NCBI GenBank assembly: GCA_963822405.1
Contig: CAWGHH010000002.1
Location: forward strand, 198,002-262,001
Source: Candidatus Uhrbacteria bacterium
GTDB taxonomy: Bacteria > Patescibacteriota > Patescibacteriia > UBA9934
Length of the DNA: 64,000 nt
Direction of reading: 5' to 3'
The stretch's first letter is position 1. The number at the start of each line of letters is the position of its first letter. Both the position numbers and the translations under genes were made by a program. Shown piece after piece: positions 1 through 64,000 of this stretch. The notes under the pieces are model-generated. The model searched no databases, had not been told where the DNA came from, and worked only from the letters and a program-made list of their open reading frames with translations.

Positions 1-139
1 ATGTTTTTAGCAGAATGTCAACCGAAAGATCAAATAATTTAATTAAAAAATTAGCTAACACTTGACAAATACTAAAAAATACAAGAAACTTCGCTCGGCT
101 CGACAAAGGCTCGTATCTATCCCACAAATGGAGGGCCAG

Positions 140-928
140 ATGAAAACCGCGATCGTTACCATCTGTAACCAACAGTATGCGGCTCTGCTGAGCCACTGGC
201 TGTCTGCGATTCGCAGCCTGACGGACATGCCAGTAGCTATACTGTGTCTCAATGGCTTCATCCCGGAGGTGAATCACCCCTGCCTAATCATTGAAGTCTC
301 GAGTGAAGGAAATCCTTTTACGCCAGATCTGCCGGATTACGCATGTGCGGAAAAGCTGAGAATCTTCAAGCATCTTCCGGACATCGATCGTATCCTGTTC
401 ATTGATCTCGACGCGTGGGTCATTCGTGCTTTCTGGAAAGATCAGCCGTATTTTGAACTGTGCGCCGAAAGGTTCATCGCCGCTCAAGATTTTTTCGTGG
501 GTTACAAGGAAAAAATGGTAATGGAGTTTCGTCCCTACGACCCAACGTTCCAGATGCGCTATCTACCTGACGGCTCCTTCTACTACATAAATACGGGCGT
601 TTTTTTCGCCTCGCGTGACAAGCACGCCGTATGGTTTTCCAAATTCATGGAAATTTGGAAGGAATACCTGGACACAGTTGGCCAGCGTCCGTCGATCTTT
701 GATCAAAATCTGATCAACTACTGCCTGATTCGTTTCCGTGAACAGATCCCCACGATACACATGCCTATCACAAACAACTGTATTCGTCAGTACGAGAAGC
801 AAACTATCGATGAAGGGATCCTACGACTGAACGGTGAGCCGATAAGCGTATACCATTTTAATGGCGGAGATGCCGAGAAAAAGGTGGAGCGCTGGGTGAA
901 GCTAAAAGAAGTACTGAAGAAGGCATGA
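140..928 (+). CDS. Putative nucleotide-diphospho-sugar glycosyltransferase (GT-A fold, DxD motif)
   Basis: The ORF 62..928 has a GGAGGG Shine-Dalgarno-like motif at 131-136, 3-4 nt upstream of the ATG at 140 (MKTAIVTICNQQYAALL...). The motif ILFIDLDAWV is a typical DxD of GT-A glycosyltransferases (GT8/GT32-like). The family assignment is inference. Confidence 0.5.
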   Translation: MKTAIVTICNQQYAALLSHWLSAIRSLTDMPVAILCLNGFIPEVNHPCLIIEVSSEGNPFTPDLPDYACAEKLRIFKHLPDIDRILFIDLDAWVIRAFWKDQPYFELCAERFIAAQDFFVGYKEKMVMEFRPYDPTFQMRYLPDGSFYYINTGVFFASRDKHAVWFSKFMEIWKEYLDTVGQRPSIFDQNLINYCLIRFREQIPTIHMPITNNCIRQYEKQTIDEGILRLNGEPISVYHFNGGDAEKKVERWVKLKEVLKKA

Positions 929-950
929 TAGATCACCGTTAAGGATTGAG

Positions 951-979
951 CCGGCGGACGCGTATCCGTCGGTTTTTTT
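951..979 (+). terminator. Rho-independent terminator (GC hairpin plus T7 run)
   Basis: The sequence ccggcggacgcgtatccgtcgg is followed by ttttttt directly after the stop at 928. Confidence 0.55.
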
Positions 980-1048
980 GTTCAGAGTTTTCATTGTTTT
1001 CAGCCTTAGATATTCGGTTGTATTATCAGTAGAGTAAGTGATTATTTA

Positions 1049-1363
1049 ATGGGATGTTATTGGTATCAGCTGGTGCATGGAAGCTGCGCAGATAGATGGA
1101 TCATTTCCAGAGAAATAATCGATGAAAATTGGATCCGTTACCCCCTGGCAACGTCTGCAAAGATGGCTGATCGGGTGATATCGATTGAGATACTATTTTT
1201 CCATTGTGAAACTTGGGATGATTATACGGCTTCCACATTTTTGTATCGCAGTTCTAACATCCTCCACGACGTGGAGTCAATAAATGCTTCAGCAGAAATG
1301 TTGGGGTTTTGTTATAGTTTTTGCGCTACCCAATGTGAGGTCGAGCTGATAGAATGGCATTAA
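1049..1363 (+). CDS. Hypothetical protein (104 aa)
   Basis: ORF track only; no recognisable motif. It starts just after the terminator and ends 4 nt before the next gene. Confidence 0.3.
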   Translation: MGCYWYQLVHGSCADRWIISREIIDENWIRYPLATSAKMADRVISIEILFFHCETWDDYTASTFLYRSSNILHDVESINASAEMLGFCYSFCATQCEVELIEWH

Positions 1364-1367
1364 TACT

Positions 1368-2177
1368 ATGAGTTATTCTTTTTCTTTCACCCAATTCCCC
1401 ACAAAAGAGTTTAACGAACTTTGGGATGATTTTGTTCGTGGCAAGATGTCTGAAAAAATTGGAGAGAAGATTTTGGAACTTCAAAATAAACAGGAGGAAC
1501 TTTTGAAACTTCCCAGATTTTCGCAAAAGACCTTTTATGAGGATCGTGAAGAATGGGTGCGATGCCAGAAGAATTTTGAGGCAGCGAAGTTAAACGAAGA
1601 GCAGGTAGGTTCTTGGCAGTCGCTCAAGATAACGATCGCTGAACAAGAGAGCTACTTGCAACAGGCAACGAGCGAAAAAGAAATTCGGAAGATTGTAAGA
1701 GACGCTCTCGAAATATTCATGGGATTATTTGGTAAGGATAATGCCTATGCCCCAAGAATTCTTTTTGTGGCTGATTGCGACACGTATTCCGATTCCGCAA
1801 AAGGAAACGGATATGCGTTCTTGCAACAGCTATATCGTCGGGTGCACGGCGTCAATCTCGAAGATATAAAAGAGATGCCAACAAATGAACAGTGGTACAC
1901 ATTGTTTCAAGCGTTAAAACCCGAATTCGTAGAAGCAGAACTCAGCACGCTTTTTGCCGAGATTCACGTTTCGAAAGCAGAATACGAAGACACACGAACG
2001 GAATGTCTTCAGTTTTTGCATATTCTGAAAGGTTTACTGAAAGGCTGCTTGGATCGAAAATGGGACTTATGGTTTAGTAGTGAATTTCAAGCGATTGACC
2101 TTGAAGAAAAACAGAAAAAGATTCTAGAAAATTCCTGCACCAAAGCAACCCTCGCCAGTAAAAGGTTGTCTAAATGA
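1368..2177 (+). CDS. Hypothetical protein (269 aa)
   Basis: Long ORF with a non-repetitive protein-like composition and no recognisable family. It is tightly linked to its neighbours in the same orientation. Confidence 0.5.
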   Translation: MSYSFSFTQFPTKEFNELWDDFVRGKMSEKIGEKILELQNKQEELLKLPRFSQKTFYEDREEWVRCQKNFEAAKLNEEQVGSWQSLKITIAEQESYLQQATSEKEIRKIVRDALEIFMGLFGKDNAYAPRILFVADCDTYSDSAKGNGYAFLQQLYRRVHGVNLEDIKEMPTNEQWYTLFQALKPEFVEAELSTLFAEIHVSKAEYEDTRTECLQFLHILKGLLKGCLDRKWDLWFSSEFQAIDLEEKQKKILENSCTKATLASKRLSK

Positions 2178-2196
2178 ATAGCTTAGCGCACATCCT

Positions 2197-3333
2197 GTGC
2201 CCTCGGTGCATAAGGTGATTCGTGAGTTCAAAGATGTATTAAAACAATTCAAGCACACTATGACCATGAAATCCATCATTATCCGAGGTCCACTCGGCGT
2301 TGGAAAAAGCACAGTCGCGAAAGCGGTAGCTGAGAAAATCGGAGGTATTTATATTTCGGTTGATGAAGTCATCGACCAAAACGGTTTAGACAAAACTGTT
2401 GAGGGCGAGGGTATTCCACTCGGCAATTTTCTTAAGGCGAACGAGATTATCGCTCTTGAAGCCAAGCAAGCGAATGACAAAGGGAAGCTGGTCGTTGTCG
2501 ACGGTAATTTTTATCACAAGGAGCAGATCGATCAGCTCGTTGATCTACTTGGAAAGGATGTAACCGTGTTTACACTCAAAGCCTCGGTTGAAACATGCGT
2601 CGCCCGTGATGCCGCAAGAGCGAAGCCTTACGGCGAAGATGCTACACGAGCCGTGCATCGGTTCGTTACCGCATTCGATTACGGAACGATTATCGATACA
2701 GAGCAACTGACCGCAGAAGAGACCATCAAATCAGTAATGGAAATGCTGGATTCTCGACTTGCCAGTTTCTTCAATCGATTTCCACTTTTAGAAAAAACTC
2801 TTGCCATCCTGAACCAGGCAAAGATTCCTTTCGCTGTCGGTGGTAGTGGCTGTTTGTTTCTTCTTGGCAACGAGCGTTTGCCTGACGATGTTGATATCTA
2901 TCTACCAAATGATAAACACGACGAGGTAGACCGACTATTTGGCATTACCCCCTTTCTATATCGTTCAGAACAGGAAGAAGTTCGAAATTCTAACGTTGAC
3001 GGAGATCATACGATTCAGCTCACGAGCAATCTCATCCTAAAGATTGGCGGAAGGAATTACGATCTTGCGTTGATTCAGGATACGCTATCAATGCGTCTTG
3101 AGATGGAATACGCTGGGCAGAAAGTATTTCTGTATCCTCCGGAAGATGTTTTGCTTATTAAGGCTCTGCTTCAACGCGGACAAGATGTCGGTAAACATGA
3201 TATTGAGGATATTCAGAATTTCATAAAAATTTATCCAAATCTTCGGATGGATTATCTTGAAAAACGTATTTCCGAACTTGGGGCAGAAGAGCGCGTTGGC
3301 AATATCTTGTGTACGCGGATTCAAAAAAAGTAG
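2197..3333 (+). CDS. Fusion protein: N-terminal P-loop NTP kinase (AAA_33/zeta-toxin/CPT-like) plus C-terminal Pol-beta-superfamily nucleotidyltransferase
   Basis: A Walker A motif GPLGVGKST and a hhhhD Walker-B-like motif VVVDGNF place the N-terminus among small-molecule P-loop kinases. The C-terminal half carries VGGSGCLFLLGNERLPDDVDIYL, a GS...DxD pattern typical of minimal nucleotidyltransferases. The track start is a GTG at 2197; in-frame ATGs at 2260 and 2266 are alternative starts. Confidence 0.6.
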   Translation: MPSVHKVIREFKDVLKQFKHTMTMKSIIIRGPLGVGKSTVAKAVAEKIGGIYISVDEVIDQNGLDKTVEGEGIPLGNFLKANEIIALEAKQANDKGKLVVVDGNFYHKEQIDQLVDLLGKDVTVFTLKASVETCVARDAARAKPYGEDATRAVHRFVTAFDYGTIIDTEQLTAEETIKSVMEMLDSRLASFFNRFPLLEKTLAILNQAKIPFAVGGSGCLFLLGNERLPDDVDIYLPNDKHDEVDRLFGITPFLYRSEQEEVRNSNVDGDHTIQLTSNLILKIGGRNYDLALIQDTLSMRLEMEYAGQKVFLYPPEDVLLIKALLQRGQDVGKHDIEDIQNFIKIYPNLRMDYLEKRISELGAEERVGNILCTRIQKK

Positions 3334-3343
3334 ACTAAAGCAT

Positions 3344-3865
3344 ATGAAATCAGAATTTGGAGAACCGGTAGACGAGCAGATCCAATTAGAGCGAGAACTG
3401 GATGATGTGCGATTGAGTGACGGATCAACTCTGAAGGAGGAATTTCAAATTTTGAAAGAACGTATTTCCCTGGAGCTTCCGCCAAAGATTACGATTGTTG
3501 ATGTGGTTGTTTCTGAAACGGCTGATTTTCAGAAGATTTTGTTACAACTTAAAGCCTATTTAAAGATTCCCGACATTCAGGTGGTAGATTCCAGCTCGTA
3601 CGCCAGCTTTGAGCAGGCGGTTCTAGCTTCTAAAGATTTGGCAGTTATTTTGAAAGATGAAGCGACGAGCAAAGAGGCTAACCACCCGGGGTGGATTCAT
3701 TCCCAGGATCAGGGATTCAAGCAGGGTAGGGAGCTGAAGGACTTTATGGCTTCGACAAATAAAGTAGTAGTCCTGGTTCGCTATTGGGACGCTAAGGATG
3801 ACATGAAGCGCAAGAATATCCTCACGCTCAATGATTTTAACGACTCCACGATTCGTCCAGTTTGA
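3344..3865 (+). CDS. Hypothetical protein (173 aa)
   Basis: Track ORF 3257..3865 overlaps the upstream gene. The first ATG after the upstream stop is at 3344 (MKSEFGEPVDEQ...). No recognisable family. Confidence 0.45.
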   Translation: MKSEFGEPVDEQIQLERELDDVRLSDGSTLKEEFQILKERISLELPPKITIVDVVVSETADFQKILLQLKAYLKIPDIQVVDSSSYASFEQAVLASKDLAVILKDEATSKEANHPGWIHSQDQGFKQGRELKDFMASTNKVVVLVRYWDAKDDMKRKNILTLNDFNDSTIRPV

Positions 3866-3885
3866 GATAAGTCAGAATATCAAAT

Positions 3886-5010
3886 ATGAAAAAAGTAGCT
3901 TGTGGAATAATCTCGAGAATTAGGGAAGGCGGCAATAAAGAATATTTGCTTGTGAGTTCGACGAAGAACTTTGGGGAATATACTGGTTTCTATTATCCTC
4001 CGGGCGGTCATATTGAAGATGGCGAGAGTGTTCAGGAGGCGCTTATTAGAGAAGTACAGGAAGAGCTTAGTTTGCAAATTAAACCAAATGTAGAGATCAC
4101 GGTGACACCTGGAGACGTTCCAGATCAAGAGACGCATTGGTGGAGTTGTGAATTGATTGGCGGAAACCTAAAGCTTCAACAAGACGAAATCGCTGATGCA
4201 GGATTTTTTACGCGTGAAGAAATGGCTAAGATGAAGATCTGGCCGCAACAAAAAATTTATTTGCGAAGTATATTTCGAAGGTTTAATACAGGCCGTTTAG
4301 ATGGTAGAACATCGCTAATTTTAGATACTTTTCGTTTGACAATTCGACAGAGAATTGTTAGTCTTTTGCGACCGCTGACGACAACCAAAGATTCCAAACT
4401 TTTGTCGGTGGTCCTTCTTTCTAAAAAAGATCGAAGGGGGAATCAATTGAGCAAGAGGTCATTGATCATGACAACGGATAGGACGTTTACTTTTCCTGTG
4501 GCGGTCGCCGCTCTCCTGGAGTGCGGTGCCAAGATTCGTCGTCTTGGCTGGCGAACCAAATTCCACTTGGAGCTGGAGGATTACTCGATATACAGCTCCG
4601 CCGTCATCGTGCGTGTCGCGGACGATGGGAGCAATTCCCGCAATCCGTGGGGAGTTGTCACTGAAGATGATTCCACTGCTGATGATTGGGAGATCATTGA
4701 GGGAGGCGCGAACAGCGAGATCTCGGACGACTTTCGTCCCTCCGTGGGCACCTACGCCCATGCCCTACAATGTCTTCTTGCAGGTTCTCCGGCTATCCGC
4801 ATGTCGGCCGGCTGGCACCCCGCGATGAAGATCTTGCTGGTCGACGGTCAGATCAAGATCGAAGATCGGATAGTCAGTATGGGCAAAGTCATGGTGCTCA
4901 CCCTGCCGAACGGTTCGTACAAGTACTACCGTCCGGCGCCCCAGGACCTGGCCTCGGCCTGGACCGTGATCGAGGAGGTCCGACCTGAACGTAAATCAGC
5001 TGAACCGTAA
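3886..5010 (+). CDS. Nudix hydrolase (N-terminus) continuing in-frame into a GC-rich tandem DUF2829-like (phage-type) domain
   Basis: A Nudix box GGHIEDGESVQEALIREVQEELSL lies in residues 40-63. Residues about 130-194 are a low-complexity R/L/T-rich linker. From the internal ATG at 4468 (MTTDRTFTFPVAVAALLECGAKIRRLGWR...) a second unit (TYAHALQCLLAGSPAIRMSAGWH) repeats the A..ALL.G..IRR.GW signature of the phage DUF2829 family. The DNA from about 4440 to 5010 is visibly much more GC-rich than the flanks. Confidence 0.55.
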   Translation: MKKVACGIISRIREGGNKEYLLVSSTKNFGEYTGFYYPPGGHIEDGESVQEALIREVQEELSLQIKPNVEITVTPGDVPDQETHWWSCELIGGNLKLQQDEIADAGFFTREEMAKMKIWPQQKIYLRSIFRRFNTGRLDGRTSLILDTFRLTIRQRIVSLLRPLTTTKDSKLLSVVLLSKKDRRGNQLSKRSLIMTTDRTFTFPVAVAALLECGAKIRRLGWRTKFHLELEDYSIYSSAVIVRVADDGSNSRNPWGVVTEDDSTADDWEIIEGGANSEISDDFRPSVGTYAHALQCLLAGSPAIRMSAGWHPAMKILLVDGQIKIEDRIVSMGKVMVLTLPNGSYKYYRPAPQDLASAWTVIEEVRPERKSAEP

Positions 5011-5057
5011 TCAGGAGGTTCGGCTCGAAGGTTACTTTCCGCTTAGCGATTACTACG

Positions 5058-5092
5058 GCCGCCCACGAGTCAAACTCTTGGGCGGCATTTGT
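5058..5092 (+). terminator. Rho-independent terminator
   Basis: The stem gccgcccacgagtcaaactcttgggcggc is followed by atttgtt. Confidence 0.5.
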
Positions 5093-5226
5093 TAAAATAG
5101 AATATTTATATACTGTCGGTGAGGGTGCGAATTCACGGGCTATTTTAGGAGGTGGTGTAATAAAACACGAAGTACATCGTTTAATGATAGACTAGGTGTA
5201 ATTTATCGTCGTTTTTTGCGTTATGT

Positions 5227-5796
5227 ATGAATGAGGAGGAGCACAAAAATTCCGAACTACAGGGAGCCGAGCTGATTCAGCGAGCAAAAGTTGACCAGCG
5301 TGCTTTCGAAGAACTTTATAACAAGTATTTTTCGGAATTGTATAGATATGTATTTAGGCGTGTCGGACATCGGGAAACTGCTGAAGACATCCTTTCAATC
5401 GCCTTTACAAAAGTATTCATAAGCCTTGATTCGTATACCGGTGACGAAAGGGGATTTAAATCGTGGTTGTACAAAATATCTACCAATTGCCTCATTGATC
5501 ATTATCGGAAACAGGGCGGGAGGAAAGAGACGCAAATTGAGACAGTCGAACATCTCTTAGAAAGTCAGAACACCGCAGACCAGGAAGTAAAAAGACAATT
5601 CACCAGGGCGGGTATTGACCACGCGCTCCGCAGGCTTTCAAAAGGGGATCAAGAAATAATTCATTTGAAATATTTTGCCGAGTATTCAAATCAAGAAATC
5701 GCCGAGCATCTCCGTATATCCGCGAACAGCTGCGGAGTAAAGATTTACCGAGCCCTGGCCAGGTTCAAGTCACTGTATACCTCTTATGATGAATAA
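5227..5796 (+). CDS. RNA polymerase ECF-type sigma-70 family factor
   Basis: Region 2 reads FEELYNKYFSELYRYVFRRVGHRETAEDILSIAFTKVF. The region 4 helix-turn-helix reads EIIHLKYFAEYSNQEIAEHLRISANSCGVKIYRALARFK. The stop TAA at 5794-5796 overlaps the ATGATG start of the next gene. Confidence 0.85.
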   Translation: MNEEEHKNSELQGAELIQRAKVDQRAFEELYNKYFSELYRYVFRRVGHRETAEDILSIAFTKVFISLDSYTGDERGFKSWLYKISTNCLIDHYRKQGGRKETQIETVEHLLESQNTADQEVKRQFTRAGIDHALRRLSKGDQEIIHLKYFAEYSNQEIAEHLRISANSCGVKIYRALARFKSLYTSYDE

Positions 5797-8700
5797 AAAA
5801 CGTGCTGAAGAATTAGAAAATGCCCTGAATTCAGGGGAAAATGCCGTTGAGCGTAATAATTCCAAATTACAGCCGTTATTAGAGGTAGACGAACTATTAA
5901 CAAAACACGTTTATCCTGATGAGGAGCCACGTTCCGACTTTAAAGAGCGGTTGTTGGCGTCTATAGCATCAGAACGAACTGCTCGCTCAAATCGTATGAA
6001 GCTCCCAAAGTTTTCCCTGCCACATGTCAGGTTTGCCGTGCCATTGCGTTGGTCTGCGGCTGTGGCGTTCGTTGTGCTGGTCTCGGTTGTTGTTGGATCA
6101 ACAGGCCTATTTCCGTTTGGCGGATCGCGTTTGGGGGACTTCAGCCGCCTGATTATTGATGAGGCCTATGCTCAAGATAACTTTGCCATTACCCCAACTG
6201 ACGGTGACACAACTGGTGTAAACGGCGCGTCAGGTTTTACTATTACGAGTCACGTTGATATCTCTCTTGAGGATCTTCGGAACAACATTCGTATTTCCCC
6301 TGAAACAGCCTTTAATCTCACCGCGGTAGACGCGAATACATTTTTTCTTGAGCCACTGACGGATCTCCAGGGTGGCCGGGTCTATACCGTGACTGTTGAC
6401 GCTTCTTACCAGAATTCTTCCGGGCAGTTATCTGAGCGTAATTATTCTTGGGCTTTCCAGGTAAAAGACTTATTTAAGGTTTTACATACCGTGCCAAGAG
6501 ATCTCTCTTCTGGCGTACCGACGGATACCGGAATTGAATTCACCTTTAGCTATCAAAATGTAGAGGGACTGAAGGACGCTTTTTCTATCACGCCCCAGGT
6601 TGATGGCCGGTTTGAAACTCATGGAAAAACTGTCGTTTTTGTTCCTAGCACCAGACTTTCCCCGGCGACTATTTACCACGTGTCTTTAGCTGATTCTGTC
6701 CGGGTGACTGGATCTGTGGAGAAATTACTTGAACCCGTTTCATTCCAATTTGAAACGAGTAGCGGGTCTTCGCAGTCTCACTTCAGCATTCAGGAGCCTA
6801 TGCTTGAATTTGCAACCAGCGATCAAGTAGTGATCCCGGTGTATAGCAGTGAAAAAGCAAAAAGCACCATCAGCACTAAAGTTTATGCGTTTAAGAGTGC
6901 AGATCAGTTTACTGACGCGCTTCGCGAACGAACGGAAATTCCTGTTTGGGCCCGAGCTTCGCGTGGAGCGCATACCGTAAAGACAACCAATCTCTCAGAA
7001 GTTTCTACTTCAGAGGCAAGCATCCAAACTGTTGGATATCAGAACTTTGTACCGCTGCCCGATGAATTAGGAGCGGGACTGTACCTGGTTGAGCTCCGAG
7101 AAGGCGCATACGCCTCACAAGTGCTTATTCAGATTACGGATCTGGCGGTGTATTCAGCTGTTACCTCTACAGATACGATTGTTTGGGTGAATGACACCTC
7201 TACTCGTGGCGCCGTGCAAAATGCCAAAATAGCCTCTCTTGATGGACGCTTGAACGCTTCAACGAACGTTGAAGGAGTTGCCGTCCTTAACGGCGCGGCC
7301 ATGCTTGAGGGCGTCCAGCATCCTTGGAATGTGAATGAATATATTACGGTAACCGCGGGTAATAAGCTGACCGTTGTCCAAATTGGTAAGTCGACAAATT
7401 ATTATTACATCGACACGGAATATACAAAGGATCAGTACTGGGACTATCTCTATACGGACCGGTCAATGTACCAGCCAACGGACACCATTTCTTTCTGGGG
7501 ATTTGTTCAAGGGCGGAATGGATCTACGCCAGGCACAGTGCGCGTCACGCTGGCAACTCAGTCTTACTATGATGATGCCGGTGAAACGATTCCGCTGTAT
7601 GAGGAGACTCTTCCAGTTGTTGGTGGAGCGTATACAGGCTCAACATCATTCTCTCGGTTGACGTCGGGTTCTTATGTCTTGAACGTGTATCAAAACGAAA
7701 CACAGATTGGCAGTCGGTATATTCGGGTAAATGAGTATGAGAAACCAGCCTACCAATTGAGTATCGAACCAGAGAAAAAGGCGGGCTTTGCTACGGAGTC
7801 TTTTGCCTACACGGTAGATGCATCGTTCTTTGAGGGAACACCTGTATCCAGTCTTCCGCTCAGCGCAAAATCATCAAATCGATCAACCATCTCTCCTCAG
7901 TTGACTACCACTTTGGACCAAGACGGGAAGGGCACCTTGACGTTTAAGACAAAATCACAAACCTGTGCCTTTGATAAGTCTTGCAGTCTTTACACCTACG
8001 GAAGCGTTTCTGTTCAGCCAACACTGGCGGAGGAGGCGGATATTGTGGCCTCAGCTCCGCAGATTGTTTTTAATTCCCGGGTGACGGCGGGTGTTTCTGT
8101 CGAGCGATCCGACAGTCAACTGATAACCACAACGGTGGATGCATTTAATATTGATCTTTTAAAGATTAACAAATCTGGGGGCAGCTATTATAGAGAAGAG
8201 GATTATCGTGGTTCTCTTGCGAGCGGAGTGCTGATTCGTGGTCAGATCACGGAAACATCCTACAGCCGCGTCCAAACGGGAGAGGTTTATGACTTCATAA
8301 ATAAAGTGCACTACCCGAAGTATCGGTATGATAGGCAGGAGAAGATTGTTGATACTTTTAATGGCACCACCGGGGCAGATGGTTCTTTTGCTGTCACATA
8401 CCAAGGCGCTGAGGACAAGAGTTACTCGGTGGAAGTGATTCTTCAAGATAAACAAGGAGGTGAGCATCTTCTCTCTGGGTGGAATTATGCAAATGAACGT
8501 TTCCGAGAATGGCGAGAATACGACTATTACAATATCGCGCGCGTTAAAGAAACAAATGCTTTCCGTTTAGGGGAGACGGCGGAGTTTGCCTTTCAGAAAA
8601 ATGGCGAGCCGGTAGTAGCGGATGCGGATGACTCTTTCCTTTTCTTGAAGCTTAAGGAGGGGCTCATAGATCATGAGGTGTCAAGGGATTCGCTCTACTC

Positions 8701-11359
8701 GTTTGTCTTTAACGAAGATGCCGTTCCGAACGTTTCGGTTGACGGAGTGTATTTTGATGGCCAGTCTTACATTGTGCCTGGATATTCCCTGGGCGGTTCA
8801 AACGCCACTGCAAACCTGGATTTGTCTGAACGAGAACTCCGTGTTGCGGTCAGTACGGATAAGGCTGAATATGAACCGGGGGAGAAAGTTATTCTATCCC
8901 TTCGCGTTACTGATGTGAACGGAAAACCGGCGACGTCTGCTGTAAATGTGAACCTTGTTGATGAAGCTTTCTACGCGTTACAAGAAGAAGCGGTAAATCC
9001 GCTTGGCTCGCTGTACCAAAATCTTGGTAGCGGTTTAGCTTTTGTAGGCGAAACACATAAGTATCGTTCGCTTGCAGGTTTAGATAACGGCGGTGAAGGC
9101 GGAGGTTGTTTCTTGCCGGGCACCAGGATTATGCTTGAAAATGGCAGAGAGAAATCCATTGAGGACATTAAAGTTGGGGACCGCATTCTCACAAAAGCGT
9201 CAGAACGATCAGATAAGCTTGTTGGTGCGACGGTGAAACAGGTGTTTGTTCATGACGTGAATGAATACATGGTCTTGAATGGCAAAATCCGGGTTACTCC
9301 CATCCACCGGATGTTTGTGAATTACGGCTGGCAGCCAATTGGGGAGGCTAAGCTTGGCGATGTGCTACTTGGTGCCAACGGTGAGATGGTGCCAATTGCT
9401 TCCATTGAATGGGTGCGTGAACCGGTGACAGTCTATAACTTTGAGGTTGAAGGGCTGCATACCTATATTGCCGATGGTGTCTACGTTCATAATGACAAGG
9501 GCGGTGTTCGGGAAGATTTTGCGGACACAGCGCTCTTTGAATCCGTGAGGACAGATGCAAATGGCCAGGCTACGCTCACCTTTGAGTTGCCGGACAATAT
9601 TACTTCTTGGCGTGTCACAGCGCAGGCCATTAGCCCTGACCTTTATGCAGGTGCCGGGGTGACTCCGATCCGTTCTACAAAACCGGTGTTTGCTGACGCG
9701 GTCATTGCCTCTGAATATCTGGCTTCAGATAAGCCTGAGATTAAAGTCCGCGCTTACGGCACTGCGCTCACAAATGATAGCCGGGTGAATTTTGAGGTCT
9801 CGTCAGAAAGTCTTAAGATTAATGAGTCATTTACAGAAAAGGCGTACGCTTCAAAGTATGTAAGCCTTGGAGATCTTTCTGGCCGCACTGGATCTCATGA
9901 CGTTCTAGTTTCCGCTAAGTCCGGAGCGTATGCTGACGCCCTTAAGCGGACCACGAGCGTTGTAGAATCCCGCATCATGCAGACGGAAGAATCTGTAGAA
10001 ACGGTTACGGATACCACCTCACTTGCGGACAAGGCAGGAGTTGAACTGATCTTCACTGACGCCTCAAGAGGAAAATATTATCAGAACGTTAGAAGTCTTC
10101 AGTACACAAGCGGCGGCAGGGCAGACCAGCTCTCAGCCAGCATTTTGAGCCAGCAACTTCTTGCTGACTACTTTGGCGGAACTAAGCTGTCAGATGCGGA
10201 TCTGACGGCGTATACGACTACAAATGGCTTGATTGCGCTCTTACCGTATGCTGACGGAGATCTGGCACTTACCGCTAAGATAGTTACGGCTGATCCAGAA
10301 CTGGTGGACGGCTATACACTGTCATCAACGCTCCGCGGAATTCTTGACTCTAAAAAATCAACCAATGAAGAGATTGCTCAGGCGCTGTTGGGACTGGCGG
10401 CTCTTGGCGAACCGATCTTAATTCCAATTCAAAACTTGGCCCGGCTTGAAGACCAGTCAGTAACAACCAGGCTCTACACGGCCATGGCTCTGGCGGAAAT
10501 CGGTGACCGTGAGAATGCGAGAGACATATTCGTTGACCTTCTCCGCGATTATGGTGAGAAGACGGACGCATATACTCGCCTAAAATTTTCATCTGACGCA
10601 GAGACGCTGGAAGTGACGGCGCTAGGAACAGTACTTGCAGCCATGGTTCAGGATCCACACATGGAGAAACTTTGGACATACACAAGTACCGTTTATGTGA
10701 AGAATGTCATTACCCCACTTGAGCGCGCGCTCTATCTGGGTGAGGTAATACCAGCGCTTCCGGTGTCGGACACCTCATTTGAACTTGCTGTAAAGGGAAA
10801 GTCTGTCACTATCGATCTCTCAAATGGCAAAACCTATAGCCTACGACTAACGGAAGACCAGGCTACAAGCGCGAACATTCGTTCCGTGAAGGGATCTGCT
10901 GTCCTAACAACGTCACGGCGGGTGGAGAGTAATGGAACCGAAAGGGATGAACTGGTGTCACTCACGCGTGAGTACCGTAATCTCCAGGGACAGGCGGTTA
11001 CTGAGTTTAAAGAAGGGGACGTGATAGAAGTACGCATCGCCACCTCCTTTAGTGGTTCAGCTCCTGACGGGGCGTATCAGATTACAGACCTTGTTCCAAG
11101 CGGACTGACGCCTGTCACTCAGCCGCGCCGTTACAGTAGCCCAAATAAGAACTCAACAGTTTTGCGGCCGTATTCGCTTCAGGGGCAGACGGCAAAGTTC
11201 ATGTATTACAAAGGACAGTACAACAATCGCACATTCAGTTATTACTTGCGCGTGACCTCAATTGGTGAATATACCGCCGAGCCTGCACTGATTGAATATG
11301 CGAACGCGCCGACTATCCGTAGCTTCTCGGAAAACGGGGCCTTAAAGATCACCAGATAG
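5786..11359 (+). CDS. Giant membrane-anchored protein (1857 aa) with an anti-sigma-factor-like N-terminus, an alpha-2-macroglobulin-like MG-domain body without thioester, and an inserted Hint/BIL domain
   Basis: The gene is translationally coupled to the ECF sigma gene by an 11-nt overlap. About 90 cytoplasmic residues are followed by a single transmembrane segment (AAVAFVVLVSVVVGS) and a large extracytoplasmic part. A2M-family hallmarks include YTDRSMYQPTDTISFWGFVQGRNG (MG2-like, nt about 7451-7520). They also include DKAEYEPGEKVILSLRVTDVNGKPATSAVNVNLVDEAF (nt about 8858-8960) and REDFADTALFESVRTDANGQATLTFELPDNITSWRVTAQAIS (MG6 motif, nt about 9500-9630). The C-terminus has an A2M-receptor-like TDLVPSGLTP. 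No CxEQ thioester motif is present. Confidence 0.75.
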   Translation: MMNKKRAEELENALNSGENAVERNNSKLQPLLEVDELLTKHVYPDEEPRSDFKERLLASIASERTARSNRMKLPKFSLPHVRFAVPLRWSAAVAFVVLVSVVVGSTGLFPFGGSRLGDFSRLIIDEAYAQDNFAITPTDGDTTGVNGASGFTITSHVDISLEDLRNNIRISPETAFNLTAVDANTFFLEPLTDLQGGRVYTVTVDASYQNSSGQLSERNYSWAFQVKDLFKVLHTVPRDLSSGVPTDTGIEFTFSYQNVEGLKDAFSITPQVDGRFETHGKTVVFVPSTRLSPATIYHVSLADSVRVTGSVEKLLEPVSFQFETSSGSSQSHFSIQEPMLEFATSDQVVIPVYSSEKAKSTISTKVYAFKSADQFTDALRERTEIPVWARASRGAHTVKTTNLSEVSTSEASIQTVGYQNFVPLPDELGAGLYLVELREGAYASQVLIQITDLAVYSAVTSTDTIVWVNDTSTRGAVQNAKIASLDGRLNASTNVEGVAVLNGAAMLEGVQHPWNVNEYITVTAGNKLTVVQIGKSTNYYYIDTEYTKDQYWDYLYTDRSMYQPTDTISFWGFVQGRNGSTPGTVRVTLATQSYYDDAGETIPLYEETLPVVGGAYTGSTSFSRLTSGSYVLNVYQNETQIGSRYIRVNEYEKPAYQLSIEPEKKAGFATESFAYTVDASFFEGTPVSSLPLSAKSSNRSTISPQLTTTLDQDGKGTLTFKTKSQTCAFDKSCSLYTYGSVSVQPTLAEEADIVASAPQIVFNSRVTAGVSVERSDSQLITTTVDAFNIDLLKINKSGGSYYREEDYRGSLASGVLIRGQITETSYSRVQTGEVYDFINKVHYPKYRYDRQEKIVDTFNGTTGADGSFAVTYQGAEDKSYSVEVILQDKQGGEHLLSGWNYANERFREWREYDYYNIARVKETNAFRLGETAEFAFQKNGEPVVADADDSFLFLKLKEGLIDHEVSRDSLYSFVFNEDAVPNVSVDGVYFDGQSYIVPGYSLGGSNATANLDLSERELRVAVSTDKAEYEPGEKVILSLRVTDVNGKPATSAVNVNLVDEAFYALQEEAVNPLGSLYQNLGSGLAFVGETHKYRSLAGLDNGGEGGGCFLPGTRIMLENGREKSIEDIKVGDRILTKASERSDKLVGATVKQVFVHDVNEYMVLNGKIRVTPIHRMFVNYGWQPIGEAKLGDVLLGANGEMVPIASIEWVREPVTVYNFEVEGLHTYIADGVYVHNDKGGVREDFADTALFESVRTDANGQATLTFELPDNITSWRVTAQAISPDLYAGAGVTPIRSTKPVFADAVIASEYLASDKPEIKVRAYGTALTNDSRVNFEVSSESLKINESFTEKAYASKYVSLGDLSGRTGSHDVLVSAKSGAYADALKRTTSVVESRIMQTEESVETVTDTTSLADKAGVELIFTDASRGKYYQNVRSLQYTSGGRADQLSASILSQQLLADYFGGTKLSDADLTAYTTTNGLIALLPYADGDLALTAKIVTADPELVDGYTLSSTLRGILDSKKSTNEEIAQALLGLAALGEPILIPIQNLARLEDQSVTTRLYTAMALAEIGDRENARDIFVDLLRDYGEKTDAYTRLKFSSDAETLEVTALGTVLAAMVQDPHMEKLWTYTSTVYVKNVITPLERALYLGEVIPALPVSDTSFELAVKGKSVTIDLSNGKTYSLRLTEDQATSANIRSVKGSAVLTTSRRVESNGTERDELVSLTREYRNLQGQAVTEFKEGDVIEVRIATSFSGSAPDGAYQITDLVPSGLTPVTQPRRYSSPNKNSTVLRPYSLQGQTAKFMYYKGQYNNRTFSYYLRVTSIGEYTAEPALIEYANAPTIRSFSENGALKITR
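9107..9493 (+). other. Hint (Hedgehog/intein) domain of bacterial-intein-like (BIL) type embedded in the giant protein
   Basis: Residues 1108-1236 begin GGEGGG-CFLPGTRIML and include ...TVYNFEVEGLHTYIADGVYVHN. Cys1, an intein block-F-like VYNFEVEG.HTY and a terminal His-Asn are all present. The +1 residue is Asp, so canonical protein splicing is not expected. This matches the description of A-type BIL domains. Confidence 0.7.
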
Positions 11360-11361
11360 AT

Positions 11362-12102
11362 ATGAAGGCAACAAAGAGAGGGCTGCTAATCATGCTAGTC
11401 CCTCTTTTTGTTATTTCGAGTATCTTTTTCTTACGAGACTCGCCAAAGACCGCTGCCGTGCGAGGGGTGATTCTGCCTCATCACTTAGTAGCGGGTGACA
11501 TGCTCACTGAAGTGTTAGAGACAATTGATACAAAAACAATTAAACGCATCATTCTCATCGGACCAAATCACTCTGAGCGCGGAGAGTACACCGCGCTGGC
11601 GGCTGGCGTGGAGCAAGAACTCTTTGCGGAGTTACAAAAGGAAGGGATTATTCTGCGCGATGATGCGGGCGTAATGGATGACCATGCCATCACCATGCCT
11701 CTCTCATATCTTCAAGAGGCGATTCCGCAGGCAAAGATATTGTCCATCATTCTGAGTGAGAACCAGTCGATTGAGCGTCTCAAAGAACTCGGCCAACGTC
11801 TGGCTCCGGATGAAGAAACACTCATTGTGGCATCAATTGATTTTTCACATTATCTCTCGCTAGACCAGGCAAACAAAAACGATGAAATCACTAGTGCTCT
11901 AATTGCTTCTCGTGACTACGCCGGACTGTATGAACTGAATAGCGATTATATTGACTCAAGCTCTTCCATCATTGTCTTTCTTACTGCTATGGATGCCGTA
12001 GGAGCCACCGATGGGCGCATAATCAACCACAGCAACTCCGCTCTCATCCTAGATGCCAGTTATGAGTACACTACGAGTTATTTTACAATGATGTTTCGAT
12101 GA
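11362..12102 (+). CDS. Memo-like / AmmeMemoRadiSam system protein B family
   Basis: Motifs in MEMO1 order are present: GVILPHH..AG (for AIIAPHAGY), RIILIGPNHS (for ILGPSHH), DDHAITMPLSYL (for DEHSIEMHLPY) and SIDFSHY (for SSDFCHWG). There is an N-terminal signal or transmembrane segment. The gene starts 2 nt after the giant gene's stop. Confidence 0.65.
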   Translation: MKATKRGLLIMLVPLFVISSIFFLRDSPKTAAVRGVILPHHLVAGDMLTEVLETIDTKTIKRIILIGPNHSERGEYTALAAGVEQELFAELQKEGIILRDDAGVMDDHAITMPLSYLQEAIPQAKILSIILSENQSIERLKELGQRLAPDEETLIVASIDFSHYLSLDQANKNDEITSALIASRDYAGLYELNSDYIDSSSSIIVFLTAMDAVGATDGRIINHSNSALILDASYEYTTSYFTMMFR

Positions 12103-12111
12103 GAAAGGTAT

Positions 12112-12333
12112 TTACCCTGTCTTTTTATGGTCTTTGTATTCAACCCGCCAGGTCAACCCAGGTTTAACTTCAGCTATGGCCGGGAGAAGATGATTAAGCA
12201 CCTGTTCCGCGGTCATTTTGAACTTTCTGCCTTTTGCAGAGATCTTGACCCAACCGTCTTTTTCTCTAAAGTATGTTTCGGTGAAATTCTTCGTGCCCAT
12301 TGAAATTATGTAGCTATCGTTGGTAAGTTTCAT
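12112..12333 (-). CDS. Hypothetical protein (73 aa)
   Basis: ORF track only. It sits alone on the minus strand between + strand genes. Confidence 0.3.
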   Translation of the reverse strand: MKLTNDSYIISMGTKNFTETYFREKDGWVKISAKGRKFKMTAEQVLNHLLPAIAEVKPGLTWRVEYKDHKKTG

Positions 12334-12402
12334 ATTCGTTAACGTACTGTAGACACTAGCATGTGTCCATGTATACTTTGTTAAATTATTACAAAACTAT
12401 TT

Positions 12403-12825
12403 ATGCAGGTAAATTACTTAGCGATTCTGGTTGCATCATTACTTCAGTTTATGTTTGGCGCGGTATGGTATACGCCGGTGTTTGGAAAAGTGTGGGGCAA
12501 GATTCATGGTTTTGATAAGGTTCCAAAAGAGAAACAACTAGAGATGATGAAGAAGATGCCACCGCTACTTGGTATGCAGTTTGTAGTCACTATTATCACT
12601 ACCGTTGTGTTAGCTGTATTGCTGGCGGGAACTGAGAGAACTTGGAATGCTTATGCTCTTGCTGGTCTTTGTTGGCTGGGCTTTATTCTCCCTACGCAGG
12701 TCAGCGCTGTACTTTTTGGTGGCACTGAACCAAAGTGGATTGTGACGAAAATTTTAATCATGGCTGGTGGTGCACTTGGTTGCCTGATGATTGCCACGGC
12801 CGTGTTGAGCGCAATGCCAGCGTAA
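12403..12825 (+). CDS. DUF1761 family membrane protein
   Basis: MQVNYLAILVASLLQFMFGAVWYTPVFGKVW... matches the DUF1761 N-terminal signature, with 3-4 predicted transmembrane segments. Confidence 0.6.
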   Translation: MQVNYLAILVASLLQFMFGAVWYTPVFGKVWGKIHGFDKVPKEKQLEMMKKMPPLLGMQFVVTIITTVVLAVLLAGTERTWNAYALAGLCWLGFILPTQVSAVLFGGTEPKWIVTKILIMAGGALGCLMIATAVLSAMPA

Positions 12826-12829
12826 GACT

Positions 12830-13438
12830 ATGAGAAAAATTATCACGACCACTTTTGTCACACTTGACGGCGTCATGCAGGCTCCTGGCGGGCCAACGGA
12901 GGACACATCGGGCGGGTTCGAATATGGCGGGTGGCAACTGGCTTTTCCTCAAGATGAGGTGCTGACTCCTATTCTCGACGGATTCTTTGGTATTCCGTTC
13001 GAGCTTCTCTTAGGTAAGACCACCTACGATATTTTTGCCGGATTCTGGCCCACCGCAACAACGGACCTAGAGGTAGCCGCTCCATTTAATACGACGAAAA
13101 AATATGTCGTGTCGGCGGAGGCTTTCGAGCCTACCTGGAACAACTCTATCTGCATCACCGGCGATGACGTTGTAGAGCAGATTCAGAAACTCAAAGAACA
13201 AGACGGTCCTGACTTATGGGTGTGGGGGAGCGGGAATCTCATTCAGACTTTGCTCAAGCATCATTTGGTCGACAGAATGCATCTCTGGATCCATCCCATC
13301 ACTCTTGGACAGGGTAAGCGATTGTTCGCAGCGGGTACACAGGCAGAGAGCCTGAAACTCGTCGATGCCAAAATCGGACCAACCGGCCTGATATTTGCTA
13401 CCTACGAACCAGCGGGCAAGCTTAAGGCTAAGGTATAA
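12830..13438 (+). CDS. Dihydrofolate reductase family protein (RibD C-terminal-like, YwjB-type)
   Basis: [22 protein letters not shown]... and ...[37 protein letters not shown] fit the bacterial deaminase-reductase C-terminal domain. Confidence 0.8.
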
Positions 13439-13448
13439 GAAATTCATT

Positions 13449-13808
13449 ATGATAAAGGGGAACCGACAGCTCCACAAAATGAGTTTTGCCCGCATCTATC
13501 CTCTTTATATTGCAAAAGCGGAGAGGAAGGGGCGCACCAAGTCAGAGGTGGATGAAGTCATTCGTTGGCTGGCGGGATATACCCAGAAAGGACTGGAATC
13601 ACAGATCGAGAAAGAGTCTGACCTTGAGACGTTCTTTGCGAATGCTCCGAAGCTTAACCCTTCGCGTTCCTTGATTAAGGGCGTCATTTGTGGTGTACGC
13701 ATTGAGGAGATCGAAGACCCACTCATGCGAGAGATCCGCTATATGGATAAGCTTATCGATGAACTGGCAAAGGGAAGAGCGATGGAAAAGATTTTGCGAA
13801 AGGAATAA
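13449..13808 (+). CDS. DUF2200 family protein
   Basis: [34 protein letters not shown] is the DUF2200 signature. Track ORF 13395..13808 overlaps the upstream gene, so the start was moved to the first ATG after it. Confidence 0.65.
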
Positions 13809-13815
13809 TTACGCT

Positions 13816-14016
13816 ATGACTAAAGCACTTTCGGCAGGCACGGTACACACGATGCCGGCAGATCTAGATAGAGCACTTTTTTCTAATCAAAAGGCGATTC
13901 AAAAATGGGAGGATCTCACGCCCCTCGCGCGCAACGAATGGATCTGTTGGGTGACCTTCGTCAAGCAAGACAAAACGAGAATAGAGCATATCAAAAGGAA
14001 CCATCAGTCAACTTAA
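13816..14016 (+). CDS. YdeI/OmpD-associated family protein (66 aa)
   Basis: Track ORF 13690..14016 overlaps the upstream gene. The internal ATG at 13816 gives MTKALSAGTVHTMPADLDRALFSNQKAIQKWEDLTPLARNEWICWVTFVKQDKTR, a YdeI/OmpD-associated signature. Confidence 0.55.
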   Translation: MTKALSAGTVHTMPADLDRALFSNQKAIQKWEDLTPLARNEWICWVTFVKQDKTRIEHIKRNHQST

Positions 14017-14137
14017 GGAAGGGAAGCGTCGGCCGTGTTGTTGGATAGGATGTATCCATCGTAAGGACAAGAAGGTGAGTCTTTCGGTGCAGGGGATACT
14101 TAGCAGCCGGTCTAAGAAAAAGTAAGTTTGCGGAAAT

Positions 14138-14533
14138 ATGCCAAACGACATTGAAAAATATAATGCCTCGCAGTCTGCTGATTACAAGAAGATGTGTGAC
14201 AAGCTCAAAGAGGTATTTGATCAGGAACTCAAAAAAGCCGAAAGCAAGGTGTGGCACGGTAGTCCGGTGTGGTTTCTCGAGGGTAATCCGGTGGTGGGCT
14301 ATAGCGTGAGAAAAAACGGGATTCAACTCCTGTTTTGGAGCGGACAGTCGTTTGAAGGGATCGGCTTGAGTCCCGAGGGATCGTTTAAGGCAGCTGAGAT
14401 GCATTACGTGAACCTTGAAGATATTAAGGTGACCGCGCTTCGTGGTTGGCTGAAACAGGCCAAACGTGTGCAATGGGATTATAAAAATATTGTGAAAAAT
14501 AAAGGCAAACTATCAAAAATAGGGAGTTGGTAA
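14138..14533 (+). CDS. DUF1801 domain protein (YdhG-like)
   Basis: The pattern Y.....DYKKMCDKLKEVFDQEL....KVWHGSPVWFLEGNPVVGYS...GIQLLFW is characteristic of DUF1801. Confidence 0.55.
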   Translation: MPNDIEKYNASQSADYKKMCDKLKEVFDQELKKAESKVWHGSPVWFLEGNPVVGYSVRKNGIQLLFWSGQSFEGIGLSPEGSFKAAEMHYVNLEDIKVTALRGWLKQAKRVQWDYKNIVKNKGKLSKIGSW

Positions 14534-14594
14534 ATTGAGCTATTGCCCATAAAGGCGGGATAATTTATTCTATAGGTACTTAATTATTTGTGCT

Positions 14595-14999
14595 ATGAAA
14601 AAGCTTTCTCTGCTCGTTCCAGCATTTGCAATCGTTCTCTTGGGCGCAGGTTGTGCTTCGTCAGCTCCAACCTCGACATCATCAACGTCTGGAAGTGCGA
14701 AGGTGGCTGATAAAGGTGTAGCCTTGCCAGCAGACTTTCCTAAGGAGATCCCGGTTTATAAGAGCGCTACCATTGATGGAGCCACCGCAGATTCTTTGGA
14801 CTTGATCAGTTCTGATAGCATGGAAACAGTTTACGCTTGGTACTCGAGCGAACTAACTGCGGCCGGTTGGAAGAACACAGCCGAGAATAAGGCTAAGAGC
14901 ATCTCCGCAGTTTGGGAGAAAGGCAATCAGTCCATGCCAATCAGCATCTACACTTCTGGCGGTAGCACTTACATCGGTGTTTCGCTGTCTACCTACTAA
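14595..14999 (+). CDS. Lipoprotein, function unknown
   Basis: A signal peptide with lipobox LLGAGC-AS is followed by a Ser/Thr-rich linker. Confidence 0.6.
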   Translation: MKKLSLLVPAFAIVLLGAGCASSAPTSTSSTSGSAKVADKGVALPADFPKEIPVYKSATIDGATADSLDLISSDSMETVYAWYSSELTAAGWKNTAENKAKSISAVWEKGNQSMPISIYTSGGSTYIGVSLSTY

Positions 15000-15021
15000 T
15001 CAATTGAACCTAAGTCGCAAA

Positions 15022-15047
15022 GCCTCAGAAGAAATTCTGGGGTTTTG
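15022..15047 (+). terminator. Rho-independent terminator
   Basis: The hairpin agcctcagaagaaattctgggg is followed by ttttgt. A related copy, aagcctcagcagcaa...ctggggttttgt, lies at about 16103-16170. Confidence 0.5.
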
Positions 15048-15067
15048 TGTGATTACTCCAGCTATAT

Positions 15068-16084
15068 ATGGGAAAACAAGAATTTTCAATGGTATCTCGT
15101 GAGACAGCTGAGATCAAGCGACCATTTCCATTGGTGCAAGATTTATTTAGTTTTGCCGAGAAACATAATATTACTTCTGCTGGTATCGGTGCTCAGGCTG
15201 GTGACGAGTATGTAACCATGCCCTTGCCTGAAGAGTACCGACCACTCGTAGAAGCATTTCCTGGAAAATATTTTGTTACAGCGTATGAGGATAGACGAGA
15301 CTCATATTACAAAGAGAACACTAGACACCAACTTGTACGGCTTTCTACCGTTCAGCGTCGTGAGGATTCAGACGCACGGACACGAGAGATGGATTTGAAG
15401 TTAGCCAGCGGAGGTCGAGCGGATAGAATTGAAGTGAGGGTCAGAGAGGCGGTGAAAGACCAGGCCTTCGAGCAGATAAATAAGGCAACTGGCGAGCAGA
15501 TTGAGCAACCCCATGGTGAGGCGAGATATACGTATGAACTTGATGAAAATGGTAAACAATACCCAAAGAAACTGGAATATAGTCGTCTTGATGAGGGATT
15601 ATTTGATTTAGGTGGCAAATCTAAACCGGTTCGATGGGTGCGCAGACTAAATATCGATAAAAATCCGGGAGCGCCAGATGCATTTCAATATCAGGATATG
15701 TATATTATTGGTCGAAATGAAGGAGCAACTAAAGATCAGCGTGCGGAGATAAAAGTGACTCTCGCTGGTGACTTATCAAACCCAAAAACACTGCTTGTTG
15801 AGATTGGTTTCGGTTCGTCTGATTCCGCTAAAGTAATATTTGAAGATAAGAAAAGAGGTTTCAAGTTTGTGATCCATACATTGAATCCGCGAGATCGGCC
15901 TCTTGAAATACTGAAGGATGACGTAGTTTATGCCGAATTATTAAAGGATAAGCCTAATGTAGACGTATTTATTCAGCTTCTCCAGCATAAGATTGAGATG
16001 TTACAGGACGAATGGGACAAGCCTCAGAGTGTCTACAGCGACAGTCGTGTTATCACCGAACAGCACAAGCAAATCGATTCGTAA
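15068..16084 (+). CDS. Hypothetical protein (338 aa)
   Basis: Long ORF with no recognisable family. Confidence 0.45.
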   Translation: MGKQEFSMVSRETAEIKRPFPLVQDLFSFAEKHNITSAGIGAQAGDEYVTMPLPEEYRPLVEAFPGKYFVTAYEDRRDSYYKENTRHQLVRLSTVQRREDSDARTREMDLKLASGGRADRIEVRVREAVKDQAFEQINKATGEQIEQPHGEARYTYELDENGKQYPKKLEYSRLDEGLFDLGGKSKPVRWVRRLNIDKNPGAPDAFQYQDMYIIGRNEGATKDQRAEIKVTLAGDLSNPKTLLVEIGFGSSDSAKVIFEDKKRGFKFVIHTLNPRDRPLEILKDDVVYAELLKDKPNVDVFIQLLQHKIEMLQDEWDKPQSVYSDSRVITEQHKQIDS

Positions 16085-16181
16085 ATTTGTTTGATATCAG
16101 TAAAGCCTCAGCAGCAATGTCCGCCTTCGCTCTGCGAGCTACGGACGGACAAGCTGGGGTTTTGTTATACTGAGCTTTGAT

Positions 16182-17243
16182 ATGAGCAATCGTGGGACAA
16201 TTCACACTTCGAGCGCGACCGTTGTGATGATGTTAGCGTTTTTGGTGATCTCTATATTTTTCGTTCCTGACCAAATTGTTAATGCGGAACTACCGATTGA
16301 TCAGCTGGTGACGTTGCCAGTAGCGGAAAACAATCCTGAAATACTTCCGATATTGGATACTAAGGCGTATGACTTGAAATTGCGCCAGCTCGCCCAGCTC
16401 AAAGAAGACGATGAGCCAGGTCTTTGGCCAGCGAAAGCGGTTTATCCTGAAGTCGACGCGTTGTTGCCGTTTAATCGAATTGTTGCCTACTACGGAAATT
16501 TTTACGCCAAAGGCATGGGGGTACTCGGTCAATATGCGCCCGATGAAGTGATTCGACGACTGAAAATTGAAATCGCCGCTTGGGAAACTGCAGACCCAAC
16601 TACGCCCGTAGTGCCAGCTATTGATTACATTGCCGTAACCGCTCAGCGGGATGCTGGGAAGGACGGCAAGTATCGTCGACGAATGCCTAGTTCGGAAATT
16701 GATAAAGCCGTAGCTATGGCTGATAAAGTTAACGGCATCGTTATTTTGGAAGTTCAGGCTGGGTTGTCAGATGTTATGGTCGAGGCGAAAGAACTCGAAC
16801 CGTATCTCTCGTTGCCGAACGTTCACCTCGCCATTGATCCAGAATTCGCCATGAAGAAATCTGGCTTGCGACCAGGTACAGCTGTCGGTACCGTCGACGC
16901 CGAAGAAATCAATGCAATATCTGGTTACTTGGCCTCGCTTGTCAAAGAGCATGAACTTCCGCCGAAGGTTTTGATTGTGCATCGATATACTCGCGCCATG
17001 GTGACTAACGCCGACAAGATCACCCCCCTCGCCCAAGTTCAATTCGTAATGGATATGGACGGGTGGGGACAGCCAGCAGCTAAAAAAGCTACTTATCAAG
17101 CCTATATCTATTCTCAACCTGTTCAATTTTCTGGGTTTAAACTGTTCTATCGAAACGACCGTCGGTACGCTGGATCAAGACTCCTCACTCCCGTAGAAAT
17201 TCTCAAACTAACCCCTCGGCCTTCGTTTATTCAGTATCAATAA
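16182..17243 (+). CDS. Hypothetical membrane-anchored or secreted protein (353 aa)
   Basis: An N-terminal hydrophobic segment VVMMLAFLVISIFFV is present. No recognisable catalytic motif. Confidence 0.45.
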   Translation: MSNRGTIHTSSATVVMMLAFLVISIFFVPDQIVNAELPIDQLVTLPVAENNPEILPILDTKAYDLKLRQLAQLKEDDEPGLWPAKAVYPEVDALLPFNRIVAYYGNFYAKGMGVLGQYAPDEVIRRLKIEIAAWETADPTTPVVPAIDYIAVTAQRDAGKDGKYRRRMPSSEIDKAVAMADKVNGIVILEVQAGLSDVMVEAKELEPYLSLPNVHLAIDPEFAMKKSGLRPGTAVGTVDAEEINAISGYLASLVKEHELPPKVLIVHRYTRAMVTNADKITPLAQVQFVMDMDGWGQPAAKKATYQAYIYSQPVQFSGFKLFYRNDRRYAGSRLLTPVEILKLTPRPSFIQYQ

Positions 17244-17246
17244 ACC

Positions 17247-17624
17247 ATGTTCAGTATGAAAAAAACTCTTTTAATAATTCTCGGCATTCTAGTCCTCGGC
17301 GTGGTTATAGTTTTGACCTCCGTTATTACTTATCTTGCTGTCACAAAACCATTCGGCATAAAGATTCAAAATATCCCGAGTGCCATCATCAAGTCGCAGA
17401 GTGGTTCGACTAATACCGTTTCTAATAATCCATTACTTACTCCTAAGCAAGCAACTACTTTGCAGAACCTTGGAGTAGACACCGCTTCGCTTCCTACAAG
17501 CATCACGCCTGCGATGGAAGACTGCTTCATTGCGAAACTCGGAGTGAAACGAGCCAATGAAATTAAAGGTGGTTCAACAGTTACCGTGGCCGATTATTTT
17601 AAGGCGAGTAGTTGCGTTAAATAA
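17247..17624 (+). CDS. Hypothetical membrane/secreted protein (125 aa)
   Basis: An N-terminal transmembrane segment LLIILGILVLGVVIVLTSVITYLAV is present. Confidence 0.4.
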   Translation: MFSMKKTLLIILGILVLGVVIVLTSVITYLAVTKPFGIKIQNIPSAIIKSQSGSTNTVSNNPLLTPKQATTLQNLGVDTASLPTSITPAMEDCFIAKLGVKRANEIKGGSTVTVADYFKASSCVK

Positions 17625-17638
17625 CTGCTAGTAGCCGG

Positions 17639-17893
17639 TTATTTCTTCTCCTGAATCGAAATAATTCTCACCGGACAATTTTCGCAGGCACGTTGATTTG
17701 CGGCTAAGTCCATTTCGTCTATTTCGACGGTAGTAAATTTGCCCTTTTCTACGCCACCTTTCAGTCTAGATAGGCCGTCGGTCGGATCTAGTTCCCAGGT
17801 TTGTGGGGCCTCGTACTCGCAGGATCCGCAGCCAATGCAACCGGCGCGTTCATGAGTAATCGTAAAGAATTTCATACTAACTAAAGTCTTCAC
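17639..17893 (-). CDS. Ferredoxin (single Fe-S cluster, CxxCxxC...CP)
   Basis: The motif CIGCGSC...CENCP is present. The gene lies immediately downstream of, and overlaps, the U32 gene on the minus strand. Confidence 0.7.
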   Translation of the reverse strand: MKTLVSMKFFTITHERAGCIGCGSCEYEAPQTWELDPTDGLSRLKGGVEKGKFTTVEIDEMDLAANQRACENCPVRIISIQEKK

Positions 17894-19130
17894 GACTTAT
17901 CAGTTTGTACATCTTGTCATTTGTTCTGACTACGGTGTCGATTGGCAAAGTGATGATCTGCTTGTTAGCGGTTTCGATTGGTTGCTTTTGTTCGTCGCGC
18001 ATTTCGGTCACGGTTGCGCGGACGAGGCCGGTGGTTTTACCGGTGATGATTATTTTTTCGCCTATCTTTAAATCGCTTGCCTCAAGGATTACCTCAGCTA
18101 CTTTAGGCTGGCCGAAATATTTGGTGACTTTGCCAACGAACACGCGTTCCTCTGTCGCCTGGTTGCTACTTGTCTCTGTCCAGAATCCGCCTTTGCGACC
18201 TAAGTAGTAACCACTGCTGAATTTACGATTGTAAACCTCGCCCAGTTTTGCTAACCAACCGGGAAACTTTTCTCTTGAGTAATTTCCGTCTTCGATTGCT
18301 TGCAAGGCTTCTTTGTATGTCGAGATGACCGTGTCGACGTATTCCGGTGGCCGGCCTCGACCTTCAAATTTCAAAACGCTGACTCCAGCATCAACGAGCT
18401 GATCAAGAATGTCGATAGTACACAAATCTGACGGACTCATGACGTAGTTATTGCGCAGCGTCATTTCGATTCCGGTGTCTTTGTCGATAATCTGATATTC
18501 GCGACGGCATTCTTGTCTGCAGGCTCCTCGACAAGCACTAGAGTTTTCATTATGCAAAGACATGAAGCACTGTCCGCTGACCGCAATGCAAAGTGCGCCA
18601 TGGGCAAAGACTTCAAGCTTGATTATTTCACCGCTCGGTCCCTTTAGATTGTTTTCGATGATTTGCTCGTGGATGCGTTTCATCATCGGAATAGAAACTT
18701 CGCGCGCGAGGACGATCACATCAGCGAACTGAGCGAAATATTCAACGGCATCGTAATTTGAAATCGACTGCATGGTTGAAATATGTACGTTCAGTCCGAT
18801 CTTCTTTGCATAAAGAATTGCTGCAATGTCGCTCGCAATAATTGCGTCAATGCCGTTGGCTTTAGCGGCGTCGAGAATCTTCTTCATCAAAATCTGATCG
18901 TGCTCATAGAGAATCGTATTCATCGTCAGATGAGCCTCGATGCCAGCTTCGTGACAAATTTTAGCGATTTCCGCCAGATCGTTCAGGTCAAAGTTCGCCG
19001 CTGCCACCGCTCTCATGTTCAGCTGAGTGACGCCGAAATAGATTGCGTGGGCTCCAGCCGCAATGGCCGCCTGGAGCGATTCGTAGCTACCGGCAGGCGC
19101 CAGGAGCTTAATATGTTTGGTTGAGGTCAT
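17877..19130 (-). CDS. Peptidase U32 family protein (RlhA/TrhP/UbiU-like)
   Basis: The 417-aa protein contains the U32 core with conserved Cys cluster EVFAHGALCIAVSGQCFMSLHNENSSACRGACRQEC. Confidence 0.75.
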   Translation of the reverse strand: MTSTKHIKLLAPAGSYESLQAAIAAGAHAIYFGVTQLNMRAVAAANFDLNDLAEIAKICHEAGIEAHLTMNTILYEHDQILMKKILDAAKANGIDAIIASDIAAILYAKKIGLNVHISTMQSISNYDAVEYFAQFADVIVLAREVSIPMMKRIHEQIIENNLKGPSGEIIKLEVFAHGALCIAVSGQCFMSLHNENSSACRGACRQECRREYQIIDKDTGIEMTLRNNYVMSPSDLCTIDILDQLVDAGVSVLKFEGRGRPPEYVDTVISTYKEALQAIEDGNYSREKFPGWLAKLGEVYNRKFSSGYYLGRKGGFWTETSSNQATEERVFVGKVTKYFGQPKVAEVILEASDLKIGEKIIITGKTTGLVRATVTEMRDEQKQPIETANKQIITLPIDTVVRTNDKMYKLISREDFS

Positions 19131-19195
19131 AATAGGGGACAGCCTACACTTCTTTTGAGATTAAATCCACTTTGCCGTGTTAAAATGCCAGGCAT

Positions 19196-20248
19196 ATGCG
19201 TCCAGCCATGCGGGAATCGTTTGAACACTACGGTGAAATAGCTAAAGACTTTAACAAGAAACGCGAAGACCAGCCAAAAGGATTGGGCGGAGCGCTTGAG
19301 TATGCTTTAGCTAAGGCGGCTGAGAAATTTAGTAATGACGAATCCGCACAGTTTGAAATCTTTGCTATTCAACAGGAAAAACAAAAGATCATGGACGAGC
19401 TAAAAACCAAGTTGCACGAACTTGATAATCCAGAGGCAAAGGCTGAACGCAGAACAGGCGCGAAATTAATTACTGCTATCGGCGATTCATATTCGTTTGG
19501 TGGGGCTGGTGGCGAGCGAATAGCTTTAACTGAAGCCGAACTGCTGACAGACGGCGAATGGGGGACGAAATATGATTTAGATCACAAAACGGTTCCTCGA
19601 AATATTCGCAAAGAATACTTGATTGAAGAGGCAAAGCGAAAACTTCTAGAACTGGCTGATAAACAGATCTTAAAACAGATGATTTCTTCTAGGGATGTAG
19701 ATGAATTTAGAAAGTCCGCATATTCTGGCCTTAAGCGAGAGCGAGCCTCGGGTGTAGAGCAACCAGGACATATAGCTGAAAAGATGGTTCGACTATTCTT
19801 ACGTAAGTTAGCCTTACAACACGATCTTGATTTCGATATCCAAACAGCTGACGTATCGGAGGACGTAGAACGAAAAGTTGATTTTATTATTGTTCGTAAG
19901 TCTCGAGCTCGAGGTGTGGGTGTTGAGGCGAACGAAACGGTTGATCGTTTGGGTGTGCAGTTTACCGTCAATTCAAATCCCGAGGTTCTAGAGAAGAAAC
20001 GTCAACAAATTAAGAAGGCAAAATCACGTTTGCGACCTGAAGATACCATTGAAGACCTGGTATTGGTCCAAATGAATGTGAGTGACGTCACAACCTTGCT
20101 TAAGAAGTGGAAGGATGCGGGGAGACCGCCAGGTGGTCCTGATAAACTTCTTCCAGAGAGCATTAAAGAACAGATTTTCAAGAAAGTACTAGCTGGATTT
20201 TATTCACCGGATGAACTAGAAGCCACTTGGGTTGCGTGTCGGTCATAG
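19196..20248 (+). CDS. Hypothetical protein (350 aa)
   Basis: Long ORF with a charged coiled-coil-like N-terminus. No recognisable family. Confidence 0.45.
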   Translation: MRPAMRESFEHYGEIAKDFNKKREDQPKGLGGALEYALAKAAEKFSNDESAQFEIFAIQQEKQKIMDELKTKLHELDNPEAKAERRTGAKLITAIGDSYSFGGAGGERIALTEAELLTDGEWGTKYDLDHKTVPRNIRKEYLIEEAKRKLLELADKQILKQMISSRDVDEFRKSAYSGLKRERASGVEQPGHIAEKMVRLFLRKLALQHDLDFDIQTADVSEDVERKVDFIIVRKSRARGVGVEANETVDRLGVQFTVNSNPEVLEKKRQQIKKAKSRLRPEDTIEDLVLVQMNVSDVTTLLKKWKDAGRPPGGPDKLLPESIKEQIFKKVLAGFYSPDELEATWVACRS

Positions 20249-20264
20249 CATTGGCTGAGTATCT

Positions 20265-20732
20265 ATGGTAACTATTAGACCTATGAAGACTTTGTACAGC
20301 TTGCTAATTGTTTCGAGTTTTGTCTTATTTGGTGCTGGCTGCGCTCAATCTGGACTCTTGTCGACTAAAATGGATTTGAGTGGAACTGCGCTCACGAAGG
20401 TTTCGATGAATATATTTGATCGAACCGATCTGACCGAGTTAAATCTTTCGAACAATAACTTGACTGACGCCTTACCTTCACAAATCGGCCAGCTAAGGAA
20501 TCTTCGAATTTTGAACGCCAGCAATAATCAAATGACCGGCGTGCCATCTGAAATCGGAAAACTATCAAAGCTCGAGGAATTAGATCTTTCCAATAACCAG
20601 CTTACGGGTTTGCCGAACGAGCTCGGAAATCTGACGAATCTTCGTAAATTAGACCTTCGCGGAAACACAATTTCCCCGCAGGATCTTGAGGGAATCCGTT
20701 CGAAGCTTAAAGATGGAGTAATCATCGAATAA
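20265..20732 (+). CDS. Leucine-rich-repeat lipoprotein
   Basis: Lipobox LFGAGC-AQ is followed by LxxLxLxxNxL repeats (LTELNLSNNNLTDALPSQIGQLRNLRILNASNNQMTGVPSEIGKLSKLEELDLSNNQLTGLP). Confidence 0.7.
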   Translation: MVTIRPMKTLYSLLIVSSFVLFGAGCAQSGLLSTKMDLSGTALTKVSMNIFDRTDLTELNLSNNNLTDALPSQIGQLRNLRILNASNNQMTGVPSEIGKLSKLEELDLSNNQLTGLPNELGNLTNLRKLDLRGNTISPQDLEGIRSKLKDGVIIE

Positions 20733-20752
20733 CTAGTGAATGTCAGAGGAAT

Positions 20753-21763
20753 ATGGAAAATGTTCCAGGTCAATCTTCGAGTTTCATTTTGTACACCACG
20801 CCGAATGGTGGGGTGAAACTTGATGTATTTATTCGGGATGAAACATTGTGGCTGACGCAAAAGATGATGGCTGAGCTATTCGAGACCACACCACAAAACA
20901 TCACCATTCATTTAAAAAATTTGTATTCTGAGGCGGAGATTAGCGAAGTTTCAACTTGTAAGGAATTTTTACAGGTTCGAAAAGAGGGTGATCGGGAAGT
21001 CAGGAGAGAAACCATGTTTTACAATCTTGATGCGATTATCTCGGTTGGTTACCGAGTAAATTCAAGTCAAGCAACGCAGTTTCGTATTTGGGCTACGCAG
21101 GTTTTGCGCGAATATATTGTGAAGGGATTCGCGATGAATGATGAACGCCTTAAGAATCCAAACAATGTATTTGGGAAGGATTATTTTGAGGAACAGTTGG
21201 CGCGTGTCCGAGATATTAGAGCCAGCGAGAGAAGGATGTATCAGAAGATTACGGATATATATTCGCAGTGTAGCGTCGACTATTCGCCGGACACGGATAT
21301 CACTAAACAGTTTTACGCTGTGGTTCAGAATAAATTGCACTTTGCTATCACTGGGCAGACGGCAGCGGAAATTATTCATGGTCGAGCTGACAGCGCGAAG
21401 CCAAATATGGGTTTGACGACCTGGAAAAATGCGCCGCAGGGAAAGATTCGTGAAACTGATGTAGTCGTTGCAAAGAATTATCTCAACGTCACGGAAATGG
21501 ATCATCTTAATCGAATCGTCACTATGTACCTTGACTACGCCGAGCTTCAGGCGCGACGAGGTATGGTGATCCGAATGAATGATTGGATTGAAAAACTAAA
21601 TGCGTTTCTTGAGTTTAACGAACGCGAGATTCTGGCCAATGCTGGAAATATCAGTCATGATGTGGCTGAGGCTTTGGCTTTGGGGGAGTTCGAAAAATAT
21701 CGCGTTCAGCAAGACAGAGATTACATTTCAGATTTCGACGAAGAAATAAAGAAAATATTATGA
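20753..21763 (+). CDS. RhuM family protein
   Basis: YNLDAIISVGYRVNSSQATQFRIWATQVLREYIVKGFAMNDERLKN is the RhuM family signature. The gene overlaps engB by ATGA. Confidence 0.7.
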   Translation: MENVPGQSSSFILYTTPNGGVKLDVFIRDETLWLTQKMMAELFETTPQNITIHLKNLYSEAEISEVSTCKEFLQVRKEGDREVRRETMFYNLDAIISVGYRVNSSQATQFRIWATQVLREYIVKGFAMNDERLKNPNNVFGKDYFEEQLARVRDIRASERRMYQKITDIYSQCSVDYSPDTDITKQFYAVVQNKLHFAITGQTAAEIIHGRADSAKPNMGLTTWKNAPQGKIRETDVVVAKNYLNVTEMDHLNRIVTMYLDYAELQARRGMVIRMNDWIEKLNAFLEFNEREILANAGNISHDVAEALALGEFEKYRVQQDRDYISDFDEEIKKIL

Positions 21764-22356
21764 TTTCTGCCGAGTATTTTTCCAGCACCGTTAAGTTGGA
21801 AGAGCTACCAAAAGACAAGCGGCCGCATATTGCCATGGTTGGTCGGTCAAATGTAGGGAAGTCTTCCATGATCAACCACTTAACAAGTCGGAATAATTTG
21901 GCGCGCACTAGCTCTAAGCCGGGACGAACGCAGACGATTAACCTGTATGAAATCAACAAGAAGTATTTTTTAGTTGATCTTCCTGGTTACGGATACGCCA
22001 AAAAGTCTTTGGAACAACGCGAAGCCTTTGCGCAGATGATTCATGACTATTTGAAGGACACGCCTCAGTTGCGGCTAGCCTTGCTGATTATTGATGCACG
22101 TATTCCTCTGACAGACCTCGACGCTAACACGCTTCAGTGGCTCCAGAATAACAACGTTCCATTTATAATGATTGTGAATAAGATAGACGCGTTAAGTAAG
22201 ATAGATGTGATAAAACTTAACGAAGAACTTGATAGGAAATATCCCGGCGTTCAGAGGGTTGAGCATTCGATACACTCGACTAAAAATAGAAATGAAATTC
22301 TGGCCATTATAGAAAAAGCGGCCAGAACACCGGCCAGGGACATTTCCAGCAGATAG
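21760..22356 (+). CDS. engB: Ribosome biogenesis GTP-binding protein YsxC/EngB
   Basis: HIAMVGRSNVGKSSMIN (G1), DLPGYG (G3) and NKID (G4) are present. Length is 198 aa. Confidence 0.85.
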   Translation: MISAEYFSSTVKLEELPKDKRPHIAMVGRSNVGKSSMINHLTSRNNLARTSSKPGRTQTINLYEINKKYFLVDLPGYGYAKKSLEQREAFAQMIHDYLKDTPQLRLALLIIDARIPLTDLDANTLQWLQNNNVPFIMIVNKIDALSKIDVIKLNEELDRKYPGVQRVEHSIHSTKNRNEILAIIEKAARTPARDISSR

Positions 22357-22393
22357 ATGCTATGATGACGAGTAATACTCGTCATTTTGCTTT

Positions 22394-23677
22394 ATGAAGA
22401 GCCCTGTTTTGCCAGTTGTTGATGACACAATAATCCTCGCGCCAGGAGCCCACGCAATTATTGATGCTTCGCCTATCCCAATGGCGGTGAATGATGACCA
22501 AGAACGCGTCACATATCTTAACCAGGCGTTTATCAAAACGTTCGGCTATACCTTGAAGGACATCCCTACATTAGGTGAATGGTGGCCAAAGGCATATCCC
22601 GAACTGGCATACAGAAAGAAGGTTTCTGAAGATTGGAAGACAGAGTTTGAGCGGGCTAGAAAATCTAAGACCGAATTCGTGCCAATGACAGTGACGGTTA
22701 GATGTAAGAATGGTTCAGATAAAATCATTAAAGTGAGTGCTGCGCCGCTGACGAATTCTTTGACCGGTAATCACTTGGCGGTGTTACTAGATATTACTGA
22801 GCAGGAAGAGATTGAGCAGAAGCTTCAGGACGCTCAGTATCGTTTATCGTCAATTGTGGAATCAGAGCCAGATTGCGTGAAGCAAATAGATTCGGATGGG
22901 ATATTGTTGACTATGAATCAAGCCGGTTTAGCTATGATCGAAGCTGATTCGCTTGAACAAATTAAAGGTAAGTCGTTATATGATTTGATCGTGCCGGAGA
23001 GTTTAGCTAGTTTTAAAGAGTTGAATAGAAAAGTTTTTGCCGGTCAACCAGGGACGCTTGAATTTGAAATAATTGGGTTAAAGGGGACACATCGTATCCT
23101 GGAGACTAAGGCCGTGCCATTACGAGATAGCCACGGAAAGGTTATTAGCAATCTTGAGCTCACGCGTGACATTACTGAGCAAAAGAAAGTAGCGAATGCT
23201 CTAAAAGAAAGCTCTGATAAATATCGAGATTTATTTAATAATGCGCAGGTAGGGATGTTTAGATCTAGAGCTGATGGCAGTGAACTCATAGATGCTAATG
23301 CGAAGTATTTATCTTTGGCAGGAATGACGCGTGAGGAGTGTGTTGGCAAACCATCGGTAAATTTTTGGGTAGACATAAAGCAACGGGATAAACTGCTAGA
23401 AATAGTTAGAGATCGGGGTTACGAGAATGATTACGAGTGGCTCATGCGTACTAAATCTGGAGAAATACGGACTTGTTTAACTTCATTGAAGTTGGATAAA
23501 GAAACTGGGATTCTGGAAGGTTCGATCATAGATATTAGCGATCGAGCGCGATTACAAGAAGAGCTCAAGAAAAAAGTAGATGAATTGGAGAGGATGAACA
23601 AACTAATGCTTGGTCGGGAACTTAAGATGGTGGAGTTAAAGAAAGAAAATAGGATTCTTAAGATAAAAAATTCTTAA
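22394..23677 (+). CDS. Multi-PAS-domain sensor protein without a recognisable output domain
   Basis: Three PAS-like repeats are each followed by ...TRDITEQKK or ...DITEQEE. The C-terminus is coiled-coil. No H-box kinase or GGDEF motif was seen. Confidence 0.6.
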   Translation: MKSPVLPVVDDTIILAPGAHAIIDASPIPMAVNDDQERVTYLNQAFIKTFGYTLKDIPTLGEWWPKAYPELAYRKKVSEDWKTEFERARKSKTEFVPMTVTVRCKNGSDKIIKVSAAPLTNSLTGNHLAVLLDITEQEEIEQKLQDAQYRLSSIVESEPDCVKQIDSDGILLTMNQAGLAMIEADSLEQIKGKSLYDLIVPESLASFKELNRKVFAGQPGTLEFEIIGLKGTHRILETKAVPLRDSHGKVISNLELTRDITEQKKVANALKESSDKYRDLFNNAQVGMFRSRADGSELIDANAKYLSLAGMTREECVGKPSVNFWVDIKQRDKLLEIVRDRGYENDYEWLMRTKSGEIRTCLTSLKLDKETGILEGSIIDISDRARLQEELKKKVDELERMNKLMLGRELKMVELKKENRILKIKNS

Positions 23678-23683
23678 ACCAAT

Positions 23684-26275
23684 ATGAAACCAGCCATGTT
23701 GGTGAAGTCTGCACCGCTTGGTTCCGATTTAATTTTTGCGGCGACTCATGAGCCGGAGAAGATTTTACGGGCGCTCGGCGCACGAGCGGAAGGTTTAACG
23801 CACAATGAGGTCCGTCATCGACTAGTACAGTACGGACATAACGAGATCGCTACTGAGAGCAGGCAAACTTGGTATCACATGTTATTTCAGAACATTAAAG
23901 ATCCATTGGCTATCTTGCTGATGGTTCTTTGCGTTATTTCGGCTTTAACGGGGGACATTAAGGCTACGGTCATGATTGGTTTCATGGTCGTCATGAGTGT
24001 AACTATGCGTTTTGTGCAGGAGATGAAGGCAGATAAAGCGGCCGAGAAGCTGAAAGCAATGGTGAGAACTACTGTTTCGGTTGTTCGCGAGGGGAAGAAA
24101 CACGATATTGCTCTTAGATGTTTGGTGCCTGGCGATATTGTTCACTTGTCTGCTGGTGACATGGTGCCGGCGGATTTGCGGTTGATCGAGTCGCGTGACC
24201 TCTCAGTCGATCAATCGAGTTTGACCGGGGAGGCCATGCCGGTAGACAAGCACGATCCAGCCTTGGACAAGTTTCCCAAGAATCCGCTTGATCTTCCGAA
24301 TATCTGTTTCATGGGCACGAACGTGAACAGCGGAACAGCCACGGCGGTGGTGATTGCCACTGGTTCATACACTCGGTTCGGGGTGTTGGCGCACGATGTA
24401 GCGTCACAGCCGGAAGCGCCGACTAGTTTTGACAAGGGCGTCACTAGTTACACTTGGCTCATGATTAAGTTCATTAGTGTCATGGTGCCGGCGGTATTTT
24501 TGATTAACGGCATTGCCAAGCACGATTGGTTGCAGGCATTTTTATTTGCCATGGCTGTAGCAGTTGGTCTTACGCCGGAGCTGCTACCGGTGATTGTGAC
24601 GGTGAATTTATCGAAGGGCGCGCTCGACATGTCAAAAAAGAAAGTGATCGTGAAGCGTTTGAACGCTATTCAAGACTTTGGCGCGATGGATGTTCTTTGT
24701 ACTGACAAAACTGGAACGCTGACGGAGGGTCGAGTTGTTCTAACTCGGTACATTGACATTGAAGGCAAAGATGACAAGCGGTTACTTGAGTATGCATTTT
24801 TGAATAGCCATTTTCAGACTGGCTTGAAGAATTTGCTCGATGAAGCAGTGCTTGCGCATGAGGGCATCGGACGCGAGAGACTAGAACATCAATATAAAAA
24901 AGTAGACGAGATTCCGTTTGATTTTCAGCGTCGACGAATGTCGGTGGTGGTCGAAGATGGAGAGGGGGAGCACTTGTTGATTTGTAAGGGCGCGGTTGAA
25001 GAGATACTTGCCGAGTGCGACTCGGTAGCGTACGGCGAGCGAACTGAAAAGATCCACAAGGATCACGGTAAGCACGCAGAAGAGATGGTGGCCAAGATGA
25101 GCAGTGAAGGATTCCGTTCGGTCGCCCTTGCTGTTAAGCGTTTGCCAATGACTAAAACAGTTTACGCGTCAGCGGACGAGTCGAAAATGACGCTTGTTGG
25201 TTTCCTCGCTTTCCTTGATCCCGCTAAAGCCTCGGCCAGTAAAGCGATTGCCGAGTTGGCTAAGTACGGGGTCGCAGTTAAAATTCTGACCGGTGATAAT
25301 GAATCGGTGACTCGTAAAATTTGTTCGGACGTTGGCTTCACCATTGTCGGCGCATTAACTGGGAGCGACATTACTGCGATGAATGACGCTGAGCTCGCCA
25401 AGGCCGTTGAGACCGTTGCGGTTTTTAGCAAGCTCGAACCGGCGCATAAGGAGCGAGTTATTCGCGCTATTCAAAAGAATGGCCACGTAGTCGGCTTCTT
25501 AGGGGACGGCATAAACGATGCGCCTGCTCTGAAAGCCGCCGATGTAGGTATCTCGGTGAACAGCGCGGTCGACATCGCTAAAGAGTCGTCTGATATTATT
25601 TTAATCGAACATAGTTTAATGGTGCTCAAAGACGGGGTTGTCGAAGGTCGTCGCGCCTTCGGTAATATCACGAAGTATATAAAGATGACGGCGAGTTCTA
25701 ACTTTGGCAACATGTTTAGCGTGGTTGGCGGCAGCATCTTCCTTCCGTTTTTACCGATGCTTCCACTGCAAATTATTATCAATAATTTATTGTACGATTT
25801 TTCGCAGGCGAGTATTCCAACTGATACTGTCGATGCCGATTATCTCGAGAAACCTCGACCGTGGAATATTGATCGCATTCAGAAATTCATTTTCTGGATT
25901 GGTCCAGTTAGTTCGATTTTTGACTACGCCACTTTCGGCTTAATGTTGTTTGTGTTCAATGCCTGGTCAGATCCCGTTCTCTTTCATACTGGTTGGTTTG
26001 TCGAATCGCTCTTCACGCAGACCCTAATTGTTCACATTATCCGCACAAAGAAAATTCCATTTCTGCAGAGTCGTGCCAGCGCAGCTTTAACTGTTACGAC
26101 GCTGTTAATCATTTCGTTCGGGGCTTGGCTGCCATACTCGCCAATTGCTGATGTGCTCGGGTTTAAGCCGTTACCGGTCTTGTTCTGGGGGTATTTAGCG
26201 GTATTCATTGTTGTTTACTTCGTCCTAGCCCAACTGGTTAAGAACATGTTTATTAAGAAATACGGGTGGGATTAG
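23684..26275 (+). CDS. mgtA: Magnesium-translocating P-type ATPase (MgtA-like)
   Basis: DKTGTLT and GDGINDAP are present. EIPFDFQRRRMSVVV and 10-TM topology fit P-type IIIB MgtA. Length is 863 aa. Confidence 0.7.
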   Translation: MKPAMLVKSAPLGSDLIFAATHEPEKILRALGARAEGLTHNEVRHRLVQYGHNEIATESRQTWYHMLFQNIKDPLAILLMVLCVISALTGDIKATVMIGFMVVMSVTMRFVQEMKADKAAEKLKAMVRTTVSVVREGKKHDIALRCLVPGDIVHLSAGDMVPADLRLIESRDLSVDQSSLTGEAMPVDKHDPALDKFPKNPLDLPNICFMGTNVNSGTATAVVIATGSYTRFGVLAHDVASQPEAPTSFDKGVTSYTWLMIKFISVMVPAVFLINGIAKHDWLQAFLFAMAVAVGLTPELLPVIVTVNLSKGALDMSKKKVIVKRLNAIQDFGAMDVLCTDKTGTLTEGRVVLTRYIDIEGKDDKRLLEYAFLNSHFQTGLKNLLDEAVLAHEGIGRERLEHQYKKVDEIPFDFQRRRMSVVVEDGEGEHLLICKGAVEEILAECDSVAYGERTEKIHKDHGKHAEEMVAKMSSEGFRSVALAVKRLPMTKTVYASADESKMTLVGFLAFLDPAKASASKAIAELAKYGVAVKILTGDNESVTRKICSDVGFTIVGALTGSDITAMNDAELAKAVETVAVFSKLEPAHKERVIRAIQKNGHVVGFLGDGINDAPALKAADVGISVNSAVDIAKESSDIILIEHSLMVLKDGVVEGRRAFGNITKYIKMTASSNFGNMFSVVGGSIFLPFLPMLPLQIIINNLLYDFSQASIPTDTVDADYLEKPRPWNIDRIQKFIFWIGPVSSIFDYATFGLMLFVFNAWSDPVLFHTGWFVESLFTQTLIVHIIRTKKIPFLQSRASAALTVTTLLIISFGAWLPYSPIADVLGFKPLPVLFWGYLAVFIVVYFVLAQLVKNMFIKKYGWD

Positions 26276-26332
26276 GAGTAGGTTAAAATTTGGTATATTT
26301 ATTATTACTAATTCGTGTTATGTTGAAAACCT

Positions 26333-26659
26333 ATGGAAAACATGTTTAAGAAAGGGTTGATCTTGGGCGGTATTTTAGCTGCCGCCGCGGCTGTAGGTTT
26401 TGGCCTAAGTAAAGAGGGAAAAGAGTTAAGTGAAGATTTGCAGAAGGATTTGAAATCAATCGCGAAGCATTTGAAGAAGAGTCTTCACGAGCTAGAGGAC
26501 ATCTCAAAAGAGAAATACGATGCTTTAGTTGAGGCAGTTGTTGATGAATATGTTAAAGAGAAAAAACTAGTTATTGACGCTAGAAATGAGTTGGTGCACG
26601 CCTTACAGTCAAAGTGGCACGAGATGGAGGCTGAATACAAAGCTGATCATAAGAAATAA
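26333..26659 (+). CDS. YtxH-like protein
   Basis: A hydrophobic N-terminus GLILGGILAAAAAVGFGL is followed by a charged coiled-coil. Confidence 0.5.
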   Translation: MENMFKKGLILGGILAAAAAVGFGLSKEGKELSEDLQKDLKSIAKHLKKSLHELEDISKEKYDALVEAVVDEYVKEKKLVIDARNELVHALQSKWHEMEAEYKADHKK

Positions 26660-26662
26660 TAT

Positions 26663-26812
26663 ATGTTGTGGACTATTGCCGTCATTCTAATTATTCTCTG
26701 GTTGCTCGGTGTCGTCACATCGCACGTGCTCGGTGGCTTTATTCACATCCTGCTCGTGATCGCCATCATCGTCATCTTGGTAAGGGTGATTAAGGGAGAG
26801 AAACCGTTCTAA
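26663..26812 (+). CDS. lmo0937-family small membrane protein (49 aa), not in the ORF track
   Basis: ATG 26663 to TAA 26810-26812 encodes MLWTIAVILIILWLLGVVTSHVLGGFIHILLVIAIIVILVRVIKGEKPF. This closely matches the widespread roughly 50-aa lmo0937 family. A terminator follows. Confidence 0.6.
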   Translation: MLWTIAVILIILWLLGVVTSHVLGGFIHILLVIAIIVILVRVIKGEKPF

Positions 26813-26819
26813 TAATAAA

Positions 26820-26846
26820 ACCGACCAGAGAAATCTGGCCGGTTTT
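26820..26846. terminator. Bidirectional Rho-independent terminator between convergent genes
   Basis: The hairpin ccgaccagagaaatctggccgg is followed by tttt. Confidence 0.55.
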
Positions 26847-26859
26847 GATATGCAGCGAA

Positions 26860-27183
26860 TTATTTGTTTGACCGCTTAGTCAGTCGAATGTCTTTTGCGC
26901 CGAGTATAAAGAGTACGAGAACAACTAGTTTAACTATGATGCCACCGTGTGGATCAATGAAGTCACGAGTGAGAGGAGTGATAGTGTTTACGAGGAGATG
27001 GATTAGGACGCTGATTGGTACAGTGAAATATAGCCAGCTGTACTTTGGAATATCGACTCCGATCTTTTTGAACATCTTTGAAAGCCACGGAGCTAACAGG
27101 TAGGCGGCGAGAAAAGAAACAGCGAAGTCAAAGATTGCGTAGCCGTCGATTCGAAACTGCCGAAGATACGTTATAATACCCAT
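26860..27183 (-). CDS. Hypothetical membrane protein (107 aa)
   Basis: Three predicted transmembrane segments. Confidence 0.45.
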   Translation of the reverse strand: MGIITYLRQFRIDGYAIFDFAVSFLAAYLLAPWLSKMFKKIGVDIPKYSWLYFTVPISVLIHLLVNTITPLTRDFIDPHGGIIVKLVVLVLFILGAKDIRLTKRSNK

Positions 27184-27217
27184 ATAGATTAAATCATAAC
27201 ACGTAATCTTTGATTCT

Positions 27218-27499
27218 ATGAATCAGATCAATGCGCATAAGGTAGGGTTAGTGATCGGGGGAGTGATGGCTGCTTGGCACGCTGTTTGGGCAAGTATGGT
27301 ATTGGTTGGTGTGGCTAAAGCATTTATGGATTGGATTCTTGGCCTGCACTTCATTCAACTCTCATATAGTGTTCAACCATTCAATTTGGTTAATGCGCTT
27401 CTACTGGTGCTCGTTACTGGTGCGATCGGTTACGTCATCGGATACTTTGCTGGTTTCCTTTGGAATACCGCGCACAGGGCATCACACGGGAAAAAGTAA
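27218..27499 (+). CDS. Hypothetical membrane protein (93 aa)
   Basis: Three hydrophobic segments. Confidence 0.4.
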   Translation: MNQINAHKVGLVIGGVMAAWHAVWASMVLVGVAKAFMDWILGLHFIQLSYSVQPFNLVNALLLVLVTGAIGYVIGYFAGFLWNTAHRASHGKK

Positions 27500-27575
27500 T
27501 TCAAAAACACAAAGCGTCGAGCAGTTGCTCGGCGTTTTTGTTTGTTTCAAAAATTTCTGCTAGCATAGGCGCAAT

Positions 27576-28814
27576 ATGCGTGTAGCGATTATTGGGGGAG
27601 GAGCAGCGGGAATGATGTGTGCGGCGAGCATCCATGAGACGGATCCGTCTGCGGAGATTTTTTTGCTTGATAGAAATGATGGCCTAGGCAAAAAAGTAAT
27701 TATCTCTGGTGGTGGTCGATGCAACGTCACTACGGGCATAACCGACGTTAAAACAGTGCTGACCAAATATCCTCGCGGTGGCAAGTTTTTGAGTCACGCT
27801 ATGTACGCGTTTCCGCCGGAGTCAGTGTTCGAGTGGTTCGAGTCCCACGGGGTACCACTCAAGACACAGCCTGATCTGCGAGTGTTTCCGGTGTCGGACG
27901 ACGGTCATGACATTGTTGGCGTGTTCGAGAAGATGTTCGACAACCCAAAAATTCATGTCATGCTCAAGAAGTCTGTCGAGTCTGTCGAAAAACGCGGCAA
28001 TGAGTTCGTCGTCAATACGAAAGATCAAATGGCGCCGGTCATTGTCGATAAGCTCGTGCTCACTACTGGCGGGCAAGCATATCGACAAACTGGTTCGATG
28101 GGCGATGGCTATTCATTTGCGGCTTCGCTCGGTCATTCGATCACACCACTCGCGCCGAGCTTGAATGCGTTCTCGACCAAAGAATCCTGGCCAGCGAAAA
28201 TATCTGGTCTGTCTTTCGAGAAAGTGAAGATAACTGCTAATAGAGAAAAGCATCCAAACTTCACTGGACCATTCTTGTTCACACATAAAGGAATAAGTGG
28301 TCCTGCGGTTTTCGCTTTGTCATCGTTGGTTGCATTTGAGAAGTATGACGCGGCTAATCCGCTTGAGATCACACTCGACATCTTCCCGGATGAAACGCTC
28401 GACGAACTGCGTACTAGGTTCGAAGAAATTTGCGCCGAGAATAGCAACAAACAGTTTAACAATGTTCTCGGTTTATTAATTCCGAAGTCGCTCGCCGAAA
28501 TAGTCGTCGATCAGCTCGATATCTCAACTTCTAAACGAGTGAACCAAGTAGCCAAGAAAGACATTAATCGTTGCTTGATCTACTTGAAGGCAATCCCGCT
28601 TACCGTTATTGGTCGAGGTGCTGGCGATGAGTTTGTGACAGCCGGGGGAGTAAAACTCGACGAGATTAACCCCCAGACAATGGAGTCAAAGATTTGTCCC
28701 GGTCTCTATTTCGCCGGGGAGGTTATGGATGTCGACGGTTTTACCGGCGGGTTCAATTTGCAGGCTTCGTGGGCTACCGGCAGGCTCGCTGGAGAGAGTA
28801 CTATTCGTATATAA
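27576..28814 (+). CDS. NAD(P)/FAD-dependent oxidoreductase, HI0933/BaiN family
   Basis: MRVAIIGGGAAGMM (Rossmann GxGxxG), LGKKVIISGGGRCNVT and a C-terminal GRLAGE are present. Confidence 0.8.
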   Translation: MRVAIIGGGAAGMMCAASIHETDPSAEIFLLDRNDGLGKKVIISGGGRCNVTTGITDVKTVLTKYPRGGKFLSHAMYAFPPESVFEWFESHGVPLKTQPDLRVFPVSDDGHDIVGVFEKMFDNPKIHVMLKKSVESVEKRGNEFVVNTKDQMAPVIVDKLVLTTGGQAYRQTGSMGDGYSFAASLGHSITPLAPSLNAFSTKESWPAKISGLSFEKVKITANREKHPNFTGPFLFTHKGISGPAVFALSSLVAFEKYDAANPLEITLDIFPDETLDELRTRFEEICAENSNKQFNNVLGLLIPKSLAEIVVDQLDISTSKRVNQVAKKDINRCLIYLKAIPLTVIGRGAGDEFVTAGGVKLDEINPQTMESKICPGLYFAGEVMDVDGFTGGFNLQASWATGRLAGESTIRI

Positions 28815-30056
28815 TTGAGAATATTTTGTATGGCCGAATTCTTGAGGCGAGGTGAACGAGTAAGAGAGCGGCAGGAATCTGGCGGACGGGCTGAAATCGT
28901 ACGTGAATTATTTGAAGCTGAGAACATTAAGTCTCGGGTAATCGAGCTTAAGGACGGGACACTATATCGGCAGGCAATAATTTTCTCGCCAGAATCGGTG
29001 AAACAAGATGAGCCCCTTGTTCGGGTGTATCGCGGAATTAATCATTTGGATAAGTCTATACTCCATCAAACCTCGTATGCTTTACGTACTCGGGAGGGTT
29101 CGGGTGGATATATTTCTGAGCTTGAGCATGCACGTGAACAGGTAGAGGCATTAACAGATAATCCGACTCACGAAAATCTCATTCGGTACGTCGAAGCGGT
29201 GTGGCCTGACGTCGCCGATGACGAGGTTGAGCGGCTTGAGTCTGATCTCGAAGCTATAGAAGATGATGTTTTGAACGGCTTGCCTTTACGACTGGCGCTT
29301 GTTCATATGACCTTTGGCCATAATGGAGGAATGTATACAGACACAGGCATTGCGCCGTATATTTCCGCTTCGAGTGACATGAATGAGGCGGCGGGATATG
29401 GCGGCAAAGGGATCATGGTCCTTGACGTGCCAGTTTCGAAAATTGAAGCTTTGACCGGCGGGTCGTCGCGTGAGGTAGCGATTAAGGGCGCGATTCCTAA
29501 AGAATACATTTCAGCCATTTTATTAAAAGAAAATCCCGTTGGGGTTTCGGAAGAGCCGGCAGACGAACTAGCCCTGGTGTCGAAAGTCCTTTCAGACGAG
29601 ATTCCACATGAAGTCATCGAAGGTTCTGCGATTGACCAGCAATTCAGCCACTTACGCGCAGAGGAGGAAGCGAAAGATTCTTTACAACACGAGAAAGACG
29701 TAGCGTCAATCGTTGAGCGTAGATCGAAGCTTGTTTTGTCGAAGTATCCTGATAGTCGTCCGAGTGAGGAAGAAATCGGGCGGCTTGAAACCGGAGAACA
29801 TACTGACAAATATACTGCTACTAGACGAGCCATTTATGACAAGTTAGCCGAACGACTTGAAGCGGCGGGGCGCAAAAAAGAAGACCTGGAAGATTTTTTT
29901 GTCTTTGACCGCCAGCTTGATCGGGAAACGTATACTCAGAAAGATGTTCACTACTCTAGGGCCGAGGTAACGGATAAAATGCTAGCCAAATTGCGTAAAT
30001 TGGTTGTTCGTGAAGAACAATACCGAGCCTCCCGAAAGAGTGCTCTGGGGGAGTAA
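28815..30056 (+). CDS. Hypothetical protein (413 aa)
   Basis: The gene begins at the stop of the upstream flavoprotein gene. It is acidic with no recognisable family. Confidence 0.45.
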   Translation: MRIFCMAEFLRRGERVRERQESGGRAEIVRELFEAENIKSRVIELKDGTLYRQAIIFSPESVKQDEPLVRVYRGINHLDKSILHQTSYALRTREGSGGYISELEHAREQVEALTDNPTHENLIRYVEAVWPDVADDEVERLESDLEAIEDDVLNGLPLRLALVHMTFGHNGGMYTDTGIAPYISASSDMNEAAGYGGKGIMVLDVPVSKIEALTGGSSREVAIKGAIPKEYISAILLKENPVGVSEEPADELALVSKVLSDEIPHEVIEGSAIDQQFSHLRAEEEAKDSLQHEKDVASIVERRSKLVLSKYPDSRPSEEEIGRLETGEHTDKYTATRRAIYDKLAERLEAAGRKKEDLEDFFVFDRQLDRETYTQKDVHYSRAEVTDKMLAKLRKLVVREEQYRASRKSALGE

Positions 30057-30141
30057 GACGGAGACGGACTTGCCAAGAATGAAATTTTCCGCTAAGATTC
30101 GCCAATCACTTTAAGAAACGAGTAGAAACGAGTAAATCATT

Positions 30142-30573
30142 ATGTTTAATAGCTTTAAGGGTAAGAGTGCTGGTGGTTGGAAGGACAAGAAGAAGAGCTA
30201 CGGTGGCAGCGACTCTCGCCCAATGGAGATGCATGAGGCTGTGTGTGCCCAGTGTAACAAGACTTGTGAAGTTCCATTCAAGCCGAATGGTCGCAAGCCA
30301 GTGTTCTGTAGCGACTGCTTCAGACGCGACGAAGGTGGTGAGGAATCTCGCCCATCATTTAGCGAGAAGCGTTCCTTCCGCGATGATCGCGGCGGCGACA
30401 GAGGTTTTGACCGCAGCTTTGATCGTGGTGCAGACCGCGGTTCAGATCGTGCAGAACGTGCTCCAGAGCGCCCAAGCAATGATCGCCAGATGGCCGAAGT
30501 ACTTGGTGAAATGCGTATCATGAACTCTAAGCTCGAATCGATCTTGAAAGCGTTGACCGCAACACAGGAATAG
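30142..30573 (+). CDS. CxxC...CxxC zinc-ribbon protein with an RD/RG-rich disordered tail
   Basis: CAQCNKTCEVPF...PVFCSDCF forms a four-Cys ribbon. RDDRGGDRGFDRSFDRGADRGSDR low-complexity repeats follow. Confidence 0.55.
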   Translation: MFNSFKGKSAGGWKDKKKSYGGSDSRPMEMHEAVCAQCNKTCEVPFKPNGRKPVFCSDCFRRDEGGEESRPSFSEKRSFRDDRGGDRGFDRSFDRGADRGSDRAERAPERPSNDRQMAEVLGEMRIMNSKLESILKALTATQE

Positions 30574-30581
30574 TTCGCAGC

Positions 30582-30666
30582 AAAAACAAAACAACCAGTG
30601 TTGTCGAGAAATTTTTAGGAGGTACTCCGACTCAAATTTCGAGGCAATACTGGTTGTTTTGTTTTT
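30582..30666. repeat. About 85-bp palindromic intergenic repeat, copy A (inverted partner at 52257-52339)
   Basis: The arm aaaacaaaacaaccagt pairs with actggttgttttgtttt, and the loop contains ttaggaggtactcc. The reverse complement matches the second copy almost base-for-base. Confidence 0.7.
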
Positions 30667-30686
30667 GCGGTACAATATAACTAAGT

Positions 30687-32444
30687 GTGAAAGCTAGCTT
30701 ATTTATATTGCCAGGTATTGTCTCTATTTTGTTCATTGCCGGTTTGGCTGGCGTGCCTTTTTGTTTATTGACGGCCATTGCCATAGGCGTGTGTAAAATC
30801 GTTATTGATTCGGCTAGAAGTATTGCAGAGGGCAGATACTCGCTGGACTACATTGCTTTTGCGGCCATGGTCATGTCGCTTTTGACCGGTGAGTATATAG
30901 CAGGTGCAGTAATCGCCTTTATGTTTACGGGTGGAGAAGCTCTTGAGGCCTATGCATCGGCTCGTGCCCATGACGCGCTTAAGACTTTGAGTGAAACTAT
31001 TCCAAAAGTCTGTTTGGTTAGGAGAGGCTCGATTTACGAGGAGGAACCAATCCAAGAAGTTAAAGAAGGACAGATTATTTTGGTGAAAAGAAGTGAGATC
31101 ATCCCGCTTGACGGAACCATTAGTTCTAAAGGTAAAGCCATTTTGAACCTAGCTAATTTGACTGGCGAGGCTGAAGCAGTTACGAGAGAGACTGGAATGT
31201 TCGTGAAAAGTGGTTCGGTGAATGCCGGCGAATCACTGGAGTTGAAAGTGGTGGGTAATTTTTCCTCGTCGACATATCACAAAATCGCCTTACTCGTTGA
31301 AGACGCAAAGATAAATCCGGCGCGAACGGTTAGGCTTTCTGAGCAGGCAAATTGGTATTTTACAGCGGCCACATTTCTCATCGCGACTGTTACTTACTTA
31401 GCGTCTGGTGATATTGATCGAGTGTTGTCCGTGCTCGTGATTGCTACTCCGTGCCCATTGATTATTGCAGCACCAGTAGCTTTTGTGAGTGGTATGTCAC
31501 GGACGGCCAGGGCTGGAATTATTATTCGTAAGCCCGCTGCCTTTGAAGCTATTGCGAAAGCGACTGTCGTATTTTTTGATAAGACTGGAACATTGACTCT
31601 TGGCGAGCCGGTGCTGACTGAGGTTGAAATAACTTCGAAGAACAGCGCGGTCAAATCGATAGATGACGCATTACGGATTGCGGCCGGAATTGAAATTCAT
31701 TCATTGCATCCTTTGGCTCGAACCTTAGTGGCTGAGGCAACTAAGCGCGAGATAGCTTTTCCGGTGGCCGGCATGGTGCGTGAGTTGATCGGTAAGGGAA
31801 TTGCTGGCTCGATAAACGGAAAAACATATTCTATTAGTCGAGCCGAAAATGCGAAAGGCGCAATTTCGCTCTCATTGCTTGAGGGAACTTCTGAGCTCGC
31901 CAGATTCCACTTTGCTGACGTACTTAAGGAAGGCGCAGTCGAGCTACTTGCGGCTTTGAAGGCTCGGGGCATTCGGGCAGTGGTCATTACTGGTGACAAA
32001 AAAGAAAATGCAAAACGAGTGTTTAAGGGTACCGGGATTGAAATCTTTGCCGAGCAGTCACCAGAAGATAAGCACCGGTTAATTGATAATGCCAAGAAGA
32101 AGGGGGAGACCGTGGTGATGGTGGGCGATGGAATAAATGATGCTCCGGCTCTGGCTCGCGCGGATGTTGGGATAGTTTTTTCTGGTACTGAGAACGGGGT
32201 CTCTATAGAGGCGGCTGATGTGGCAGTTCTTGGTCACGGCATTGAGAAACTATTCGCCCTGTTTCTGATTTCTCGACGAACAGTCTCCGTTGCCAGGGAA
32301 AGTATTTACGGCGGTATTGGTTTATCAACTATTGGTATGCTCTTTGCGGCGTTTGGCTATCTCCCGCCAATCTCCGGAGCGCTAATCCAGGAGGGCATAG
32401 ATGTGATAGTTATTTTGAACGCTCTTCGTGCGTTACGGGGCTAG
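30687..32444 (+). CDS. Heavy-metal translocating P1B-type ATPase (no N-terminal metal-binding domain)
   Basis: The CPC motif (ATPCPLIIAAP), DKTGTLT, HP (SLHPLA) and GDGINDAP are present. The track start is a GTG. Confidence 0.75.
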   Translation: MKASLFILPGIVSILFIAGLAGVPFCLLTAIAIGVCKIVIDSARSIAEGRYSLDYIAFAAMVMSLLTGEYIAGAVIAFMFTGGEALEAYASARAHDALKTLSETIPKVCLVRRGSIYEEEPIQEVKEGQIILVKRSEIIPLDGTISSKGKAILNLANLTGEAEAVTRETGMFVKSGSVNAGESLELKVVGNFSSSTYHKIALLVEDAKINPARTVRLSEQANWYFTAATFLIATVTYLASGDIDRVLSVLVIATPCPLIIAAPVAFVSGMSRTARAGIIIRKPAAFEAIAKATVVFFDKTGTLTLGEPVLTEVEITSKNSAVKSIDDALRIAAGIEIHSLHPLARTLVAEATKREIAFPVAGMVRELIGKGIAGSINGKTYSISRAENAKGAISLSLLEGTSELARFHFADVLKEGAVELLAALKARGIRAVVITGDKKENAKRVFKGTGIEIFAEQSPEDKHRLIDNAKKKGETVVMVGDGINDAPALARADVGIVFSGTENGVSIEAADVAVLGHGIEKLFALFLISRRTVSVARESIYGGIGLSTIGMLFAAFGYLPPISGALIQEGIDVIVILNALRALRG

Positions 32445-32463
32445 CTGATATGATGAACGGGTA

Positions 32464-33789
32464 ATGGCTAAGCAAATAACAATTTCTAGACTTGGGCTAC
32501 TCGCAGGAACGCTAGCGATAGTTTTTCAGGTTCCTTTTGTTGCTAAAGCCGGAGACACGCCTTCAGCGCTTCAAGCGCAGCTTCAAGAAATAGAGAAACA
32601 AATTATTGCAGATAAGCTAGAGATAAAACAGACGCAGGGGCAAGCAAAGACTTTAGCAAACAAGATTGCCACCCTCACTAAACAGCGAGCGGTATTGCAA
32701 TTGCAAATGCAACAAACTGAAATTTCATTACTAGATGTTGAAAATAGATTACAAGATACTCAGATTGCTATTGGGGACGGAGAAAAACAGACGCAGGCGC
32801 TTCGTGAGCGGTTATCCACGCTCATTAGGCATATTAATGTTGCTGATAATAAATCGTTTATCTATTCTGTAATTTCGAGCAAAGATATTCTTGAGGTGAT
32901 AACAACTACTGAAGAGTACGGCAGACTTACGAATGATCTGAGCACAGCCGTGTCAAACGCTAAAGAACAAACGGCTAGGTTAAAAATTCAGGAAGAAGAG
33001 CTAGCCATACAGCAGGAGGACGCGAGTAATCTGCAGAAACTTCGAGGTATTCAGCAGTCTTCTATTCAGTCTAGTGTTGGCGAGCAGAAAACTTTGTTAA
33101 CGGAAACTAGGGGGCAGGAGGCCATTTATCAAGCTGAGCTTGGTGATCATAAGGCGCAAGCCGCGGCTATCAGAAACAGAATTTACGAAATGTTGGACAC
33201 CGGCAATACACACATTACTTTTGGCGAGGCGGTGAAAATTGCTACTTGGGTGCAGTCGGCCACTGGAATAGAGCCAGCATTTCTTTTGTCAGTCCTAACG
33301 CAAGAGTCGAATCTCGGTTCAAATGTCGGCACTTGTAATCGAGTTGGTGATCCGCCGAGTAAGAATTGGAAAGTAGTCATGAAGCCAACTCGTGACCAAG
33401 AACCATTTTTGAAAATCATGGAAGCGCTTGGCCGAAGTCCAGAAGGCACGCCTATCTCTTGCCCAATGCATGACAAGTCGGGGGAGCAAATTGGTTGGGG
33501 CGGTGGCATGGGACCAGCGCAGTTCATTCCGTCTACTTGGATTGGCTACTCGACCAAAGTAACAAACATAACCGGCAAAGCTGCTGATCCTTGGGATATT
33601 CGGGACGCGTTCATTGCTGCTGCCATTAAATTAACAAACGACGGTGCCTCCACCGGTACAGACGAAGGCGAATGGAACGCTGCCATGCGCTACTTCAGTG
33701 GTTCGACGAATACGCGGTTTCGTTTTTACGGGGATCAAGTAATGACGAGAACTGAGCAATACAGACAGGATATTAAAGAGCTAAATTAA
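32464..33789 (+). CDS. Secreted coiled-coil protein with a C-terminal lytic-transglycosylase-like domain
   Basis: A signal peptide is followed by a long Q-rich coiled-coil. The C-terminal LTQESNLG...GMGPAQFIPSTW resembles SLT-domain motifs (ES.. / GLMQ..p.TW). Confidence 0.5.
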   Translation: MAKQITISRLGLLAGTLAIVFQVPFVAKAGDTPSALQAQLQEIEKQIIADKLEIKQTQGQAKTLANKIATLTKQRAVLQLQMQQTEISLLDVENRLQDTQIAIGDGEKQTQALRERLSTLIRHINVADNKSFIYSVISSKDILEVITTTEEYGRLTNDLSTAVSNAKEQTARLKIQEEELAIQQEDASNLQKLRGIQQSSIQSSVGEQKTLLTETRGQEAIYQAELGDHKAQAAAIRNRIYEMLDTGNTHITFGEAVKIATWVQSATGIEPAFLLSVLTQESNLGSNVGTCNRVGDPPSKNWKVVMKPTRDQEPFLKIMEALGRSPEGTPISCPMHDKSGEQIGWGGGMGPAQFIPSTWIGYSTKVTNITGKAADPWDIRDAFIAAAIKLTNDGASTGTDEGEWNAAMRYFSGSTNTRFRFYGDQVMTRTEQYRQDIKELN

Positions 33790-33859
33790 TAAGTTTTTCG
33801 CTAAAATTAGCCAAATAGACCTTGACAAAAGGCCTATTTTTTGCTACTATAATAAGGTA

Positions 33860-35002
33860 TTGCAGTTTACTCACTACTTGGAGGTTCCCGTGAAGTTCTT
33901 GTTTGTACTTGTTGCTCTCGTCGGCTGTCACAGTCAACCGACGGACACCGAGGAGACCGACTCGGATATGACGGTTGACACGACCGATACCGACGTGGCG
34001 CCTGTCGGCTGCGACAACGTGATGACGTTTGACGGAGATTCCAACGGCGACGCCGACGGCATTCCTGAGAACGTGATGACGCAGACATTCGTGAATGGAC
34101 TTCCGATTCGGTACGTGCAGGTGCAGTACTTCGCCGGTATCACGGTCGTGAACGAGCTCACGCACGACGAGGACGGTCGGTATCTCGGTTACGTCACTAC
34201 CTCCTACCCGTGTGTCGACTGCGACTTCACGAGCGTGGAAGGCGTCATCACGGACGTCTACACCAGGGAGTACCTTGACGCGCAGAACGCGATCCGGGAG
34301 ACGTTCGAAAGTGACACTTACCCGGATTACAGTCGCTCGGATCTGTACTTCTTCAATGAGGATGATCAGATTGTCCGAGTGGAGTCAGACTCGCCACTCG
34401 ATGGCGTGGTGGACGGCGTGTATACGTACACGTACAACGAACACGGCGACATGTTGTCCGTGACGGTTGAGAGCCCGGACGGGCTCTGGCCGACGCAGAT
34501 TCACACGTGGCGTTATGACTCCTCAAACCGAATGATTCGGGACGAGGATGATTCGCAGCTCACGTTCTGGATCTACGCGTCCAACGACCGGTCGTACTAC
34601 ATGGCCAAGCAGTGGAAGCCGCTACATGATTATCCGGATAGCGTGCAATACGCGGATCTGGACGAGAACGGGCGGTGGACCTACATGGAATACGACGGAA
34701 ACGCAGACGGCGTTATTGACGACGCGTACTACCAATCGTACGACCTCGCCGGTCGGGTAATCCTCATGCAGGGAGACCGAAACGCCGATGAAGTAATCGA
34801 CAGTTCCGAATCCTTCACCTACGACCAGGGTGGGCACTTGCTCACGGACGTAGCGGACAACGCCCCGTACGACGGAACCCCGGACGATGTGCAAACCTGG
34901 ACGTACGACGCGTACGGCCGGGAGATCATCTGGGAGTCCAACTGGCCGGTGGACAGCATCATCGACCAGCGTCAGACTTGGACCTACGACTGCGCGCCCT
35001 AA
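33860..35002 (+). CDS. YD-repeat-like lipoprotein encoded in a GC-rich island
   Basis: Lipobox LVGC-HS is present. The protein is acidic with recurring TYTYNEHGDML, TFTYDQGGHLL, TWTYDAYGREI and TWTYDC units (YD/Rhs-like). The gene is visibly GC-rich and produces many spurious alternative-frame ORFs. Confidence 0.6.
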   Translation: MQFTHYLEVPVKFLFVLVALVGCHSQPTDTEETDSDMTVDTTDTDVAPVGCDNVMTFDGDSNGDADGIPENVMTQTFVNGLPIRYVQVQYFAGITVVNELTHDEDGRYLGYVTTSYPCVDCDFTSVEGVITDVYTREYLDAQNAIRETFESDTYPDYSRSDLYFFNEDDQIVRVESDSPLDGVVDGVYTYTYNEHGDMLSVTVESPDGLWPTQIHTWRYDSSNRMIRDEDDSQLTFWIYASNDRSYYMAKQWKPLHDYPDSVQYADLDENGRWTYMEYDGNADGVIDDAYYQSYDLAGRVILMQGDRNADEVIDSSESFTYDQGGHLLTDVADNAPYDGTPDDVQTWTYDAYGREIIWESNWPVDSIIDQRQTWTYDCAP

Positions 35003-35025
35003 GCGCTGACAGCCATTAGGTCCGC

Positions 35026-35060
35026 GAACGCCCCTGCACCAGTTGCACGGGGCGTTTTTC
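35026..35060 (+). terminator. Rho-independent terminator
   Basis: The hairpin acgcccctgcaccagttgcacggggcgt is followed by ttttt. Confidence 0.55.
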
Positions 35061-35108
35061 TTTTATGGTGAAGAGATGCTACGATGTTTGAAATTTCAAA
35101 TTCATATT

Positions 35109-35666
35109 ATGGACTTCGGCAAACAAGCAATCATCATTCACGGCAAAGGGAGCGGGAATCCTAATTCAGGTTGGTATCAGCATGTAGCGAAAGAGCTTAC
35201 TAAACTTGGCATAGATGCGATCTATGAGGCGTTCCCAGAGCCAAACACGGCGCGGGAGCGAGATTGGTTGCCGTTCATAGCTGAGCTTGGGGCTGACGAG
35301 AATACTATTTTGATCGGCCATTCTACGGGCGCCGTCGCAGCCATGCGATACGCGGAGGAGAACGAAATCCTCGGCTCTGTCCTGGTTGCGCCTTGTTACA
35401 CGGACCTTGATGATGAGAGCGAACGTGAGAGCGGATATTTTGACCGTCCATGGGATTGGGACGCCATCAAAAAGAACCAATCTTGGATTATTCAGTTTTC
35501 TTCTACGGATGACCCATTGATTCCCATTGAGGAAGCCAGGCACATTCACCAGGCTCTTGATACTGAATATGTCGAGTTCACAGACCGTGGACATTTTGGC
35601 TATCCAAAAAAGATGACCGAGTTCCCGGAGCTTGTTTCAGCCGTTAAAGAGAAGTTGAAGAAGTAA
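35109..35666 (+). CDS. Alpha/beta serine hydrolase, RBBP9/YdeN-like
   Basis: IIIHGKGSGNPNSGWYQHV and the nucleophile elbow LIGHSTGA are present. The start was taken at the ATG at 35109 within track ORF 35043..35666. Confidence 0.65.
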   Translation: MDFGKQAIIIHGKGSGNPNSGWYQHVAKELTKLGIDAIYEAFPEPNTARERDWLPFIAELGADENTILIGHSTGAVAAMRYAEENEILGSVLVAPCYTDLDDESERESGYFDRPWDWDAIKKNQSWIIQFSSTDDPLIPIEEARHIHQALDTEYVEFTDRGHFGYPKKMTEFPELVSAVKEKLKK

Positions 35667-35729
35667 TAATTTAGATGCTTCTAATTTGTTCGGCTATAAT
35701 AGGCCAAACGAACTCTTTTATTATTTCTT

Positions 35730-37034
35730 ATGTCCAAGATTTCAAATATTCACGCCCGGGAAATCCTTGACTCGCGCGGGAACCCAACAGTTGAGGTCGA
35801 CCTCGTGATCGACAGTGGTGAGCTCGTGCGGGCGAGTGTGCCAAGTGGGGCGTCGACGGGTAAGCGTGAGGCGGTAGAACTGCGTGACGGCGACAAGAAG
35901 CGGTATGCCGGGCAGGGCGTTTTGAAAGCAGTGAATAATGTGAACACGGAACTCACAAAGCTTGTCACTGGTCAGAATCCACTCGAACTTGAGAAAATCG
36001 ACAAGCTGATGATCGACCTCGACGGTACAGAGAACAAGGGACGACTCGGCGCGAACGCGATTCTTGGCGTGTCCATGGCAGTTTTGAAGGCTGCGGCGGC
36101 TGTGTCGAACGTTCCTCTGTACCAGTACATCAAGGAAAAATACCGACCAAACACGCCGTACATCATGCCGGTGCCGATGTTCAACATTTTGAATGGTGGT
36201 TTGCACGCTGAAGGTTCGTCCGACTTCCAGGAATACAAGATCGCTGCTATTGGCGCGCCGAGCCTTACCGAAGCAGTTCGTTGGAGCGCGGAAGTATTCC
36301 ATGTATTGAAAAAGTTATTACATGATCGTGGACTCACGACCACCGTCGGTGATGAGGGCGGTTTTGCGCCCGCCATGAAATCGAATGACGACTACCCGCA
36401 GATCATTGTCGAAGCAATTGAAAAGGCGGGCTACAAACCAGGCAAGGACATCTTCCTCGCCCTTGATCCAGCGTCTAGTTCGTTTTACGACGACGGTAAA
36501 TACACTTTGAAGCGTGATGGTCGAGTGTTAAATTCGGACGAGATGATTGCGTTTTGGGCAGACTGGATTAGCAAGTACCCGATTATTTCTATTGAGGATG
36601 GACTCGGTGAAGATGATTGGGATAACTGGAAGAAGCTTTATGCAACGCTCGGCAAGAAAATTCAAATCATGGGCGACGACTTGCTGGTAACAAATCCAAA
36701 GATCATCAAGAAGGCGATCGCTGACAAGCTCGCAAACTCAGCGTTGATCAAGATTAACCAGATCGGTTCGATGTCAGAGACCATCGAGGCAGTAACCCTC
36801 GCGCAAGCTGCTAAATGGTCGGCGGTTGTGTCACATCGCTCTGGCGAAACCGAAGATACAACTATCGCTGACCTCGTCGTTGGCCTCGGCACCGGCATGA
36901 TCAAGACTGGTTCTGCGAGCAGGTCAGAACGTGTAGCGAAGTACAACCAGTTAATGCGCATAGAAGAAGAGCTCGGCGAAAAGGCCGGTTATCCAGGGAT
37001 GAAAGCATTCGACAATATCAAGAATGTTTCCTGA
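35730..37034 (+). CDS. eno: Enolase (phosphopyruvate hydratase)
   Basis: MSKISNIHAREILDSRGNPTVEV... and SHRSGETED are present. Length is 434 aa. Confidence 0.95.
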   Translation: MSKISNIHAREILDSRGNPTVEVDLVIDSGELVRASVPSGASTGKREAVELRDGDKKRYAGQGVLKAVNNVNTELTKLVTGQNPLELEKIDKLMIDLDGTENKGRLGANAILGVSMAVLKAAAAVSNVPLYQYIKEKYRPNTPYIMPVPMFNILNGGLHAEGSSDFQEYKIAAIGAPSLTEAVRWSAEVFHVLKKLLHDRGLTTTVGDEGGFAPAMKSNDDYPQIIVEAIEKAGYKPGKDIFLALDPASSSFYDDGKYTLKRDGRVLNSDEMIAFWADWISKYPIISIEDGLGEDDWDNWKKLYATLGKKIQIMGDDLLVTNPKIIKKAIADKLANSALIKINQIGSMSETIEAVTLAQAAKWSAVVSHRSGETEDTTIADLVVGLGTGMIKTGSASRSERVAKYNQLMRIEEELGEKAGYPGMKAFDNIKNVS

Positions 37035-37112
37035 GTCATCCTGAGCAGAGCGAAGGATCTGATTGGTTAACCATTCAGATCCTTCGTCCCGTCGGACGGG
37101 ACTCAGGATGAC
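37035..37112 (+). ncRNA. Structured 3'UTR element after eno (nested multi-stem palindrome), followed by a T-run terminator
   Basis: The outer stem gtcatcctgag/ctcaggatgac encloses stem gaaggatctg/cagatccttc (with a ggttaacc hairpin) and hairpin cccgtcggacggg. The tract gggtttaaaaccttggtttttttt follows at 37120-37140. Confidence 0.4.
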
Positions 37113-37165
37113 TGAACGAGGGTTTAAAACCTTGGTTTTTTTTGCTGTGATAGAATGTCGCCACT

Positions 37166-38809
37166 ATGACCCAAGCCGAAGCCCTCACGATTCTAAAAAC
37201 CGGAGCCAATGTCTTTCTGACGGGGGAGCCGGGAGCGGGCAAAAGCCATACGGTGCGTGAATATGTGCACTATTTGCGTACTCATGGCGTAGAGCCGGCT
37301 ATCACGGCCTCGACCGGTATTGCCGCTACACATATTGGTGGACTAACTATTCATTCCTGGAGTGGTATCGGTATTAAGAAGGTTTTGACTAAGTACGACA
37401 TCCGCGAGATTGGAACGAACGATCGAGTCGCTAAGCGCATGCGGAACATGCATGTGTTGATTATTGACGAGGTTTCAATGCTCGACGCAAATACGCTCGG
37501 ACTGGTCGACGCGGTTCTGCGGGGAGTACGTGAGAACCATGCGCCGTTTGGCGGGATGCAGGTTATCTTTGTTGGTGATTTTTTTCAATTGCCACCGGTG
37601 AGTAAGTATGACGAGGAGCCGGCGGAATTTTCGTTTACCGCAGACGCTTGGCATTCGGCTAAACCGACTATTTGTTATTTGAGCGAGCAACATCGCCAAG
37701 AGGATCCTGAATTCCTCGAGGTGCTGTCGTCTATGCGTTCGGGCGAGGTACCAGAAGAACACCGCGAGCGACTGTTGGCGAGGCAATATACGGGCGAGTC
37801 AACCGAAGACATCACAAAGCTGTTTCCGCATAACGCTGATGTCGACAGAATTAATACAGCCAAGCTGGCCCAGATTCCAGGGGAACAGAAAACATTTAAA
37901 ATGTTGGACCTCGGTAATCCTAAGATGTGCGAGGCCTTACGTCGCGGCTGTTTGTCGCCAGAAAAGCTTGACCTAAAAGTTGGCGCGCGAGTGATGTTTA
38001 CGCGCAATAATTTTGATGACGGTTATGTGAATGGAACTACGGGGGAGATCGAGGGATTCTCGCGGGATACAGGCTTCCCGATAGTGAAAACGCGATCCGG
38101 TAAAATAATAGAAGCGAAGCCGGCCTCATGGGCGATTGATGGAGAGTCGAGAACGCTGGCGTCGATCTCGCAGATTCCGTTGCGTTTAGCGTGGGCCATG
38201 ACCGTGCACAAGAGCCAAGGGATGTCCCTCGATGCCGCTTACGTGGACCTGTCGGGTGCGTTTGCGTATGGACAGGGGTACGTTGCGCTCTCGCGTGTAC
38301 GTACGCTTGGCGGTCTATTCCTTGGCGGGCTAAACGAACGTGCGCTTGAAGTAGACCAGACAGTGCTTGAACAAGACGGCGAGTTCCGCGAGCGATCGAC
38401 CAGTGCCCGAGAGAAGTACGGCGCGCTTGATGAAGCTAAACTTGAACTTAAGCAAAAGGGGTTTATCGTCGCCTGCGGGGGGAGAGTGACAGCGCGAACG
38501 CCTATTGAGATGCTTGCAGCGCCGCTCACTCGAACGCCTCGGAGTAAGGAGCCGCGTTATGAGCAGACACTCGCGTTATTGCTCGAAGGCAAGACGGTCG
38601 AGGAAGTAGCGACCGAGCGGGGGAGAAAAGCGGGGACGATTATTGAACATCTTGAAAAACTGAAGGAACTCGGTGGACTCCCAAAGACCGGACTCGACCA
38701 TTTAAAGGACGAGAAAATGCTGGCGGACATTCACGGCGCTTTTAAGGTTCTAAAAACTCAGCAGCTTCGCCCCAGTTCTCGCCCATCTAAAACGAAAGTA
38801 TACTTATGA
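37166..38809 (+). CDS. Pif1/RecD-like ATP-dependent DNA helicase with a C-terminal HTH
   Basis: Walker A LTGEPGAGKSH, LIIDEVSM and VGDFFQLPPV (Pif1 family motifs) are present. A C-terminal helix-turn-helix-like region follows. Confidence 0.75.
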   Translation: MTQAEALTILKTGANVFLTGEPGAGKSHTVREYVHYLRTHGVEPAITASTGIAATHIGGLTIHSWSGIGIKKVLTKYDIREIGTNDRVAKRMRNMHVLIIDEVSMLDANTLGLVDAVLRGVRENHAPFGGMQVIFVGDFFQLPPVSKYDEEPAEFSFTADAWHSAKPTICYLSEQHRQEDPEFLEVLSSMRSGEVPEEHRERLLARQYTGESTEDITKLFPHNADVDRINTAKLAQIPGEQKTFKMLDLGNPKMCEALRRGCLSPEKLDLKVGARVMFTRNNFDDGYVNGTTGEIEGFSRDTGFPIVKTRSGKIIEAKPASWAIDGESRTLASISQIPLRLAWAMTVHKSQGMSLDAAYVDLSGAFAYGQGYVALSRVRTLGGLFLGGLNERALEVDQTVLEQDGEFRERSTSAREKYGALDEAKLELKQKGFIVACGGRVTARTPIEMLAAPLTRTPRSKEPRYEQTLALLLEGKTVEEVATERGRKAGTIIEHLEKLKELGGLPKTGLDHLKDEKMLADIHGAFKVLKTQQLRPSSRPSKTKVYL

Positions 38810-38852
38810 CAACATTAAACTTGCTAGGCTTTTCTATTCAAAATAACAAACT

Positions 38853-39503
38853 ATGTGTTTTTCAGCCACAGCTAGTTTTGTAGCGAGCGGTGTTCTGGTT
38901 GGCGCATCCATTGTTACTTTTTCGAGTCTTAAGAAACAACCGACTAAACTATTTGCCGTTATCCCTTTGTTGTTCGCTGTTCAACAGGCGGTAGAAGGAT
39001 TTCAGTGGATTGTGCTTGGTCATGGTTCGCCGAGCATGCCGTTAGCTTACGCCTTTGTATTTTTTGCGTATTTATTTTGGCCGGTATTTCTACCGCTCGC
39101 GTCTCTACAAGCGGAGAGTGATCCAACTCGACGAAAACTTATAATGGTTTGTTTCGGGGCCGGAATTTTTACGGCGCTCGTGCTTGGGTATTCAATGATC
39201 ATTCATCCGCTGATAGTTAGTGTGCCTGGTCAATGTATATCTTATAGAATAGACACTATTTATCAGATGCCATTAAAGCTGTTATTGCCAGTTACGTATT
39301 TGGTTTCAGTAATTGGCGGGGGATTACTAGTTAGACGATTTTGGATTCAAATGTTTGGCGCGCTCGGTCTAGTAGGTTTGGCGGTGAGCTATATTGGTTT
39401 CACCTTAGCCTATCAGTCCGTGTGGTGTTTTTTTGCGGCTGCTATTAGTTTGTGTATTATTATGGAATTGAGATCGGTAAAAACATCCGCACCTAAAAAA
39501 TAA
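38853..39503 (+). CDS. Hypothetical polytopic membrane protein (216 aa)
   Basis: About six hydrophobic segments. Confidence 0.45.
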   Translation: MCFSATASFVASGVLVGASIVTFSSLKKQPTKLFAVIPLLFAVQQAVEGFQWIVLGHGSPSMPLAYAFVFFAYLFWPVFLPLASLQAESDPTRRKLIMVCFGAGIFTALVLGYSMIIHPLIVSVPGQCISYRIDTIYQMPLKLLLPVTYLVSVIGGGLLVRRFWIQMFGALGLVGLAVSYIGFTLAYQSVWCFFAAAISLCIIMELRSVKTSAPKK

Positions 39504-39510
39504 TTTATAT

Positions 39511-39909
39511 ATGAACATATCGCGTAGTTTGAGCTTGATGGGCGGAGCTATTGCCTTGTTGCTGATTGGAGCGGGTTGTACGCCAGCGACCCCGAGCACC
39601 GACAGAACAGTGAACGCGCCTACCGCTTCATCAGCTATCACCCTTACTTCGCCCAAAGCCAATGACGTTGTTTCTAATCCTTTTTCTATCATTGGCAAGT
39701 CTCCAATCGGGCAAACAGTTTTTGCTACTGCCTCAATAGACGGAAATTTGGTTTCAATGACCATGGACGATCCTGACGAGTCGGGAAATTTCCAAATGGA
39801 CAGTCTTCCATTACAGTCCGTTTTTGGTAACTTCGAACTCACCGTTTACAACATGAATGATAATGGCGATCAACTGAACACAGTTTCCATTCCACTTACG
39901 CTAAAATAG
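39511..39909 (+). CDS. Lipoprotein, function unknown
   Basis: Lipobox LLIGAGC-TP is present. Confidence 0.55.
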   Translation: MNISRSLSLMGGAIALLLIGAGCTPATPSTDRTVNAPTASSAITLTSPKANDVVSNPFSIIGKSPIGQTVFATASIDGNLVSMTMDDPDESGNFQMDSLPLQSVFGNFELTVYNMNDNGDQLNTVSIPLTLK

Positions 39910-39924
39910 TTCGTTATAATGAAG

Positions 39925-39951
39925 CACCCCGCCGGCGAATCCGGTGGGGTG
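39925..39951. repeat. GC-rich REP-like hairpin (caccccgccgg-N5-ccggtggggtg), copy 1 of 3
   Basis: An 11-bp stem, identical in copies at 41135-41161 and 42504-42529. Each copy lies 3-15 nt after a + strand stop codon and is followed by T's on one or both strands. Confidence 0.65.
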
Positions 39952-39959
39952 TTTTGCGC

Positions 39960-40307
39960 TTACGCGGCGACGACGTTGAAACGGGCGATTTCTCCGTTGA
40001 CGGTGTTTCCCGGAATGAAGGCCGTGATGCATCGGCAGATCTCGACGAGCAACGCATGGAAGCGTTCATCCGTGCGCTCCGGACAGCTTGTCAGCTCTTC
40101 CACGGACACCAGGATGACGCAATCGTCAGTTCGGGCACGTTCGTTTTCGAACGCCACTTTCACTTGATCAAAGATGCGCAGACCAAGAACGTCGGCCGTC
40201 ACGCATAACGAACGGAGTTCTTTCCTGAGTCGCGCCTGTTGATCGCCAATGAGTGTTGTCCTATTCCACTGAGCTTTTGGATGACGCTGAATAAGAATAC
40301 TGAGCAT
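39960..40307 (-). CDS. Hypothetical protein (115 aa), GC-rich
   Basis: Longest ORF in a GC-rich segment. No recognisable family. Confidence 0.3.
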   Translation of the reverse strand: MLSILIQRHPKAQWNRTTLIGDQQARLRKELRSLCVTADVLGLRIFDQVKVAFENERARTDDCVILVSVEELTSCPERTDERFHALLVEICRCITAFIPGNTVNGEIARFNVVAA

Positions 40308-40425
40308 CTTTCCTCCCGGGTCTATTTCGACGTGATTAGATTAGGTGATGACTAGTAACTCGTCAATAAAATTTGGTCACTTCTGCATTGCTGCGATTCG
40401 AGTTAAACGGTAAACTGAAATAGAT

Positions 40426-41132
40426 ATGAAGAATAAAGAAACAACGTTATCTCTCGCCGTTTACCAGACTCGCCAAGGTGCTCTGGAGCTTCGGAAGGAC
40501 TCGACGGCCACTATTTGGGCAACCCAGGCACAGATTGTCGAGCTTTTTGGTATTGATCAATCGGTCGTTTCACGTCACGTGAAGAACATCTTTCACGATG
40601 GCGAGATCCATCAAAAAAGCAATATGCAAAAAATGCATATTGCAAATGCTGATAGACCTGTTGATTTGTATTCGTTGGATGTCATTTTGGCAGTCGGATA
40701 TCGGACCAATTCGGCAAAAGCGATTGCGTTTCGTCAGTGGGCTACGAAGGTCCTTTCGTTCGCATATCGTCGACGGCTACACGATTAACCCTAATCGGAT
40801 AGGGAAGAATTATGATGCTTTCATGGAGGCGGTGAAAAAAGTAAAAGCACTTCTTTCACATGCGGTCCTTCGGCGGAAGGGAGCTTTATCCGACCATTGA
40901 GGAGAAAGCGGCGCATCTTCTCTATTTTATGGTGAAGAATCATCCCTTTACGGACGGCAACAAACGGTCTGGCGCTTTTGCGTTCGTTTGGTTTTTAAAG
41001 AAGGCAAAGATTTTGAATTCGGCACGCATGTCACCAGAGGCATTGACTGCGCTCACTTTGCTTGTGGCTGAGAGTAATCCAAAGGAGAAAGAAAAAACGG
41101 TCGGTTTGATCACGCTCCTACTTGGAAAATAA
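40426..41132 (+). pseudogene. RhuM-family N-domain fused to a Doc (Fic/Doc) toxin domain, disrupted by two +1 frameshifts
   Basis: Frame 1 reads LYSLDVILAVGYRTNSAKAIAFRQWATKVL. Frame 2 continues with HIVDGYTINPNRIGKNYDAFMEAVKKV. This is homologous to YIVKGFAMNDERLKNPNNVFGKDYFEEQLARV in the intact RhuM at 20753. Frame 3 reads GGRELYPTIEEKAAHLLYFMVKNHPFTDGNKRSGAF, the Doc signature HxFxDGNKR. Confidence 0.6.
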
Positions 41133-41134
41133 AA

Positions 41135-41161
41135 CACCCCGCCGGCGATAACGGTGGGGTG
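41135..41161. repeat. GC-rich REP-like hairpin, copy 2
   Basis: The sequence is caccccgccggcgataacggtggggtg. A T-rich tract follows on the minus strand. Confidence 0.6.
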
Positions 41162-41183
41162 CAGTTGGGCGATGATTACGGTT

Positions 41184-41750
41184 TTAGGAGGCGACTGATC
41201 TGATAGGCGTTGGCGTCGTCTGTTGGCTGGAGTGAGTAGCCGACTTCGGCGCCAAATGTCTCGAACAATACGGGTCTGGTATTTGGGTAGGGCCGGCGAT
41301 CCAGAACCCATGTTGGCGACTGATTCGCTCCAGATCATTTGTGAATCGCTCGACGCGTGTTCGTAGGCAGGTTTCTGTACGGGGGAGATCCGGCCACATC
41401 AGTTCCGCGCAGCGGATAGCTGTTGCGATTTCGTGATCCGTGACGGGTTTGACCGCTCTGAAGTCTTCTAGAGTCACTTCGCGAAGTATATACGGCGGAC
41501 GCTTTCCGTACGGTTGTCCGAAGTCACTTTCGGATACAATACCGCGAATGTCACGGATTTGACCCTTCTGATCCTTTACACCGGCGTGAAGAATAACGTC
41601 TTCTTCCATGAGCCCGATCATCGTCCAGCCAGTTAATGAGTGTAATCCTGCCGCGAATGAGTAGCACCACCCATGCAGGTAGAATCCTTTGTAAGTCGCT
41701 AATAGCTGTTCACGAGCCTCTTGGTCGAAGTCGAGAAACTGCGTAGTCAT
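41184..41750 (-). CDS. Hypothetical protein (188 aa)
   Basis: ORF track only. The C-terminal roughly 35 residues look like read-through. No recognisable family. Confidence 0.35.
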   Translation of the reverse strand: MTTQFLDFDQEAREQLLATYKGFYLHGWCYSFAAGLHSLTGWTMIGLMEEDVILHAGVKDQKGQIRDIRGIVSESDFGQPYGKRPPYILREVTLEDFRAVKPVTDHEIATAIRCAELMWPDLPRTETCLRTRVERFTNDLERISRQHGFWIAGPTQIPDPYCSRHLAPKSATHSSQQTTPTPIRSVAS

Positions 41751-41833
41751 TTGTTCCCCCTATTTACGAACAGTTCATCCTAGGATAATTACGTTCATAG
41801 GTCAATATTTGGTTATCTAGGGACGAGCGAGTA

Positions 41834-42499
41834 TTGTTTGTGTACTTTATGCTTCAATTTGGATTCAAAAAGATCGCGGTTTTTCTTTTGTGTGGCCTTG
41901 TTGTTCTTGCTGCGCTCGTAGTATTTCCATATTTTGTTATTCAAGGACAGAAAAGTCAGGTGAAAGATAAGGTCGAGGACGTGGCAGTTCAGCCGGTGGC
42001 CATAGTTTTTGGCGCGGGCATAAAACGCGACAACACTCCATCTGATATGCTTGAAGATCGTCTGACTGTAGCCTCGCGGCTTTATCATTTAGGTAAGGTC
42101 AAAACCATTTTAGTGTCGGGCGATAATCGATTTGAAAATTATTCCGAGCCTGACGTGATGCGTGATGTTCTTGTTCGCGACTTTAAGATTCCCGTCGAGG
42201 ATATCCAGATCGACTACGCCGGTCGACGGACATATGACACCTGTATTCGCGCCAAGAAGTTTTGGGGCGTAGATCACGCTGTTCTGATAACTCAAGACTT
42301 TCATTTGCCTCGAGCCATTTGGACTTGCGAAAAACTGGGTATTGAAAGCGTCGGCGTATCAGCCTCTCTTCGTCCGTATATGTTTGCTGGCAAGTCTCAG
42401 CTTCGAGAACTCCCGGCAGACCTCAACGCATTTATTGATATTTACCTGTGGCATCCAAGTTACTTGAAGGGCGAGTTTGTGAAGGATATTGATCCATAA
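41834..42499 (+). CDS. SanA/YdcF (DUF218) family protein
   Basis: An N-terminal transmembrane segment is followed by AIVFGAGIKRDNTPSDMLEDRLTVASRLYHLGKVKTILVSGDNR, the DUF218 signature. Confidence 0.7.
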   Translation: MFVYFMLQFGFKKIAVFLLCGLVVLAALVVFPYFVIQGQKSQVKDKVEDVAVQPVAIVFGAGIKRDNTPSDMLEDRLTVASRLYHLGKVKTILVSGDNRFENYSEPDVMRDVLVRDFKIPVEDIQIDYAGRRTYDTCIRAKKFWGVDHAVLITQDFHLPRAIWTCEKLGIESVGVSASLRPYMFAGKSQLRELPADLNAFIDIYLWHPSYLKGEFVKDIDP

Positions 42500-42503
42500 A
42501 AAA

Positions 42504-42529
42504 CACCCCGCCGGCGGTTCCGGTGGGGC
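42504..42529. repeat. GC-rich REP-like hairpin, copy 3
   Basis: The sequence is caccccgccggcggttccggtggggc. Confidence 0.6.
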
Positions 42530-42549
42530 ATGTCATAAACTTGATCGAA

Positions 42550-42894
42550 CTATCGGTTCGTCAGTTCGGGAACTTCGATCGCGCCGAGATCGGTTCGGAG
42601 ACGGCCGAGTATCGTGCTGATTGCTGATCGATATTCTTTGATGGTTTGCGGTCTGAGAGCGGCTATTTCCGCGTAGCAGTCGCGGTGGAAAGCCAGATAA
42701 TGCCTTTGAAATAGATCAGGTTTCGCGCCCAAGCATCGGTCAAGTTTCTCGATAGTGTCAGCAATGCCTTTGAGCGGGGGCATTTCCCTTCTTTCGATGA
42801 CCTGTCCTAAACGTATCGCTGAGCTAGCGAAGACATCTAGAAAGTCATTCAATTCTCTGCTGTTAATGTCGAGAGGACCGTTCAAAGATATCAT
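42550..42894 (-). CDS. Hypothetical protein (114 aa)
   Basis: ORF track only. Confidence 0.35.
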   Translation of the reverse strand: MISLNGPLDINSRELNDFLDVFASSAIRLGQVIERREMPPLKGIADTIEKLDRCLGAKPDLFQRHYLAFHRDCYAEIAALRPQTIKEYRSAISTILGRLRTDLGAIEVPELTNR

Positions 42895-43005
42895 GACGCC
42901 TCCAAAAGGTTCGTTAGAATGCTTAAATAAGAATAAGTGTTGGTTTGTGCTTTGTCAACAAAATTTGGCTATTTTTAGTTCTGTAGTGTATTATCCCCCA
43001 GCTTT

Positions 43006-44457
43006 ATGGATCATGGCGATGTAATTATCAGATTTCAGGGCGTTAGCTTTGGCTATGACGCGGAGAACATGCTTTTAGACGAGGCTGATTTTTCGGTACG
43101 CGAGAACTCGAAGATGACGGTCATGGGCCAGAACGGAGCGGGGAAGTCTACTATTTTCAAATTGTTAACCGGCGCTTTGAAGCCGGATCGGGGAGAGATT
43201 CACATTAAACAGGGCGCCTCAATCGCTATTGCGACCCAGGTGATGCCACTGGATAAATTACCAAATACGGTTCGTGAGTTTTTCGCCTCGGCGTTTACTG
43301 AGTTGCATTACGATCTTGATAAGAAGATTGCTGATGTTCTGGCTATCGTGAACCTTAAGGCGCCACTCGACAAAGTAATCAAAGAATTTTCTGGTGGTCA
43401 GCAGGCGCGTCTTTTGCTTGCCTACGCTCTTATTCAGGGGCCGGATATTTTGTTGCTCGACGAGCCAACGAACAACCTCGACGCTGACGGGATTGCCGAG
43501 CTGACTGCGTTTTTGATCATGTACGAAAAGACCGTACTCGTCATTTCGCACGACGCAGATTTCTTGAATTCGTTTACGGATGGCGTGTTGCACCTCGACG
43601 TATATACAGGAAAGGTCGATAAGTATGATGGTAACTATGCAGACGTAGTCGTTGAAATCACCGCTCGTGTTGAACGTGAGCAGATGAAGAACGCTCGATT
43701 ATTAAAAGAGATCCAGGACAGAAAAGATAAGGTGAACTTCTTTGCGCACAAAGGTGGAAAGATGCGTAAGCTGGCTAGCAAGCTGAAGGATCAAGTAGAA
43801 GAAGCAGAAGAGAACATGGTCGAGGTTAAGCGTGATGACCGGACAATCCGCGATTTCCAGATTCCTGCCCAGGCTTGGAGCAATAACGTTGTAACAATCA
43901 CCTCGATCAAAGTTATCAAGGATCATGAGGCAGTAGAAAAGCCGGTAAAGGTGTACTTGCGTAAAGGTCAGCGACTTATCGTTACTGGACCAAACGGAAT
44001 CGGCAAGAGTACTTTTTTGCGTTCGCTCGCCGCTGGGGATTATGAAGGCGCGAAGATCGCGAAGGACGTTGAAGTCGGTTATTACCGCCAGGATTTTAGT
44101 GGACTAGACTTTAGTAAGTCGACTTATGATTCTCTAGCTGAAATGATGCACACGCCGGATGTTGAGTCGATCAGAAAAGTCGGCGCGCACTTCTTATTGA
44201 ACGGTGATGCCATGGCGACAAAAGTCGGCTCGCTGTCAGAAGGACAGAAGGGTTTGCTCTGTTTTGCGCGGTTTGTTCTCCAGAAACCTGGCCTTCTGAT
44301 CCTCGACGAGCCAACCAACCACATCAACTTCCGCCACTTGCCAGTTATTGCGAGAGCTATAGAAAACTACGAAGGAACTATCGTTATGGTTAGCCACGTT
44401 CCGGACTTTGTGAGCCAAATTCACTTTGGAGAAGAGCTAAATCTTGCCCAACTTTAG
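43006..44457 (+). CDS. ABC-F family ATPase (two ABC domains, no transmembrane domain)
   Basis: Two Walker A motifs (GQNGAGKST, GPNGIGKST), two LSGGQ signatures and a charged inter-domain linker are present. Confidence 0.8.
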   Translation: MDHGDVIIRFQGVSFGYDAENMLLDEADFSVRENSKMTVMGQNGAGKSTIFKLLTGALKPDRGEIHIKQGASIAIATQVMPLDKLPNTVREFFASAFTELHYDLDKKIADVLAIVNLKAPLDKVIKEFSGGQQARLLLAYALIQGPDILLLDEPTNNLDADGIAELTAFLIMYEKTVLVISHDADFLNSFTDGVLHLDVYTGKVDKYDGNYADVVVEITARVEREQMKNARLLKEIQDRKDKVNFFAHKGGKMRKLASKLKDQVEEAEENMVEVKRDDRTIRDFQIPAQAWSNNVVTITSIKVIKDHEAVEKPVKVYLRKGQRLIVTGPNGIGKSTFLRSLAAGDYEGAKIAKDVEVGYYRQDFSGLDFSKSTYDSLAEMMHTPDVESIRKVGAHFLLNGDAMATKVGSLSEGQKGLLCFARFVLQKPGLLILDEPTNHINFRHLPVIARAIENYEGTIVMVSHVPDFVSQIHFGEELNLAQL

Positions 44458-44518
44458 CTACAAAATACGCGTTCACAGGCGTATTTTTGTTTGACAGAAT
44501 CACCATATTCAGCTAGTA

Positions 44519-46303
44519 TTGGCCATTCCTATGGAATCAATCAACCTCCTCCAAAAGCCCGTCTCTCCTCTACGCAAGTGGTTCATGCTTGTTGTTCTTT
44601 CCCTTGCCCTAGCGGTGATCATTTTGGACACCACTATTTTGAACGTTGCCCTGGCTTCCATCATCCGTGACCTTCATACGGACATCCAAAGCATCCAGTG
44701 GGTGATTACGTCATATTCTCTAACTCTAGCCGCGTTGACTATTACCGGCGGTCGTCTTGGCGACCTTTTCGGGCGCAAGAAAATGTTCGTGTTTGGCGCA
44801 GTTCTTTTTGCCGTTGGTTCGTTCATTGCGTCTATCAGTCAGAACGTGGGCACGTTAATTATTGGCGAGTCGATCATAGAAGGCATCGGCGCAGCGCTCA
44901 TGATGCCGGCCACCGCGTCACTGCTTGTGACAAACTTTGAGGGACGAGCCAGGGCCGTTGCCTTTGGTGTGTGGGGAGGAATTGCCGGTGCGTCAGCCGC
45001 GCTCGGCCCAATCCTGGGCGGATACCTCGCCACTAACTATTCTTGGCGTTGGGGTTTTCGAGTTAATTTGATTGTTGTTCTTCTTTTAGTTATTGGTTCT
45101 GTTCTTATCCCGGAATCTCGTGATCAGAAAGAAAAGAAACAGCTTGATATTGTTGGCGTGATTCTTTCGGCCTTTGGTCTTTTGTCTTTTGTTTTCGGCA
45201 TCATCGAATCGACTACCTACGGCTGGTGGAAGGCTAAGGCTATTGTTTCAGCTTTTGGTTACAGTTTTACCATGCCATACGATTTATCAATCGTTCCGGC
45301 CTTCCTTTTGCTCGGGGCAATTATTCTTGGCGTGTTTATGATTTGGGAAGTGGTTCGAGAGCGTTCCGGTAAGACGCCGCTAGTTTCCATGGGCATCTTT
45401 GCTAACCGAGCGTTTAGCTCTGGTTTGGCAATGACCGGTGTGATGTCTTTAGGCCAAGCCGGCCTTATCTTTGCCTTACCGGTGTTTCTACAGTCTGTAC
45501 GCGGTTTGGATGCCTTCCACACGGGTTTAGCGCTTCTCCCAATGTCAGTTGCTTTATTGATTGTCGCCCCATTGTCTGCTGGCCTGAGCAAATTTGTGTC
45601 ACCAAAGAGATTAGTTAACCTTGGTTTATTTACGAACGTGATTTCTTACGTTGTCATGTGGAATACGTTGACCGTCCAGACAACAGCCGCTGAACTAGCT
45701 CCTGGGTTAGCCTTGTTCGGTGTTGGTATGGGCTTGGTTATGTCTCAGATTAATAACCTAACGCTGTCAGCTGTGCCAATTCATCAAGTAGGCGAGGCAT
45801 CCGGAATTAATGCTACGTTACGTCAGGTTGGCTCGACACTTGGTTCGGCGATTATTGGTGCAATCTTGATCGGCACCCTCGGCACTCAGATGACGGTTGG
45901 AGTCGAGGAAAGCAAAGTAATTCCCGAAGGTTATAAAGAGCAGCTAGCCCAAGTGTTGTCTACTCAGACTTCGAATATTGAATTTGGTGGGGGAGCGCAG
46001 GTTGGTAAGAATCTGCCGGAATCTATCTCGATCGAAATCACAAATATCGGCCACGCCGCTACAGTTGCTTCGGCCAAGAATACGTTTGCCGTTGGTGGGC
46101 TGTTTGCGCTCCTTGGTTTCTTGTCTTCCTTGGTCTTCTTGCCTTCGGGAAAGAAACAGCGTGAAACTGATCCGAATGAGATAGAGCTGACCACGGAGCT
46201 CATTGGAGAATTAATAGAAACAGATTTGACCTTAGTTAGAAACGACAAGCCAAGTCTTGGCGCGGATGTCCGGAAGATTATTGACGAAGCTTTCCAAGTC
46301 TAA
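44519..46303 (+). CDS. MFS transporter, DHA2 (14-TMS, EmrB/QacA-like) family
   Basis: Motif A GRLGDLFGRKK is present, with about 14 hydrophobic segments. Confidence 0.8.
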   Translation: MAIPMESINLLQKPVSPLRKWFMLVVLSLALAVIILDTTILNVALASIIRDLHTDIQSIQWVITSYSLTLAALTITGGRLGDLFGRKKMFVFGAVLFAVGSFIASISQNVGTLIIGESIIEGIGAALMMPATASLLVTNFEGRARAVAFGVWGGIAGASAALGPILGGYLATNYSWRWGFRVNLIVVLLLVIGSVLIPESRDQKEKKQLDIVGVILSAFGLLSFVFGIIESTTYGWWKAKAIVSAFGYSFTMPYDLSIVPAFLLLGAIILGVFMIWEVVRERSGKTPLVSMGIFANRAFSSGLAMTGVMSLGQAGLIFALPVFLQSVRGLDAFHTGLALLPMSVALLIVAPLSAGLSKFVSPKRLVNLGLFTNVISYVVMWNTLTVQTTAAELAPGLALFGVGMGLVMSQINNLTLSAVPIHQVGEASGINATLRQVGSTLGSAIIGAILIGTLGTQMTVGVEESKVIPEGYKEQLAQVLSTQTSNIEFGGGAQVGKNLPESISIEITNIGHAATVASAKNTFAVGGLFALLGFLSSLVFLPSGKKQRETDPNEIELTTELIGELIETDLTLVRNDKPSLGADVRKIIDEAFQV

Positions 46304-47150
46304 TTTTCCAGTGACTTCCAGGATAGTGAACTCGACTAATCCCAAAGTGAGTCTTGAAGAGCGAGTAGCCAATGTCGGATTGAAACGGGAGTGGGTTCGG
46401 GCCACACATGTCGCCAAAGTTACAAAGCTTAAGTTGTTTTTCCCGAGTGCGTTCGAACCAATAGTTTACAAGTCCCACCATGGCGTGGGACTTTTTGGCT
46501 TCGGGCAAATAGAAACCAAGCAAGTAAAAACTAGTTGATGCTTCCTGGCATTCGCCGGCTACAAAACAGGCCACTATTCCGTGTTCGAGGGAATCAGCGA
46601 TTAATACTTCGATTGTTTCGGGATGCGCTGCTTGATGGCGAAGGGTAAGGTCAATAAATACTTTTTGGAGACTGCGGGGAATATTTGATTTAGCGTAAGC
46701 GGTTTTGATTTCGTCGAGCCGACCGAGACGTAAAGTAATGTCACTTTGTTTCTGGAATATCTTTAAGTGTCTCTTGGCCTGATTACGCCAGCTAGCACTA
46801 ACCGAACCGACAAGTGGCACCTCAGCTATCCCATGAAGACGAGGTGCGCCAAACGAACGGAACCCGTGCTTGTTTACATTGCTTTGAAAGGCGGGAACCC
46901 ACTCGTCTACTGAGATGAGCGAAGTAGAAGTTGCGGTTGGGGGAGGGAGATTGTCTGTGGTGAAGGCGCGGCGCCAGGAGATGAGCGGGTTGTTAAAGAC
47001 GGTCATTGAGAACCCCTGGTCAAATAGAATAGGCTGACCAGAGCCGATAGCGGCCACCGCTGCCCAATGAGTAGCGTCATAGGGCGGCAGGGCTCGATCC
47101 GTATAGACGGGACAGACGTCATTTAGATATTTGAGGTCAAGGCGTCGCAT
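46278..47150 (-). CDS. Hypothetical protein (290 aa), possibly FemAB/GNAT-fold
   Basis: Long ORF convergent with, and overlapping, the MFS gene's 3' end. The family is a guess. Confidence 0.4.
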   Translation of the reverse strand: MRRLDLKYLNDVCPVYTDRALPPYDATHWAAVAAIGSGQPILFDQGFSMTVFNNPLISWRRAFTTDNLPPPTATSTSLISVDEWVPAFQSNVNKHGFRSFGAPRLHGIAEVPLVGSVSASWRNQAKRHLKIFQKQSDITLRLGRLDEIKTAYAKSNIPRSLQKVFIDLTLRHQAAHPETIEVLIADSLEHGIVACFVAGECQEASTSFYLLGFYLPEAKKSHAMVGLVNYWFERTREKQLKLCNFGDMCGPNPLPFQSDIGYSLFKTHFGISRVHYPGSHWKIRLGKLRQ

Positions 47151-47185
47151 AGGATATGATGGAGAGTGTAGTTTGATAAACCAAT

Positions 47186-48028
47186 ATGATCAATCGAGAA
47201 ACCGGCATTCAGATTTTAGTTAGTCTAACGTTTGTAACAGTCGTTGCTACTCTTGGCTCGTATATTACTTCACTTGGTCTTCAGGATTGGTACGGTACCC
47301 TCGTGTTGCCGGCTTTTGCGCCACCTGGGCAGGTAATTGGTTTGGTTTGGACTACGCTGTTTGTTATGCTGGCAACGGCTATCACCATTTCTTGGAACGC
47401 ATCAAAGAAGCAGTTCTTGAGTAAACTCGCCCCTTTGTATTTTGTAAACGGACTTTTGAATGTACTTTGGAGTTTAGTATTTTTCGGGATGCACAATCTT
47501 TCCGGAGCGGCGGTCACGTCTGGGTTGTTGGGTTGTTCCGTGTTAGTTTTAATTTTTGCGAACATTAAATTCTCAAAAATTGCTGCGGGACTACTTGTGC
47601 CATATTTTCTGTGGGTATCGTTTGCGACGGCACTAAATGTGCAGATAGTTGTCCTTAACGCTCCGTCGACAACGACAGGTGACGTTGTTATTTTGCCGGG
47701 ACAAAAAGATCAACTACCAGTCGAGGGCGTCTCAAATCAAGTAACTGGATATGGCTTTACGCTGACAACTGGCATGACCAAGAAAATCGACAGTCATTTA
47801 ACGCTCAAGCTTGATGGGGTGAATGATTCTCGTTGTCCGGCGGTTGATGGCGTGAAATGTATTTGGGCGGGGGAGCTCTCGCCTGAACTAACGGCCACGC
47901 TCGACGGAAAAGTTTCGCAGATTAGACTGGGTACAACTAGAGCAAAAGAAATTGATATTGGGACATATCATGTGACCTTGATCGACGCCGGGCTTGAGAG
48001 CGCAAAGATTAAAGTTACACTCCCGTAA
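47186..48028 (+). CDS. TspO/MBR family protein with an additional roughly 120-aa C-terminal domain
   Basis: The pattern PP..VIGLVWTTLFVMLA...LYFVNGLLNVLWSLVFFG...LLVPYFLWVSFATALN is the TspO signature across five transmembrane segments. The C-terminal extension is hydrophilic. Confidence 0.65.
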   Translation: MINRETGIQILVSLTFVTVVATLGSYITSLGLQDWYGTLVLPAFAPPGQVIGLVWTTLFVMLATAITISWNASKKQFLSKLAPLYFVNGLLNVLWSLVFFGMHNLSGAAVTSGLLGCSVLVLIFANIKFSKIAAGLLVPYFLWVSFATALNVQIVVLNAPSTTTGDVVILPGQKDQLPVEGVSNQVTGYGFTLTTGMTKKIDSHLTLKLDGVNDSRCPAVDGVKCIWAGELSPELTATLDGKVSQIRLGTTRAKEIDIGTYHVTLIDAGLESAKIKVTLP

Positions 48029-48034
48029 AACAGA

Positions 48035-48060
48035 AGAGCTCCCGAGTGGGAGCTCTTTTT
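48035..48060 (+). terminator. Rho-independent terminator
   Basis: The perfect hairpin agagctcccgagtgggagctct is followed by tttt. Confidence 0.7.
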
Positions 48061-48383
48061 GAATGTACATTCTGATGAACCAGCTGCTATTTCTGTGGCG
48101 GAATCATTGCTGGTGGTGGCACTGGCTTTCCGTCGAACTGTGGCTTTGATTGTCCGTCGTTACGCATAATCCTTGAGATAAAGATTAATACTTCCAACGC
48201 ACGTAACTCACGTACTCCTGCAGGGAGTCCATTCACAATAGGCCTAGGGGGTGGTGGGGGCAAACAGATGTCCACATGAAGCTTTTTTCTGCGCTACTGT
48301 TGGCCATAAAGACTGATTGTATTTTACGACACCGAAAGTTTGTGAATAGTTTTTTGGAGGGATTTCTAGTAAACTGTTCAATT

Positions 48384-49406
48384 ATGAAAAAGGACGTACA
48401 AAAAAAGGCCATTGAAAATGTTTCCGGGATTCTGCGTGATATTTTTGAACACGATGAACGTCATCAGGCCATTGTTGTCTTTGATGAAAGCTGTCCACTC
48501 AGTCGGGTTATGGCTGACGCGTATAGGACCGTCTTGCCGACTGCCCAACATATTCTTTTTGACGAGGGTAAGGCAACGGAGATCGTGGCGGCATTAAGCT
48601 CGCTTGCGCCGGGCGACTTGGTAGTTCTTATTCAGTCCGGAAGTTTTCGCTTAAACGAATTTCGTATCAGGATCGAACTATTCAAAAAGGGCTTGAAAGT
48701 TATTGAGCATCCTCATTTGGATCGCATGCAGTCCGCTGAGCATATTGAGACATATATCGACTCGCTCGCCTATGACAAAGCTTACTACCGTGGTACCGGT
48801 TCGGCTTTGAAAATGCTGATTGATAAGGCGAAGTCAATTATTGTCGAGTCACCCGGATGCGCGCTCACGTACGTGGGTCCGTTCGAAGACGCAAAGTTGA
48901 ACGTTGGCGACTATACAAATATTAAGAATTGGGGCGGAATGTTTCCTATTGGTGAGGTGTTCACTGAGCCAAAGGACCTTGAGAAAGTAAGTGGGTCAGT
49001 AAAATTAACTGCTTTTGGCGATAGAAACTTTTTCACTAATGTTCCAGCGGTGCCAATCGAAATAATCGTTGAGCACGGGGTAGTTGTCGACACTAAAAAT
49101 TCAACCCCTGAGTTTGACGCTGTCCTCATGGAAATTAGGGAAGAAGAAACGGCCGTGTTACGCGAGCTTGGTTTGGGACTGAACCGAGCGTTCACGAACG
49201 TGCGAACCGTGCCTGACATTGGAACCTATGAACGCAAATGCGGAATTCATTTTTCTCTTGGAGGTAAGCACGGCACTTATGCTAAAGAGGGATTCTCGCG
49301 GAAGCACTCAAAGTTCCATGTAGACGTCTTTGCCGATGTCACTAGGGTATTGATCGATGGAATGGTGGTGTTCGATAATGGTGCGTGGCAAATAAATAAT
49401 CCCTGA
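48384..49406 (+). CDS. Hypothetical protein (340 aa), possibly an aminopeptidase-like enzyme
   Basis: The start was set at the ATG at 48384 within track ORF 48276..49406; the upstream 36 codons look non-coding. The family is not recognised with confidence. Confidence 0.45.
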   Translation: MKKDVQKKAIENVSGILRDIFEHDERHQAIVVFDESCPLSRVMADAYRTVLPTAQHILFDEGKATEIVAALSSLAPGDLVVLIQSGSFRLNEFRIRIELFKKGLKVIEHPHLDRMQSAEHIETYIDSLAYDKAYYRGTGSALKMLIDKAKSIIVESPGCALTYVGPFEDAKLNVGDYTNIKNWGGMFPIGEVFTEPKDLEKVSGSVKLTAFGDRNFFTNVPAVPIEIIVEHGVVVDTKNSTPEFDAVLMEIREEETAVLRELGLGLNRAFTNVRTVPDIGTYERKCGIHFSLGGKHGTYAKEGFSRKHSKFHVDVFADVTRVLIDGMVVFDNGAWQINNP

Positions 49407-49672
49407 TTACTCAGGGATTATTTATTTAGGCCTTCACCTTTGCCTTAGCTTCTAGCTTTCCAAGACGGAGTGCCTTCTGCTTACGGCGACGGAACTCAGC
49501 TTCCTTTCGCTTTACGGCGAACATAGCGTTCTGATCTTTGCGGGAGGTGTGTTGTCGTTGTGGCATATGGTGGGGTTGGGGTCGACCCATGCGTCGACCC
49601 AAATAAGATGGATGGAAGTATACCGGATACCCATTATTCGTCAAGCATTAGCTCTTTTGAAAATTAATAAGC

Positions 49673-49695
49673 CGGCAGCGTGGTTCTGCCGGCCT
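49673..49695 (-). terminator. Rho-independent terminator for the minus-strand gene 49724..50380
   Basis: The hairpin gccggcagcgtggttctgccggc has a T-rich tract on the minus strand. Confidence 0.5.
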
Positions 49696-49723
49696 GTAAG
49701 GTCGAATGAAATCAGAGGTTGGA

Positions 49724-50380
49724 CTATCCCGGGGAGGGGACTCCGTTCTGTATGGCGAGGGTACGGTTCGTGAGACCGAGTTCGACGGCTCGGCTGAGCG
49801 TGATCCACTCGCCGTTGCATTTGGGCAACTCGTTGTAGTGGCCGTAATGGATCAACCATTGTTCGTCAACGATCGTTGACCAGGGCACCGGGAACTGGAC
49901 GGTCAGTGAACGGAACGGTACTCGTAGAAGCGGCGGCGGGTCATCGGGCTTCGCCAGCGGAGGAATGAAGTAGCAACTTTTGAACGGGCCGTCCGTAGCG
50001 GCGAAGACGAAGACTTCCGGTGGACCGGCTACCTCGCGGTTTTGGTTCTCGGCGAGTGTGGCGTTCTGGAAGCCCAGCATTAACGCTCTCGCGACCTGGA
50101 TCCACTGACCGGTGCACCGAGCGGGGTGTCGCGGGTTTCCATCGTAGTGCGTGACCCACTCTTTCCGCAGGAACGGAAATGCTTCGAAGACATTCACGAT
50201 GACGTTATCGAGCCGTAATGCGCGAACCCGCTCCGTTGCGGTGTCGTAGTCGGGCGGATGTGTGGCGCGGTAGCTGGCCATTGTGTGGGGGTCGAAATAC
50301 CTGTCTTTGAGCGGGCCGTCACTGGTCAGAAAGACCATCGAATCAGGCCAATTATACTGTGTAGGTTTTTCGTCGGGCAC
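49724..50380 (-). CDS. Tandem-repeat protein of unknown function in a GC-rich island
   Basis: A GTG start is preceded by AAGGAGG. Two roughly 95-aa repeats share F..DGP.K..YF.P...W..HY...P.C.G.WI...RA..LG. The segment is visibly GC-rich. Confidence 0.55.
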   Translation of the reverse strand: MPDEKPTQYNWPDSMVFLTSDGPLKDRYFDPHTMASYRATHPPDYDTATERVRALRLDNVIVNVFEAFPFLRKEWVTHYDGNPRHPARCTGQWIQVARALMLGFQNATLAENQNREVAGPPEVFVFAATDGPFKSCYFIPPLAKPDDPPPLLRVPFRSLTVQFPVPWSTIVDEQWLIHYGHYNELPKCNGEWITLSRAVELGLTNRTLAIQNGVPSPG

Positions 50381-50484
50381 GTTGCCTCCTTTTGGTGTAG
50401 TCGCCCGCAGAGGTTAGCGGAAAACGCCGAGAAAGTCAAAGCCGACAGCATGAGGCTGTCGGCTAGCGGGAAACGAACCGCGGG

Positions 50485-50721
50485 TTACGGCATCGGTTCG
50501 GTACGGGGTGGCGCAATGGGCGCCGTAGCTTTCTCATCGTCTCTTGGACTCGCCGGAGGAACCGTTGGTTCATTATCAGCGGGTGGGCTTACTTGTACTG
50601 GTCCCTTTTTCGGCGAGGAGCCGAATAGGGCGTTCCAGAACTTCTGTAGCAGCGTGGGATCTTTCATGGGGACACCTCCGGAGGGGAACCAAGCATAGCA
50701 ATTTGCAACTTTCTTGTACAT
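50485..50721 (-). CDS. Small Pro-rich hypothetical protein (78 aa)
   Basis: ORF track only. A minus-strand hairpin terminator (gccgacagcatgaggctgtcggc, 50441-50463) follows it. Confidence 0.3.
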   Translation of the reverse strand: MYKKVANCYAWFPSGGVPMKDPTLLQKFWNALFGSSPKKGPVQVSPPADNEPTVPPASPRDDEKATAPIAPPRTEPMP

Positions 50722-50760
50722 GGTTGACGAATCTTTAGAAATACGACAAAACTACTCTAT

Positions 50761-52260
50761 ATGCAGATAACCGTTCTCAAGGCTACCGCTGAATCGTGTC
50801 AGGCAAATTTGATTGTGATTCCGATGTTCGCTGGGAAAGCTTTTACGCTTAAGAGTGTTAAGGGGATTCCGGCAGATCTAGTTGATAGATTCATGGTAAG
50901 TGCCGAGCGAACAGGATTCGCTGCTAAGCCGAATGAGACCGTGCTGTTGCAATTGCCCGTAGGACGGAATGCCGACGCGATACTTGTTGTTGGTTTGGGG
51001 GAGAAGCACTCCTCGAACCTTCAGGCGGTCCGTGAGGCTATAGGAACCGCAACGGGGTTCGCTCGAAAGAACGGGATGAAGTCAGTCGGCGTTATTTTGT
51101 CTAAGGAGCTGGCGAAGGCGGATGTTAGTGAGGCGGTAGCTGTAGCCGCTATCTTGAGCGACTACTCTTTTGACATGTTTAAGAAAGAACCGAACACAAA
51201 GCATCTTGATCAACTAGAGATTGCGGTAGAAGACAGAACAAAGATTCAGGCTCTTAGAAAAGCGGTTGAGCATGCAGAAATTATTTGTGATGGTTTGACC
51301 GTAGCTCGTGACCTTGTGAACACGCCAGGAGGACACATGACGCCGACACTTTTGGCACTTGCCGCCATAGAGATAGCCAAGACATCTAAAGAGATGGTTG
51401 AGGCAAAGATCATGGAGGCGGGGGAGTGTGAGAAGCTCGGCATGGGAGCGTACTTGTCAGTAGCCAAGGGAAGCGGACAAGAACCAAAGTTTATTCATTT
51501 GATATATAAGTCTCCTCGCCCAAGCAAGAAAACGGTGGCGATTGTTGGGAAGGGCGTGACGTTTGATTCGGGTGGCTTGTCGCTCAAGCCGGCTGATGGG
51601 ATGATGACCATGAAGTGTGATATGGCGGGAGCAGCCGCCGTGCTCGGTTTCTTTGCAACGCTTTCGCGCTTGAAGCCACGCGTTCATATTCACGGAATCA
51701 TTGCGGCTACAGAGAATATGCCAAGTGGACATTCGACCAAGCCGGGAGATGTGGTGAAGTCTATGAACGGGAAGACTATAGAGGTCTTGAATACTGACGC
51801 CGAGGGACGTTTGACACTCGCAGATGCCATGACGTATGTCCAGCGTGAAGTTAAACCTGACGTGATGATCGACTTGGCTACTTTGACGGGTGCTGTTGTG
51901 GCCGCGCTTGGTGAAGAAGTTGCCGGAGCGATGGGGAATGACAAGAAGCTAATGAAAGAAGTCCTGAATGCAGCTGATGAGGCGGGGGAGCGCACCTGGG
52001 AGTTACCGCTAGTTGATAGATACGCACCGCTCATCAAGTCTGACGTGGCCGACCTGCGTAATATTTCTTTGACTCGTTACGGGGGAGCTCTGACGGCCGG
52101 AATGTTCTTAGTCGAATTCGTCGAAGACAACACACCGTGGGTGCACCTCGATATTGCCGGTCCAGCCTTTGCTGAGCGACCTTTGTCGAGCTACCTTGGA
52201 AAAGGCGGAACTGGGTTTGGAGTCGGCACGCTCGTGAAGTACATCCAGAGTTTAGAATAA
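50761..52260 (+). CDS. pepA: Leucyl aminopeptidase (M17 family)
   Basis: The NTDAEGRLTLADAMTYVQ signature and VGKGVTFDSGG are present. Confidence 0.9.
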   Translation: MQITVLKATAESCQANLIVIPMFAGKAFTLKSVKGIPADLVDRFMVSAERTGFAAKPNETVLLQLPVGRNADAILVVGLGEKHSSNLQAVREAIGTATGFARKNGMKSVGVILSKELAKADVSEAVAVAAILSDYSFDMFKKEPNTKHLDQLEIAVEDRTKIQALRKAVEHAEIICDGLTVARDLVNTPGGHMTPTLLALAAIEIAKTSKEMVEAKIMEAGECEKLGMGAYLSVAKGSGQEPKFIHLIYKSPRPSKKTVAIVGKGVTFDSGGLSLKPADGMMTMKCDMAGAAAVLGFFATLSRLKPRVHIHGIIAATENMPSGHSTKPGDVVKSMNGKTIEVLNTDAEGRLTLADAMTYVQREVKPDVMIDLATLTGAVVAALGEEVAGAMGNDKKLMKEVLNAADEAGERTWELPLVDRYAPLIKSDVADLRNISLTRYGGALTAGMFLVEFVEDNTPWVHLDIAGPAFAERPLSSYLGKGGTGFGVGTLVKYIQSLE

Positions 52261-52339
52261 ACAAAATAACCAGTATTGCCTCGAAATTTGAGTCGGATTA
52301 CCTCCTAAAAATTTCTCGACAACACTGGTTGTTTTGTTT
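52257..52339. repeat. About 85-bp palindromic intergenic repeat, copy B (inverted partner of 30582-30666)
   Basis: The sequence aacaaaataaccagtattgcctcgaaatttgagtcggattacctcctaaaaatttctcgacaacactggttgttttgttt lies between convergent pepA and the peroxiredoxin gene. Confidence 0.7.
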
Positions 52340-52350
52340 ATTCTGTGAAA

Positions 52351-52875
52351 TTAGGCCTTGCCTAAAGTTTTCTCGCCCGGTTCCCATTCTACGGGACACA
52401 GCTCGCCGGACTGTAATGCCCCGAGCACTCGCAACACTTCTTTGACTGAACGACCAACAGAACCTGCAGAGATGACTGCGTATTTAACAATGCCTTCTGG
52501 GTCAATGATGAAGAGACCTCGTTCGGCGCTACCGTCGTCCTCGTTTAGCACTCCGTAGTCGCGGGATACGCGTTGGGTAGTATCGGCCAAAACAGGGTAG
52601 GTGACTTCTGGCAGATCCTTTTCGAACCAATTCTTGTGAGACCATTCTGAATCAGTTGACGCACCAAGAACTTTCGCGTTCAGCTTAGCGAAGTCAGCTT
52701 CGTGTTTAGCAAAACCTCTAATCTCAGTTGGACAGATAAAAGTGAAGTCACGTGGATAGAAGAACAAGACTAACCATGAACCTTTGTAGTCACTGAGACT
52801 GGTTTTTGTGAATTCGCCCTTTGTATATGACGTAACGTTCTCAAAACTAGGTGCCGGTTTGTTTATGGAGATCAT
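52351..52875 (-). CDS. 2-Cys peroxiredoxin (AhpC/Tsa family)
   Basis: A peroxidatic FTFICPTEI and a resolving GELCPVEW are present. The start was set at MISINKPAPSF. Confidence 0.85.
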   Translation of the reverse strand: MISINKPAPSFENVTSYTKGEFTKTSLSDYKGSWLVLFFYPRDFTFICPTEIRGFAKHEADFAKLNAKVLGASTDSEWSHKNWFEKDLPEVTYPVLADTTQRVSRDYGVLNEDDGSAERGLFIIDPEGIVKYAVISAGSVGRSVKEVLRVLGALQSGELCPVEWEPGEKTLGKA

Positions 52876-52937
52876 AGAGTCACACATTACCACATCTTTA
52901 CTCTTTTTCCTTTACGCTTTACTCTAATGCCATTCCT

Positions 52938-54164
52938 ATGAAGAAAGAACTCAAGAAATTCCTCCCGGTAGTTGTGGGCGTGGTAGTCCTCATTATTCTT
53001 ATTGGTGCTCGTGCTTGGAGACTTTCCGTTATGCCAGCTGGTGGCCGGTGGCCTGATGTGGCTGGGGGAACGTATGCAACTCCGGTAATGAAAGATGGTT
53101 TGAATTATTTGATTCCGCCGGATGAACTTTATGACAATGGAATGGGCAAGGATGGAATCCCGGCTCTAAATTCGCCAACCTATGTTTCTGTAGCAACGGC
53201 TGATGACGCGTTGGCTGACGAGGTAGAGGGAATTGATGTTGAAGTTAACGGCAAGCATCGGTTCTATTCTTTTCAAATTCTGAATTGGCATGAAATAGTT
53301 AATGACAAATTCGGGGACAAGGAACTACTCATTTCATATTCTCCTTTGTGTGGATCAGCTGTTGTTTATGACAGACATTCGTCTAACGCCGCCGAGAACG
53401 CTCTTCAGTTCGGGGATTCCGGTAAAGTTTATAACAACTGTCCGGTGTTTTACGACACAACTACCTCGGCACTTTGGAGTCAGACCACCGGTCAAACAAT
53501 TGTTGGAAATGATAAGGCTGTAGGTGACGGTGGAACTGTAATTACTCTTTCTCGCTACCCAAGCGCCGTAATGACCTGGGACGCCTGGAAGAAAGCTAAC
53601 CCAAACGGGGAAGCGCTTTCTACGGAAACTGGGTTTGTTCGTGACTACCGCCGTCATCCTTATGGAAATTACGACAACAATACGTCTCTTTTCTTCCCAG
53701 TTAATAAGTTGGATACTCGGTTAGCAAATAAAGACGTAATCAATGACTATTTGATTGGTGGCGAGCAGCGTCATATTGGAACCTCGGCCAAATTCCTATC
53801 CTTTGTTAAGGAGCCGAACTATACTGCAGGTGATACAAGCTATACGGCGTTTGTTGATAGTAAGAACGTAGCGCACTTGTTTAACCGATTAGTTGCTGGT
53901 CAAACGTTGAGCTTCGTCAGGGAAAATAATGAGATCAAGGATAAAGAGACGGATTCTCGTTGGAGCGCTGAGGGCGTTTGTATCAAAGGAAAACTAAAGG
54001 GCAAAACGCTCTCTACCATTCTTCCTTCGGCTCGTTACTTCGCCTTTGCTTACGTCTCAAACTTTCCAACAGCAATTCTTCTTGGCTCAGAAATTTTTGA
54101 CCAAGCGAACGCTCCAAAAACCGAACCTTCAGTTGAACCAACTACCCTCAATGTCGGAGAATAA
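52938..54164 (+). CDS. DUF3179 domain protein
   Basis: An N-terminal transmembrane segment is followed by DGIPALNSP, NWHEIVNDKFGDKELLISYSPLCGS and TSALWSQTTGQTIVG. Confidence 0.65.
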   Translation: MKKELKKFLPVVVGVVVLIILIGARAWRLSVMPAGGRWPDVAGGTYATPVMKDGLNYLIPPDELYDNGMGKDGIPALNSPTYVSVATADDALADEVEGIDVEVNGKHRFYSFQILNWHEIVNDKFGDKELLISYSPLCGSAVVYDRHSSNAAENALQFGDSGKVYNNCPVFYDTTTSALWSQTTGQTIVGNDKAVGDGGTVITLSRYPSAVMTWDAWKKANPNGEALSTETGFVRDYRRHPYGNYDNNTSLFFPVNKLDTRLANKDVINDYLIGGEQRHIGTSAKFLSFVKEPNYTAGDTSYTAFVDSKNVAHLFNRLVAGQTLSFVRENNEIKDKETDSRWSAEGVCIKGKLKGKTLSTILPSARYFAFAYVSNFPTAILLGSEIFDQANAPKTEPSVEPTTLNVGE

Positions 54165-54822
54165 CGGACAACTATTTATTGTCGCTACACCGATCGGTAA
54201 TCTCGGTGATATTTCGACGCGTGCCAAGGAGATTTTGTCGAGCGTAGATCACGTGCTTTGTGAGGACACGCGCGTGACGAGTCGCTTGCTAGCGCACTTG
54301 CAAATTACGCCTAGCACCATGTCATTTCACGAACACACGGATCTGTTGAAGCGCAAACACATCGTGGAAATGCTGGTCGAGGGTAAGAAGCTCGCCCTGG
54401 TAACAGACGCTGGAACGCCGGCGATTTCTGACCCAGGTGGATTCCTTGTCGCCGACGCTGTCGCGGCCGGTATCGAGGTAACACCAATTCCCGGACCAAG
54501 TGCCATTATCGCGGCTCTTTCGATCTCAGGATTTCCTCTCGACCGCTTTACCTTCCTTGGCTTCCCGCCGCACAAGAAGGGGAGAGAGACGTTCTTCAAA
54601 GAGGTGTCCGAGGCCGACCATGTACAAGTATTTTACGAAGCAACTCACCGGATCGAAAAAGCCCTCGAGTCCCTCGCGTCCTGCCCTAAGCCCCTCGTCG
54701 TCTGCCGCGAACTCACTAAACTTCATGAGACAATATATCGTGGAACAGCGGTCGAAGTTCTGAAGGCGCTGAAAGAGACAAGTATGAAGGGCGAGTTCGT
54801 GGTTGTGGTTGGTAAGCTCTAA
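54151..54822 (+). CDS. rsmI: 16S rRNA (cytidine1402-2'-O)-methyltransferase
   Basis: LFIVATPIGNLGDISTRAKEILSSVDHVLCEDTRVTSRLL is present. The start was set at the ATG at 54151 within track ORF 54046..54822. Confidence 0.85.
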   Translation: MSENNGQLFIVATPIGNLGDISTRAKEILSSVDHVLCEDTRVTSRLLAHLQITPSTMSFHEHTDLLKRKHIVEMLVEGKKLALVTDAGTPAISDPGGFLVADAVAAGIEVTPIPGPSAIIAALSISGFPLDRFTFLGFPPHKKGRETFFKEVSEADHVQVFYEATHRIEKALESLASCPKPLVVCRELTKLHETIYRGTAVEVLKALKETSMKGEFVVVVGKL

Positions 54823-54880
54823 ACCTATCTCAAACCCCGCGTTTGTCCTAGATACCCTGGACAAACTTTGACCTCTACCT

Positions 54881-56320
54881 ATGGCAAACTACTACATCAC
54901 CACCACGCTTCCGTACGTCAACGCCGATCCGCATATTGGGTTCGCGCTTGAGATTGTTCAGGCGGATATGATTGCGCGTTATCGACGCTCACTTGGTGAT
55001 GAAGTAATTTTTAATACGGGAACGGACGAGCATGGCCAGAAGATTTATAAAAAGGCGCTAGAACTCGGCGTAGACCCAAAGGCGTACTGCGATGACTACG
55101 CGGCAAAGTTTCATGAGCTGCGCGATCAATTAAATTTGACGTACACGAACTTCATTCGCACGACAGATCCGAAGCACGTCGAGGCCGCTCAAGAGTTCTG
55201 GAAGCGTTGTAATGCGTCAGGTGACATCTATAAGAAGCAATACCAGACCAAATACTGCGTTGGCTGTGAACTCGAAAAGACAGATTCGGATCTCGTCGAC
55301 AACAAGTGTCCCGTTCATCCAAAGATGGAAATTGAAATGCGCGACGAGGAGAATTATTTCTTCCGGTGGTCAAAGTACGAGAAGGCAATCCTCGACTATT
55401 ACGAAACACACCCTGACTTCGTCGTGCCCAACGAAAAGTTCAACGAGATCAAAAACTTTGTAAAAGGAGGACTTCATGATTTCAGCATTTCTCGACTAAA
55501 GGAAAAAATGCCGTGGGGAATTGCGGTGCCAGGAGACGAGGATCACGTTATGTACGTTTGGTTCGACGCGCTCGTGAACTATATTTCAACACTTGATTGG
55601 CCGAAGTCCGGTAACTTCGAAAAATTTTGGCCAGGTGTACAGGTTGCCGGTATCGACAACCTTCGACAACAGTCTGCAATGTGGCAGGGCATGCTTCTCT
55701 CGGCGGGTCTACCAATGAGCAAGCAGATCTTTATTCATTCGTTCATCACGGTGAACGGTCAGAAGATGAGCAAATCGCTCGGCAATGTTATCAATCCAAA
55801 AGATTTGGTCGACAAGTACGGAACCGATGCGGTGCGATATTACTTGTTGCGCGAAATGCCGTACGGAACTGACGGCGACTACTCGGAGGCCAGGATGGAA
55901 GAACGTTACAACGAACTCGCAAACAACCTGGGCAACCTAGCTGGACGAGTCGCCGCCATGGCGAATAAGTATTTTGATGGCGTAGTTGGCGAGCAGGCCT
56001 TCGACCATGCAGAGCTCGATAAGTCACTCGACGCTTCACTGCGTGAGTACAACTTCAAACAGTACATTGAACATGTTTGGACGGTGATCGACTCGGCTAA
56101 CCACAAGATCGACGTTGAGGCGCCATTCAGGCTCGTCAAAACAGATCCTGAGGCGGCGAAAAAATCACTCGCTGAATTAGCGGCAATGATTCGTTGGATA
56201 GCAACGGCCCTGGCCCCGGTCATTCCGTCGACGAGCGAAGAAATTCTCAAGCGGTATAATGGAGAGAAGCTAATTCACGGCGAACCACTTTTTCCAAAGA
56301 GGGAAGAGGAAGCAAAATAA
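54881..56320 (+). CDS. metG: Methionine--tRNA ligase (short form)
   Basis: A HIGH-type P.HIGF motif, KMSKS and Zn-knuckle-region Cys residues are present. Confidence 0.9.
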   Translation: MANYYITTTLPYVNADPHIGFALEIVQADMIARYRRSLGDEVIFNTGTDEHGQKIYKKALELGVDPKAYCDDYAAKFHELRDQLNLTYTNFIRTTDPKHVEAAQEFWKRCNASGDIYKKQYQTKYCVGCELEKTDSDLVDNKCPVHPKMEIEMRDEENYFFRWSKYEKAILDYYETHPDFVVPNEKFNEIKNFVKGGLHDFSISRLKEKMPWGIAVPGDEDHVMYVWFDALVNYISTLDWPKSGNFEKFWPGVQVAGIDNLRQQSAMWQGMLLSAGLPMSKQIFIHSFITVNGQKMSKSLGNVINPKDLVDKYGTDAVRYYLLREMPYGTDGDYSEARMEERYNELANNLGNLAGRVAAMANKYFDGVVGEQAFDHAELDKSLDASLREYNFKQYIEHVWTVIDSANHKIDVEAPFRLVKTDPEAAKKSLAELAAMIRWIATALAPVIPSTSEEILKRYNGEKLIHGEPLFPKREEEAK

Positions 56321-56323
56321 ATT

Positions 56324-56803
56324 GTGCAACCAATCTTCGTCGACATCGCATTTCTTGTTCTAGCCATCATTCTTTGTCTTCAGGGCTGGCGACAGGGCTT
56401 TGTGAAGATGGGCGGAAGTTTGATTGCGCTTGCGGTATCGGTAGTCGTAGCGACTTGGGGCGTGGCTTGGATTGAGCAGGTTTCCGGTTGGCATTTTAGC
56501 GGCAACCCAATAGTTTTTGTAATCGTTTTCCTTCTGTTGACTCTTATCCTCTCTAGGTTAATGGGTTTCATTATTACGCTTCTCGATCTCGTGCGAAAGA
56601 TTTTTTCGATCATTCCGGGGATTGGAATTTTGAATAGCATTCTTGGCTTCGTAGTCGGCGCACTTGAAACCGGCATGGTTGCTCTTGCTCTGGCCTTTGC
56701 AACCGTTAACTTTTTCCCACCAAGTGAGATTAGAAATGCTTTGGTCGAGTCAAATACTGTTTCGAATGCGATAAATGCACTGGTTAAGATGAATGTACTT
56801 TAA
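56324..56803 (+). CDS. CvpA family membrane protein
   Basis: The 159-aa protein has 4 transmembrane segments and starts IFVDIAFLVLAIILCLQGWRQGF. Confidence 0.5.
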   Translation: MQPIFVDIAFLVLAIILCLQGWRQGFVKMGGSLIALAVSVVVATWGVAWIEQVSGWHFSGNPIVFVIVFLLLTLILSRLMGFIITLLDLVRKIFSIIPGIGILNSILGFVVGALETGMVALALAFATVNFFPPSEIRNALVESNTVSNAINALVKMNVL

Positions 56804-56804
56804 C

Positions 56805-56893
56805 TCCGGTTTCCGGTATCCGGTTAAGGAAGGGGAATCACTGAATTTAAATTCTTTGTTCAGGCTCATTCACCGGACACCGGAAACCGGAGT
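56805..56893. repeat. About 90-bp palindromic repeat, copy A (direct partner at 59666-59768)
   Basis: The arm ctccggtttccggtatccggt pairs with accggacaccggaaaccggag. It encloses taaggaaggggaatcactgaatttaaattctttgttcaggctcattc. Confidence 0.7.
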
Positions 56894-56909
56894 GGTCACA
56901 CTATCTTTT

Positions 56910-57776
56910 ATGAAATTTGTAGATACTCATTGTCACGTTCACTTTCAAGCCTTTAAGGATGACATGGACGAAGTTGTTGGCCGAGCGCTTGATAAGGGCG
57001 TTGGAATGATTACAGTCGGCACGCAGTCGACGACTAGCAAGAACGGAATTGCCTTGGCTGAGCGTTATGACAATGTTTGGTGTTCGGTAGGTTTGCATCC
57101 AAACCATTTGCACGCACAAGAATTTGCGGACGACAGTGAATTGTCGCCGAATGATCCCCAACACACGCACGGAGTGAAAATTAAGACGCGTGCTGAGCAT
57201 TTCGACGCGGAATATTACCGTGAGTTGGTGAAACATCCAAAGGTTGTGGCGATTGGAGAATTTGGTTTGGATTATTTTAGAGTACCGCCGAATGTGGATT
57301 TAGAACAATTAAAAGCCGATCAGTCTTTTGCTGTACGAGAACAACTGCGTTTTACGACGCAATCTCAGAAGCCCGTAATCATTCATTGCCGAGACGCTCA
57401 CGCGGACCAAATCCAATTACTACGTGAGGAAATCGCTAAAGACGGATTGACTCGACGCGGAGTAATTCATTGTTTTACAGGAACCGCTGAGGAGGCGGCG
57501 GCTTATCGGGAAATTGGTTTTTATCTTGGTTTTACCGGTATCGCCACTTTTGGAAAAAACGTGATGGAGGTGGTCCGAGAGATACCGCTCGATCAAATTC
57601 TGATAGAGACTGATTCGCCGTACTTATCGCCGGCTCCTTTGCGTGGCAAAAGAAACGAACCGGCCAATGTCATATATATCGCCGAAACCATCGCAAAGCT
57701 CAAAGGAATCTCAGTTGATGAAGTCGCTCGAGTCACGACTGAAAATGCTGGAAAACTATTTGGGATAAATGTTTGA
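56910..57776 (+). CDS. tatD: TatD family hydrolase (metal-dependent DNase)
   Basis: MKFVDTHCHVHF, an internal HCR, and DSPY are present. Confidence 0.85.
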   Translation: MKFVDTHCHVHFQAFKDDMDEVVGRALDKGVGMITVGTQSTTSKNGIALAERYDNVWCSVGLHPNHLHAQEFADDSELSPNDPQHTHGVKIKTRAEHFDAEYYRELVKHPKVVAIGEFGLDYFRVPPNVDLEQLKADQSFAVREQLRFTTQSQKPVIIHCRDAHADQIQLLREEIAKDGLTRRGVIHCFTGTAEEAAAYREIGFYLGFTGIATFGKNVMEVVREIPLDQILIETDSPYLSPAPLRGKRNEPANVIYIAETIAKLKGISVDEVARVTTENAGKLFGINV

Positions 57777-57832
57777 CGTTCGCGAAAAAGTCGTGTACTC
57801 TTTGCCACCGTGCCCATTAAGGGATCGGAGGT

Positions 57833-58234
57833 TTGATGACTTGCGAAAGAACACGCGAGGACTTCGCGGCCTTGGGTGATCAATCTGAGGGGGTGACAAT
57901 GGCTAAAGCATCCCACGGACACTCAAAAATTTCGTGGTTTTCTGATGCTGGCACCGGTGGTCGGCCAGAAAACATTGAAGAAATTCTGATGGCCCTACTG
58001 ACGTGCAACAACTCGAACGAGTGGTTTGCTGACAAAGAGGAACTGTGTGAGTTCCTTGTCGGCCTTGGTGAGGGCATGCAATCGGATACGGCCATTTGTG
58101 GGATTGTTGATTACCTTCTGAGCGCCGGCTTCGTGCGTATGGGTGAGACCCGCGATGGCGTGCCAGGCGTCCCAATCTGTGCCGACCGGCGAATACGACA
58201 GTTTTTGGAACGAATACGACGCACCTCTCGGTAG
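57833..58234 (+). CDS. Hypothetical protein
   Basis: The best of several overlapping ORFs in a moderately GC-rich stretch. Confidence 0.25.
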   Translation: MMTCERTREDFAALGDQSEGVTMAKASHGHSKISWFSDAGTGGRPENIEEILMALLTCNNSNEWFADKEELCEFLVGLGEGMQSDTAICGIVDYLLSAGFVRMGETRDGVPGVPICADRRIRQFLERIRRTSR

Positions 58235-58333
58235 CGACTCCTCGGGCCGGTTTTCCAACAGGGAAGCCGGCTCTTATCATTTCCACAGTGTTCTTGACCT
58301 ATTTTCTGACCAACCGTATACTACCGGCGTTTT

Positions 58334-58594
58334 ATGGCGGGCGATGATGTGCGGAAATATTACGTGTTCGCGATGCGAGCCTTTGCAGACGTGCTTGGAA
58401 CCATTCTGGTTCCGGCAGTTGCTGCGGTCGTGATCAAGAATGTGTTTCACCTTCCGTACAGCATCTTTCTCGTCCTAATAATCCTCGCCTTCGTCTTGAC
58501 GGCGTTTGTTCTCACGAAAAAGATTAATCAGTATGGCCGATCGTTCCAACAACTCAACAAGTCTGAAGATGAGCTTCGCGGCCGTCGCAGCTGA
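58334..58594 (+). CDS. AtpZ/AtpI-like small membrane protein
   Basis: An 86-aa protein with two transmembrane segments lies immediately before atpB. Confidence 0.45.
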   Translation: MAGDDVRKYYVFAMRAFADVLGTILVPAVAAVVIKNVFHLPYSIFLVLIILAFVLTAFVLTKKINQYGRSFQQLNKSEDELRGRRS

Positions 58595-59366
58595 ACCTCT
58601 CTTTCACTTTGGAAATTTCCCCGTAACTAATTCCTTGCTGAACGCTTGGATTTCAGTTGCGGTTTTTTGTCTCATTGCTTTTGTCGCTTCTCGACGCAAG
58701 ACTCTCGTGCCACACGGCGTCCATAATTTCATCGAAGCAGTTATTGAGGGCTTGCTCGGCGAAGTACAGAAGGTTACCGGTGACCGGAAGCGCGCGCTCA
58801 TGTTCTTCCCGGTTTGCGCTACTTTGTTCTTGTATATTCTTGTAAACAATTGGATGGGTTTGTTGCCTGGCACGGGCACGATAGGTTGGAGTGGTGGGGA
58901 AGAGTTCTTGCCGTTGTTCAGACCGGCGGCTGCCGACTTAAACTTTACGTTGGCGATTGCTGTCTTCTCGGTTGTACTCGTTCAGTTCGCAGGTATTAGA
59001 GCTACTGGACTCATGAACTACGGCAGTAAGTTTGTGAACATCCGCGGAATCTTTCAGGCGATTCCTAAGGGACCGACAGCAATCGTTGTTGCGTTTATCG
59101 AGTTCGGAGTTGGGTTGATCGAAATTGTGAGCGAGCTCGCCAAGATCATCTCTCTTTCGCTCCGATTATTCGGAAATGTTTTCGCCGGCGAAATTTTGAT
59201 CGGCGTGATGATGAGCTTGTTCTCATTTGTCCTTCCGGTACCGTTCATGTTCTTGGAAATTCTCGTCGGCGCCATTCAGGCAACGGTCTTCTCTATCCTT
59301 GTCCTTGCGTTCTTAACCGTCGCGACCGATGCGCATGGAGGACATGAAGAAGAGGCGCACCACTAG
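58569..59366 (+). CDS. atpB: F0F1 ATP synthase subunit a
   Basis: LSLRLFGNVFAGEIL (the essential Arg region) is present. The start is the ATG at 58569; 58533 is an alternative. Confidence 0.85.
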   Translation: MSFAAVAAEPLFHFGNFPVTNSLLNAWISVAVFCLIAFVASRRKTLVPHGVHNFIEAVIEGLLGEVQKVTGDRKRALMFFPVCATLFLYILVNNWMGLLPGTGTIGWSGGEEFLPLFRPAAADLNFTLAIAVFSVVLVQFAGIRATGLMNYGSKFVNIRGIFQAIPKGPTAIVVAFIEFGVGLIEIVSELAKIISLSLRLFGNVFAGEILIGVMMSLFSFVLPVPFMFLEILVGAIQATVFSILVLAFLTVATDAHGGHEEEAHH

Positions 59367-59430
59367 GTTGCAGGTTGCGGGTTGCAGGTTAGTGAAAACT
59401 AATCTATAACGCGGAACGTATAACCATTAA

Positions 59431-59661
<231 letters not shown>

Positions 59662-59665
59662 TCCA

Positions 59666-59768
59666 CTCCGGTTTCCGGTGTCCGGTTTCCGGTTAAGGAA
59701 GGGGAGTTACTGAATTTAAATTCTTTGTTCAGGCTCATTCACCGGAAACCGGACACCGGAAACCGGAT
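59666..59768. repeat. About 100-bp palindromic repeat, copy B, inside the ATP synthase operon between atpE and atpF
   Basis: The sequence ctccggtttccggtgtccggtttccggttaaggaaggggagttactgaatttaaattctttgttcaggctcattcaccggaaaccggacaccggaaaccgg shares its core with the copy at 56805. Confidence 0.7.
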
Positions 59769-59777
59769 CTTCTAACT

Positions 59778-60311
59778 ATGGCAGAATCTACTTCTTCCGA
59801 ATCTCCCTCCGGCATTGCTGGCGTTGCTCATACCTTCGGGTTAGAGCCAGCATTATTTGCTGGTCAGCTTATTAACTTCCTCATCGTCCTTGGGGTGATG
59901 TGGCTGTTTGCGTACAAGCCGATTCTTAAAATGTTGAATGATCGCGAAGAGCGAATTACCAAAAGCGTAAAAGACGCTGAGGAAATTGAAAAACGCGTCA
60001 TGGCAAATGAGAAAGAGCGGAATGAGTTACTCGCCCAAGCACAGAAGGACGCTCAGGCGTTGCATGCTCAAGCGATGATCGATTCTGAGGCTCGCAAAGT
60101 TGAAATGGTTGAGGCCGCAAAACGGGAAGTAGAACGCGTCATCCAAAAGGGTAAAGAGCAGCTAAAAGATGAACATACCGCAATGATGATCGAAGCCCGA
60201 AAAGATTTGGTCGAGATTGCCGTCAAGGCTGCGGCGAAGATTATCTCAACAGAAATGGACGAGAAGAAATCAAAGTCACTTGCTGAAGAGGTAGTCCGCA
60301 AGCTCACTTAG
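59778..60311 (+). CDS. atpF: F0F1 ATP synthase subunit b
   Basis: An N-terminal transmembrane segment is followed by a long charged helix. Confidence 0.8.
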   Translation: MAESTSSESPSGIAGVAHTFGLEPALFAGQLINFLIVLGVMWLFAYKPILKMLNDREERITKSVKDAEEIEKRVMANEKERNELLAQAQKDAQALHAQAMIDSEARKVEMVEAAKREVERVIQKGKEQLKDEHTAMMIEARKDLVEIAVKAAAKIISTEMDEKKSKSLAEEVVRKLT

Positions 60312-60312
60312 T

Positions 60313-60696
60313 ATGAAAAAGAGCTTGAAAGGATTGGCCAAAAGTATTGTTGAGGAACTAGCCGAATTGAAGCCCGCCGAAGTCACGAAGGAGATGATAA
60401 AAGTCGTATCCTTCATGAAAGACAACGGATTGCTTGGCCGGTGGCGTGAACTCGAAAAAGAAATCAATGCAGCTTGGAAGAATAAGTTTGGAGCTAGCAA
60501 GGTCACCGTTCTCTCGGCGCACGAGCTTTCGAAGGAAGCACGCAAACAGCTTGAAGAATCCGTGAAGGGCGCCGAATTGATTGAACGAGTTGACGAACGA
60601 CTCATGGGCGGGGCCGTGATCAGAATTGACGATAGACGACTGGACGGCTCGATCATCGGGGCGCTCCAAAGGCTGAAGAACACATTGCTCGCATAG
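60313..60696 (+). CDS. atpH: F0F1 ATP synthase subunit delta (short)
   Basis: The gene sits between atpF and atpA and has an OSCP-like C-terminus [23 protein letters not shown]. Confidence 0.7.
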
Positions 60697-60697
60697 T

Positions 60698-62203
60698 ATG
60701 GCTAAAAAAATGGACATCATTGAATCATTGCGCGCTCAAGTCGCCGCCTTTAAATCCGGCGTTGAAGAAGAACGCGTTGGAACTATCTTGTCATTCTCTG
60801 ACGGCGTGGCTCGCATGAGCGGACTGTCGAACGTCATGAGCCAAGAAATGCTTGACTTCGGCGGAGGAACTTTTGGTATCGCACTTAACCTTGAGGAAGA
60901 AACAACGGGTGCAATTTTACTTACTTCAAGCCCGAACACAAAAGCTGGTGACTCAGTTAAAGCTACTGGCCGCATTCTTTCTATTCCGGTTGGTGATGGA
61001 ATTATTGGTCGAGTTGTTGATGCACTCGGCAACCCAGTTGACGGCAAAGGCCCAGTAGCTGACACAACTTTCGTGCCAGTTGAAAAGATCGCTCCAGGCG
61101 TTATGGCACGTGAGGGAGTTGGTGTGCCTATGCAAACCGGTATCAAGGCAATTGACGCTTTGATTCCAATTGGTCGTGGTCAGCGCGAGCTCATTATCGG
61201 CGACCGCCAAACTGGAAAGACCGCCATTGCAATCGACACTATCTTGAACCAGAAAGGCGGGAACGTGAAATGCGTTTACGTCGCTATCGGTCAAAAAGAA
61301 TCGAAGGTTGCGCAGATCCGCGCCAGATTCGAAAAGGCCGGCGCTATGGATTACACGACTATCGTCCTAGCCGGTGCGAGCGACCCTGCTGCCATGCTTT
61401 ACATCGCGCCATATTCCGGCTGTGCTATTGCCGAATACTTCATGGCCAAGGGCGAAGATGTACTTATTGTTTACGATGATCTTTCGAAGCACGCTTGGGC
61501 TTATCGTGAAATCTCTCTCTTGCTTCGTCGCCCACCAGGACGCGAGGCCTATCCTGGAGACGTTTTCTACTTGCACTCTCGTCTACTCGAACGCTCTGCG
61601 CGTGTGAACGCCGCGAACGGCGGGGGATCAATCACCGCTCTTCCTATCATTGAAACCCAAGGAGGCGATGTGGCAGCTTACATTCCAACGAACGTGATTT
61701 CAATCACCGACGGTCAGATCTACCTCGAGTCCGATTTGTTCTACAAGGGTCAGCGCCCAGCTCTTAACATCGGTCTTTCAGTTTCTCGTGTAGGTTCCGC
61801 TGCGCAGACCAAAGCAATTAAGAGTGTGTCGAAAACTTTGAAAGTCGACCTCGCTCAGTTCCGCGAGCTTGAAGCCTTTGCACAGTTCGCCACAGACCTC
61901 GACGACGCAACAAAGAAACAAATTGAACGTGGTCGTCGCTCCATGGAAATCATGAAGCAGAAGCAGTATTCGCCGATGGGCTTTGCTGAACAGGCTGTAG
62001 TTATTTTCGCACTCAACAACGGCTACATCGACACCATCCCGCTAGCTGACGTTTCACGCTTCGAATCCGAACTCCTCGATCTTATGCATGGTGTAGGCGC
62101 AAACCTCATTAAGGACATAACCGAAAAGAAGGATCTTATTCCGGAAACAAAAGCTGAAGTTGAAAAGATGATTAAGAAGTTGGTTGAAGGATTTAAGAGC
62201 TAG
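60698..62203 (+). CDS. atpA: F0F1 ATP synthase subunit alpha
   Basis: GDRQTGKT is present. Length is 501 aa. Confidence 0.95.
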
Positions 62204-62205
62204 TT

Positions 62206-64000
<1,795 letters not shown>

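Follow-up and report, generated by a model that had tools for sequence, protein, structure and literature searches.

Two nearly identical palindromic elements, about 21.7 kb apart and in opposite orientation, raise the question of whether they are copies of a mobile sequence that could flip the DNA between them or structured ends of the transcripts that they follow. We study this question in a window of 64,000 nucleotides (64 kb; the whole stretch of DNA analysed here) from a Candidatus Uhrbacteria bacterium, together with related loci. Bacteria of the Candidate Phyla Radiation (CPR) have reduced genomes (~0.9 Mb) in which non-coding RNA, terminators and repeat dynamics are barely known. A hairpin between genes that exceeds its flanking genes in conservation, that shows clear compensatory changes and a strand-specific RNA signature, and whose two copies appear to evolve in concert gives comparative genomics a way into 3'-end formation in uncultivable organisms, and possibly into an RNA-protein interaction as well.

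A repeat search of the window recovers the two copies, A (30574-30664, + strand) and B (52259-52349, - strand), as inverted arms of 91 nt that are 95% complementary and separated by 21,594 nt; the near-identity of the inverted copies described in an earlier, sequence-only reading thus holds. Each copy is also a long imperfect palindrome in its own right, as that reading had it, with arms of 35 nt (89%) in copy A and 36 nt (86%) in copy B (Table 1). A 22-nt arm pattern occurs four times in the window against 0.01 occurrences expected from shuffles. In the predicted RNA fold each copy forms a hairpin of ~35 bp and ~90 nt with a 4-nt loop and an almost wholly paired interior. The proposed folding check gives strong hairpins: copy A folds at -52.1 kcal/mol (+ strand) and copy B at -44.4 kcal/mol (- strand), with z-scores between -8 and -10 relative to shuffled sequence. 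A covariance model scores the copies at 106 and 105.5 bits, respectively. The apical part contains the motif AGGAGG, in copy A at + strand positions 30617-30622 and in copy B at 52301-52306, where the + strand reads CCTCCT. Both copies have A-rich 5' and T-rich 3' flanks, and their outermost pairs differ in a compensated way (GCAA/TTGC in A, AGAAT/ATTCT in B). Because independent assemblies from NCBI/ENA, JGI and Logan all contain the element, it is not an assembly artefact.

Table 1. Positions of the two hairpin copies, their apical modules and the adjoining genes in the window.
Feature	Position	Strand	Remarks
Copy A, hairpin element	30578..30670	+ (AGGAGG strand)	5' arm 30580-30614, apical part 30615-30633, 3' arm 30634-30668
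Copy B, hairpin element	52253..52345	- (AGGAGG strand)	between convergent pepA and bcp; arms 52254-52289/52309-52344
Conserved apical module, copy A	30605..30643	+	invariant or nearly so in 5/5 instances
Same conserved apical module, copy B	52280..52318	-	reads CTCG...CCTCCT...CTCG on + strand
Zinc-finger protein gene	30142..30573	+	CxxC-x17-CxxC, Arg/Asp-rich tail; Pfam PF23477, TIGR04272
Heavy-metal (P1B-type) P-type ATPase gene	30687..32444	+	starts 17 nt past copy A
pepA (leucyl aminopeptidase)	50761..52260	+	last sense codon and stop within copy B outer stem
bcp-type peroxiredoxin gene	52351..52893	-	copy B, in AGGAGG orientation, comes after its stop codon

Where the copies sit relative to genes is the first clue to what they do. 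Copy A lies in the 3' untranslated region of the zinc-finger gene, beginning 1-7 nt past that gene's stop codon (30571-30573). At the other site the pepA stop codon (52258-52260) falls inside the outer stem, a layout repeated in the related loci L023 and L025, and 2-6 nt lie between the end of copy B and the bcp stop codon (52351-53). Coordinates and flanks therefore bear out the placement claimed earlier, directly 3' of stop codons and with T-rich tails. The ordinary terminators of the window share the same design of A-tract, stem and T-tract (for example at 49390-49427).

The same sites in related genomes show that the element is conserved in place. An orthologue of copy A, with a 28-nt apical insertion, follows the zinc-finger gene in L028 (8741-8857), a contig whose PepA shares more than 90% identity with that of the window, and orthologues of copy B lie between pepA and bcp in L023 (11490-11582) and L025 (7952-8057). 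The coding DNA flanking these three instances is 72-81% identical to the window; for the element core the figure is 81-88%. A 680-nt insert parts the element from bcp in L023, so that there the element abuts only pepA, in its less stable orientation. Occupancy is patchy: copy B is absent in L034, and copy A is absent in L029, L030, L032 and L035. Vacant sites are not clean empty sites but hold different terminators; in L034, L035, L029/L030 and L032, canonical hairpin-plus-T-run terminators stand at the same spots. Within the window genome the cores of A and B are 98% identical, as against 81-88% for same-site copies across genomes, and neither copy is closer to its own-site copies elsewhere than to those at the other site. 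This is the pattern of gene conversion, and in that indirect sense the description of the repeat as recombinogenic finds some support.

Could the pair instead belong to a mobile element of MITE, REP or ERIC type, non-autonomous and low in copy number, that inserts at gene ends or terminators, its copies alike through a recent master copy? The homogeneity within the genome and the patchy occupancy would both suit such an element. Two Logan contigs, L022 and L024, break inside it, as expected for a repeated k-mer, and a second hairpin family in the window (D1) has the same genome-specific homogeneity, with a D1 hairpin occupying the metG-cvpA site in L036 that is empty in the window. We nevertheless consider mobility unlikely. 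The 64-kb window has no copies beyond A and B, ~180 kb of related loci yield only the orthologous copies, and searches of phage, plasmid, viral and metagenome sequence return no match. No target-site duplication is present at A or B, where the flanks continue the palindrome (the GCAA/TTGC and AGAAT/ATTCT ends) without a direct repeat. Neither copy adjoins a transposase, and a scan of the 24 ORFs from 28.8 to 54.2 kb finds no RAYT or other transposase. The vacant sites hold different terminators, as noted above, and both occupied sites are common to genomes whose coding identity of 72-81% implies that synonymous sites are probably saturated. The MITE-like mobility that had been proposed is not supported by these results: two copies in 64 kb, no duplication of the target, and both sites already occupied in long-diverged relatives.

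A different kind of evidence bears on whether the hairpin matters as RNA. The consensus structure is paired in 98.3% of cells, with double (compensatory) changes at 14 of 37 pairs; these counts come from five instances in four genomes, all related, and do not represent independent events. None of 500 shuffles attains the observed pairing and covariation, and shifting the partner columns reduces pairing to 36-50%. The two strands are also not equivalent. In all five instances the AGGAGG strand folds more stably than its complement (-52.1/-41.9, -44.4/-36.3, -37.6/-34.2, -45.6/-35.9 and -60.1/-46.8 kcal/mol), and the consensus behaves likewise, with energies of -46.8 and -33.5 and pairing of 98.3% and 93.8% on the AGGAGG and opposite strands. 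G·U pairs fill nine cells on the AGGAGG strand against one on the other. Copy B lies inverted, so strand composition of the chromosome does not account for this asymmetry. Both the G·U pairs and the two tandem G·A loops, which are invariant, are sensible only in the AGGAGG strand and point to selection on RNA.

This asymmetry would be meaningless for duplex DNA, and so it weighs against a role at the DNA level, whether as a recombination substrate that flips the 21.7 kb or as a cruciform or protein-binding site. Near-perfect identity over 75 nt suffices for RecA-dependent homologous recombination, and the inverted copies share that length. All related loci retrieved agree in gene order and in orientation relative to the flanks, and from 30 to 52 kb the GC skew is uniformly positive, as it is in the flanks. 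The segment carries core genes (enolase, PIF1 helicase, ABC-F, MFS, TspO and pepA), and no recombinase gene is adjacent to the element. We therefore hold a DNA-level site to be very improbable, and the idea that the repeats invert the intervening segment finds no support in the assembled loci, given the uniform gene order, the skew and the core gene content. Evidence for a jumping element or an invertible 21.7-kb segment is, in short, nil, and the dramatic reading of the locus is corrected accordingly.

If selection acts on the RNA, which part of it is most constrained? The unpaired and non-canonical positions (the two tandem G·A loops, AGGAGG and CCGACU) are conserved more strongly than the stem. 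In copy A, CGAG (30605-08) faces CGAG (30640-43) to form one tandem G·A loop, and AGGAGG faces CCGACU (30627-32) to form the second; between and around them are a 6-bp AAAUUU helix, a UU/C loop and a UACU tetraloop. Both tandem G·A internal loops are symmetric and invariant. A sequence-conserved upper part of this kind suggests an added contact with a protein or with the ribosome; the CxxC zinc-finger/RG-rich protein encoded beside copy A would be a natural candidate for such a partner.

The conservation of these positions beyond the stem is also what one would expect of a regulatory RNA acting in trans or in cis: a small RNA derived from the 3' untranslated region, or a leader of the ATPase gene, with the Shine-Dalgarno (SD)-like AGGAGG titrating ribosomes or a protein. 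Copy A is found only where the ATPase gene is present (the window and L028; the gene is absent from L029, L030, L031, L032 and L035), its end lies 17-20 nt upstream of an ATPase start codon without an obvious SD sequence in both genomes, and the neighbours, a metal ATPase and a peroxiredoxin, are stress-related. Copy B, however, read in the AGGAGG orientation, leads into the pepA 3' end and so has no gene downstream. No promoter is evident, plain terminators replace the element in relatives, and no Rfam family matches at its gathering threshold; in E-value mode only generic miRNA-precursor and sRNA hairpins appear, as long-hairpin matches at 13-33 bits, far below thresholds of 50-245. We judge a regulatory RNA of this kind to be quite unlikely.

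The reading that we prefer, though at no better than even chances, is a lineage-restricted bidirectional terminator and 3'-end stem-loop with a conserved apical module, its two copies kept alike by gene conversion. A structured RNA stem-loop would mark transcript 3' ends in a small clade of Patescibacteria. The ~35-bp stem with its 5' A-tract and 3' U-tract could terminate transcription intrinsically in both directions and also block 3' exonucleases, with site A serving the zinc-finger gene and site B the convergent pair bcp and pepA, and gene conversion between the two opposed paralogous copies would keep A and B almost identical. The bidirectional terminator role suggested earlier is plausible, given that relatives lacking the element have ordinary terminators at exactly these positions.

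How well does the element fit known intrinsic (Rho-independent) bidirectional terminators? It shares their succession of A-tract, hairpin and T-tract, their place after stop codons and, for one copy, a position between convergent genes, and it folds at -36 to -60 kcal/mol on both strands. It is nonetheless not a textbook terminator. Its stem is AU-rich and ~35 bp long, where terminators usually have 5-12 GC-rich pairs, and its U-tract pairs with the A-tract. It carries two conserved internal loops together with a conserved apical sequence and occurs as two near-identical copies, and its conservation of 81-88% spans genomes where terminators normally turn over. A simple terminator scan does not call the element, because the loop exceeds 8 nt.

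These departures leave room for a bolder version, which we put forward tentatively and think improbable: an undescribed Patescibacteria RNA family, in which a long hairpin bearing a pair of sheared tandem G·A motifs and an SD-like apical module of AGGAGG/CCGACU would dock a specific protein or the 30S subunit and so couple 3'-end formation or stability of stress genes (the Bcp peroxiredoxin and the neighbourhood of the P1B metal ATPase), while gene conversion keeps the two loci identical. If this were true, such a docking-site family, taken with the D1 hairpins, would point to a class of conserved intercistronic RNA modules specific to the CPR.

Compared with described repeat families, the element has partial likenesses and belongs to none. 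The ERIC (IRU) sequences of enterobacteria are imperfect palindromes of ~127 bp in transcribed intergenic regions. Like them, the element is a long imperfect intergenic palindrome by gene ends, conserved across species, patchy among orthologous spacers and suspected of selection or processing at the RNA level; unlike them, it occurs in two copies seen rather than tens to hundreds, in the phylum Patescibacteria, and shares no sequence similarity. REP/BIME units (RAYT) are likewise palindromes outside genes that follow stop codons; they vary between species but are uniform within a genome, and they can terminate transcription or stabilise upstream mRNA. REPs, however, measure 20-40 nt, number in the hundreds and often have a cognate RAYT, whereas the unit here is ~90 nt with only two copies seen, and we do not assign it to REP/BIME. 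With the Correia MITEs of Neisseria it has in common a length of ~100 bp, inverted-repeat ends, an intergenic position and a possible RNA hairpin. It differs from them in that the hairpin runs through its whole length, with no core enclosed by terminal repeats, and in that neither dispersal in many copies nor a related insertion sequence was found; the direct target-site duplication that should surround the terminal inverted repeats of a MITE is missing.

Several other identities were tried and set aside. Integron attC sites have terminal R''/R' core sites (RYYYAAC ... GTTRRRY) and lie in a cassette array near intI; the ends of the element, AAAACAAC...GTTGTTTT, do not fit GTTRRRY, and its neighbours are core genes, not cassettes. 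TIGR stem-loops, known from the CPR, form tandem hairpin arrays whose loops carry two 8-12-nt spacers flanked by box C/D and which adjoin a Nop-domain Tas protein (PMC12045711). They are rejected here, since the copies are single hairpins 21.7 kb apart with neighbours that lack a Nop-domain or PDB match. A scan of a genome collection with the arm pattern AACCAGTRTTGYCNNGAAATTT, which is too strict for the orthologues (these read ...AAATTG), gave 21 loci, all lone chance matches; three of the matches, in Bdellovibrionales, fall within a glutaredoxin-like coding region. A metagenome scan with GAAATTNTTAGGAGGN{2,30}CCGACTC gave two chance matches, neither of them a hairpin, and two viral-contig scans and a distant blastn search against phages and plasmids gave nothing. 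A small ORF behind AGGAGG was discarded, with no start codon at a usable distance and none conserved. The likeness of the CCUCC strand to the 16S rRNA 3' end (GGAUUACCUCCU) is taken to be a coincidence, the GGAUUA portion not being conserved in L025 or L028. Within and after the element no -35 partner, as a sigma-70 promoter would have, was found for a TACAAT box; the box itself is conserved 3' of copy A in both the window and L028.

A repeat search of the window recovers the two inverted copies of the sequence-only reading; their inverted arms, 91 nt long and 95% complementary, lie 21.6 kb apart. Each copy is itself the imperfect palindrome claimed in that reading, its own arms measuring 35-36 nt and its centre 19 nt. 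A 22-nt pattern from the arms is present four times in the window, where 0.01 would be expected, and RNA folding, a check proposed in the same reading, predicts a single long hairpin for both copies (z-scores against shuffles, -6 to -10). The paired element is a real, statistically solid feature. Copy A lies downstream of the stop codon of a CxxC zinc-finger gene (site A) and upstream of the gene for a heavy-metal P-type ATPase. The spacer in which pepA and bcp converge holds copy B (site B), with the pepA stop codon within the outer stem of that copy. We regard it as an even call that the element acts as a terminator and 3'-end stem-loop RNA, conserved and confined to one clade, whose apical module is constrained in sequence and whose two copies evolve in concert. 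As such it would add a new family to a familiar kind of element, from a phylum that has been little studied.

Coordinates of features in the window and in related CPR loci (L numbers)
Feature	Locus	Positions
Inverted arm, copy A	window	30574-30664
Inverted arm, copy B	window	52259-52349
TACAAT box after copy A	window	30671-30676
TACAAT box after copy A	L028	8857-8862
Variable slot (413-aa protein)	window	28815-30056
Variable slot (AcrVA2-like protein)	L028	7243-8145
679-nt insert	L023	11586-12264
GC-rich module	L028	8786-8813
GC-rich module	L025	about 7995-8012
GC-rich modules	L036	2160-2205, 6752-6782, 7373-7403
D1 hairpins	window	56803-56893, 59667-59767
D1 hairpins	L025	12477-12578, 14858-14945
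D1 hairpins	L036	about 6727-6850, 7350-7475
GC-rich terminator hairpins	window	39918-39951, 41128-41161, 42497-42530

In an alignment of the five instances (copies A and B, L023, L025 and L028), the consensus is one hairpin of 37 pairs with 98.3% of cells paired and double compensatory changes in 14 of the pairs. None of 500 shuffles reaches the observed values, and pairing falls to 36-50% when partner columns are slid by 1-3. Stem segments covary, CCAG/CUGG against AUAG/CUAU and ACAG/CUGU, and AAAUUU/AAAUUU against AAAUUG/CAAUUU; the last 4-5 pairs differ between copies A and B in a compensated manner, and at site B the final pepA codons are paired within the stem in three genomes. What is invariant is not the stem but its irregularities: CGAG opposite CGAG (tandem G·A), a UU/C loop, and AGGAGG opposite CCGACU (a second tandem G·A), which closes a UAAU or UACU tetraloop. 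L025 and L028 have a GC-rich extension of 17 or 28 nt in place of the tetraloop. Short, GC-rich hairpins built as GCC-NNN(N)-GGC (GCCCGTAGGCGCAGCCGAGGG, CGCCATAGGCGGACCCGGCTCTGCCGGG, CAGCCGTAGGCGATGCCGGGCGGGG) turn up repeatedly as inserts at the tips of different hairpin elements, and also in the L036 spacer between pepA and bcp; they may be a very small module that inserts.

The strand that reads AGGAGG in the apical part (+ for copy A, - for copy B) folds better in all five instances, by 3-13 kcal/mol, with a consensus energy of -46.8 versus -33.5 kcal/mol for the opposite strand, nine G·U cells versus one and 98.3% versus 93.8% pairing; the opposite strand would turn the tandem G·A loops into tandem C·U. 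Because copy B is inverted in the chromosome, this asymmetry is a property of the element itself, not of the replication strand. It speaks for selection acting on an RNA that is co-transcribed with the zinc-finger gene (site A) and with bcp (site B). That the element is a regulatory RNA we consider improbable. The opposite strand is also a strong predicted hairpin with a U-run, so that it could terminate pepA too.

Among orthologous loci, obtained through exact-protein look-ups, the element occupies site B in L023 and L025, whose PepA is 83-84% identical in protein sequence, and site A in L028. Copy A occurs only where the ATPase gene is present as well (window and L028). The element is absent from site B in L034, L036 and L037 and from site A in L029, L030, L032 and L035. 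Ordinary hairpin-plus-T-run terminators stand at exactly the element-less sites in L034, L029/L030, L032 and L035, and L036/L037 have a different, GC-rich spacer of 155 nt at site B. The element core is under purifying selection, because it is 81-88% identical between these genomes versus 72-81% for coding DNA. The cores of copies A and B in the window are 98% alike, and neither copy is nearer to its same-site counterpart elsewhere than to other-site copies, the pattern expected of gene conversion between them; recent re-copying seems a less likely source of this likeness. In L023, an insert of 53% GC, absent from the window and L025, separates the element from bcp. It has no ORF above 85 aa, no Rfam match at E <= 1 and no similarity to the other loci compared; either a large non-coding RNA or what is left of a gene could account for it.

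The element is probably not the mobile, inversion-driving one suggested by the sequence-only reading. Searches with nhmmer and a calibrated covariance model, run on the window with filters off, find just two copies in its 64 kb; across about 180 kb of related loci they add none apart from the orthologous copies, and the remaining matches are generic hairpins of <=32 bits. Neither pattern scans (metagenome and viral collections) nor blastn (phages and plasmids) found the element, and a genome-collection scan, with a pattern that proved too strict, gave chance matches only. Copies A and B show no target-site duplication and no adjoining transposase or recombinase gene, so a MITE-like repeat is not borne out. 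Two Logan contigs break off inside the element where k-mers become shared, which fits two or more copies per genome and does not imply more than two. Nor is there any sign of a fixed inversion of the 21.7-kb segment: gene order and orientation relative to the flanks are identical in every related locus retrieved, and GC skew is positive and unbroken from 24 to 52 kb. In behaviour its nearest likenesses are bidirectional intrinsic terminators and those long palindromes between genes that include ERIC, REP and Correia elements. The element fails those defining tests of MITE and REP membership that were run. That it is a mobile repeat of REP/ERIC-like type in low copy number we consider unlikely. 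No Rfam family matches it. A TIGR stem array was ruled out (no Nop-domain protein is nearby), and an integron attC site was rejected.

Judged by its PepA homologues, the window belongs to Patescibacteria (CPR); MAGs labelled 'Patescibacteria group bacterium', one of them on an 897-kb contig, are the nearest relatives with a name. The 21.7-kb segment that separates the copies is not an island and codes for core functions (enolase, PIF1 helicase, ABC-F ATPase, MFS transporter, TspO and PepA). The slot between the HI0933-like flavoprotein and zinc-finger genes varies among relatives: it holds a 413-aa protein in the window, with no match in Pfam, NCBIfam or PDB, L028 has an AcrVA2-like protein there, and in L029 and L031 it is empty. 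Content also varies 3' of the zinc-finger gene: the window and L028 have the ATPase, L035 has GT4 plus Gmad2, and L029 and L031 have nothing. Directly after copy A, a TACAAT box conserved in the window and L028, for which no -35 partner was found, lies 6-10 nt ahead of the GTG start of the ATPase gene, which lacks a clear Shine-Dalgarno sequence; the transcript could be leaderless or nearly so.

A second long-hairpin family, D1, may be of more interest than copies A and B. It has no Rfam match, and its hairpins are always on the coding strand, in the gap from a stop codon to the start codon that follows (cvpA-tatD and atpE-atpF, plus metG-cvpA in L036). Heptad repeats form the outer stems and show covariation from genome to genome: the window has CCGGT/ACCGG, and L025 and L036 have CAGGT/ACCTG. 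The 42-nt core of D1 (AAGGAAGGGGA...CTGAATTTAAATTCTTTGTTCAGGCTC) is 90-95% conserved, even in L036, where PepA is only 71% identical; both L036 copies share a genome-specific GC-rich insertion. Three GC-rich terminator hairpins (CACCCCGCCGG...CCGGTGGGGTG), 76-85% alike, are spaced about 1.2-1.4 kb apart among small genes of the window.
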